In this document: positions 1 to 32,000 of the stretch, in pieces
Layout: every line of letters begins with the position of its first letter
How positions within the stretch are numbered: position 1 is the first letter of the stretch
Assembly (NCBI RefSeq): GCF_000020025.1
Contig: NC_010628.1
Coordinates: forward strand, 990,001-1,022,000
Reading direction: 5' to 3'
Length of the DNA: 32,000 nucleotides
Source: Nostoc punctiforme PCC 73102
GTDB taxonomy: Bacteria > Cyanobacteriota > Cyanobacteriia > Cyanobacteriales > Nostocaceae
Notes under the pieces: model-generated
Told to the model about the DNA's origin: nothing
Databases searched by the model: none
The model's input: only the letters and a program-made list of their open reading frames with translations
Position numbers and translations under genes: made by a program

Positions 1-881
1 ATTAAACTAAGTTCTTTCAGAACCCCTTCTAACTTTTGACTTACTTCTAAATCAGCTTCACATAGCGGTGGACGAGTTGAACCAACCTCCCAACCTTGGA
101 GTTTCAGCGCTTTTTTCACTGGAATGGGATTTGAAGTGAGAAATAAAGCTTTAAACAACGGGAAGAGTTGGAGATGAATGTCCCTTGCTACTTCAATTTT
201 TCCCGCACTAAAAGCTTGGATCATCTGCTGTAGTTGGTTTCCTACCAGATGAGAAGCCACACTTACCACACCCTTTGCCCCGATCGCTAACAAGGGCAAA
301 GTCATGTAATCATCACCAGAATAGATGTGGAATTCTTTTGGTGTCAAGCGACGAATTTCGCTTGCCTGATCTATGCTACCAGTGGATTCTTTAATCCCGA
401 CAATATTGCTAACCTCAGCTAACCGGGCAACTGTTTCTGGCTGAAGGTTTTGTCCGGTACGACCTGGGACATTGTATAACAACAATGGTAAGTCGGGACA
501 GGCTTGTGCTATTGCCTGAAAGTGAGCTTCCAATCCCGCTTGCGGCGGTTTGTTGTAATAAGGAACAACTTGTAAGGAACCATGTACTCCTATCTTAGAC
601 GCTTTTTGGGTGGCAGCGATCGCTTCTTTGGTGGAATTTGAACCACAACCTGCGATCACCTTGGCTTTTCCTGCCACGGACTGCAATACCTCGACAAACA
701 ACTGGTATTCCTCATCCCAACTCAAGGTAGGGGATTCTCCTGTTGTGCCGCACATCACCAATGTATCTGTACCGTTGTTAGCTAGATGCACTGCCAGTTC
801 TGCCGCTACACCATAATCTACACTACCGTCTGCTTTAAACGGTGTAATCATAGCGGTTAAAACATTACCAAAATCTCCCAC
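1..881 (-). CDS. dapA: 4-hydroxy-tetrahydrodipicolinate synthase (DapA); the 3' end runs off the window edge
   Basis: The minus-strand frame is open from position 1 to a GTG at 879-881, preceded by AGGAG. My translation reads [58 protein letters not shown]...[14 protein letters not shown]..., which carries typical DapA motifs ([13 protein letters not shown]). It is missing from the ORF track because the stop lies beyond base 1. It sits directly upstream of asd, as in many cyanobacteria. Confidence 0.85.
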
Positions 882-963
882 CCTGTTTTCACTCCTGATT
901 GCCCATGTTTTTATATCTTGGTGGTTTCCTATTGTAATAACCTATCTGCAAATTGCTTTCAAG

Positions 964-1019
964 TGTCATTTATCATTTGTCCTTTGTCACTTACCAATGA
1001 CTAATGACTAATAGCTAAT
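964..1019. repeat. STRR-like heptamer repeats (GTCATTT/ATCATTT ... GACTAAT GACTAAT AGCTAAT) forming an imperfect palindrome
   Basis: The heptamer periodicity is read directly from the sequence. The right arm overlaps the last codons and the stop of asd. The same family recurs at 10301-10374 and 14497-14564. Confidence 0.7.
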
Positions 1020-2038
1020 GGTTTGAGTAGATTTTTTTCTACCAATAACTCGGCGATTTGTATTGCATTCAATGCTGCGCCTTTGCGGATTTGGTCGCCG
1101 CATAACCATAATTCCAAGCCACAAGAATGAGAAATATCCTGACGGATTCTTCCCACTAAAACTTCATCTCTACCTGTTGCTTCAATTGGCATCGGAAAAT
1201 GATTAGTTTCCCAATCTTCTACCAATTTCACTCCAGGGGAGGAATTTAAAATTTCTCTGGCTTCCTCGGCACTAAAGGTAGTCTCAAATTCTAAATTAAT
1301 GGCTTCTGAATGGGCGCGGAGTACGGGAACCCGTATACAGGTCGCAGTGATTCTGATTTGCTGCGTGCCAAATATTTTTCGGGTTTCGTTGACCATTTTC
1401 ATCTCTTCCTCACAATAACCCAAATCATTTAATGGCGAGTTATGCGGGAATAAATTAAATGCCAATGGGTAAGGTAATACCTCAGCAACTGGCGGCTGTC
1501 CTTGTAGTATAGCGCTTGTTTGGGTTTTGACTTCTGCGATTGCTCTGGCACCAGCACCACTAGCAGATTGGTAGGTTGAAGCCACAATGCGTTGCACTGG
1601 TTTAACTTTATGCAATGGCCATACTGCCACAGTCATCAAAATTGTTGTGCAGTTGGGGTTAGCAATAATGCCTTGGTGATTAGCTGCGGCTTGTGGATTA
1701 ACCTCTGGTACTATTAGGGGAACTTCTGGGTTCATCCGAAAGGCACTGGAGTTGTCAATTACCACTGCACCCTTTGCCACGGCAACTGCTGCCCAAGTCT
1801 TAGATGTGGAACCACCCGCACTAGCTAGTACTATATCAACATTTTCAAAGGCGCGATCGCTCACTGGCTCTACTGGGATATTTTCCCCTTTGAACCGTAG
1901 CGATCGCCCGATACTACGCTCTGATGCCAATAACTTCAAGTCAGCAATCGGAAAATTACGGCTTTCTAATAATTCCAGCAACTCTGTGCCAACTGCACCA
2001 GTAGCTCCTAAAATAGCTAAACGATAGGATTTCGACAA
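1001..2038 (-). CDS. asd: aspartate-semialdehyde dehydrogenase
   Basis: 345-aa ORF. It has an N-terminal Rossmann motif (LAILGATGAVGTE) and the active-site Cys context IIANPNCTTILM typical of Asd. Confidence 0.93.
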   Translation of the reverse strand: MSKSYRLAILGATGAVGTELLELLESRNFPIADLKLLASERSIGRSLRFKGENIPVEPVSDRAFENVDIVLASAGGSTSKTWAAVAVAKGAVVIDNSSAFRMNPEVPLIVPEVNPQAAANHQGIIANPNCTTILMTVAVWPLHKVKPVQRIVASTYQSASGAGARAIAEVKTQTSAILQGQPPVAEVLPYPLAFNLFPHNSPLNDLGYCEEEMKMVNETRKIFGTQQIRITATCIRVPVLRAHSEAINLEFETTFSAEEAREILNSSPGVKLVEDWETNHFPMPIEATGRDEVLVGRIRQDISHSCGLELWLCGDQIRKGAALNAIQIAELLVEKNLLKPLAISH

Positions 2039-2922
2039 ACTTGCTTCCTCCTTTTAAGATACTTATCTGCAATTCTTTGGAACAATTGACAATTTGTTTA
2101 TATTTAAATAGCGATCGCAGTCTTGAAATAAATTTTGAATAGATTTAGATTTTCTATAATTTAGTCTATCTTTAATAGATTTAATAAATTTATTTAGTTG
2201 GTTATCTAATAAGTTAACTGATGTTGCACTTTACAACAACTGCCATTCAACTTTATTCATTTATCTAAACTATATTATAGTATTGTACAACAAAGCGCTA
2301 TCTAGCAGAAAAATACATATATCTGCACTTAGACGTTTGACCTGTAAGGTGAATAAACGTCTTGGCTGTAAAGTTGAGTTGCCAGCATGACGAATGTACT
2401 ATGATGCAAATGGTATAAAATTGGCAACCTATCAAATCGAGCTATGCGGCTAGGCAGCATATTTACTCCTGTACCACAATATAGCTAGACTCAATGCTAT
2501 AACTTTGAAGTACTAAACTACTGGCTGAAAATCAGAATATCACGGTGTTAGCCCACCGAATAATGAATTCTTGACTTTCCAGTGTTAAATTCAGACTAAT
2601 TGAAAATTACGGACTGGGGAATAGGGATAAAAATCTTCCCAATCCGCAATGATTCAGCACTTATTACAAATACTAGGCAAGAAACCCCAGACGTTCTTAG
2701 CCCTGGGAGTGTCAATAATTGTTATGACGGTAAATTGTCAAGTCCTTGGCCATTGGCAGTAAACTGGATCTCTGTGCCAGGACACACCATCCATCCTTGG
2801 ATGTCATGAAGCCTTGTGACAACCTCCCCTCCTCCCTAAGAGACATCAAGCCATAAACGCGAAAAATTATTGCGTCTTGTGTGTACTCGGAGATTAAAAT
2901 ACCAGAAAACTAGAGACGAAGC

Positions 2923-4365
2923 ATGAAAGTTACCCAGGAAAAACTTCCCGCCAGCCAAATTGGCCTGGAAATAGAGATTACGCCGGAAATTACCAAGCAA
3001 ACTTACGAACAGGTCATTAAAAACTTAGCGAGTACTGCCAATATTCCTGGGTTTCGTAGAGGCAAGGTACCTCGGCCGATATTACTACAAAGGCTGGGTA
3101 CAACTCGTATCAAGGCAGCAGCCTTGGAAGAACTAATTCAAGACGGTATTGAGCAAGCAGTTAAACAAGAAGCTATCCCGGCAATAGGTCAGCCCCAATT
3201 GCGCTCCTCCTTTGAGGATTTGATTAATAATTATGAACCTGGAAAACCCCTGACGATTTTGGCCGCTGTCGATGTAGAACCAGAAGTAAATCTAGTGCAG
3301 TACACCGATTTGCTTTTCCAAGCTGAAGAAGTCAAGTACGATCCAGAACAAGTGGATAGTAGCCTCGAGAAGGAACGTCAAGAATTAGCGACATTAATTC
3401 CTGTGGAAGGACGTTCAGCGCAAATCGGTGATATTGCGGTAGTCGATTTTAAAGGCTCATTCGCCAAAGCCGAGGGCGAAGACGAAACAGCTGAACTAGA
3501 ACCTATTCCGGGAGCCGAAGCAACTGATTTTCAAGTTGAGTTACAGGAAGATAAGTTTATTCCAGGCTTTATTTCGGGAATAGTCGGGATGAATCCTGAA
3601 GAAACTAGAGAAATTGCGGCGCAGTTCCCAGATCCATATGCTAATGAAGATTTAGCTGGAAAAGCGGCAACTTTCATAGTGACGCTCAAAGAACTGAAGG
3701 AAAAGGAACTACCAGAAATAAATGACGATTTCGCCCAGGAAATCAGCGATTTTGAAACTTTAGAGGAGTTACGCGCTTCTTTGGTAGAGCGATATCAAAA
3801 AGAGGCGGATGACAAAACAAAAACAAATAAGCAGGAAGCGTTGTTAACGGAACTGCTCAAGCACGTAGAAGTTGACTTACCACTAACCTTGGTTGAGCAA
3901 GAAGTGGATGCAATGCTAACGCAAACAGCAATGCGCCTGTCTCAGCAGGGATTAGATGTGAGGAAGTTGTTTACTCAAGATATTATTCCTCAATTGCGGG
4001 AGCGATCGCGTACTGAAGCCATCGAACGCATTAAACGTTCCTTGTCCTTGCGGGAAGTTGGTAAACGCGAATCTATTGAGGTAACACCAGAAGAAATCGG
4101 AGTCAGAGTCAAAGAACTTTTGGAACAATACCCAGAGGAAAAAGAGGTTGATGAAGATAGATTACGCTCAATTGTGGAAAACGAACTATTAACCGAAAAA
4201 ACCATCGATTGGCTCTTAGAACATTCCTCAGTTGAACTTGTACCCGAAGGCTCCTTGAGTCCCGCAGAGGAAACGGAAGCCGCAGAATCAGATGCTGATG
4301 CTGATGTATCTCAGACAGAGCAAGAAAACAGCGAACCTTCTACAACAGAAGTCACAGAAGGATAA
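2923..4365 (+). CDS. tig: trigger factor (ribosome-associated chaperone/PPIase)
   Basis: 480 aa. It carries the ribosome-binding signature IPGFRRGKVP near the N-terminus, a central FKBP-like segment and an acidic C-terminal tail. The tig-clpP-clpX synteny is conserved. Confidence 0.93.
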   Translation: MKVTQEKLPASQIGLEIEITPEITKQTYEQVIKNLASTANIPGFRRGKVPRPILLQRLGTTRIKAAALEELIQDGIEQAVKQEAIPAIGQPQLRSSFEDLINNYEPGKPLTILAAVDVEPEVNLVQYTDLLFQAEEVKYDPEQVDSSLEKERQELATLIPVEGRSAQIGDIAVVDFKGSFAKAEGEDETAELEPIPGAEATDFQVELQEDKFIPGFISGIVGMNPEETREIAAQFPDPYANEDLAGKAATFIVTLKELKEKELPEINDDFAQEISDFETLEELRASLVERYQKEADDKTKTNKQEALLTELLKHVEVDLPLTLVEQEVDAMLTQTAMRLSQQGLDVRKLFTQDIIPQLRERSRTEAIERIKRSLSLREVGKRESIEVTPEEIGVRVKELLEQYPEEKEVDEDRLRSIVENELLTEKTIDWLLEHSSVELVPEGSLSPAEETEAAESDADADVSQTEQENSEPSTTEVTEG

Positions 4366-4387
4366 TAAAAAATCCCAAAGCCATAAG

Positions 4388-4418
4388 TTCACCAGTCCTG
4401 AGTTAAAGTACTGGTGAA
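4388..4418 (+). terminator. stem-loop downstream of tig (9-bp perfect stem TTCACCAGT/ACTGGTGAA)
   Basis: The inverted repeat is read directly, 23 nt after the tig stop. No clear U-tract follows, so terminator function is uncertain. Confidence 0.35.
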
Positions 4419-4675
4419 ATGGGTAAGGTAAGGGAACAGGGACAAAAATAACCAATCCCCAATACCCACTGGGATAAAGTCAAAATAATTTAAAGAATTA
4501 ATGAATTTTTGGCAAATTGTGACACATGTTATGGACTGAGCTTGATACTGTGTTACACGAGAGGAAGTTATATGAGGCATAATGGTTAACACGTAGCTAT
4601 AAAAATTCCATTCGTCGAAAAGGCAGCATTTGCTGCTGAAACATTTGTCCTAAATTATCGTCACAGAAAGCCTGT

Positions 4676-5374
4676 ATGTTTGTATCGCAGTCGGGAAACT
4701 ACCCCATCAGCAACCAAAGTCGAATAAACATTAACTCCCAGTTGAACAGCCCTAGCAACATCGTGCCGATGGTGGTAGAACAGTCCGGCATGGGAGAAAG
4801 GGCTTTCGACATCTACTCCCGCCTGCTGCGAGAGCGGATTATCTTTTTGGGAACGCCAATAGACGATGCCGTAGCCAACTCAATTGTGGCTCAATTGTTA
4901 TTCCTAGATTCCGAAGACTCAGAGAAAGACATTCAAATGTATGTTAATTCTCCTGGCGGCTCGGTCTACGCAGGTATGGCAATCTATGATACAATACAGC
5001 AAATTCGCCCTGATGTTGTTACCATCTGTTTTGGATTAGCCGCGAGTATGGGGGCATTTTTGTTAACAGCAGGGGCTGCCGGTAAGCGAATGTCTCTGCC
5101 TGACTCCCGGATTATGATTCACCAACCACTTGGTGGCGCTCAAGGTCAAGCTATTGACATTGAAATTCAAGCCAGAGAAATTCTTTACGTTAAGGCTAAG
5201 TTGAATCAGTTAATGTCTCATCATACTGGTCAACCCTTAGAAAGAATTGAAGCAGATACTGAGCGCGACTTTTTCATGTCGGCAGAAGAGGCGAAAAACT
5301 ACGGTTTGATTGATCAGGTCATTTCCAGGCAAAATCTTCCCACAGCAGGGGAAAACGTCACCATTCTGAAATAA
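4676..5374 (+). CDS. clpP: ATP-dependent Clp protease proteolytic subunit
   Basis: The ClpP core is present: [19 protein letters not shown], Ser nucleophile context [11 protein letters not shown], and His context IMIHQPLGG. The long N-terminal extension means the true start could be further downstream. Confidence 0.9.
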
Positions 5375-5383
5375 GAGGCTGGT

Positions 5384-6724
5384 ATGTCTAAGTACGACTC
5401 CCATTTAAAATGTTCGTTTTGCGGCAAGTCTCAGGAGCAGGTGCGTAAGTTAATCGCAGGGCCGGGAGTCTACATCTGCGATGAGTGCGTTGACTTGTGT
5501 AATGAAATACTAGACGAAGAGTTACTCGATACCAATGGTGCAGCAGCACAACCGACACCAAGAGCAGAACCACCTCAAAAACGGCGTACTCAATCTTCTA
5601 GTATTTCGTTTAATCAAATACCCAAGCCAAGAGAGATTAAAAAGTATCTAGACGAACACGTTATTGGTCAAGACGAAGCCAAGAAAGTCCTGTCGGTAGC
5701 CGTTTACAATCACTACAAGCGGTTGGCAGTCATTCAGTCCAAAGCCACTGGCAAAGCAGCGGCAGATGATGCTGTAGAACTGCAAAAGTCCAATATTTTG
5801 TTAATCGGTCCGACTGGTTGCGGCAAAACTCTTTTAGCGCAAACCCTAGCGAAAATCCTAGATGTCCCCTTTGCCGTTGCTGATGCTACGACACTGACGG
5901 AAGCGGGGTATGTGGGAGAAGATGTAGAAAATATCTTGCTGCGACTGTTGCAAGTGGCAGATTTGGATATAGAGGAAGCGCAGCGAGGAATTATCTACAT
6001 TGATGAAATTGACAAAATTGCTCGCAAGAGTGAGAACCCGTCAATTACCCGCGATGTTTCTGGCGAAGGCGTGCAGCAAGCCTTGCTGAAAATGTTAGAG
6101 GGAACGATCGCCAATGTACCACCCCAAGGTGGGCGCAAGCATCCCTATCAAGACTGTATCCAAATTGATACAAGTAATATTTTGTTCGTCTGTGGTGGTG
6201 CTTTCGTAGGCTTAGAAAAGGTTGTGGATCAGAGAGTTGGCAAAAAAGCAATAGGCTTTGTGCAACCTGGAGAAGGCCAAACGAAAGAAAAGCGGGCAGC
6301 AGATACTCTCCGCCATTTAGCACCGGACGATCTAGTAAAATTTGGCATGATTCCAGAATTTATTGGGCGGGTGCCAATGGTAGCAGTAGTAGATCCGCTA
6401 GATGAAGAAGCGCTAATGGCGATTCTCACCCAGCCACGCAGCGCCTTAGTGAAGCAGTACCAAAAACTGCTGAAGATGGATAATGTCCAGTTAGATTTTA
6501 AACCAGATGCTTTACGAGCGATCGCTCAAGAAGCCTACCGTCGTAAAACTGGTGCTAGAGCGCTGCGGGGCATTGTCGAAGAACTTATGCTGGATGTAAT
6601 GTACGAGTTACCATCCCGTAAGGATGTGACACGTTGTACAGTAACACGGGAGATGGTCGAGAAGCGATCGACTGCCGAACTGATAATACATCCATCTTCA
6701 CTACCGAAACCAGAATCAGCATAA
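5384..6724 (+). CDS. clpX: ATP-dependent Clp protease ATP-binding subunit ClpX
   Basis: N-terminal zinc ribbon (CSFCGK...CDEC), Walker A (GPTGCGKT) and Walker B (IIYIDEIDK). It starts 10 nt after clpP. Confidence 0.95.
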
Positions 6725-6727
6725 ATC

Positions 6728-6827
6728 AGTGCTGAGTGTTGAATGTTGAGTGAAGTTAGGAGTGAAGAGTGTAAAATGAGTAATTAACTCAAAACTCGAA
6801 ATTAAAACTCCTAACTCCTAACTCTCA
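6728..6827. repeat. heptamer-type intergenic palindrome (GCTGAGTG/TTGAGTG/GTTAGGAGTG ... CTCCTAACTCCTAACTCTC)
   Basis: The complementary arms are read directly between clpX and the hydrolase gene. It probably forms a hairpin that acts as a terminator or mRNA stabiliser. Confidence 0.5.
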
Positions 6828-6830
6828 AAA

Positions 6831-7751
6831 ATGCCTTATATTAAAATTCGTGGCGTTGACCATTACTACGAATGGGTGAAAAAACCATCTGGTTCTTTGG
6901 TAAAACCAGTGATGGTTTTCATGCATGGTTGGGCTGGTTCGGCTAGGTATTGGCAAAATACTGCTAATGCTTTATCAGAGCAATTTGATTGTTTACTGTA
7001 CGATTTGCGTGGATTTGGCCGTTCTCGTGGGAAACCAACCATAGCCCAAGCCAGTGAAGCTGTTGCCGAATCTGAGTCCTCGCAGGAAGAATCAGAGGCA
7101 ATCAGAGAGTTGACTTATGAATTAGAAGAATACGCTGATGATTTGGCAGCTTTGTTAGACGGTCTGCATCTTCAGCGTGTTTATATCAATGCTCACTCGA
7201 TGGGCGCGTCTATTGCTACTTTATTTTTTAACCGCTACCCCCAACGAGTGGAACGAGGAATTTTAACCTGTAGCGGCATTTTTGAGTACGACGAAAAATC
7301 TTTTAGTGCCTTTCATAAATTCGGTGGCTATGTGGTGAAATTCCGGCCCAAGTGGTTAAGCAAAATTCCATTTGTCGACCGGATGTTTATGGCGAGATTT
7401 TTATATAGTTCGATACCACATTCTGAGCGTCAAGCTTTTTTACAAGATTTTCTCGAAGCAGATTACGATGCAGCTTTGGGTACAATTTTTACTTCCGTTA
7501 GTAAGGCTCAATCTGAAGTGATGCCGCTTGAGTTTGCCAAGCTGACAGTGCCGACTCTGCTCGTGGCGGGAGAGTATGACAAAATTATTCCGGCCGAGAT
7601 GGGGCGTAAAGCAGCTGCACTGAATGACAAAGTTAAATTTGTGATGATTCCTAACACAGCACATTTCCCGATGTTGGAAGATGCTCCAACTTATATGCAA
7701 GTGGTGCAAGAGTTTTTGCAAATTAATATCCCACAACCGCAAGCCAAATAG
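6831..7751 (+). CDS. alpha/beta-fold hydrolase
   Basis: 306 aa. It has an HGW oxyanion-region motif (VFMHGWAGS), the nucleophile elbow NAHSMGAS (G-x-S-x-G type) and a C-terminal AHFP His context. Confidence 0.8.
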   Translation: MPYIKIRGVDHYYEWVKKPSGSLVKPVMVFMHGWAGSARYWQNTANALSEQFDCLLYDLRGFGRSRGKPTIAQASEAVAESESSQEESEAIRELTYELEEYADDLAALLDGLHLQRVYINAHSMGASIATLFFNRYPQRVERGILTCSGIFEYDEKSFSAFHKFGGYVVKFRPKWLSKIPFVDRMFMARFLYSSIPHSERQAFLQDFLEADYDAALGTIFTSVSKAQSEVMPLEFAKLTVPTLLVAGEYDKIIPAEMGRKAAALNDKVKFVMIPNTAHFPMLEDAPTYMQVVQEFLQINIPQPQAK

Positions 7752-7764
7752 CTGATAGTGGTTT

Positions 7765-8268
7765 TTAGACAGTTAAGTGTACCTGTGTGATACCTTGACG
7801 CATTTTATATTGTCGCTTTAACCAAGACTTTTTAATTATTTTACGGAGCAAGGGAGCGAGTTGACTCAACAGCGATCGCAACAGTGCATTTTTTCGCAGT
7901 AGTTCGCCTTGTTTAGCTTCCTCTAACTGGAGTTGCAGGGCGCGGATAATTTCTGGCTCACGTTCTGCTTGGATGTGCGATAGTGCCATATCAATGTCCT
8001 GGTGTTCGGCTTCTTTGTGCAACAACGGCACAAGATGATTAGCAGCGACAATCACATCACGCAATGCTAAATTAATTCCTTGAGCGCGGACAGGAGACAT
8101 TGGGTGTGCCGCGTCACCCAGAAGCAATACCCCTGGTGCGTGCCATTGGGGACAATAACCTGCGCCTACAATCACAATCTGCACTACCTTAGCCCTCCCG
8201 TATTGGTTGTTCTCAAAGGTGTTCTGCACTAGTTCCAGAATAACGAACCACAGAGGCGCAGAGAACAC
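7765..8268 (-). pseudogene. truncated FAD-dependent monooxygenase (UbiH/PHBH-type) remnant
   Basis: The 167-aa ORF retains only the C-terminal FAD-contact motif LLLGDAAHPMSPVRAQGINLALRDV. The N-terminal GxGxxG Rossmann half (about 200 aa in this family) is absent. Only 40 bp separate the ORF from the next gene. Confidence 0.6.
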
Positions 8269-8308
8269 AGAGAAATGAGAGTTTGAGAGTATTTTACGTA
8301 AGTCGTAA

Positions 8309-9298
8309 TTAACTCAAACCTAGTTCTCGTTTTAGCAAGTTAATCGAGTTAGTGCCGATATAATTTTCAACCTTAATCAGCTTCGGTGGACGAATAATAT
8401 CTTCATCAGATGCTTGTACGGCTGCTTGCACTGCCCCAAAACTGGCTTGATCGCTGATGATTACCTCAGCCCGTTTAACCATTGCCTGAAGTTTATAAGC
8501 ATCTTTTGGTTGTGCAGTCATCACTAATAGTTCATCTCCCCGCAGACCGTGGAGGATGACTTCTGCTGCTCGTGCAATCCCGGAACTGAGGCTAACTATG
8601 CCTACACAGTTTTCTTTTGGTAGGGTTTTCAAGAGGCTGAGTTCTTTGCTGTAGTCGTAGATATCCAGAGGAATTACCCGTGCAGCTTTAGGAGCTGCGA
8701 TCGCTTCCACATTACTAATAAAATACCGACTTGTGACTACTGTCGCAGAGGTAGTTTTATCTAACACTGCTGTTAATTCTTCCATTGCTACTAACTGCAC
8801 TGGGATTTTTAGCGATCGCTCCAATTCATAGACCATCAACTCACCAGCACCCATGTCATAGGATGGAACTGCAACTAGTACCCGCGCACTACAACGCAAG
8901 CGCCAGTCGATTTCTGCTAAAAATAGCTCTCTGGCTTGATTGAGCGAACATCCTTGAGAGAGCAGATCGTCAAGTGCTTGCTGGACAACTTGATATGCAT
9001 CAGGGTTTTGTTTGAGAATTGGTGATTGCAGCCTACTACCGCCCTCATGACCTTGGGCACGAACATAAATACCCGAACCAGCCATACTTTCAACAAATCC
9101 GTCTTCCTCCAGTTGACGGTAAACTTTGCTAATGGTATTACGGTGTAATCCCGTTTGCATTGCCAGCGCCCGTGTGCTTGGCAATTTGTAAGCAGGGGGA
9201 TATTGCCGCGAAGCGATCGCAAAGCGGATTTGATTAAACAGCTGGGTTGATGCGGGAATTTCGCTGTCTGGCTGAATACGGAATTGAATCACCACCAA
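8309..9298 (-). CDS. plmA: GntR-family transcriptional regulator, cyanobacterial PlmA-like
   Basis: 329 aa. The N-terminal GntR winged helix reads PSTRALAMQTGLHRNTISKVYRQLEEDGFVESMAGSGIYV. The long non-aminotransferase C-terminal domain and overall size match the cyanobacteria-specific PlmA subfamily as I remember it. Confidence 0.6.
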   Translation of the reverse strand: MVVIQFRIQPDSEIPASTQLFNQIRFAIASRQYPPAYKLPSTRALAMQTGLHRNTISKVYRQLEEDGFVESMAGSGIYVRAQGHEGGSRLQSPILKQNPDAYQVVQQALDDLLSQGCSLNQARELFLAEIDWRLRCSARVLVAVPSYDMGAGELMVYELERSLKIPVQLVAMEELTAVLDKTTSATVVTSRYFISNVEAIAAPKAARVIPLDIYDYSKELSLLKTLPKENCVGIVSLSSGIARAAEVILHGLRGDELLVMTAQPKDAYKLQAMVKRAEVIISDQASFGAVQAAVQASDEDIIRPPKLIKVENYIGTNSINLLKRELGLS

Positions 9299-9559
9299 AC
9301 CTCCTGAATACTAAGTGCTGAGTGATAAGTGCTGAGTTTTTGGTATTAAATATTTACTTTTATACATAGCACTCCTTTAGTGACCAGCTGTATTTGCTAC
9401 ATATCAAAATATTTGATTTACAAATAAAATTTTTCTGGTAGAAATTTTTAATGCGCTCACTATGGTATTTGGTAATTCTATTGGAAATAACCTCGGGATA
9501 CTGGCATAGTTATATCAAACAAACACACCGTTAATCACATAACACGGGTAAAAATTATT

Positions 9560-10300
9560 ATGGCAGAGCAAGCAATAATTACCACAACGGTTAATCTTTT
9601 GCAAGATAATATTCAAGTGTCAGCATATCTGGCAGAACCAAAAGAACCTGGATCTTACCCAGGAATCGTGGTCTTACAAGAGATTTTTGGTGTCAACGTT
9701 CACATTCGGGATGTTACAGAACGGATTGCCAAACTTGGGTATGTAGCGATCGCACCTGCACTTTTTCAACGCACTGCTCCTGGCTTTGAAACCGGATACA
9801 CACCCGAAGATATTGAAACGGGCAGAGGCTATGCCATGCAAACTCAAGCCTCAGAGTTATTGAGCGATATTCAATTAGCAATTGACTACCTCAAAAATCT
9901 GCCCCAAGTAAAAAAAGATAGTTTTGGCTGTATTGGCTTTTGCTTTGGCGGTCATGTCGCATATCTTGCAGCCACTTTACCAGATATTAAAGCTACGGCT
10001 TCCTTCTACGGTGCTGGAATTACCACCCGCACGCCAGGAGGTGGTCCTCCCACTGTTACCCGCACCAGAGAGATTCCAGGCACTCTCTATGCCTTCTTTG
10101 GTAAAGAAGATGCTAGCATCCCACCCGAACAAGTAGATGAGATTGAAGCAGAGTTAGAAAAATATAAAATTCCTCATCGTGTGTTTCGCTACGATGGAGC
10201 TGATCACGGATTTTTCTGTGACCTTCGTGCCAGTTATAATCCTAAAGCTGCTGCTGATGCTTGGGAGCAAGCCAAACAACTCTTTAGTCAACTGAACTAG
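9560..10300 (+). CDS. dienelactone hydrolase family protein
   Basis: 246 aa. It has GIVVLQEIFGVN, the nucleophile motif GCIGFCFGG and a C-terminal ADHGF, all typical of the DLH family. Confidence 0.85.
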   Translation: MAEQAIITTTVNLLQDNIQVSAYLAEPKEPGSYPGIVVLQEIFGVNVHIRDVTERIAKLGYVAIAPALFQRTAPGFETGYTPEDIETGRGYAMQTQASELLSDIQLAIDYLKNLPQVKKDSFGCIGFCFGGHVAYLAATLPDIKATASFYGAGITTRTPGGGPPTVTRTREIPGTLYAFFGKEDASIPPEQVDEIEAELEKYKIPHRVFRYDGADHGFFCDLRASYNPKAAADAWEQAKQLFSQLN

Positions 10301-10374
10301 TCATTAGTCATTAGTCATTAGTGAATAATAAAGGACAACTGACGAATGACAAATGACAAGTGACTAATGACAAT
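10301..10374. repeat. STRR-like heptamer palindrome ((TCATTAG)x3 ... GACGAAT GACAAAT GACAAGT GACTAAT GACAAT)
   Basis: Read directly. The two arms are reverse complements, so they should form a long hairpin immediately after the DLH stop codon. Confidence 0.75.
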
Positions 10375-10421
10375 CTAAACCCAGTTGCACCATCTCAAAT
10401 AACAATTAATCTTCAAAAGTC

Positions 10422-11324
10422 ATGAATTCCGAATCGAAACTTTCTCAAACAGCCAATTCGTCATTTACGATGGACGATTTTGCCAAAGCGCTAGAAAAAC
10501 ACGACTACCAGTTTCAAAAGGGACAGGTTGTACATGGCAAAGTGTTCCAACTTGACCATGATGGAGCTTATGTCGATATTGGTGGCAAGTCGTCAGCTTT
10601 TCTACCGCGCGATGAGGCTTCTTTGAGAGCAGTTACCGATTTATCGGAAGTGCTGCCATTGCAAGAGGAAATGCAGTTTTTGATTATCCGAGATCAGGAT
10701 GCAGAAGGTCAAGTCACCCTTTCTCGCAAGCAGTTGGAAATTCAGCACATCTGGGAACGACTGGCTGAAATGCAGGAAAATGCTCAGACTGTGCAAGTAC
10801 GGGTTATGGGTGTGAATAAAGGTGGTGTCACCGTCGATATTCTCTCTTTGCGGGGGTTTATTCCGCGATCGCACTTGGCAGAGCGTGATAACTTAGACGC
10901 ACTCAAAGGTCAAAATCTGACTGTGGGCTTTTTGGAAATTAATAAAAATACCAACAAACTCATCCTTTCTCAGCGATTAGCAACTCGTTCTAGCAACTTC
11001 AGCTTATTAGAACTAGGTCAACTGGTGGAAGGTAAAGTTACTGGCATCAAACCTTTTGGTGTGTTTGTCGATTTAAATGGTATGGGGGCTTTGCTTCATA
11101 TCAAGCAGGTAAGCCAAAAATTCATTGACTCATTAGAAAAGGTATTTAAAGTTGGTCAGCCAATTAAAGCTGTAATTATTGACTTGGATGAAGGTAAAGG
11201 GCGGGTTGCTCTTTCTACCAGAGTTCTAGAAAACTTCCCTGGTGAAGTGCTAGAGAATATGGATGAGGTGATGGCTTCGGCTGAGGCGCGTGCTAATAGA
11301 GCTAATAACAAAGCTGCTGAATAG
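10422..11324 (+). CDS. S1 RNA-binding domain protein (ribosomal protein S1-like, short cyanobacterial paralog)
   Basis: 300 aa with three S1/OB repeats: GQVVHGKVFQLDHDGAYVDIGGKSSAFLP, VQVRVMGVNKGGVTVDILSLRGFIPRSH and GQLVEGKVTGIKPFGVFVDL. Confidence 0.85.
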   Translation: MNSESKLSQTANSSFTMDDFAKALEKHDYQFQKGQVVHGKVFQLDHDGAYVDIGGKSSAFLPRDEASLRAVTDLSEVLPLQEEMQFLIIRDQDAEGQVTLSRKQLEIQHIWERLAEMQENAQTVQVRVMGVNKGGVTVDILSLRGFIPRSHLAERDNLDALKGQNLTVGFLEINKNTNKLILSQRLATRSSNFSLLELGQLVEGKVTGIKPFGVFVDLNGMGALLHIKQVSQKFIDSLEKVFKVGQPIKAVIIDLDEGKGRVALSTRVLENFPGEVLENMDEVMASAEARANRANNKAAE

Positions 11325-11392
11325 TTTTGAAGTGAGCTGCTTGCACAAAGCGTTTAAATCCCCATGTGAAACAATTTTGAATTGTTAATACT

Positions 11393-11420
11393 CCCCCCTG
11401 TATCTACAAAGATATGGGGG
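11393..11420 (+). terminator. C-rich/G-rich hairpin downstream of the S1 gene
   Basis: CCCCCCTGTATC-TACAAA-GATATGGGGG read directly. A 7-bp hairpin (11371-11387) lies just upstream. A homologous copy of this module occurs at 13457-13482. Confidence 0.5.
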
Positions 11421-11608
11421 ATTGTAATTGGGAAAACTTTTTTCAGACTCCTTTCTGGTAGTCTATAAAGCTAGTTTTAAGGGTTTGTAGTAAGCACTTT
11501 AGTGCTTAAATTGCTATCAACCGCCAGTGCCAGATATCGTATCTCTGGAATGTTTATTAATTCGTAGAAAACAAACCTATTATAAATATTTATAAAAGTC
11601 TGAAGTGC

Positions 11609-12535
11609 TTAAATGTTGCAGTTCACAAGTCTCGACGCGAGAAAAGAGAATACCTCCTCCCCAAGCCCCTCTTTGAATTCCAAACAATCTGGGAGGTGTC
11701 CCTCAAATGCTGAAGTGTTAAAAGCTACATCTTCATTATCAATCCAGTATCCTTTAACTCTCCATCCTACACGATCGCCAAATTTTTCCCAGACTTCTTT
11801 ATAATATTCACCGTCAGCCTTCCCACCAACACTTAGATAAATGTTTTTCTGAACGCTAAAGCCAAAGCGCCCATCACTATATTTTACCCAAAGTTGGTCA
11901 ATAGTACGTAAGTCAGTACAGGGAAAATTATTGATGGATTCGATATCAAACCAGCCTTCCTCTTCCCTACTAGATGCCTTGAGCATGACAGCTAAAGTTT
12001 CCTCATCCGCTTCTTTCCACTTGCCTGCTGCTAGCAAATCTCGCAATCGCGTGTAGTTTACTCCCTTCTCAGAACTGAGGTCATCGACTTGAATTACTGG
12101 CTGTAGTTTTAGTTTTCGCTCTGGTCGTTTTCCAGTAATACCCCAAATTAACTGCCCCATAGCTTCAGTGTCTGTCCGAAAGTCAACCCATGTATTACCC
12201 CTAAGAAAAACTGGGAGTTTAGGCTGCTGTGGTGTATTCCCAAGCAAAACGGGAATCACGGGACAGTTTCTCTCTACAAATTCGTTTAAAAAAGCTCTCA
12301 TCTCTTGACTTTGCCAGGGGCCAAGTCCACTGCTACCTACAAAAACTGCTGCTGATTTAATATTTTCTATTTGTTCTTCTAGTAAAGACTGCCATGCTAA
12401 ACCAGGACGAAGTTCCCATTTATCTAGCCAAGGTTTAATTCCTTGTCTTGTTAATTCATGAGCAATTTCTATAACTTCAGGTTTGTCTTTGCTATTGTGG
12501 CAAAGGAAGATATCAAACTGATCTTCGTCACTCAT
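11609..12535 (-). CDS. TIR domain - GUN4 domain fusion protein
   Basis: The N-terminal ~125 aa is TIR-like: FDIFLCHNSKDKPEVIEIAHELTRQGIKPWLDKWELRPG...AAVFVGSSGLGPWQSQEM, including the W-x-x-x-E context of the catalytic Glu. The C-terminal ~135 aa is an unmistakable GUN4 core: GKWKEADEETLAVML...FPCTDLRTIDQLWVKYSDGRFGFSVQKNIY...VGWRV...FEGHLP. Confidence 0.85.
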   Translation of the reverse strand: MSDEDQFDIFLCHNSKDKPEVIEIAHELTRQGIKPWLDKWELRPGLAWQSLLEEQIENIKSAAVFVGSSGLGPWQSQEMRAFLNEFVERNCPVIPVLLGNTPQQPKLPVFLRGNTWVDFRTDTEAMGQLIWGITGKRPERKLKLQPVIQVDDLSSEKGVNYTRLRDLLAAGKWKEADEETLAVMLKASSREEEGWFDIESINNFPCTDLRTIDQLWVKYSDGRFGFSVQKNIYLSVGGKADGEYYKEVWEKFGDRVGWRVKGYWIDNEDVAFNTSAFEGHLPDCLEFKEGLGEEVFSFLASRLVNCNI

Positions 12536-12780
12536 CTATAAGTCTCCTTACACCTACTTCTCTATATCGACAATAATTGCCAACGCATTATACTTACTGC
12601 TTTAAATCCTTCTTCAACGATTCCAACTTCAGCATATAGAATGCCTTAAATTCTAGGTAAGAAGCAACTAAACCTGGGATATTAGTACTAATTTAAATCC
12701 TAACGAAGCTGATTCACGTTTATACAAACAAAGTCCGCCTCTTCGGACTAATGAAAAATATAGTGCTTCTCGTTTCTATG

Positions 12781-13039
12781 CAATACAGTCTAACCTCTCT
12801 CCTTTTAGGAGCTACGGTGTACACAAAAGTCCTATTACCCCCCTCAATCCCCCCTTTATAAGGGGGGAAGCCGGAAATCTAGTTCCCTCCCCTTTCCAAG
12901 GGGAGGGTTAGGGTGGGGTAAAACCTTGGTCAATAAGCTATTCCAGACTTGTGTGTACACCGTAGCCTTTTAGGAGAGAGGCTTTGAGTTTTACTCCCCT
13001 TCCCTTGCAGAGAAGGGGTTGGGGGTTAGGTCTGTATTG
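12781..13039. mobile_element. MITE-like nested palindromic element, non-coding
   Basis: Outer inverted repeats are CAATACAGTCTAACC (12781-) and GGTTAGGTCTGTATTG (-13039). Inner ~36-bp inverted repeats lie at 12794-12831 and 12946-12981 (CCTCTCTCC..CTACGGTGTACACA.AAGTC). The core holds GC hairpins (CCCCCCTTTATAAGGGGGG, CCCTCCCCTTTCCAAGGGGAGGG) of the kind dispersed in Nostoc genomes. Confidence 0.6.
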
Positions 13040-13115
13040 AACTTAAGTTAGTAGTTAATGCATCACAAAAATGAATTAAGTCGAATTTAATAAGCAAAGT
13101 GGCATTTGACTTACT

Positions 13116-13305
13116 CAAAAGCTCCTTTTACTTATTCAAAAGCTCTGTTTGCTTTCTCATTTCGGTATTTTCAGCAAGCAAAAGCTCTTTTTACTTACTA
13201 AAAAGCTCTGTTTGCTTTCTCATTTCAGTATTTTGAGCAAGCAAAAGCTCCTTTTACTTACTCAAAAGCTGTATTTGCCTTCTCATTTTGGTGTTCTCCG
13301 CAAGT
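13116..13305. repeat. three tandem copies of a 63-bp unit
   Basis: CAAAAGCTCCTTTTACTTA begins at 13116, 13179 and 13242. The unit is roughly CAAAAGCTC(C/T)TTTTACTTAYTMAAAAGCTCTGTTTGCTTTCTCATTTCRGTATTTTSAGCAAG, with an internal half-repeat (TTACTNANAAAGCTC). The third copy is more diverged. Confidence 0.85.
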
Positions 13306-13456
13306 AATCAAGCATATTGAGAAAGCAATATGGCAGAAAAATGAGCTATCCTGACCGATATCAGCAAGAAACTCTGCTGAACTTGCACAAGGCTAAGATG
13401 TCACTTGAACAAGCTATCGACTTTTTGAGCCAATAAAACTGATTTTATTACCCCAT

Positions 13457-13482
13457 CCCCTGCATCTACAAAAATGTCGGGG
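13457..13482 (+). terminator. hairpin plus T-run, homologous to the 11393-11420 module
   Basis: CCCCTGCATC-TACAAAAA-TGTCGGGG followed by ATAATTTTTT, read directly. Confidence 0.45.
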
Positions 13483-13608
13483 ATAATTTTTTGAGATTAA
13501 GATAAATAAGGTGTGACCAATTGGCTTAGTTGGCGTGAGGATATCTTGACCATATATCGGGCATTTTGACAACTATAAACGCTGCAACTATTCAATTTAG
13601 GTATTTAT

Positions 13609-14484
13609 ATGTTTCTAGTAACTGGAGCAACGGGAGGAATTGGTCGCAGAGTTGTGCGACTGCTACGGCAACGAGAACAGTCTGTGCGGGCATTTGTCCG
13701 CCTTACCTCGCGCTACAGCGAGTTAGAACACCGGGGTGCAGAAATCTTTATCGGTGATTTACTGCGGGAAAAAGATATTCAAAAAGCTAGTCAAGGTGTG
13801 AAGTATATTATCAGCGCTCACGGTTCTGATAGCGATGCTTTATCTTTAGACTACCGCGCCAATATTGAACTGATTGACCAAGCAAAAGCCAATGGTGTAG
13901 AGCATTTTGTCTTTATTTCGGTATTGGGAGCCGATCGCGGATATGAAGATGCTCCTGTGTTCAAAGCTAAACGAGCAGTAGAGCAATATTTGGCAGCTAG
14001 TGGCTTAAATTACACAATTTTACGCCCATCTGGATTAGCATCTAACTTGCTGCCACTGGTAGAACGATTTCGGGAAACGGGATTGTATCTGCTGATTGGC
14101 GATCGCAAAAACCGTACCTCGATTGTCAGCACCGATGATTTGGCAAGGATAATAGTTGATTCTGTGACAGTTGCAGGCGCTCGTAACCAGATTTTACCAG
14201 TGGGAGGCCCGGAGATTTTATTACGAGAAGATATTCCCCGGATTTTTGGTCGGATTTTCGCCAAAGAGCCAGTAATAATTAATTCACCACTATTTTTTAT
14301 TGATGGATTACAAGGTGCATTGGGTTTATTTAATCCCCAAGTCCAAAAAGCTTTGGGAACTTATCGCACATTGCTAGCAAATGAATTTTTCTGTACAAAA
14401 GATGAAATTGCCAATTTAGAAGCGATTTTTAACTTCCAATTGGAGACATTAGAAAATTTTTTGCGGCGTTATCTAGCAGTTTGA
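13609..14484 (+). CDS. NAD(P)H-binding NmrA/atypical-SDR family protein
   Basis: 291 aa. It has the N-terminal Rossmann motif FLVTGATGGIGRRVV plus FVFISVLGADR and ILRPSG segments typical of NmrA-like/Ycf39-like proteins. Confidence 0.8.
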   Translation: MFLVTGATGGIGRRVVRLLRQREQSVRAFVRLTSRYSELEHRGAEIFIGDLLREKDIQKASQGVKYIISAHGSDSDALSLDYRANIELIDQAKANGVEHFVFISVLGADRGYEDAPVFKAKRAVEQYLAASGLNYTILRPSGLASNLLPLVERFRETGLYLLIGDRKNRTSIVSTDDLARIIVDSVTVAGARNQILPVGGPEILLREDIPRIFGRIFAKEPVIINSPLFFIDGLQGALGLFNPQVQKALGTYRTLLANEFFCTKDEIANLEAIFNFQLETLENFLRRYLAV

Positions 14485-14496
14485 ATTAAACACAAT

Positions 14497-14564
14497 TCAT
14501 TAGTCATTGGTCATTGGTGAATCACCAAAAACAAATGACAAAGGACAAATGACTAATGACAAAT
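14497..14564. repeat. STRR-like heptamer palindrome (TCATTAG TCATTGG TCATTGG ... GACAAAG GACAAAT GACTAAT GACAAAT)
   Basis: Read directly between the SDR gene and the HlyD gene. The arms are complementary around the centre GTGAATCACC. Confidence 0.75.
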
Positions 14565-14582
14565 AAAAAAGGATAAAAATAT

Positions 14583-16064
14583 ATGGTAAATGCTGCTCAA
14601 GCACGTCAGACAAAAGAGCGATTCGCCCAACCAGAAGAACAACTCACTTATGAATTGGGGAAGGCGGTACAGGAATTGCCACCCCTGTACACGAGGTTAT
14701 TAGCCGGAACAATGAGCGTCATCGTATTTGGAGCGATCGCTTGGGCGTACTTCTCGCAAATAGATGAAGTAGCAACAGCACCAGGGGAATTAATTGCTTC
14801 CACACAGGTTAGACCAGTGACATCCTTGGGTGGGGGGTCAATTGTCGGTGTGAAAGTGCAAGAAGGCGATCGCGTCACCAAAGGTCAAATTCTGATTCAA
14901 AAAGACCCTGACTTGCAAATAACTGATGTTTCCCGCCTAGCCAAATCAACTAGATTGATTCAAGACGATTTGCAACGTTTGGATGCAGAACGTCTTGGAG
15001 GAAAAACCACTGGGACGAAACTACAAGATGAACTTTTAACTTCCCGCCTGCAAGACTACCAAGCGCGTCAAGCAGGAGCAGAAGCAGAAGCAAATCGCCA
15101 AATAGCACTCATCAATCAAGCCAAAGTCCGCTTGACTCGATTGCAAGACAACTTAGCTAATGCCAAAAGCAGCTTTGCTAATGCCAAAACCAACCTTGCC
15201 AACGCAGATAGCATCCGAATTAAAATTGAAAGTAATTTGGCACTTGCACAAGAAAGAGAAAAAAGCTTACGCACCCTAATTACTCCTGGTGCTGTACCTC
15301 GTGTCGATTACTTGGATGCTCAAGAAAGATTGACTCGTGCAAAGACAGAAATTACCAGATCGCAAGATGAAGTGACTAATGCCCAAAATAGAATAACAGA
15401 GGCTCAAGATAAAGTCACATCATTAGAAAAAGATATTGCTGCCCAAGCCCAAGAAATTCACCAAGCAGAACAAGCTTACAAAGCTGCTCGTAGTCAGGCC
15501 CAGCGCATCGCATCAGAACGCCAAAGTGAAATTTTAACTCAGTTCAACAAGCGTAAAGAAGAACTGACAACTGTTCAAGGTCAATTAGAGCAGGCGAGAA
15601 AGCAGCAAGCTTTAGAAACGATTGAGGCTCCCGTTGCCGGTACAATTTACAGAGTCAAAGCCACCAAAGGGCCAGTCCAATCTGGTGAAGAATTGCTGTC
15701 AATTTTGCCAGAAGGGGAAGAAATGCTCTTAGAGGTGAAAGTCCTCAACCGCGATATTGGGTTTATTCGTCAAGGAATGAAGGCAAAAGTGAAAATGGCG
15801 ACTTTCCCCTTCCAAGAATTTGGCGTTGTGGATGGCGAAGTCATGCAAGTCAGTCCGAATGCAATTATTGATAAAGAATTGGGCTTAGTTTTTCCTACAA
15901 GAATTAAGCTAAATAAACATTCTGTTAATGTACGTGGTCAAGAGGTAGAATTTACACCAGGTATGTCTGCTACAGGTGAAATTGTCACTCGTAAAAAGTC
16001 AATTTTGACATTTATTACTGAGCCTGTAACGCGGCGGTTCAATGAGGCATTTTCTGTTAGATAG
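14583..16064 (+). CDS. HlyD-family membrane fusion protein (type I secretion adaptor)
   Basis: 493 aa with a single N-terminal TM segment (LLAGTMSVIVFGAIAWAYF) and a lipoyl-like segment (GELIASTQVRPV...VKVQEGDRVTKGQIL). A ~230-aa coiled coil rich in A/Q/E/R follows, then a C-terminal beta-barrel (IEAPVAGTIYRV...). Confidence 0.88.
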   Translation: MVNAAQARQTKERFAQPEEQLTYELGKAVQELPPLYTRLLAGTMSVIVFGAIAWAYFSQIDEVATAPGELIASTQVRPVTSLGGGSIVGVKVQEGDRVTKGQILIQKDPDLQITDVSRLAKSTRLIQDDLQRLDAERLGGKTTGTKLQDELLTSRLQDYQARQAGAEAEANRQIALINQAKVRLTRLQDNLANAKSSFANAKTNLANADSIRIKIESNLALAQEREKSLRTLITPGAVPRVDYLDAQERLTRAKTEITRSQDEVTNAQNRITEAQDKVTSLEKDIAAQAQEIHQAEQAYKAARSQAQRIASERQSEILTQFNKRKEELTTVQGQLEQARKQQALETIEAPVAGTIYRVKATKGPVQSGEELLSILPEGEEMLLEVKVLNRDIGFIRQGMKAKVKMATFPFQEFGVVDGEVMQVSPNAIIDKELGLVFPTRIKLNKHSVNVRGQEVEFTPGMSATGEIVTRKKSILTFITEPVTRRFNEAFSVR

Positions 16065-16141
16065 GTTTGTAGCCTCTCTTGTTCTTATAACTATTTCAAA
16101 AGTGATGCCTACGCATCCCACAAACCACACCTAAAACGTAA

Positions 16142-16162
16142 GGGTTTAGCATTGCTAAACCC
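16142..16162. terminator. hairpin between the convergent HlyD and subtilase B genes
   Basis: GGGTTTAGC-ATT-GCTAAACCC, a 9-bp perfect stem, read directly. It is a possible bidirectional terminator. Confidence 0.4.
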
Positions 16163-16246
16163 CTAAATTCATTCACAGCAGACAAGTGGGTTGGTTGATT
16201 TTTCTAACCGACTAGTATTTAAATCAACTACAAATCGCTATAATTT

Positions 16247-18226
16247 TTAAGCGATACCTAAGAATTTTTTATACTGATCCATTTGTTTTTGCATTCCCTC
16301 TAGTAGTTTCCAAAAATCAACATTATTCTCATCTTTATTATCATCGTTGCTATCTATATTGATACTGCTCAAAATTTTCTCATAATTTTGAAATTGTGAC
16401 CATAATTCTGAATTGCTTAATCCATTATTACCTTCGGCTGGTGTGAGATATTTTGCTGTTTCTGTAATAGTCTGACCAATTAGAGAACCGACATCGGAAT
16501 TATTCAAACTAGCAATAGTCTCTGGTGTGAGATATTTTGCTGTTTCTGTAAGAGTCTGACCAATTAGAGAACCGACATCGGAATTATTCAAACTAGCAAT
16601 AGTCTCTGGTGTGAGATATTTTGCTGTTTCTGTAATAGTCTGACCAATTAGAGAACCGACATCGGAATTATTCAAACTAGCAATAGTCTCTGGTGTGAGA
16701 TATTTTGCTGTTTCTGTAATAGTCTGACCAATTAGAGAACTGACATCGGAATTATTCAAACTAGCAATAGTCTCTGGTGTGAGATATTTTGCTGTTTCTG
16801 TAATAGTCTGACCAATTAGAGAACCGACATCGGAATTATTCAAACTAGAAATTTTCTGTGATGTCAAATAATTTGCAGTTTGTGCGTCGATATGTAGCAG
16901 GTTGTCGCCAGACATCACTTGCTTTGCCAGAGAACTGACATTAGAAATATTGAAACTAGAGGTTATACTTTGTGAACTATCTGCTGCTGTGTCTGCGTAG
17001 CCCGTCGTAGACATCACTTGCTTTGCCAAAGAACTAACATTAGAAATATTTAAACTAGAGTTTGTACTTTGTGTACTATTTTCTGATGTTTCTGCCACAA
17101 TCTGACGTACTTGGGCATCAGTCAGGCTGGGGTTAGCACTAAGCATCAGGGCAACTACACCAGCAACATGGGGAGTAGCCATAGATGTGCCGCTATAAGT
17201 GGCATACTGATTATTCGGAACTGATGAATAAACCTTGACTCCTGGGGCTGTGACATAAGAGATTTGATTTGTTCCAGAGCGGTTAGAGAAATCCGCCATA
17301 TTATTATTTTTGTCTACTGCCCCAACAGCAATTCCCGCCTTGGATGCATAGCGGGCGGGATAGTCTGGTGATGATTCACCATCATTACCTGCTGCCATGA
17401 CGACAATCACTCCTTTGCTACTGGCATAGTTAATGGCTGACTCCAAAGTCCGATTGGAAGATGTGCCTCCTAAACTGAGGTTAATCACATTAGCTCCATT
17501 ATCCACAGCGTAGCGAATACCTTTAGCTATAGAACTATAGGAACCAGAGCCAGACTCATTTAAAACTTTGACAGGCATAATCTTGGCATCATAAGCAATA
17601 CCAGTGACACCGTAGTTATTATTTTCTCCTGCGATCGTGCCAGAAACATGAGTACCGTGACCATTGTTATCTAGTGTGTTGTTGTTTTTATCCGCAAAAT
17701 TCCACCCGTAATTATCATCAATATAGCCATTGCCATCATCATCTATACCGTTACCCGCAATTTCCTTGGTATTTGTCCAGATATTATTTTTTAAATCCTC
17801 GTGGTTATAGTCAACCCCAGTATCTACAACAGCGACAACAACGCCTTTACCTGTGTATCCTTGTGCCCAAACTTCTGGTGCTTTAACAAGGTCTGCTCCC
17901 CAATTATTACCACCAAGATCAGGAACATCAGCAAAGGTATTCTGATTAGTAGCTTTAGCCACTGCTGCTGCTGCATTAATTAAACCATAGCCATTGGTGG
18001 AGTTATAACTTTGCGTGGTAAAAGCATTAGTCGTAGCGTTACTGTTATTTTCGTAGTCACTATTATTTAGTAACTGCACATCAGAATCGGCTGAGTTGTA
18101 GCTACTACGTATGCTATTGAGGCTGGAGTCATTCTTAGTATTAAATGTATCTAATGAAGAGATTGAAGTAGAATTTAAGCTTTTATTAGTAGAAAACAAA
18201 GTGTTATTAGTATTATCATTGAGCAT
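16247..18226 (-). CDS. S8 (subtilisin-like) serine peptidase 'B' with C-terminal tandem repeats and no signal peptide
   Basis: 659 aa with an intact catalytic triad: VAVVDTGVDYNH (Asp), HGTHVSGTIAG (His), GTSMATPHVAG (Ser). The N-terminal 75 aa are Asn/Ser-rich with no hydrophobic h-region. Residues 386-451 form 2 x 33-aa repeats and residues 448-597 form about 5.5 x 28-aa repeats. The C-terminal ~60 aa are amphipathic and charged. Confidence 0.9.
   Translation of the reverse strand: MLNDNTNNTLFSTNKSLNSTSISSLDTFNTKNDSSLNSIRSSYNSADSDVQLLNNSDYENNSNATTNAFTTQSYNSTNGYGLINAAAAVAKATNQNTFADVPDLGGNNWGADLVKAPEVWAQGYTGKGVVVAVVDTGVDYNHEDLKNNIWTNTKEIAGNGIDDDGNGYIDDNYGWNFADKNNNTLDNNGHGTHVSGTIAGENNNYGVTGIAYDAKIMPVKVLNESGSGSYSSIAKGIRYAVDNGANVINLSLGGTSSNRTLESAINYASSKGVIVVMAAGNDGESSPDYPARYASKAGIAVGAVDKNNNMADFSNRSGTNQISYVTAPGVKVYSSVPNNQYATYSGTSMATPHVAGVVALMLSANPSLTDAQVRQIVAETSENSTQSTNSSLNISNVSSLAKQVMSTTGYADTAADSSQSITSSFNISNVSSLAKQVMSGDNLLHIDAQTANYLTSQKISSLNNSDVGSLIGQTITETAKYLTPETIASLNNSDVSSLIGQTITETAKYLTPETIASLNNSDVGSLIGQTITETAKYLTPETIASLNNSDVGSLIGQTLTETAKYLTPETIASLNNSDVGSLIGQTITETAKYLTPAEGNNGLSNSELWSQFQNYEKILSSINIDSNDDNKDENNVDFWKLLEGMQKQMDQYKKFLGIA
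16436..16885 (-). repeat. 84-bp tandem repeats inside subtilase B: 5 near-identical copies plus a degenerate one
   Basis: GGTGTGAGATATTTTGCTGTTTC starts at 16440, 16524, 16608, 16692 and 16776, an exact 84-bp period. Copies differ by only 1-2 nt. Each encodes ETAKYLTPETIASLNNSDV(G/S)SLIGQT(I/L)T. Confidence 0.95.
16874..17071 (-). repeat. 2 x 99-bp coding repeat inside subtilase B
   Basis: GACATCACTTGCTTTGCC occurs at 16911 and 17010. The copies encode QS(T/I)(N/T)SS(L/F)NISNVSSLAKQVMS... Confidence 0.8.
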
Positions 18227-18425
18227 AATTTTTTTCTCAAAGTTAGAAATGTTTTTTAACAGCTAGAATCGTTAAAACTTTTACTAAACAAAAGTTTTAA
18301 TGAGTAAATAAGCCGTATTGTTAATAAGTACTATGAAATTTAATAATAAAATGCTAATTTTATTACCAAAAAAGTATGATGATAATCATGCTTTTTGCGA
18401 ACAGCTATTTAGAATACGCTTAATT

Positions 18426-18480
18426 GGGGTAAATATAGCGAAGCTGTCACCAGGGGCAAGATAGGCTGAAAGTACTGCGG
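18426..18480 (+). repeat. Tn3-family left terminal inverted repeat
   Basis: GGGGTAAATATAGCGAAGCTGTCACCAGGGGCAAGATAGGCTGAAAGTACTGCGG, read directly. Confidence 0.92.
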
Positions 18481-18541
18481 TGGATGACTTTCAGACTATA
18501 AGATTAAGAGACATACGAACAAAGCGTATTTTTAGACACAT

Positions 18542-21500
18542 TTACCCCGTCTCAATTGGCAACCTGACATTAAGATCCAAACGAAAAGTACCATAGGGAT
18601 TAACGTGACCCCAAATTAAAGGCGAAAGCGCCCGCAAATCCTCCAACTTCATCAACTTCATCCATTGTGGTTGGGACAAAACCTCCTGAATCATCAACGT
18701 ATTTATATATACCAAAGATATCTGGAGTAAATGCAGAGATAACACAGCTAATTCTTGGTCAGACAAACGATTAGTAGCAATCTCCCCACCCTTGCCGTAA
18801 AAAATAAAACTGTTAGCACTATTCCAGTTCTCCACCACGTTGAGTCCAGCATTTATCTCTTGTCGCAGTTCAACCGAATGCAGGTATTTACATAAAAATA
18901 TAGTTTTTACAGCCTTGCCCAATTCCGCCAAGGCTTGATAAGTAGGGTGTAATAAATTACCCCTAGTAAAACGCTTTAAGATGGCTTCAGTTTCTGCCAT
19001 ACCCAAACGCAAAGCAGTAGCATACTTCACCATTTGGTCGTATTGTTGGCGAATTAAATCCCAATTAATAGCGCGAGTTAAAATAGGTTGCAAGTTTGGA
19101 TAAGCATCATTATTTCCAGTTGAAGGACGGTATAATTTCTGAACATTGATACGTTTAAGACGCGGCATTAACTGAAAACCCAGTAAATGACAGAAAGCAA
19201 AAGCCACTTCATTTTGACCGTGACTATCCACATAATTTGTCTCCACTTTCATCTCAGTACAGTGGCGTAATAATCCTTCAATCATGGCTGCCACTTCAGA
19301 AGAAGAACAAGTTTTTAACTGTGAATAAATACAAACAGAATTCTTCTCAACGTGCCAATAAATCATCACACCTCTTCCACCATAACGGATGTGCCACTCA
19401 GTCATTAAGTTTTGATCCCAAGCACCAAACTTTTTCGAGTCAGAAGCACAGGCGGTTGTACCCTCTCCCCAAATAGTAGAAATTCTGGCAGTAAAAATTG
19501 CATTTGCAATACAGGCAATAGCATTACGTAATTGTTCTTTCTGAATAAAATGACGCTTAACATGGAGTAAATCTTGATAATTGTCGCCTTTAATCTCATC
19601 ACTTAAACGCTTTAATCCAGTATTCGTTCCTAAACCATATAAACAAAGTAGCAAGCGTTTTTGTAAAGTATATTCGCCTAAAACCTCTCGTGTTGATACA
19701 CTCTGAAAGTGTTGGCTAAACTTAACTCGCAAATCAGTCTCTTTCAGAATATCTAAGAGGCTAGTCATGCGCCAACGCCTAGTAATTTCAGTTTTCAACC
19801 TAGTCAAATTAGTCGGTTCATTTTGAGGATTCAGAGGAGAAACACAAATTCGACTTTTGCCTGTCGTTTTAAGTGTGACTAAACTATTTTTAGGTATTCC
19901 TTTATCCAGTAAAGTTAATGATTGCTCCAAAGATTGCTGTAAATTAGCAATAAAGACTTCTACATCGGATGGTTGTTTCAAAGCTTGGAAATATTCTAAT
20001 CTTTGCGCCTCAAAATCAGCAGGTAAATCTTCTTCAGGGTTTCTGTAACGATTAGCTCCTACAACCCATATTTCCTTGCATCTCAGCTTTTCTCTCAATG
20101 CTTGCAGCACGCTCAACTCATAATTAATGCGATTAACTTTGATTTCATCGTCTGCTCCCGTCTCTAATATAATTTCTTGCCAACCACTACGTAATACCCC
20201 CTCAATGGGTATATCTTCTCCAGCATCATAATAACGCTGTTTACTATCAGCATACTTTTTTAGTAAAGATATCGCTTGAATAACTGGACGATGAACTTCA
20301 TTATTTGAACGAAATTCGAGCTTGTTTAAAATTAACGGTAAAATTCGCCGATAATATCCACCATAAGAAGAGCGCATCACCGTATAAACTTTCTCACGGT
20401 AAGCATTCCCTGTAGATTTATACTCTTTCACTAAATTCTTGAGAGTCACTTCACTTACTACAGGAAAAATCACATCCTTGACTGTGCCATCAGGTGTTTT
20501 CAAGGAAGCTTCTGCCATTTGGTATAGTAGATTATTCTTCCCATGAACCCGTTTAAAATCCTGAATAAGCTCTTTATCTACACGTTTTTCTGCATTCACA
20601 CCTATGCGATGGACAATCTGAATGAGTAACTCTACTAAATTATCTATAACTTCTTGACTTCTGAGCCAACAAAAAGCTGTAAATAGTGTGTAGCGAATAT
20701 GTTCTGGGTGACGGCGTAAGTCACGAGGATGTTCAACAATTACCCGACTTTTATAGACTTGGAGAACTTTGGTAGAGATGTTTTTAAATAAGTCTGTTGG
20801 TAATTCTAATTGCTCAAAAATCTCTAATTTAGCAACTTCCTTTTGAAAACTTTCTACACCAATTCTCCCTGGGTCTGTTTTTAATTCAGCCCATGTTAAT
20901 CTAGTCACTTCAGTGTTTATTTCTGAGTTATTCGTGTCATCTAACTGTTGAGATAATTGGATATCTCCTGGATTATTCAGTTGTTTATCATGATTTGTTT
21001 GTGTGGTATCATCTAATTCCTGATCGGAAGCTTTCTCTTTCAAAAAATCATTTATCCACTTTTTAGATTGGTTAGATAGTTGGGAAGTTATGTCCCGAAA
21101 AAATTTAGATTCAAAATTTCTGATAGCAGAGCGAATGATACGTTCTAATCTGGAATCTGTCGGTGGTTCAAGTTTTAAATTCCGTAGTCTCGCTACTGCT
21201 GCAAGTTTTAGCTGTTCAAATTTTAACTCATAAATTAGTGCTTGTTCTGCTAACCAATTAGTTAACTCAAAAGCATCACTAACTTTGGTTTCTTGAAATC
21301 CAAAGAATTCTCTAATTTGAGCGCGATGATATTTTATGGAGCGTCCTTGCCAATCGTAGTAAGAGTACTTTTGGGGGGAAATATCTAAAAGTTTGGCAAC
21401 ATAATCAACAACATTTTGGGAGATTTCTTGATTATTCTCAGGAAATCTGGCATAAATCTCAAAAAACTTGAGCAATATAGCAAAACCTAACCGATTTTCG

Positions 21501-21586
21501 TCGTTTTTCTGATTCAGTAGTGCTAATTCAAGAGGGAGTAGCGTCCAATACTCTACTAATTCTTCTGGCTGCCAGGTTTTTTTCAT
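18542..21586 (-). CDS. tnpA: Tn3-family DDE transposase TnpA
   Basis: 1014 aa, the typical Tn3 TnpA length. The N-terminal DUF4158-like segment reads [22 protein letters not shown]-terminal catalytic-region contexts are [29 protein letters not shown] and [19 protein letters not shown]. The gene ends 62 bp inside the left IR. Confidence 0.93.
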
Positions 21587-21707
21587 TAAGTCTCACTCTT
21601 CAACCAAACAGTATTCTATCTTCTTTGGGGTAACAATCTTTAACTGAGATAAAATGCTGTTTCTCGATGAAAAACATACTGGAACTGAGTGATTCTATAT
21701 AATTGCC

Positions 21708-22622
21708 CTAAAGGTCAGCTTTTTGGTCGGAATTAATCAGTATATTCAAGGCATGACGTGCAGCTGATTCTGATTTCTGTGAGGTGACTTTAGCGTAACG
21801 TAAAGTTGTTTGAATGCTTTCATGTCCCATTAATGAGCATAATTCCTCAATACTGATTAACCCCACTCGTTCTGTAGCAAATGTATGTCGTAAATCGTGA
21901 ATGCGAACTCCTTGAAGGTGTGGATACTTATTGGTTGTCTCCCGCCAATAATCATGCAATGTATGGTAGCTGATTCTACTTACTTTTCGGGTAACTGGAT
22001 GTTGTGCTGTAAACAAGGCATTCGTATTTTGATGCCGTGAGTATTTCAAGTATTTAGCAAGCATTGAGGCTGCGTCATCACTGTAAAAACACCAGCGTTG
22101 TTTGTTGCCTTTACCTAATACTTGAAATTTCTGGTTCTTGATATCTACAGAATCTATGTTTAGGGCTAAAAGCTCTCCTATTCTGCATCCTGTGCGATGC
22201 AGTAAATGAACTATCGTACTTAGACGTAAGTCATCTTTTACGGCAGAATATAGTATATTTAGTTGTGATTGTGTTAGATATCTTATTGTCTCGTCGCTTT
22301 TATGTTCGCCTTTCTCTCTTTCAGGTAGACGTTGTTTTAGTCCCCGGATAGGGTTGGATTTTATATACCCTTGTTCTACTGCAAAGTTAAGCAAACTTTG
22401 TAATATTGCTTGATGCTTGTGGTGTGTTGTGTATTTTAAATGACTGAGATTATTTAGATACTCAACTAATGTTTGCTTACTGATAATTTCTATTGACCAA
22501 CTTCCATACTTTTGCAGTAAAAGTCCGAGGGTCAGTTCATAGGTTTCTCTAGTACTTGGTGCTAGACCAGGACGCTCTAGAAATTCGGTCGTGACAGTGG
22601 CTAAAGTTACAGCCGATTTCAC
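21708..22622 (-). CDS. tyrosine site-specific recombinase (TnpI/XerCD-like), probable cointegrate resolvase
   Basis: 304 aa with an N-terminal SAM-like core-binding domain. Catalytic contexts are HRTGCRIGELLAL (Arg), IHDLRHTFAT (His-x-x-Arg) and LMGHESIQTTLRYAKV (His...Tyr). It is co-directional with tnpA and upstream of it, as in Tn4430-type elements. Confidence 0.85.
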   Translation of the reverse strand: MKSAVTLATVTTEFLERPGLAPSTRETYELTLGLLLQKYGSWSIEIISKQTLVEYLNNLSHLKYTTHHKHQAILQSLLNFAVEQGYIKSNPIRGLKQRLPEREKGEHKSDETIRYLTQSQLNILYSAVKDDLRLSTIVHLLHRTGCRIGELLALNIDSVDIKNQKFQVLGKGNKQRWCFYSDDAASMLAKYLKYSRHQNTNALFTAQHPVTRKVSRISYHTLHDYWRETTNKYPHLQGVRIHDLRHTFATERVGLISIEELCSLMGHESIQTTLRYAKVTSQKSESAARHALNILINSDQKADL

Positions 22623-22699
22623 GGTTGTTTCTGTATTCTCTCGCTTGGTTTTTTATTGATAAATTATATATCTTTTTATGAGTTAGCCCTGAGCTTTTT

Positions 22700-23167
22700 A
22701 TGGATACTTTTAAAACTCCCAATAGCGATGAATCCCTTGCTAGTTACGTGTCACGGGTCAGGAAGAAACTCAATTTAACTCAGTCTGAGTTGGCGGATGC
22801 TGCTGGTATACATGGACGCTCTGTCGGGAAAATCGAGCGAGGACTTACGCTTAAAATTAATCGTAGGACACTTCAAGGGTTAGCGATCGCACTTGGCGTA
22901 CCTCAAGAATATTTTGATGCTGTGATCAAGGGTGAGGAAGTATCTCAGGTTAGAGGGGTTAAGTTTTGTCCCCAATGTTGGAATCCTGGCGCGGCGGTTG
23001 ACCCTATGTGGAGTCATATCAAAGCCAAGTTTTGTTATCTCTGCGGTACACCGATTCGAGCTAACTGTGCGAATTGCGGTGAGTTGGTGTTGTCTTTGAG
23101 ACACCGATTTTGTCCAATTTGTGGCTGTGCTTATAAAACGCCTGTCAAAACCGCTAAAATCCAATAA
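22700..23167 (+). CDS. XRE-family HTH protein with C-terminal double zinc ribbon
   Basis: 155 aa. The HTH reads LNLTQSELADAAGIHGRSVGKIERG. Four CxxC pairs follow: CPQC, CYLC, CANC, CPIC. It is divergent from the recombinase gene and lies inside the transposon. Confidence 0.75.
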   Translation: MDTFKTPNSDESLASYVSRVRKKLNLTQSELADAAGIHGRSVGKIERGLTLKINRRTLQGLAIALGVPQEYFDAVIKGEEVSQVRGVKFCPQCWNPGAAVDPMWSHIKAKFCYLCGTPIRANCANCGELVLSLRHRFCPICGCAYKTPVKTAKIQ

Positions 23168-23193
23168 TCAACTCTTTTTCTCAAACCCAGACT

Positions 23194-23248
23194 CCACAAT
23201 ACTTTCAGCCTATCTTGCCCCTGGTGACAGCTTCGCTATATTTACCCC
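23194..23248 (-). repeat. Tn3-family right terminal inverted repeat
   Basis: The reverse complement reads GGGGTAAATATAGCGAAGCTGTCACCAGGGGCAAGATAGGCTGAAAGTATTGTGG. Confidence 0.92.
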
Positions 23249-23262
23249 TAATTACAAAATAA

Positions 23263-23300
23263 GCGGCAGAATGAGCAGCAAACGCCACTCATTCTGCCGC
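23263..23300 (-). terminator. intrinsic terminator of subtilase A
   Basis: A 13-bp perfect stem (GCGGCAGAATGAG/CTCATTCTGCCGC) with a 12-nt loop lies about 50 nt after the stop. On the minus strand it is followed by TTATTTTGTAATTA. The transposon TSD lies in this T-rich tail. Confidence 0.75.
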
Positions 23301-23350
23301 GTATAGAAAATTCTATTTTACTTTTGATAAACGACACTTAAGTGATTATT

Positions 23351-26300
23351 CTATGCCAAGCTATTTGCTGCTGTCGTTGTGACAATCTGACGCACTTGGG
23401 CATCAGTTAGACCTTTCTTAGCACTGAGCATCAAAGCTATTACCCCGGCAACGTGAGGAGCCGCCATAGACGTTCCATCTTCAAAACCATATTTATTGCC
23501 CGGAAGTGTCGAGTGGATACCGATTAATTGATGCCCATCTTCTGCAACTAGATCCAGGTCGCCTTCAAAGTATGCTCCAGGAGCTGTAACGTATGCCAGT
23601 GGAGTTTTTCCCGGCGGGTTAGAGAAGCTGGTCAATACGTGATTATAGTAGACTGCCCCAACAGCCAGTCCCCAATCAGTTGCATATTGGGCTGGATAAT
23701 ATGGTGAGACTGCACCATTTTCACCTTCATTACCTGCTGCTGAAACGACGATCGCGCCCTTGCTGGCAGCATATTGAATGGCTGACTTTTCATCGCTGTT
23801 AGGAGAAGAGCTACCTAAGCTGAGGTTAATAACATTAGCTCCATTATCCACTGCATAACGAATACCATTTGCGATCGCACTACTAGTACCTTGACCACCG
23901 CTATTCAAAACTTTCACCGGCATAATCTTGGCATTATAGGCAATCCCAGTAACACCAAAGTTATTTTTGACTGCTGCTATAGTACCAGCAACATGAGTAC
24001 CATGACCGTTGTCGTCTAATGGATTGTTATTGTTGCCAACGAAGTTCCAGCCGTTGACATCATCAATGTAGCCATTGCTATCATCATCTTTGCCGTTGCC
24101 AGCGATTTCCTTGGTATTCTTCCAGATATTAGCGCTCAAATCTGAGTGATTGTAATCTACTCCACTATCTATCACAGCGACGATCGTACCTTGACCAGTG
24201 TATCCCTTTGCCCAAACTTCTGGTGCTTTAATTGCGTCGGCTGCCCAATTATCACCACCCAAGTCAGTCACATCAGCAAACGTACTCTGACCTAAAGCTT
24301 TCGCTACGGCGGCGGCGGCATTAATTAAGCCATAACCTGTAGTTGAGTTAAACCCGCCACCATTGACAGGATTTAAGGTAATTGGTGTGTTGATGTAAAC
24401 GCCGTTGTTACCTTCATTGCTTTCAACAATATTTCCTGGTCCATCGGCTTTAAATATCAGGTAGTATTTACCAGCACTAATAGTAGGAGCAAGCGTAATA
24501 GATGTGGAGCGAGAAGTAACGGCAGAAGGTGCCAGAGTAGAACTACCCTCAATTTCAGTACCTAAACTGATATCATCATCACCAAATGCTGTATCTCGTG
24601 AAAGATAAAAACTTGTCTTACTCCCTCCAGTACTGCCAGTACCTTGGTTTTTCAGTTGATAATTAACTAGGAGTGTAGTACCAATAGCAGCACTACTAGC
24701 AGATGTAGCATTTTGGATGACCAAATCTGGTGCAGTAATTGCGATCGCTTTGGCAACAACATTGTTGTTTTCATTGCTTTCTTTCAATGACGAAGTAGTT
24801 CCTTGTGCTTTGTACAGCAGATAGTAATTACCAGTGGTAATGGTGCTGGGGATGTACAAAGATGTAGATTCTGAACTTACAGCAGAGGGTGCAAGATCGT
24901 TAAAGTTATTAATTAAGTCAGAACCTAAATAGATATCATCATTGCTGAAGTTTCCATCTTTGGAAAGATAAAAGTATGTAGAGCTAAAAGTAGCCTTGCC
25001 GTTACCTTGGTTTTTGACTTGATAGCTGAGTGGGATTGAAGTGGCAATGTTAGCGCTAGCAGGAGCCGAAGGATTTTGTACTATTAGGTCTGGTTGAGAG
25101 CCATTAATCGCGATCGCTTTGCTGACAATGTTATTAGTTTCGTTGCTTTCGCCAATATTGCCATTAGCATCGGCTTTATACAACAGATAATAGTTACCTG
25201 CGGCGATCGCATTGTTAATGATGAGCGATGCTGTCTCTGAGCTAGTAGCACCTGCGGCAATAGCGTTAACGCCATCGGAGCCTAACAATACATCGTCATT
25301 ACTAAAGGCATTATCCTTGGATAGATAAAACTTGGTGGTAGTTGCAACAGCACCACCAACGCCTTGATTTTTCACCTGATAGCTGAGTTGAATGGTGCTA
25401 CCAACGGCTGTTGTAGTGGGAGCTATAGCGTTTTGTATTATTAAGTCTGCTTGGGTAATAGCGATCGCTTTACTAGCAAAGTTATTGGTTTCATTGCTCT
25501 CAACAGCACTTCCTGCGCCGTCAGCTTGATAGAGCAAGTAATAGTTACCTGTAGCGATCGCATTGTTAACGATTAGCGATGCTGTTTCTGAGCTAGTAGC
25601 GCCTGCGGCAATAGCGTTAACACCATCTGAGCCGAGCAACACATCATCATTACTAAAAGCATTATCCTTGGATATATAAAACTTGGTGGTAGTTGCAACA
25701 GCACCACCAACACCTTGATTTTTCACCTGATAGCTTAGTTGAATAGTGCTACCAACTGATGCTGTACTAGGGGCTGAGGTATTTTGAACTATCAGGTCTG
25801 ATTTTTGAGTTGGAGTAATGGTGATTACTCCGGCAATACCGTTGTTAGTTTCATTGCTTTCAGCAACATTCCCATCACCATCGGCTATGTATGCTAGATA
25901 ATAATTCCCAGCAGTGATGTTACTGCCAAGACTGAGTGTGGTTGACTCGGAACTATAACTACCCGCAGCAATGCCGCTAACGTAGTCATAGCCCAAGTAC
26001 ACATCTTCGTTTCCGATATTTAAATCTTGAGAGAGATAAAACTTGGTGTTACTAGCAACAGCACTAGCATTGCCTTGGTTTTTGATTTGATAGTTTAGTT
26101 GAATGCTACTTCCAACCGCCGCCGAACTGGGATTTGAGGTATTTTGTACTATCAGGTCTGGTTTAGTAATATTAATTACGTCAGCAACAGCATTATTGTT
26201 TTCGTTGCTTTCGGCAACATAGTTATAGCCATCGGCTTGATACACCAGATAATAGCTTCCTGCGGCGACGCTATTGCCGATGGTGAGTGTGGTTGACTCT

Positions 26301-26773
26301 GACCGATAGTAACCAGATAGGATGTTATCAACGTAGTCATCGCCTAAAAATATATCTTCACTCCCTAAAGAGAGATCCTGAGACAGATAAAACTTGGTAT
26401 AGCTATAACCAGCACTGGCATTGCCTTGGTTTTCAATTTCATAGCTCAGTTGAATGGTACTGCCAGCTGCGGCAGAACTGGGAGTTGAAACGCTACGTGC
26501 TATCAGATCTGGCTGAATAGCAGCAGCGATCGCTTGAGTAGCATTTCCGTTGTGACTACTCTTCTTGGCATAATTGTTTTTAACTCCGGAAGGGTCGATT
26601 TCCGTAGAAGTATAACTACTGCGATCGCTGGATATAAAACTATTTACACCACTCAGACTGAAGCTAGAGTCAGTATTCTGATTATCAAAAATATTAGATT
26701 TTTTTGATGGTAGAAAGCTGGCTTTTATACCAGAATTTTCATTAATAGAGTTACGGTCTTTGGTAAAAAACAT
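23351..26773 (-). CDS. S8 (subtilisin-like) serine peptidase 'A' with six N-terminal CARDB-type repeats and no signal peptide
   Basis: 1140 aa. Residues 1-87 are Asn/Ser-rich with no hydrophobic core. Residues 88-803 form six ~117-aa repeats (PDLIVQN.S.P...VGS.IQLSY.VKNQG......TKFYLS.D......D..LG......AAG....E...L........G.YYL.Y.AD....V.ESNE.NN), matching the CARDB pattern. Residues 804-1140 are the S8 domain with VAVIDSGVDYNH, HGTHVAGTIAA and GTSMAAPHVAG. Confidence 0.9.
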   Translation of the reverse strand: MFFTKDRNSINENSGIKASFLPSKKSNIFDNQNTDSSFSLSGVNSFISSDRSSYTSTEIDPSGVKNNYAKKSSHNGNATQAIAAAIQPDLIARSVSTPSSAAAGSTIQLSYEIENQGNASAGYSYTKFYLSQDLSLGSEDIFLGDDYVDNILSGYYRSESTTLTIGNSVAAGSYYLVYQADGYNYVAESNENNNAVADVINITKPDLIVQNTSNPSSAAVGSSIQLNYQIKNQGNASAVASNTKFYLSQDLNIGNEDVYLGYDYVSGIAAGSYSSESTTLSLGSNITAGNYYLAYIADGDGNVAESNETNNGIAGVITITPTQKSDLIVQNTSAPSTASVGSTIQLSYQVKNQGVGGAVATTTKFYISKDNAFSNDDVLLGSDGVNAIAAGATSSETASLIVNNAIATGNYYLLYQADGAGSAVESNETNNFASKAIAITQADLIIQNAIAPTTTAVGSTIQLSYQVKNQGVGGAVATTTKFYLSKDNAFSNDDVLLGSDGVNAIAAGATSSETASLIINNAIAAGNYYLLYKADANGNIGESNETNNIVSKAIAINGSQPDLIVQNPSAPASANIATSIPLSYQVKNQGNGKATFSSTYFYLSKDGNFSNDDIYLGSDLINNFNDLAPSAVSSESTSLYIPSTITTGNYYLLYKAQGTTSSLKESNENNNVVAKAIAITAPDLVIQNATSASSAAIGTTLLVNYQLKNQGTGSTGGSKTSFYLSRDTAFGDDDISLGTEIEGSSTLAPSAVTSRSTSITLAPTISAGKYYLIFKADGPGNIVESNEGNNGVYINTPITLNPVNGGGFNSTTGYGLINAAAAVAKALGQSTFADVTDLGGDNWAADAIKAPEVWAKGYTGQGTIVAVIDSGVDYNHSDLSANIWKNTKEIAGNGKDDDSNGYIDDVNGWNFVGNNNNPLDDNGHGTHVAGTIAAVKNNFGVTGIAYNAKIMPVKVLNSGGQGTSSAIANGIRYAVDNGANVINLSLGSSSPNSDEKSAIQYAASKGAIVVSAAGNEGENGAVSPYYPAQYATDWGLAVGAVYYNHVLTSFSNPPGKTPLAYVTAPGAYFEGDLDLVAEDGHQLIGIHSTLPGNKYGFEDGTSMAAPHVAGVIALMLSAKKGLTDAQVRQIVTTTAANSLA
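24365..26512 (-). repeat. array of six ~351-bp CARDB-encoding repeats; copies 3 and 4 are nearly identical
   Basis: The protein periodicity is read from the translation. The DNA of copies 3 and 4 (around 25250-25440 versus 25600-25790) is collinear with only scattered substitutions. Confidence 0.85.
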
Positions 26774-26958
26774 TAAGCTGTTTCACCTCGTATATGCAAG
26801 TAAATTCGCACCATAATAAGTACTCAAATCCTTGATATATAAGGGATTGAGCCGGAAAATATTTCTTTGTAAGACAGGTGCTACAAATACACTTAACTAT
26901 AAAGTCACGTAATTAGCAAGTAAGATTACAGTTTTCTGCATACTTAAGAAATTCAAAA

Positions 26959-26985
26959 GGCGAATAGAGTGTAACTCCATTCGCC
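26959..26985 (-). terminator. intrinsic terminator of the ABC exporter gene
   Basis: The minus strand reads GGCGAATGGAGT-TAC-ACTCTATTCGCC, a 12-bp stem with one G-U pair, followed by TTTTGAATTTCTT. It lies about 65 nt after the stop codon. Confidence 0.75.
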
Positions 26986-27050
26986 AAAGACTATATTTAA
27001 GCTGCTTTTCAAGTATCAAATAAGCACAAATTAAAAGCTTGTTAAAGCTA

Positions 27051-29750
27051 CTAAATGTTTGCTTGCTGGCGTTGATATAGTGACCAATACAAACCCTTTT
27101 GTTGCAATAACTCTGAGTGAGTCCCACGTTCGGCAATCACGCCTTGTTCTAATACCAAAATCAAATCAGCGCGTTTGAGAGGGGCAAAGCGGTGAGCAAT
27201 CAGAAACACGGTACGGTTAGCGGAAACTTTTTGCAGGTTTTGTAGTACTTGTTGTTCGGTTTCACTATCCAAAGCGCTGGTAGCTTCATCTAAAACTAAA
27301 ATCGGCGCTTGGGAAAGAAATAATCTTGCGAGGGCAATACGTTGTCTTTGTCCGCCAGATAAAGCTGTACCGCGTTCACCCACATTGGTTTCGTAACCGT
27401 AGGGTAATTGACTGATGAAGTCGTGTGCTACTGCTAGTCTTGCCGCCTCTACCACTTGCTCTGCGGTAATGTCGGGAGTACCGAGAGTGATATTTTCCAA
27501 AATGGAACCGTTGAATAAAAAGTCTTCTTGGAGAACTACACTAACTTGTTGCCGCAGTGAGGCTAAATCGGCGCTTTTTATATCAAAACCATCAATAAGA
27601 ATGCGTCCTGATTCAATCTGATAGAGACGTTGCAATAGCTTAGATAGGGTACTTTTCCCAGAACCGCTACGTCCGACAATGCCAACAAATTGCCCTGGTT
27701 CAGCATTGAAAGAGATTCCCCTCAGAATTGCTTCAAAGTTGGGACGGTAGCGGAAAAATACTTGCTCGAAGGTGACTTGTCCTTTCAGTGGTGGTAAAAC
27801 TAGCCCCGTTCCCAGTTCAGCTTCTGGGGAGACGTTGAGAATATCACCAATGCGATCTACAGAAAGTAGCACTTGTTGGAGGGTCTGCCATAACTGTACT
27901 AAGCGCAAAAGTGGGCCCGTGACTCTGCCAGATAGCATTTGAAAGGCAACTAGCTGTCCGATTGTGAGCTTTTGTTCGATGACTAATTTGGCTCCAAACC
28001 AGAGAATCAGCATGGTGGAAAAATTAGTGAGAAAGTCACCAATGTTGCTGCTGATATTGGAGGTGGTAGAGGCTTTAAAACCTGTGCGGATGAAGCGAGC
28101 AAATAAGCCTTCCCAGCGATCGCGGGCTACTGGTTCTGCTGCATGGGCTTTAACGGAATGAATCCCCGTGATTGTCTCTACTAAAAAGGATTGACTATCG
28201 GCACTCCGGTTAAAAGTTTCGTTGAGCCAGTTACGCAGAATTGGTGTTGCAACTATCGTCAAAGTCGCAAATAGCGGCAGTACTGCTAAAGCCACAAAGG
28301 TGAGTGGGACGTTGTAGTAAAACATCAATGCTAGGTACACCACAGCAAAGATGCTATCTAGAATCACAGTTAATGCTGTACCTGTGAGGAACTGACGAAT
28401 TTGTTCGAGTTCCTGGACTCGTGCTACTGTGTCTCCAACGCGCCGCGACTCAAAATAAGCCAAAGGCAGACGCATCAGATGGCGAAATAACTGTGCTGAT
28501 AAACTTAAATCCAGACGACGGGCTGTATGGGTAAAGATGAATAGGCGCAGAATGCCAAGTACGGACTCAAATATGGCTACACAAAGAAGTGCGATCGCCA
28601 TAACATCAAGAGTCGGCAAACTCCCCTGCACCATTACTTTATCAATAACTACTTGCGTAATTAGTGGTGTTGTTAACCCCAAAAGCTGCAAGGTAAAAGA
28701 TGCTAATAATACTTCTGTTAGTAATCCCTTATACTTCCAAACTGCTGGGGTGAACCAACTAAGGTTAAATGTTTCTTGTTTAGATATGAGTTCTACTTGC
28801 CACAATCGTCCATCCCACGATGCCTCAACTATGGACTGTGGTAAGCTTTCACAAATGCGATCGGGATTTAGAGGGTTAGCGATAATTAAGCGATCACCCT
28901 TAACTCCATAAGCTACCACCCAGGATGGACTCTGGGGTGAGTCAGAATTCCACAACAGTAAAGCTGGAAATGACAGTTGTCGCAACTCACCCCAACTCAC
29001 TTGTAACCGCCGCATCACTAACCCTAACTTTTCTCCTGCTTCCACAACCTGTTTTGGGCGTTGTCCTCTGAGTTGACGTTGCACCCATTCCAGCTGCACA
29101 GAGTTTTCTAGCTGTTGCGCCACCATTGTTAAACAAGCAGCAGCAGTGTTCCAGCTAGCAACAAATGGATAATTTGAGATGATTAAATTCGCGGCTGGGA
29201 GTCGTTTTTGGGGTTGGAGGCTGTGAGGGCTGGAAGTCCCATCTGAGACTGTTACTGAAGGATTGGAAGAGAAGGAAAATGTCTCTCTTTCTCCCTCCAT
29301 ATCCACTGGTAAGACTTGCCAAAATTCCTGAATTTGTGGGTTAGAAAATTCTGTCCACAGGGCTGTATCCCAACACACTACTACTACTTCTTTGCTAGCA
29401 GCTACAGCTTTAAAATCCGCAGACAGCTTTTGTAAAGCACCAAACCAATCTCCCACATCTAGGGCTGCCAAAGGTTTGCCAACTCCCTCTTCTCGTAAGC
29501 GAACTTTTCCAGCCACAACTAAGAATTGGTAACGGCCGACATCGTTTGACCAAATTTTTTCTCCCAAACGATACTGACGAGTTTGACACTCATTTTCCAA
29601 TTGGGATTGTTGCTCGGGAGTCAGCCAGCATAGCGGCGGCTGATTCCAAGGCAAAGAAGCTAGCACTTTTAATCGTAAAGATTCATTATCCAGAATTTTT
29701 AACTCACTTGTAGCTTGACTGTCAGTTTTTGAATTTTCTCTGCTAGCCAT
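27051..29750 (-). CDS. ABC exporter with an N-terminal cNMP-binding-like domain, a C39-peptidase-like domain, 6-TM and ATPase modules (type I secretion / HetC-like class)
   Basis: 899 aa. Residues ~20-135 form a cNMP-like beta-roll (YRLGEKIWSNDVGRYQFLVVAGKVRL...GDWFGAL). Residues ~188-322 are C39-like (NTAAACLTMVAQQL...SWVVAYGVKGDRLIIANP). The ABC TM domain follows, then Walker A GRSGSGKST, the signature LSGGQRQR and Walker B ILVLDEATSALD. The annotated ATG overlaps the upstream PPIase gene by 52 nt. An alternative in-frame GTG (codon 29, at 29666) would remove the overlap. Confidence 0.9.
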   Translation of the reverse strand: MASRENSKTDSQATSELKILDNESLRLKVLASLPWNQPPLCWLTPEQQSQLENECQTRQYRLGEKIWSNDVGRYQFLVVAGKVRLREEGVGKPLAALDVGDWFGALQKLSADFKAVAASKEVVVVCWDTALWTEFSNPQIQEFWQVLPVDMEGERETFSFSSNPSVTVSDGTSSPHSLQPQKRLPAANLIISNYPFVASWNTAAACLTMVAQQLENSVQLEWVQRQLRGQRPKQVVEAGEKLGLVMRRLQVSWGELRQLSFPALLLWNSDSPQSPSWVVAYGVKGDRLIIANPLNPDRICESLPQSIVEASWDGRLWQVELISKQETFNLSWFTPAVWKYKGLLTEVLLASFTLQLLGLTTPLITQVVIDKVMVQGSLPTLDVMAIALLCVAIFESVLGILRLFIFTHTARRLDLSLSAQLFRHLMRLPLAYFESRRVGDTVARVQELEQIRQFLTGTALTVILDSIFAVVYLALMFYYNVPLTFVALAVLPLFATLTIVATPILRNWLNETFNRSADSQSFLVETITGIHSVKAHAAEPVARDRWEGLFARFIRTGFKASTTSNISSNIGDFLTNFSTMLILWFGAKLVIEQKLTIGQLVAFQMLSGRVTGPLLRLVQLWQTLQQVLLSVDRIGDILNVSPEAELGTGLVLPPLKGQVTFEQVFFRYRPNFEAILRGISFNAEPGQFVGIVGRSGSGKSTLSKLLQRLYQIESGRILIDGFDIKSADLASLRQQVSVVLQEDFLFNGSILENITLGTPDITAEQVVEAARLAVAHDFISQLPYGYETNVGERGTALSGGQRQRIALARLFLSQAPILVLDEATSALDSETEQQVLQNLQKVSANRTVFLIAHRFAPLKRADLILVLEQGVIAERGTHSELLQQKGLYWSLYQRQQANI

Positions 29751-30481
29751 TTCTCAAATAACTCATTTTGTAGTGCTTGCTTGAGTTGAGTATCTTCTAA
29801 AGACGCTGGCAGAAATTGTTCTACTCGAAACAAACCATAAGGTCCTTCTCCTTGGGGAGAGTCTTTGCCAACGATTTCTATTGGTCCTATTAATTGTCCA
29901 GGACTTGCCACATCAATAGCAGCCCGTAATATATCCGGCATACTTCCTCGGCTGACTATTCCCATCATGCCGTTCACAATTCGGTCATCTGAAAGTGAAT
30001 ACTCTTTAGCTAGTTGCTCAAAACTACCTCCTTCTTCAATTTGGGTTTGTAGTTCGTCTGCCAATTCTCGATTATTAACAACTATCCGAGATAGTACTAT
30101 CCGATCCAAAAAGATTTTGCGTTCAATAAAATATTCTTGGATTTTTGGTTCCGTAACTACAGCTTTCAGCTTTTCTAACTTGTAACCAAAAGTAACTGAT
30201 GTGTGAAATGTGGCGTAATCTGTGTTATTGGTTTTTAACCATTCTTGAAAACTTTGGGGATCAGTTAGTTGATTTTTCAGTCTAAAGTCAATAATGGCCT
30301 GTTCGGTTATCGCTGTACCAATTTCAATATCGTCTCGTGTTCGGATTTCTTCCTCAATTACGTGCTGGCGGAGAATATCTCCAATGAACTGCCCCAATTT
30401 TCCAGAGGCTTGCAGGTACTTTACAGCTTCCTCAATAGAAATTATTTGGTCATTAATTGTCAAAAATGATAAAGATTCCAT
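29699..30481 (-). CDS. parvulin-type peptidyl-prolyl isomerase (PpiC/SurA-like), no signal peptide
   Basis: 260 aa. The rotamase core reads IVLSRIVVNNRELADELQTQIEEGGSFEQLAKEYSLSDDRIVNGMMGIVSRGSMPDILRAAIDVASPGQLIGPIE...GLFRVEQ. The N-terminus MESLSFLTINDQ is not hydrophobic. Confidence 0.8.
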   Translation of the reverse strand: MESLSFLTINDQIISIEEAVKYLQASGKLGQFIGDILRQHVIEEEIRTRDDIEIGTAITEQAIIDFRLKNQLTDPQSFQEWLKTNNTDYATFHTSVTFGYKLEKLKAVVTEPKIQEYFIERKIFLDRIVLSRIVVNNRELADELQTQIEEGGSFEQLAKEYSLSDDRIVNGMMGIVSRGSMPDILRAAIDVASPGQLIGPIEIVGKDSPQGEGPYGLFRVEQFLPASLEDTQLKQALQNELFEKWLAEKIQKLTVKLQVS

Positions 30482-30630
30482 GAATTAATTATGTGAAAAT
30501 GGTAAAACTCTTATAGAACTTTTAAATTAAATCATATAGAGATCATCTGGTCGTTGATAAATAAAAATGATAAAGATTCTATGAACTAATTACATCTAAA
30601 TGGTCAAAAAATTATATAGCTACTCAATAT
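30431..30630. repeat. tandem ~101-bp duplication spanning the PPIase RBS, start codon and first 17 codons
   Basis: AAAAATGATAAAGATTC occurs at 30462 and 30563. The two copies align over about 95 bp at roughly 75-80 percent identity. In the distal copy the start is ATA instead of ATG, and a stop follows after 17 codons. Confidence 0.8.
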
Positions 30631-30881
30631 AATAATTTCCCATGATTCTGTTTACAGTCTAGTGGGGACAAAACAGGATTGAAAATTTCAGACTTAGTGC
30701 AGTAGTAAAGCAGATTGCTTATTTTCTACCACTGGCCCTCATGAGTATTGGGTATTGAGTGCCGTTAGCAGTAGCGGGGCGTTTAGCCCGTGCTTAGTGC
30801 TGAGTTGAGAATCTCACTTCTTTACTCAGAACTCAAAGAAGAGGAACCGTTTTACCCAATGCCCAATTCCCAATACTCGAT

Positions 30882-31733
30882 CTACTTAATGATATTTATC
30901 CATGTCCAGGAAAGTAGCACAGCCGCGATCGCACCGATTAATGTATTAAAAATATTTACTACCTCATTGGTCAGCCAGGTATACTTAGATTGCAACGTTG
31001 CCCCAATCACACTTTCTAAGTTTGTGGCAATAAATGCTGCCAGTACACACCAAGCGACTCCTAATAGATCGATTAAACCAACTCCCCAACCAACAAATGC
31101 GATCGCTACAGAAGCCACGATACCTGCTAAAGTTCCCTCCAAGCTTACAGCTCCTTCTGTACCACGAGGCACTGGTTTGAGTGTGGTAATTAGAAAGGTG
31201 CTTTTACCATACGCTTTACCAACTTCACTTGCGGTAGTGTCAGCCAGTTTGGTACTGAAACTCGCTACATAGCCTAGTAATAATAGGGACTGGAGACTTG
31301 TACTGAGCGCAGCCGGAGTATTGGGAACTAAAGACTTGTACTGAGCAAAGTCGAAGTATTGGGAACTAGGTAAAATAAATCCCGAATTTATTATCCCTAC
31401 TCCCAAGGCACACAGCGCCCCGGTCAAAGCTGAACCCCAGACATTCTCCGGGCCCCTAGCCCCAGAACGCTTTTCGGCAATTCCTTCAGCCTCTTTCTGC
31501 GCCATCCCGATGCGGGTAACACCAGAACCAACCAGAAAATAAAACATTACTACTGTATATCCTTGCCAGCCTAGAGTTACCCAAATTAGGATAGCCAGAA
31601 ACCACGCATGAAATGATCCAGCAGGCGTAAGTAGCTTTTTCGGAGCAATCCAAGCTAAACCCAATAGAATTGTGTTTAATACTACTGCCACCAACCAGGG
31701 ATTAACAGAATCAATTAAGGATGACATCAGCAA
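30882..31733 (-). CDS. DUF92/TIGR00297-family integral membrane protein (VTE6 phytyl-phosphate-kinase-like)
   Basis: 283 aa and polytopic. The motifs VMFYFLVGSGVTRIGMAQKEAEGIAEKRSGARGPENVWGSA and FSTKLADTTASEVGKAYG are typical of the DUF92 family, to which plant VTE6 and Synechocystis Sll0875 belong. Confidence 0.8.
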   Translation of the reverse strand: MLMSSLIDSVNPWLVAVVLNTILLGLAWIAPKKLLTPAGSFHAWFLAILIWVTLGWQGYTVVMFYFLVGSGVTRIGMAQKEAEGIAEKRSGARGPENVWGSALTGALCALGVGIINSGFILPSSQYFDFAQYKSLVPNTPAALSTSLQSLLLLGYVASFSTKLADTTASEVGKAYGKSTFLITTLKPVPRGTEGAVSLEGTLAGIVASVAIAFVGWGVGLIDLLGVAWCVLAAFIATNLESVIGATLQSKYTWLTNEVVNIFNTLIGAIAAVLLSWTWINIIK

Positions 31734-32000
31734 TTAATCATGAGTAATTTTGTCTTAACATGAACAGAATAACGGATTTGTCATGCTTAGTGCTTAGTTC
31801 CTGAAACCTCTCCAGTTAAAGTAATATGTTTGTATTGTTAACTGAATTGCATCCGATCGCTCTTAAAGCTGAGTGTAAAACTACAAACAACGTTTTACAT
31901 ATACACTGCAATATTTATTAAAGGAGGTAGATTAAACAAAATGCAAAAATTTTGTTTAGTTGGGTAGACTCTTCTAGTAACTTATCCAAAGCACTTTATT

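Follow-up and report, generated by a model that had tools for sequence, protein, structure and literature searches.

The C-terminal end of a TIR-GUN4 protein from Nostoc punctiforme PCC 73102, like that of the GUN4-like family to which it belongs, is encoded by DNA that is used independently of reading frame. Where Gun4 proteins carry a ligand-contact segment, this family has a hypervariable, G/T-rich segment that follows a conserved GHLP motif, and the genes then run into one conserved DNA element that is entered in three frames and thereby explains three types of C-terminal tail. Both the segment and the three-frame element are newly recognised here, and no mention of either, or of the RAYT-like gene that accompanies them, was found in the accessible literature on GUN4 paralogs. 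The reading that we prefer, to which we give an even chance, is that the protein is a NAD+-consuming TIR effector, with E78 as its catalytic residue, controlled by a non-canonical and rapidly diversifying GUN4-like sensor.

The gene occupies positions 11609..12535 on the reverse strand of the window, meaning the whole 32,000-nt stretch of DNA that was analysed. It is a complete ORF with an ATG start, 308 codons and a stop, and its product is 100% identical to the N. punctiforme protein ACC79594.1 / B2IT96. An earlier note on this DNA had described a TIR-GUN4 fusion in a single 308-aa ORF, and both the ORF list and a Pfam search agree with it: TIR_2 matches aa 9-129 (E = 7e-25) and GUN4 matches aa 155-283 (E = 5e-41), the latter spanning just profile positions 2-124 of 141. 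An AlphaFold2 model of the protein has a pLDDT of 86.6 and a pTM of 0.56, so the orientation of the TIR domain relative to the GUN4-like domain is uncertain. The two are joined by a variable linker (aa 139-150; 12086..12121, reverse strand) with poorly conserved alignment columns and a pLDDT below 50 at aa 141-148, and the model ends in a single C-terminal helix (aa 292-305).

The hypervariable segment (DCLEFKEGLGEEV; aa 283-295; 11651..11689, reverse strand) begins directly after GHLP, at the position of the Gun4 LxNxLR ligand contacts, and is recognised by its variable sequence and length, its codon composition, ortholog comparison and hhalign. Its length ranges from 23 to 205 nt across the family. 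The base composition is G 34%, T 36%, A 17% and C 13%, whichever of the three codon positions is counted; that is, the segment has no codon periodicity, and it stays G/T-rich even though the genome is AT-rich. Among Nostoc orthologs, identity across the segment equals that of shuffled sequence. Their synonymous sites, by contrast, agree at 70-94% and the flank at 50-90%. Since the non-coding relic DNA next to it has kept an identity of 50-90% (mostly 70-84%), the segment has changed faster than neutral drift would predict. Local tandem duplications of flanking motifs are found within the variable segments. The variation is not rapid within populations, because the segments of Aphanizomenon and Dolichospermum are identical across many bloom samples, with no sign of within-population hypermutation. 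As regards gene conversion between paralogs, no variable cassettes were shared between non-orthologous loci in the sample, in which each genome was represented by an incomplete set of its paralogs, and no repeat copy of the segment was found within the 32,000-nt window. On its left side the segment has no boundary that is conserved at the DNA level: the GHLP codons show just ordinary codon bias.

On its right side, the segment abuts the conserved DNA element (11525..11650, reverse strand), which comprises the last 13 codons of the gene (tail SFLASRLVNCNI), the stop codon and ~85 nt of 3' flank. Conservation continues past the stop codon in 58-63 copies from many genera. The core of the element, TCTCGCGTCGAGACTTGT (11625-11642), has one exact copy in the window, with 0.04 expected by chance. 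Across the family the element is read in all three frames, giving the three C-terminal tail types, and the distance modulo 3 corresponds one-to-one to the tail type for all three. The element is conserved as nucleotide sequence, without wobble, across cyanobacterial orders, while the encoded proteins are merely 45-60% identical. A structured RNA or DNA within the element was considered and rejected: RNAalifold over 35 element copies gave zero consensus pairs, and single-stranded DNA folds of both strands showed nothing beyond a 5-bp hairpin, and their z-scores were not consistent. Rfam returned nothing meaningful for the whole window at gathering thresholds or for 11300-11720 at E<=10. No viral contigs with the element were found.

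The element extends into the DNA 3' of a gene for a RAYT-like protein that is convergent with the GUN4-like gene. What the window retains of this Y1/HUH transposase gene is a relic of its 3' end (11495..11556, approximate, forward strand), with no intact ORF. It was recognised by alignment with the final codons and stop of two RAYT-like genes (L087 and L027), and intact genes hold the same position elsewhere; tblastn gave no match in the window itself. The RAYT-like gene and GUN4-paralog genes are associated in both directions of testing. A RAYT-like gene or its relics accompany 35 of 88 loci selected for GUN4, convergent in every case and often degraded; conversely, a convergent GUN4-like domain is found at 45 of 56 metagenome loci selected for the RAYT-like gene. 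The element ties thousands of GUN4-like genes to the gene for a RAYT-like HUH enzyme. The earlier statement that the TIR-GUN4 gene has no partner is therefore true of the present locus, with its housekeeping neighbors, and does not hold for the family, whose RAYT-like partner has left its relic just downstream.

What is known of the partner comes from relatives. The RAYT-like protein is ~255 aa long, has a Y1_Tnp domain (8e-19), the HUH motif NHLH, a YIHANP motif and a long C-terminal extension, and its best NCBIfam match is REP_Tyr_transpos, with a score under the NCBIfam cutoff. The Y1_Tnp domain and the NHLH and YIHANP motifs are shared with RAYTs (class 2 TnpA-Y1) and with IS200/IS605 TnpA. 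Unlike RAYTs, however, the partner gene has conserved DNA on its 3' side only, no REP pairs, and a tie to GUN4-like genes. Indeed, the conserved flank lies solely on the 3' (GUN4) side, and the 5' flank shows no consensus in 63 copies. An IS200/IS605 or other ordinary insertion sequence was rejected for this reason, there being no conserved left end, and a RAYT/REPIN system was rejected because inverted REP pairs do not lie on both sides and the only hairpin is one of 5 bp.

What do the variable segment and its tail represent? One answer, which we consider somewhat unlikely, is that they are a tolerated scar of a RAYT/IS200-like element that landed at the 3' end of an ancestral GUN4 paralog; the segment would be slippage-prone and the region past GHLP dispensable, hence free to drift and shift frame, and the conserved parts of the protein would suffice, whether as TIR effector or in another capacity. 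Frame independence, the lack of codon periodicity and the local duplications of flanking motifs fit such a scar, yet the G/T-rich composition persists in an AT-rich genome, and the segment is randomised while the relic DNA beside it keeps 50-90% identity. The frequent degradation of RAYT genes fits as well, whereas the retention of a GUN4-like neighbor by 45 of 56 RAYT-like genes does not, and a RAYT 5' flank with no conserved end argues against the landing of an ordinary two-ended insertion sequence. The stability of the segment within bloom populations and the lack of cassettes common to non-orthologous loci in the sample also favor a passive scar; the conservation of the tail element without wobble across orders, in proteins of 45-60% identity, is hard to reconcile with one.

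An active role for the partner is another answer, and an unlikely one. GUN4-like sensor domains of cyanobacterial TIR, caspase and kinase effectors may have a diversification cassette of their own, in which the RAYT-like HUH endonuclease gene and the 3' element mark a site beside which the G/T-rich segment is rewritten without regard to frame. Whichever of the three frames results, the element would supply a tail that can be used and a stop codon, and the rewritten segment would stand where the GUN4 palm otherwise has the loop that contacts the ligand. Diversity-generating retroelements (DGRs) and Neisseria pilE/pilS conversion, the latter with a 3' Sma/Cla repeat and a G4 motif, are targeted diversification systems. 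By analogy, the GUN4-like genes resemble both in having a 3' hypervariable region in what may be a receptor-like gene, a conserved DNA border, an adjacent gene for a nucleic-acid enzyme and G-rich sequence. A DGR was nevertheless rejected, since there is no reverse transcriptase in the window and no template repeat, and since length and frame vary, unlike in DGR adenine mutagenesis. Silent donor cassettes like those of pilE/pilS were not seen among the sampled GUN4-like loci. With such a cassette at work, filamentous cyanobacteria would possess a variable set of receptors coupled to effectors of cell suicide, and the mechanism behind it would differ from DGRs, from shufflons and from the gene conversion of pilins; action of the RAYT-like enzyme on the segment would be a new bacterial means of diversifying receptors of the immune type. 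Should the enzyme not act there, the family still shows plainly how the end of a mobile element has become the C-terminus of a protein domain that is widespread. N. punctiforme is genetically tractable, so both outcomes are directly testable.

The second question is what the GUN4-like half senses. Its core (aa 151-282; 11690..12085, reverse strand), which ends in G279-H-L-P282, is clearly homologous to Gun4. Gun4 sequences in the PDB match this half at E = 1e-17, hhalign aligns it to a profile of true Gun4 with probability 100, and Foldseek superimposes the AlphaFold2 model on solved GUN4 cores with a TM of 0.8 and an rmsd of 2.4-2.8 Å. Gun4 itself, a cofactor of Mg-chelatase (Synechocystis Sll0558, PDB 1Y6I/4XKB/7E2T; T. 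elongatus 1Z3X), shares the helical core and the motifs through FGFSVQ and GHLP, and the helical palm is kept very well across the family up to that point. The likeness ends there. True Gun4 orthologs have an invariant motif across the LxNxLR segment, whereas the TIR-GUN4 protein reads D-C-L-E-F-K and the family has no consensus; in the whole family, the 12-residue ligand segment of Gun4 has been swapped for a hypervariable one with zero conserved residues. The hhalign alignment places the hypervariable segment opposite Gun4 L209-R217, and the palm residues V218 and A219 at the start of alpha7 map into it too. The protein thus lacks both LxNxLR (N211, R214) and the alpha7 start (R217, V218, A219). 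Its tail stops short of the equivalent of Gun4 W228, and the alpha7/alpha8 palm set (V218, A219, Y223, W228) is not retained. The two differ further in that Gun4 orthologs carry GUN4_N (PF16416), which the TIR-GUN4 protein lacks, having an attached TIR_2 domain instead, and in that a DNA element open to any reading frame encodes its C-terminus.

Because the segment with Asn211 and Arg214 is missing, the domain is not an orthologous Gun4; its sequence places it in the GUN4 paralog class. It has the features of the GUN4-paralog conflict-system modules (Kaur, Burroughs, Iyer, Aravind 2020/2021; sll1380-type, Rockwell et al. 2023), of which it is a member: a GUN4-like domain without N211, C-terminal to an effector domain.

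The earlier note had proposed that the GUN4 half senses Mg-protoporphyrin, protoporphyrin or bilins in the manner of Gun4, coupling tetrapyrrole or photosynthetic status to the NADase activity of the TIR domain. In favor of this are the clear homology to the Gun4 core, the shared fold and the conserved hydrophobic palm residues retained up to GHLP. A tetrapyrrole sensor that regulates an attached effector has also been proposed in silico (Kaur et al. 2020, PMC7159879), and GUN4 is regarded in the literature as a sensor on bacterial NACHT proteins. We nonetheless consider Gun4-type binding of Mg-protoporphyrin IX, protoporphyrin IX or bilins improbable, because the segment that contacts the ligand has been replaced by the variable segment and the element tail. 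Arg214 of Gun4, the residue for the porphyrin propionates, is "absolutely essential" for porphyrin binding, which R214A and R214E abolish (PMC1084334), and Asn211 is needed for bilin binding and is missing from all GUN4 paralogs (PMC10156173). Lys288 lies opposite Arg214 in the TIR-GUN4 protein, but in this protein alone, as the Lys is not conserved in the family. In place of Gun4 L209-A219 the family has sequence of variable length with no conserved residue, and the Pfam match ends at profile position 124 of 141. Moreover, loss of sll1380, the Synechocystis GUN4 paralog, causes no gun4 phenotypes (PMC10156173). A trigger acting through the lineage-specific variable surface or the remaining palm is more likely. 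Hence the name "GUN4" misleads here, since the tetrapyrrole-binding residues are gone, and experiments with protoporphyrin or bilin triggers are likely to fail. The palm itself is strongly conserved, which would allow it to bind a ligand that is hydrophobic or planar, perhaps even a tetrapyrrole in another pose. Of the one-gene switch that had been suggested, the one-protein sensor-effector is a reasonable reading, and the Gun4-like tetrapyrrole trigger is not supported.

The TIR half (aa 7-135; 12131..12517, reverse strand) is strongly conserved in the family. Foldseek matches of the model include the TIR domains of MyD88, AbTir and SARM1, and TM values of 0.76-0.78 against MyD88 and AbTir indicate that the TIR (flavodoxin-like) fold is present. 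The catalytic-Glu context GPWQSQEM had been pointed out from the sequence, and it withstands comparison: E78 (codon at 12302..12304, reverse strand), the last residue of the W74-Q-S-Q-E78 motif, aligns with the W-x-x-x-E glutamate in "WTNYEL" of AbTir and "WTEYEL" of BtTir, and is unchanged in 98 of 98 and 77 of 77 homologs in two alignments. In AbTir this residue is E208, which we take to be the catalytic glutamate of the WxxxE motif. E78 is therefore the candidate catalytic residue of a putative NADase. The best sequence matches of the TIR half are NAD+-cleaving bacterial TIRs (AbTir, BtTir) and defence-type profiles (retron-TIR, ThsB, SAVED-TIR). Bacterial TIR effectors (AbTir/BtTir, ThsB/Thoeris, TIR-SAVED, TIR-STING, SPARTA TIR-APAZ, retron-TIR) share with it the fold, the WxxxE glutamate, an N-terminal D-[IV]-F-[IL]-x-H-x-S-x-D-K strand motif and the logic of a sensor plus a TIR. 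It differs from them in its GUN4-like sensor, in the lack of a ThsA, cyclase, Argonaute or retron partner near the gene, and in a TIR subfamily that is unusually conserved, with 57-70% identity across phyla. The same module occurs at that identity in other phyla joined to other domains, as would be expected of an effector cassette that is shuffled between proteins. Thoeris was rejected: the ThsB profile matches are weak, and no ThsA-like (SIR2 or Macro-SLOG) gene is a neighbor. That the TIR domain is instead a non-enzymatic interaction scaffold in housekeeping signalling, for example in pigment or redox homeostasis, would fit its stable position, the housekeeping synteny in several Nostoc genomes, the lack of adjacent defence genes and the presence of MyD88 and MAL among the best Foldseek matches, but it is very improbable given the invariant glutamate aligned to that of AbTir and BtTir, the NADase and defence TIRs among the best sequence matches, and sister proteins in which caspases, kinases and Macro domains, all typical of conflict systems, accompany the GUN4-like module.

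How would a NAD+-consuming effector under a diversifying GUN4-like sensor work? The gene would encode a cytosolic sensor and effector in one protein. The sensor would be a cyanobacterial GUN4-paralog module, of the class that is joined to TIR, caspase, kinase, Macro and NTPase effectors, in which the palm is kept to GHLP, the LxNxLR/alpha7 ligand segment has given way to G/T-rich hypervariable DNA, and the conserved element, whatever the frame of entry, adds a short helix at the C-terminus. That element belongs to the 3' flank of the RAYT-like HUH transposase gene, degraded at the N. punctiforme locus. Sensing would activate the TIR domain, probably by self-association, leading to NAD+ depletion or an ADP-ribose-derived signal, and thus to arrest or death of the cell within the filament. 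A role in defence or cell death is consistent with the company that the module keeps. Among 104 representatives with a GUN4-like domain, the partners include caspase (14), kinase (14), TIR (9), Macro (2) and others.

The architecture is not new. Fusions of GUN4 to TIR, kinase, caspase and trypsin were already listed by Kaur et al. 2020 (PMC7159879), so that, of the claim that no functional description exists, the part that stands is that no experiment was found; the architecture and the sensor idea are both in that paper. Taken alone, the TIR-GUN4 architecture is a catalogued member of the cyanobacterial conflict-system repertoire. The GUN4-like half and tail also match the C-terminal 150 positions of PDLC04062 (E = 2.8e-49), one of more than 25 PADLOC sub-models for PD-T4-6 and a kinase+GUN4 profile; the TIR-GUN4 protein has no kinase. 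PD-T4-6 was rejected as defence evidence for GUN4, because true Gun4 matches the same sub-model. Nor does the match show that GUN4 is part of the E. coli PD-T4-6 that was tested, and the Streptococcus thermophilus "PD-T4-6" reports deal with PASTA kinases.

The neighbors of the gene in the window are housekeeping genes, no adjoining defence genes were found there, and the order ClpX ... GntR-DLH-S1-[TIR-GUN4 gene]-NmrA-HlyD is conserved in at least four Nostoc genomes. Such a stable housekeeping position is unlike that of typical mobile defence genes and counts against the preferred reading. A phage origin was rejected, as no phage record matches the protein and no viral contig has the element, and so was a plasmid origin, as its matches on plasmids are without exception GUN4 paralogs of cyanobacteria. 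The repeats and MITE-like DNA that had been noted near the gene from the sequence are indeed present. The upstream intergenic region (12536..13608) is rich in them, with an inverted repeat (12811-12831/12946-12966), a tandem array of three 63-nt units (13116-13304) and one copy of a 28-nt repeat (13457-13484), the other copy of which lies on the downstream side of the gene (11395-11422).

The window lies in the chromosome of Nostoc punctiforme PCC 73102, and its 308-aa ORF at 11609–12535 (minus strand) matches ACC79594.1 (UniProt B2IT96) with 100% identity. Pfam places TIR_2 at aa 9–129 (E = 7e-25) and GUN4 at aa 155–283 (E = 5e-41), the latter match ending at profile position 124 of 141. An AlphaFold2 model with 77 homologs as input has a mean pLDDT of 86.6 and a disordered linker at aa 141–148, and it matches both solved GUN4 cores (Chlamydomonas 4YKB, TM about 0.8, rmsd 2.4–2.8 Å) and TIR domains, MyD88, AbTir, and SARM1 among them. 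In sequence alignment, W74-Q-S-Q-E78 falls on WTNYEL in AbTir and on WTEYEL in BtTir, and across the TIR-GUN4 family E78, W74, Q75, G67, G70, and G72 vary little or not at all. Because the domains, the model matches, and this aligned, conserved motif all hold, the TIR-GUN4 fusion described in the earlier note is confirmed, and its quoted catalytic-Glu motif is real, with E78 a conserved candidate catalytic residue in a modeled TIR fold. A PADLOC bSEFIR profile also matches aa 92–172 (E = 9e-14), a stretch that runs from the end of the TIR across the linker into the first part of the GUN4-like domain.

What might this protein do? The best-supported reading of the sequence is that the TIR domain is a predicted NAD+-consuming effector that would be controlled by a non-canonical GUN4-like sensor, whose ligand-contact loop has become a fast-changing, lineage-specific segment. 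Such an effector would have NADase activity and a trigger, and might serve in defense or cell death. An enzymatic TIR role is favored because the TIR cassette, which is unusually conserved, is 57–70% identical across phyla and fused to other domains. The module alone reaches this identity in Chloroflexota, Acidobacteriota, Gammaproteobacteria, ‘Vecturithrix’, and Anaerolineae MAGs. There (L035, L059, L062, L065, L067, L068, L071, and L084), it is joined to other N- or C-terminal regions, for example as tandem TIRs or with an unknown 130-aa C-terminal domain.

Is the GUN4-like half a tetrapyrrole sensor, as the earlier note proposed? Porphyrin binding by Synechocystis Gun4 depends on Arg214, described as “absolutely essential,” and the palm residues include V218, A219, Y223, and W228 (PMC1084334). 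The LxNxLR motif, whose Asn211 is essential for bilin binding, is kept in Gun4 orthologs and missing from paralogs (Rockwell et al. 2023, PMC10156173). True Gun4 orthologs retrieved here are almost invariant after GHLP, the motif that closes the core. Profile-profile alignment (prob 100, E = 6.5e-41) sets D283-C-L-E-F-K288 of the window protein on Gun4 L209–R214, and the equivalent columns have no consensus whatever across the TIR-GUN4 family; Gun4's defining ligand residues were looked for and not found. The loss of these residues weakens the tetrapyrrole-sensor interpretation. Since the conserved core palm is retained, it is possible that the GUN4-like half could still bind some ligand. The sensor hypothesis is also an already published in silico prediction, since Kaur et al. 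(2020) listed GUN4 fusions with TIR, kinase, caspase, and trypsin domains and proposed that tetrapyrrole binding regulates these enzymes allosterically (PMC7159879); the sensor role comes up again in a preprint on bacterial NACHT proteins. Hence, the claim that the architecture has no functional description stands for experiments, none of which on this prediction was found in the literature search, and fails for the idea itself.

Conservation ends at GHLP in every GUN4-paralog domain examined, whatever the N-terminal partner, and the segment that follows differs in sequence and in length. Its coding strand is 34% G, 36% T, 17% A, and 13% C, with equal composition at the three codon positions, and the core domain has normal codon periodicity. 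Because the DNA is G/T-rich at all codon positions, the encoded segments are rich in Gly, Cys, Val, Trp, and Phe, and poor in Lys, Gln, Pro, Asp, Thr, and Asn. Among seven Nostoc orthologs, identity is 83%–92% in core DNA, 70%–94% at synonymous third positions, 50%–90% in the 3′ flanks, and 20%–56% in the variable segments. Since the last range equals the shuffled baseline (22%–57%) and the other DNA is more alike, the segment has been randomized much faster than adjacent neutral-like sites. Within populations of Aphanizomenon/Dolichospermum, it is stable. Flanking motifs are locally duplicated in tandem inside several variable segments.

After the variable segment comes a conserved tail of one of three types, ..SSLASRLVNCNI, ..LFSRIETCKL, or ..SLLSHRDL. 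Behind all three lies a single DNA element, approximately TTCTCTTCTCTCGC[A/G]TCGAGACTTGTAAA, with one tail per reading frame. Taken modulo 3, the spacing between the GHLP codons and the element is 0 in 28, 1 in 14, and 2 in 35 of 77 unique copies, and each class yields exactly one tail type. The element continues past the stop codon, with at least 130 nt conserved in 58–63 copies. Copies span Nostocales, Oscillatoriales, and Leptolyngbyales, and the element also follows, on the 3′ side, divergent GUN4-like domains of WD40 and CHAT proteins; the window has one exact copy of the core, at 11625–11642. Searches for an Rfam family, a consensus RNA structure, a stable DNA fold, and phage or viral occurrence found none. 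In many relatives (P0015, P0028, P0031, P0033, P0121, and others), two to four GUN4-like domains stand in tandem. Every one of these domains has a variable segment and a tail element to itself, and the stop codons are removed, which lets translation run on into the domain that follows. In some paralogs (P0127, P0140, P0164, and P0217), long hydrophobic, transmembrane-like stretches after GHLP replace the short segment and tail.

The element's distal part forms the 3′ end of a convergent, RAYT-like gene of 254–256 aa. Its product matches Pfam Y1_Tnp (8e-19), has NHLH and YIHANP motifs, and has REP-associated tyrosine transposase as its best NCBIfam match (1.8e-20, below cutoff). The gene or its fragments occur in 35 of 88 sequences (87 loci plus the window, nearly all gathered via TIR-GUN4 or GUN4 homology), always convergent and about 90–130 nt past the element core. 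From the other direction, of 80 metagenome loci that encode the RAYT-like protein, 56 have enough downstream sequence, and 45 of these have a convergent GUN4-like domain. The association thus holds from both sides. In 63 full copies, the 5′ flank has no consensus and the 3′ flank is conserved as far as the tail. This one-sided conservation rules out both a two-ended IS200/IS605 element and a REP-flanked RAYT. In the window, only a 3′-end relic remains, around 11495–11556; the earlier note's “no partner gene” is correct for an intact partner at this locus and misses the gene that recurs beside GUN4 paralogs. In Tolypothrix campylonemoides (L006, 7047–9785), two Y1_Tnp ORFs make up the split RAYT-like gene adjoining TIR-GUN4, and an IS605 OrfB/TnpB-type gene comes after them. 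No paper was found on GUN4 paralogs with this gene or on the hypervariable segment, in a literature coverage that is incomplete, such that absence is not proof. Segment, three-frame element, and RAYT-like gene form an undescribed, family-wide arrangement that merits experimental follow-up.

How is the segment diversified? There are three options. First, the HUH enzyme may act at the conserved element. Second, gene conversion may occur among the many paralogs through the conserved flanks; no cassette sharing was seen in a limited sample. Third, G/T-rich DNA may be intrinsically unstable under relaxed constraint. Three observations speak against pure drift: the change is faster than neutral, the element is conserved as nucleotides whichever of the three frames is read, and the conserved flank is one-sided. 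None of these three observations identifies the diversifying process.

The TIR-GUN4 architecture is common. GUN4 is present in 120 of 120 90%-identity clusters among the matches listed in one search, nearly all with TIR_2 too. The GUN4-like half alone retrieves 5367 clusters at 50% identity; in a subset of 104, the N-terminal partners include caspase (14), protein kinase (14), TIR_2 (9), Macro, KAP NTPase, EAD1, WD40, and FGE-sulfatase. The window protein strongly matches PADLOC ‘PD-T4-6’ (PDLC04039–PDLC04064), a set of >25 Ser/Thr kinase sub-models. The match is to one kinase+GUN4 sub-model, PDLC04062, and because this includes a GUN4 domain, bona fide Gun4 and any GUN4 paralog are flagged. 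The match was rejected as a sign of defense, since true Gun4 also matches.

The gene's neighbors in the window are housekeeping genes. One flank holds asd, trigger factor, ClpP, ClpX, an alpha/beta hydrolase, a truncated FAD mono-oxygenase, GntR, a dienelactone hydrolase, and an S1-domain protein; the opposite flank holds an NmrA-like reductase, HlyD, and an S8 peptidase. The gene is vertically inherited at this locus, since orthologs (86% identity) occupy the equivalent position in three further Nostoc genomes and paralogs (about 60%) have unrelated contexts. The repeats and MITE-like DNA noted earlier are present: a 28-nt hairpin-type repeat, CCCCTGNATCTACAAANATNTNGGGGAT, flanks the gene (11395–11422 and 13457–13484); a MITE-like nested inverted repeat (12780–12990) has 21-nt arms (12811–12831/12946–12966) with G/C-rich palindromes inside; and a 63-nt unit built of a 21-nt sub-repeat occurs three times in tandem (13116–13304, 87% matches) within the intergenic stretch that precedes the NmrA-like gene. 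The FAD_binding_3 mono-oxygenase (7765–8268, minus strand), a 167-aa C-terminal fragment, is probably a decaying gene; the syntenic gene is 399–413 aa in Nostoc sp. C057 and FACHB-892 (L002, L004) and missing in L001. A Tn3-family transposase (1014 aa, DDE_Tnp_Tn3 + DUF4158) and tyrosine integrase at 18542–22622, flanked by S8 peptidase/HlyD and CARDB-S8 peptidase/ABC-C39 exporter genes, look like a mobile element inserted within a peptide-export cluster.

Follow-up and report, generated by a model that had tools for sequence, protein, structure and literature searches.

A Putative Type I Secretion Locus of Nostoc punctiforme with Two Leaderless Subtilases as Candidate Cargo

Described systems related to the locus

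The closest described counterpart of the locus is found in a genome-mining catalogue of putative bacteriocin clusters (Wang, Fewer and Sivonen 2011, PLoS One 6:e22384, PMC3140520). Its 'group VI', from heterocystous strains, consists of a SurA-like rotamase, a long-type CAP_ED-C39 ABC protein, an HlyD protein and an S8 protease. In that catalogue the S8 protease is taken for a processing enzyme, the C39 domain is regarded as a peptidase, and 0.33 precursors were counted per cluster, those being DUF37 proteins (PMC3140520). Group I of the same catalogue, with 57 clusters, has PPIase, ABC and HlyD without S8 and occurs in nearly all cyanobacteria (PMC3140520). The initial annotation of the Nostoc punctiforme PCC 73102 locus knew of no described system of this kind; this was wrong, since the cluster type was published as group VI in 2011. 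All four group VI genes are present in our locus, related loci are all from Nostocales, and the likeness extends to an identical parts list, an S8 protease with COG1572/CARDB and hardly any precursor peptides. The locus departs from the group VI description in that its C39 domain has lost the catalytic residues, its ABC protein is of the HlyB type, its S8 proteases are argued to be cargo and a Tn3 element has inserted.

Among characterised type I systems, HlyB/HlyD/TolC of E. coli shares with the locus a non-catalytic C39-like N-terminal domain, an adaptor of the TIGR01843 family and, presumably, an outer-membrane component that is encoded elsewhere. Among known transporters, those that have a C39-like domain carry RTX proteins out by means of a C-terminal signal, and the presence of substrate genes inside the operon is the rule in characterised type I systems (hlyCABD, aprDEF-aprA). 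The ABC protein of the locus differs from HlyB by an extra cyclic-nucleotide-binding-like domain and by its coupling to a PrsA-like protein. Unlike haemolysin, the candidate substrates lack RTX nonapeptides and are not accompanied by an acyltransferase; their conserved element is N-terminal, and many homologues manage without the C-terminal tail. AprDEF-AprA of Pseudomonas and PrtDEF of Dickeya resemble the locus in that an exoprotease gene adjoins the transporter genes and the substrates are leaderless and acidic. However, their ABC proteins have no N-terminal domain, and the proteases are RTX metalloproteases rather than S8 subtilases.

For a cytoplasmic chaperone, a precedent is provided by SecB, which keeps HasA secretion-competent for the HasDEF system (PMC8277102), although SecB is a general rather than a dedicated chaperone. 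The order of C39, transmembrane and ATP-binding domains, the C39 fold and the HlyD-type partner are shared with PCAT1, ComA and PteB/EbfG of Synechococcus elongatus. These peptidase-containing ABC transporters differ from the exporter of the locus, in which the catalytic Cys and His are absent, which has no double-glycine peptides nearby and which scores below the family cut-offs. PrsA and SurA combine a chaperone domain with a parvulin domain in the same way as the parvulin-like protein of the locus. The latter, however, has neither signal peptide nor lipid anchor, carries Arg in place of a catalytic His and is encoded by a gene that overlaps that of an ABC exporter.

Layout and conservation of the locus

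The window, that is, the whole stretch of 32,000 nucleotides that was analysed, holds the genes listed in Table 1. They are best explained as a chromosomal, Nostocaceae-wide group VI cluster that encodes the inner-membrane components of a type I system and, probably, the substrates as well.

Table 1. Features of the locus, with positions in the window
Feature	Position	Strand	Remarks
HlyD-family type I secretion periplasmic adaptor, 493 aa	14583-16064	+	TIGR01843; Pfam HlyD_3 and HlyD_D23
Terminator-like hairpin behind the repeat-type S8 gene, in the interval between the convergent S8 and HlyD genes	16139-16165	-	12 base pairs
Leaderless S8 subtilase with tandem repeats, 659 aa	16247-18226	-	Pfam Peptidase_S8 1.9e-66
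Its amphipathic C-terminal tail	16250-16327		
Its tandem repeats	16438-17095		99 nt x 1.9 and 84 nt x 5.3 (TRF)
Its S8 domain	17069-17851		
Its 49-aa N-terminal motif	18080-18226		
TAATT duplication, first copy	18421-18425		5 bp
Tn3-family transposon, 4823 bp	18426-23248		DDE_Tnp_Tn3, inverted repeats, target duplication
Tn3 transposase	18542-21586	-	DDE_Tnp_Tn3 478 bits
Tyrosine recombinase in the transposon	21708-22622	-	
Regulator with HTH and double zinc ribbon in the transposon	22700-23167	+	
TAATT duplication, second copy	23249-23253		5 bp
Strong terminator hairpin after the CARDB-S8 gene	23263-23300	-	17 base pairs (10 G-C), then T-run
Leaderless S8 subtilase with six CARDB repeats, 1140 aa	23351-26773	-	Pfam CARDB and Peptidase_S8
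Its C-terminal S8 domain	23366-24196		
Its six CARDB repeats	about 24314-26491		
Intrinsic-terminator-type hairpin and T-run directly after the ABC gene	26959-26985	-	12 base pairs, then TTTTGAATTT
HlyB-subfamily type I secretion ABC permease/ATPase, 899 aa	27051-29750	-	TIGR01846
PrsA/SurA-like parvulin protein, 260 aa	29699-30481	-	Pfam Rotamase

The coordinates agree with the initial annotation, which had placed a PPIase gene, an ABC gene and two S8 genes on one strand and a convergent HlyD gene opposite. The reported overlap of PPIase and ABC also holds: the two ORFs share 52 nt here and in all 69 related loci. The two S8 genes are indeed paralogous and lie on the same strand, but they do not neighbour each other, since the transposon intervenes.

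We regard the two leaderless subtilases as candidate cargo of the type I exporter. This reading best explains the sequence data, and we put its probability at roughly 55%. The ABC protein, the HlyD adaptor and a TolC-like protein encoded elsewhere (HgdD in Anabaena) would export the subtilases unfolded and in one step. The ABC protein would contribute two binding modules stripped of their original chemistry, one cyclic-nucleotide-binding-like and one C39-like, and the parvulin-like protein, presumably cytoplasmic and translationally coupled to the ABC protein, would act as a holdase. Once outside the cell, the subtilases would fold into surface or extracellular proteases bearing CARDB, FG-GAP or 28-residue repeats. 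The identity of the genes, the degeneration of the domains, the synteny, the lack of signal peptides and the transposon are established by the analysis; the role of the proteases as cargo, the role of the holdase and the part of the protease that is recognised are what we infer.

The conservation of the gene order was assessed in 69 related loci whose sequence extends 6 kb or more downstream of the ABC gene; all sampled loci are from Nostocales, with an ABC identity of at least 81%. An S8 gene lies downstream on the same strand in 60 of them and directly between the ABC and the convergent HlyD genes in 45, and nine have no S8 gene within 10 kb. In most loci the gene next downstream of ABC is the repeat-bearing S8 gene, and a CARDB paralogue is present in 11 of the 69. 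Nodularia has the same order of PPIase, ABC, S8 and HlyD genes, with an IS element in the locus, and in Scytonema different leaderless proteases, S8-PPC and C2-PPC, flank the PPIase-ABC pair. A leaderless S8 gene between ABC and HlyD is thus found in most of the Nostocaceae examined, as the comparative survey proposed with the initial annotation had anticipated. The overlap in every locus, the frequency of S8 and of HlyD, the order in Nodularia and the different proteases in Scytonema all argue for the subtilases as cargo. Against it stand the nine loci that have no S8 gene nearby and the sampling of a single order at such high ABC identity, since the synteny could have been inherited rather than selected.

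The linkage may instead be historical: the exporter would move unlinked cargo of the RTX or hemolysin-type calcium-binding kind, and the subtilases would leave the cell otherwise (by vesicles, lysis or an unknown pathway) or act inside it. This is a possible explanation, though on balance an unlikely one. The near-universal occurrence of PPIase-ABC-HlyD without S8 in cyanobacteria speaks for it, and also against the subtilases as cargo, as the module is then not dedicated to subtilases by origin. It is also consistent with the ABC protein being 81-97% identical across Nostocales whereas the proteases differ greatly in length and at their termini, and with the cluster being split in some genomes, such as L014, which has unrelated genes downstream of the ABC gene, and L007, which has no nearby HlyD gene. 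However, a merely inherited linkage sits poorly with an S8 gene that has stayed between ABC and HlyD in 45 of the 69 loci despite the Tn3 insertion, the Nodularia IS element and the gain and loss of the CARDB paralogue. It also fits poorly with the presence of different leaderless proteases beside the Scytonema pair and with the rule that substrate genes are embedded in characterised type I operons.

The element between the protease genes is a Tn3-family transposon. Besides its transposase and recombinase it has terminal inverted repeats of 70 nt, 89% complementary and beginning with GGGG, and it is flanked by the TAATT duplication. An empty site is also available for comparison, as the window minus the element and one TAATT aligns colinearly with loci L004 and L003 across the junction. 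Relatives of the element were found on cyanobacterial plasmids. The insertion is likely to be recent and strain-specific.

Of eight sequences compared, seven keep the hairpin after the ABC gene (the window, L003, L004, L006, L010, L025 and L032), and compensatory and wobble changes occur among them. Each S8 gene has a hairpin of its own, and L003 and L004, which lack the insertion, share that of the CARDB-S8 gene. Given the conserved terminator downstream of the ABC stop codon, co-transcription of the proteases with the ABC gene is improbable; they would form separate transcription units, and the earlier view that PPIase-ABC transcription reads into the proteases is doubtful. The terminator counts against the subtilases as cargo and is in keeping with a historical linkage.

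The exporter, its adaptor and the parvulin-like protein

The ABC protein consists of a cyclic-nucleotide-binding-like fold (about aa 20-147), a disordered linker, a C39-like domain (about aa 195-320), a transmembrane domain and an ATP-binding domain. It passes the HlyB-subfamily model TIGR01846 (785.4 bits, cut-off 725.55), and its closest solved relative is HlyB (7sgr, 598 bits, E 2e-178), with PCAT1 at 1e-100. Its score for TIGR01842, which describes type I systems for proteases and lipases, is 360, below the cut-off of 510. The adaptor passes TIGR01843 (277.2 bits, cut-off 208.65) and has one N-terminal transmembrane helix at about aa 46-66, with the highest Kyte-Doolittle 12-residue window (2.15) at residue 46. 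The assignment of the two proteins as the inner-membrane pair of a type I system is borne out by these matches, which also favour the subtilases as cargo. As had been noted, an outer-membrane gene is absent from the locus: no OEP/TolC gene was found within the 32-kb window. The gene for HgdD, the TolC homologue of Anabaena, lies elsewhere (PMC4390845).

The N-terminal domain had been described as a degenerate sensor, and this description is apt. Its score for cNMP_binding (PF00027) is 16.3 bits, below the Pfam gathering cut-off of 27.5, yet an AlphaFold model compared by Foldseek resembles the CNB-B domains of PKG (TMt 0.65-0.70). The phosphate-binding cassette reads GDWFGALQKLSADFKAVAA, with Ala for Glu and Lys114 for Arg when residues are assigned by eye. 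The fold is thus retained in the model, and the Glu and Arg of the ligand site are replaced. The C39-like domain gave chance matches only when the isolated region was searched against the PDB with phmmer, and its model resembles the PEP domain of ComA and the CLD of HlyB (3zua) at TMt 0.60-0.63. Thr202 occupies the position of the catalytic Cys, and residues 195-330 contain no His. The domain is therefore catalytically dead, while the model suggests that it keeps the C39 fold. Thr202 and Lys114 are invariant in 20 Nostocales sequences. The retention of both modelled folds with their key residues invariantly replaced is a further argument for the subtilases as cargo.

A dead C39-like domain also bears on the interpretation of Wang et al., in which the locus would export bacteriocin-like peptides encoded elsewhere and the S8 proteases would be LanP-like processors that replace the lost C39 activity. 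Leader removal would then need a separate protease. In addition, group VI was classed as a putative bacteriocin cluster with the S8 protease proposed for additional cleavage sites (PMC3140520), and the PPIase shows a distant relationship to TIGR04500, 'peptide maturation system protein' (54.3 bits, below the cut-off of 180). However, the ABC protein passes the HlyB model and fails both bacteriocin-exporter models (TIGR01193, 388 against 523.85; TIGR03796, 439 against 853.3). No double-glycine-leader genes were found among ORFs of at least 20 aa in the five intergenic regions of the locus, and the low precursor count of group VI, made up of DUF37 proteins, agrees with this; both observations favour the subtilases as cargo. 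The six CARDB repeats, the FG-GAP repeats of related proteases and the access of a leaderless protease to exported peptides would all be left unexplained. A processing role is accordingly considered improbable.

The parvulin-like protein matches Pfam Rotamase with 32.8 bits (cut-off 21.7), over profile positions 19-85 of 97 only, and its best solved relatives are PrsA foldases (5htf, 4wo7). In the PrsA alignment the query 'lsRivv' lies over 'SHIL', so that the first catalytic His is Arg; the region of the second reads GLFRVE against GYHII, as judged by eye. The protein has probably lost its isomerase activity, to go by this alignment. The initial annotation had allowed for either a holdase or a foldase; isomerisation being improbable, the protein would act as a holdase, a role for which the SecB-HasA precedent lends the cargo reading some support.

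PrsA is required for the folding of secreted proteases in Bacillus. Since the closest solved relatives, PrsA and SurA, act outside the cytoplasm, the parvulin-like protein could itself be exported or extracytoplasmic and, as a foldase, assist the secreted subtilases there. With the proteases it shares an acidic pI (4.76) and the lack of both Cys and a leader. However, neither a signal peptide nor a lipobox nor a recognisable type I secretion signal is found in it, and translation coupled to that of the ABC protein is what one would expect of a stoichiometric partner in the cytoplasm. A single-sequence AlphaFold model was unusable (pLDDT 40.5) and lends no help to an external location, which we consider very improbable.

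The subtilases as candidate substrates

Both proteases carry the triad motifs D(T/S)G, HGTH and GTSMA(T/A)P, read directly as DSG, HGTH and GTSMAAP in the 1140-aa protein, and score 224.7 and 207.5 bits for Peptidase_S8. Neither has a hydrophobic N-terminus of the Sec or Tat type, as had been claimed: the highest Kyte-Doolittle 12-residue windows in their first 70 residues are 0.27 and 0.85, and no RR motif was found in either N-terminus. No Inhibitor_I9 propeptide was matched by Pfam, and no RTX GGxGxD motif was detected in either protein. The 659-aa protease (pI 4.41, no Cys) has the near-perfect tandem repeats that were reported for it, with 5.3 copies of the 84-nt unit at 96% matches (TRF). 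In the 1140-aa protease (pI 4.43, no Cys), a hydrophilic N-terminus of about 95 aa precedes the CARDB repeats, of which Pfam confirms six stretches (2.4e-114), and the S8 domain (3.4e-61), beyond which there is no C-terminal extension.

All 73 S8 ORFs linked to related loci have a pI of 4.1-5.1, 0-2 Cys and no hydrophobic N-terminus. Leaderless, acidic and Cys-poor proteins are typical of type I substrates in general (PMC11424642), and the shared properties argue for the subtilases as cargo. The same holds for the varied extracellular-type modules that are fused to the S8 domain, namely CARDB, FG-GAP and PPC. The missing RTX repeats argue against it, given that the known cargo of transporters with a C39-like domain is RTX proteins with a C-terminal signal, and they would suit a historical linkage. 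The amphipathic C-terminal tail of the 659-aa protease hardly qualifies as an essential signal, since the CARDB paralogue lacks it and only 151 of 237 family members (64%) have it in full. FG-GAP paralogues, like those with CARDB, stop at the S8 domain, which also counts against the subtilases as cargo.

The 49-residue N-terminal motif is far better conserved. It occurs in 231 of the 237 homologues (97%), beginning at residue 1 in 194 of the 231, and is hydrophilic, with the consensus MLxDDVNNNLxSNKxLNxTSISSLDTFNTKDDYSLNxxGRSSYNS. An HMM of the motif, run over 9970 ORF segments from 85 related loci and the window, found S8 proteins only, one of them in Scytonema. A phmmer search of the motif against 1.84 billion representatives gave zero matches and missed the orthologues too. 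Between the repeat-type and CARDB-type paralogues, the N-termini align by hhalign (P 0.009, probability 4.7%), but too weakly for the motif to be called common to both. A conserved 'DLGG' was considered as a double-glycine leader and rejected, as the S8 domain starts with it and it lies in the interior of the CARDB paralogue. As the motif persists while the C-terminal tail is often lost, it could be a new type I targeting signal, recognised by the dead C39-like domain and possibly gated by the degenerate nucleotide-binding-like domain, with the PrsA-like protein as a dedicated cytoplasmic holdase. We offer this as a speculative proposal that is more probably wrong than right by a wide measure. 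If true, the system would be an intermediate between bacteriocin export by N-terminal leaders and HlyA-type export by C-terminal signals, used for large folded enzymes.

Published exoproteomes offer leads. Those of cyanobacteria contain many proteins that have no signal peptide and whose routes and signals are largely unknown (PMC11424642; bioRxiv 10.64898/2026.06.08.730779). The majority of Anabaena exoproteins are of this kind (bioRxiv 10.64898/2026.06.08.730779), a point in favour of a historical linkage of the subtilases to the exporter. A 51.46-kDa 'protease', Alr0996, was reported in two Anabaena exoproteomes. Alr0996 (Q8YY56) has a mass of 51,460.5 Da, and the S8 family includes members of 51.4-51.5 kDa, none of them identical in sequence; no PCC 7120 member of the family was found in the clusters examined. 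The product of all0997 is not an HlyD protein. Among the entries listed in the EXCRETE supplement, the sole S8 protease of Nostoc punctiforme is the Sec-dependent B2J0L2.

Taken together, the locus holds a putative exporter-cargo pair that is compact and widely conserved. If the proteases are not cargo, it is an ordinary, already catalogued cluster that carries a transposon. If they are, they would provide a secretion tag for biotechnology and an example of a transporter with a C39-like domain that is able to handle non-RTX enzymes, and a function would be at hand for the PPIase/ABC/HlyD module of nearly all cyanobacteria.

The locus and its earlier classification

All five genes listed in the initial annotation for 14583-30481 were located (see table), and its account of degenerate modules and leaderless proteases was largely confirmed. 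The remainder of the window holds chromosomal housekeeping genes (asd, tig, clpP, clpX and others). The DUF92/TIGR00297 gene directly upstream of the PPIase gene occupies the same place in every related locus examined (Nostoc, Nodularia, Scytonema, Fortiea) and is probably unrelated to secretion. The FAD_binding_3 match of the 167-aa ORF is confined to profile positions 268-333 of 349, and this ORF is probably a gene fragment.

Features of the window (coordinates within the window)
Feature	Position	Strand	Remark
Parvulin-like protein (PPIase), 260 aa	29699-30481	-	
ABC exporter, 899 aa	27051-29750	-	
S8 subtilase with six CARDB repeats (CARDB-S8), 1140 aa	23351-26773	-	
S8 subtilase with tandem repeats (repeat-type S8), 659 aa	16247-18226	-	
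HlyD-family gene, 493 aa	14583-16064	+	convergent
Tn3-family transposon, 4823 bp	18426-23248		between the two protease genes
DUF92/TIGR00297 membrane-protein gene	30882-31733	-	
TIR (N-terminal) and GUN4-like (C-terminal) protein, 308 aa	11609-12535	-	
FAD_binding_3 ORF, 167 aa	7765-8268	-	

The system had been taken as undescribed. The same gene set was, however, defined in 2011 as group VI of the putative bacteriocin clusters (Wang, Fewer and Sivonen 2011, PMC3140520): a SurA-like rotamase, a long-type CAP_ED-C39 ABC protein, HlyD and an S8 protein, for which COG1572/CARDB was noted. The parts list of the window is exactly the same. Group VI clusters occur mostly in heterocystous strains, and almost no precursor peptides were detected (PMC3140520). 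Since the PPIase-ABC-HlyD module also occurs without S8, as group I, in nearly all cyanobacteria (PMC3140520), it did not originate as a subtilase-specific system.

When one genome per species was scanned, 80 orthologous loci came up, all in Nostoc and close relatives, and loci of Nostoc PCC 7524, Scytonema, Fortiea and two Nodularia were added. Linkage was counted over the 69 loci in which 6 kb or more of sequence follows the ABC gene; these come from one order, with ABC proteins at least 81% identical. An S8 gene lies downstream of the ABC gene on the same strand in 60 of the 69, a convergent HlyD gene follows it directly in 45, and 11 have the extra CARDB-S8 paralogue. Because this order recurs, the linkage, for which a comparative check had been proposed, is not unique to the strain. 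In Scytonema hofmannii PCC 7110 (L083, 1-7944 and 12758-14722), other leaderless proteins are encoded on either side of the PPIase-ABC pair (S8-PPC, calpain-like C2-PPC, a 515-aa S8 protein with the N-terminal motif described below and a 654-aa repeat protein), and HlyD was not found within 10 kb of the pair.

The exporter, its adaptor and the PPIase

With 785 bits, the ABC protein exceeds the cut-off (725.55) of the NCBIfam model for HlyB-subfamily type I secretion, and it falls below those of the bacteriocin-exporter and PrtD-type models. Its closest solved structure is E. coli HlyB (E 2e-178), with PCAT1 and ComA far behind, and the HlyD adaptor passes TIGR01843 (277 bits against 208.65). 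A structure model of ABC residues 1-340 (pLDDT 73-90 across residues 20-147) matches cyclic-nucleotide-binding domains (TMt 0.65-0.70) and also C39 or C39-like domains, among them that of HlyB (3zua). Both N-terminal modules are degenerate. The sensor scores 16.3 bits against Pfam cNMP_binding (cut-off 27.5), and in its phosphate-binding cassette, GDWFGALQKLSADFKAVAA, Glu is replaced by Ala and Arg by an invariant Lys; in the C39-like domain the catalytic Cys position is taken by an invariant Thr202, and residues 195-330 contain no histidine. The initial annotation was therefore right on both modules.

The PPIase and ABC genes overlap by 52 nt in the window and in all 69 related loci; the overlap is real, since conservation of the ABC protein extends to its very first residue. 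No signal peptide was found on the PPIase, whose nearest solved relatives are the foldases PrsA and SurA, matched in the chaperone region as well as the parvulin region. The Pfam match is limited to the middle of the parvulin profile, the first catalytic His is Arg in PrsA alignments and the second, read by eye, is apparently Phe, which makes a binding protein more likely than an isomerase. That the PrsA-like protein acts as an exported foldase is very improbable.

Transcription units and turnover of the locus

The PPIase-ABC pair had been thought to read into the protease genes. A hairpin with a T-run directly follows the ABC stop codon, compensatory changes keep its pairing in six further genomes, and a separate hairpin belongs to each protease gene; from these features PPIase-ABC most probably forms an operon by itself, with the proteases as separate transcription units. 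The central part of the CARDB-S8 terminator hairpin (23263-23300) is inverted relative to the related loci L004 (16290-16335) and L003 (16778-16819), which this segment matches better in reverse orientation. Another locus, L025, carries directly after the ABC stop codon an insertion of ~370 nt (12713-13080) with short CCCCCTTGTC-type direct repeats that is absent from the window and other loci.

The two S8 genes are present as annotated; the transposon parting them had gone unmentioned. It is intact, with a Tn3 transposase (478 bits), a tyrosine recombinase, an HTH and double-zinc-ribbon regulator, 70-nt inverted repeats beginning GGGG and a flanking 5-bp TAATT duplication. The insertion site is intergenic, just beyond the CARDB-S8 terminator. 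Without the element and one TAATT, the window is colinear (~90% over 443 nt) with two related Nostoc genomes in which the locus is uninterrupted, which marks the insertion as recent and strain-specific. Related transposons (~77% identity) are found on Fischerella, Nostoc and Dolichospermum plasmids.

DNA between the linked genes turns over, through this Tn3 element, an IS element in Nodularia, CARDB-S8 deletions and a rearrangement in L014. Remnants of the 3' part of the CARDB-S8 protease domain lie just downstream of the ABC gene in L005 (13209-13397), L009 (13022-13192) and L008 (~12770-12900). As such remnants occur in loci that lack the paralogue, the two-protease state appears to be older, with CARDB-S8 deleted in several lineages. 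It is possible, though doubtful, that the ABC-S8-HlyD linkage is simply inherited and that the exporter carries other cargo.

The subtilases as candidate cargo

Both S8 proteases have intact catalytic motifs, a pI of 4.4 and zero cysteine, and their S8 domains are ~64% identical. As had been claimed, neither has a Sec/Tat-type N-terminus: both are free of hydrophobic N-terminal stretches and twin-arginine motifs, and I9 propeptides and RTX motifs are likewise absent. All 73 S8 ORFs beside orthologous ABC genes share these features, with a pI of 4.1-5.1 and 0-2 cysteines. The modules joined to the linked S8 domains differ between genomes (CARDB repeats, FG-GAP repeats or, in variable copy number, tandem repeats of 28 residues), and in Scytonema the proteases flanking the PPIase-ABC pair bear PPC domains. 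These features would fit extracellular proteins unable to use Sec or Tat. The 28-residue (84-nt) repeats of repeat-type S8 (16250-17095 region) are 96-99% identical in DNA, and the length of the protein varies between 459 and 643 aa in different Nostoc strains.

The amphipathic C-terminal tail, which had been listed among the extracellular-type modules, fared less well. Of 237 homologues of repeat-type S8, 151 have it complete and 19 truncated, and in 67 it was not detected; it is missing from the CARDB and FG-GAP paralogues and is a weak candidate for a secretion signal. C-termini are truncated or alternative in about one third of the homologues, e.g., ...SNDKLLGNYLYSWV. A hydrophilic 49-residue N-terminal motif is present in 231 of the 237, beginning at residue 1 in 194, with only marginal similarity to the CARDB-S8 N-terminus. 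In an HMM search of 9970 ORF segments (85 related loci and the window) it was seen on S8 proteins only.

On the simplest interpretation (probability about 0.55), the type I system would export the leaderless subtilases whose genes lie between those of the ABC protein and HlyD, and the PrsA-like protein would serve as a cytoplasmic holdase. SecB provides a precedent as holdase for HasA (PMC8277102). Known transporters with C39-like domains export RTX proteins, whereas the window proteases lack RTX repeats; this, the non-conserved C-terminus and the narrow sample of one order count against them as cargo. Wang et al. regarded the group VI S8 protein as a processing enzyme (PMC3140520). Such a role is unlikely here, as no double-glycine-leader ORFs were found in the intergenic regions searched and the ABC protein passed the HlyB model but failed the bacteriocin-exporter models. 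A tentative lead for S8 export is Alr0996, a 51.46-kDa 'protease' in two independent exoproteomes of Anabaena PCC 7120 under diazotrophic growth, which fits the window S8 family by mass.

The export interpretation in the initial annotation is supported in part: the type I exporter, the leaderless S8 proteins and the linkage stand, whereas co-transcription is unlikely, the C-terminal tail is a weak signal candidate and the cluster type had been described before. The locus belongs to this catalogued type, read here as a variant type I secretion system for which the subtilases are candidate cargo and into which a transposon has inserted. It offers a reasonable target for experiments, but no surprise.
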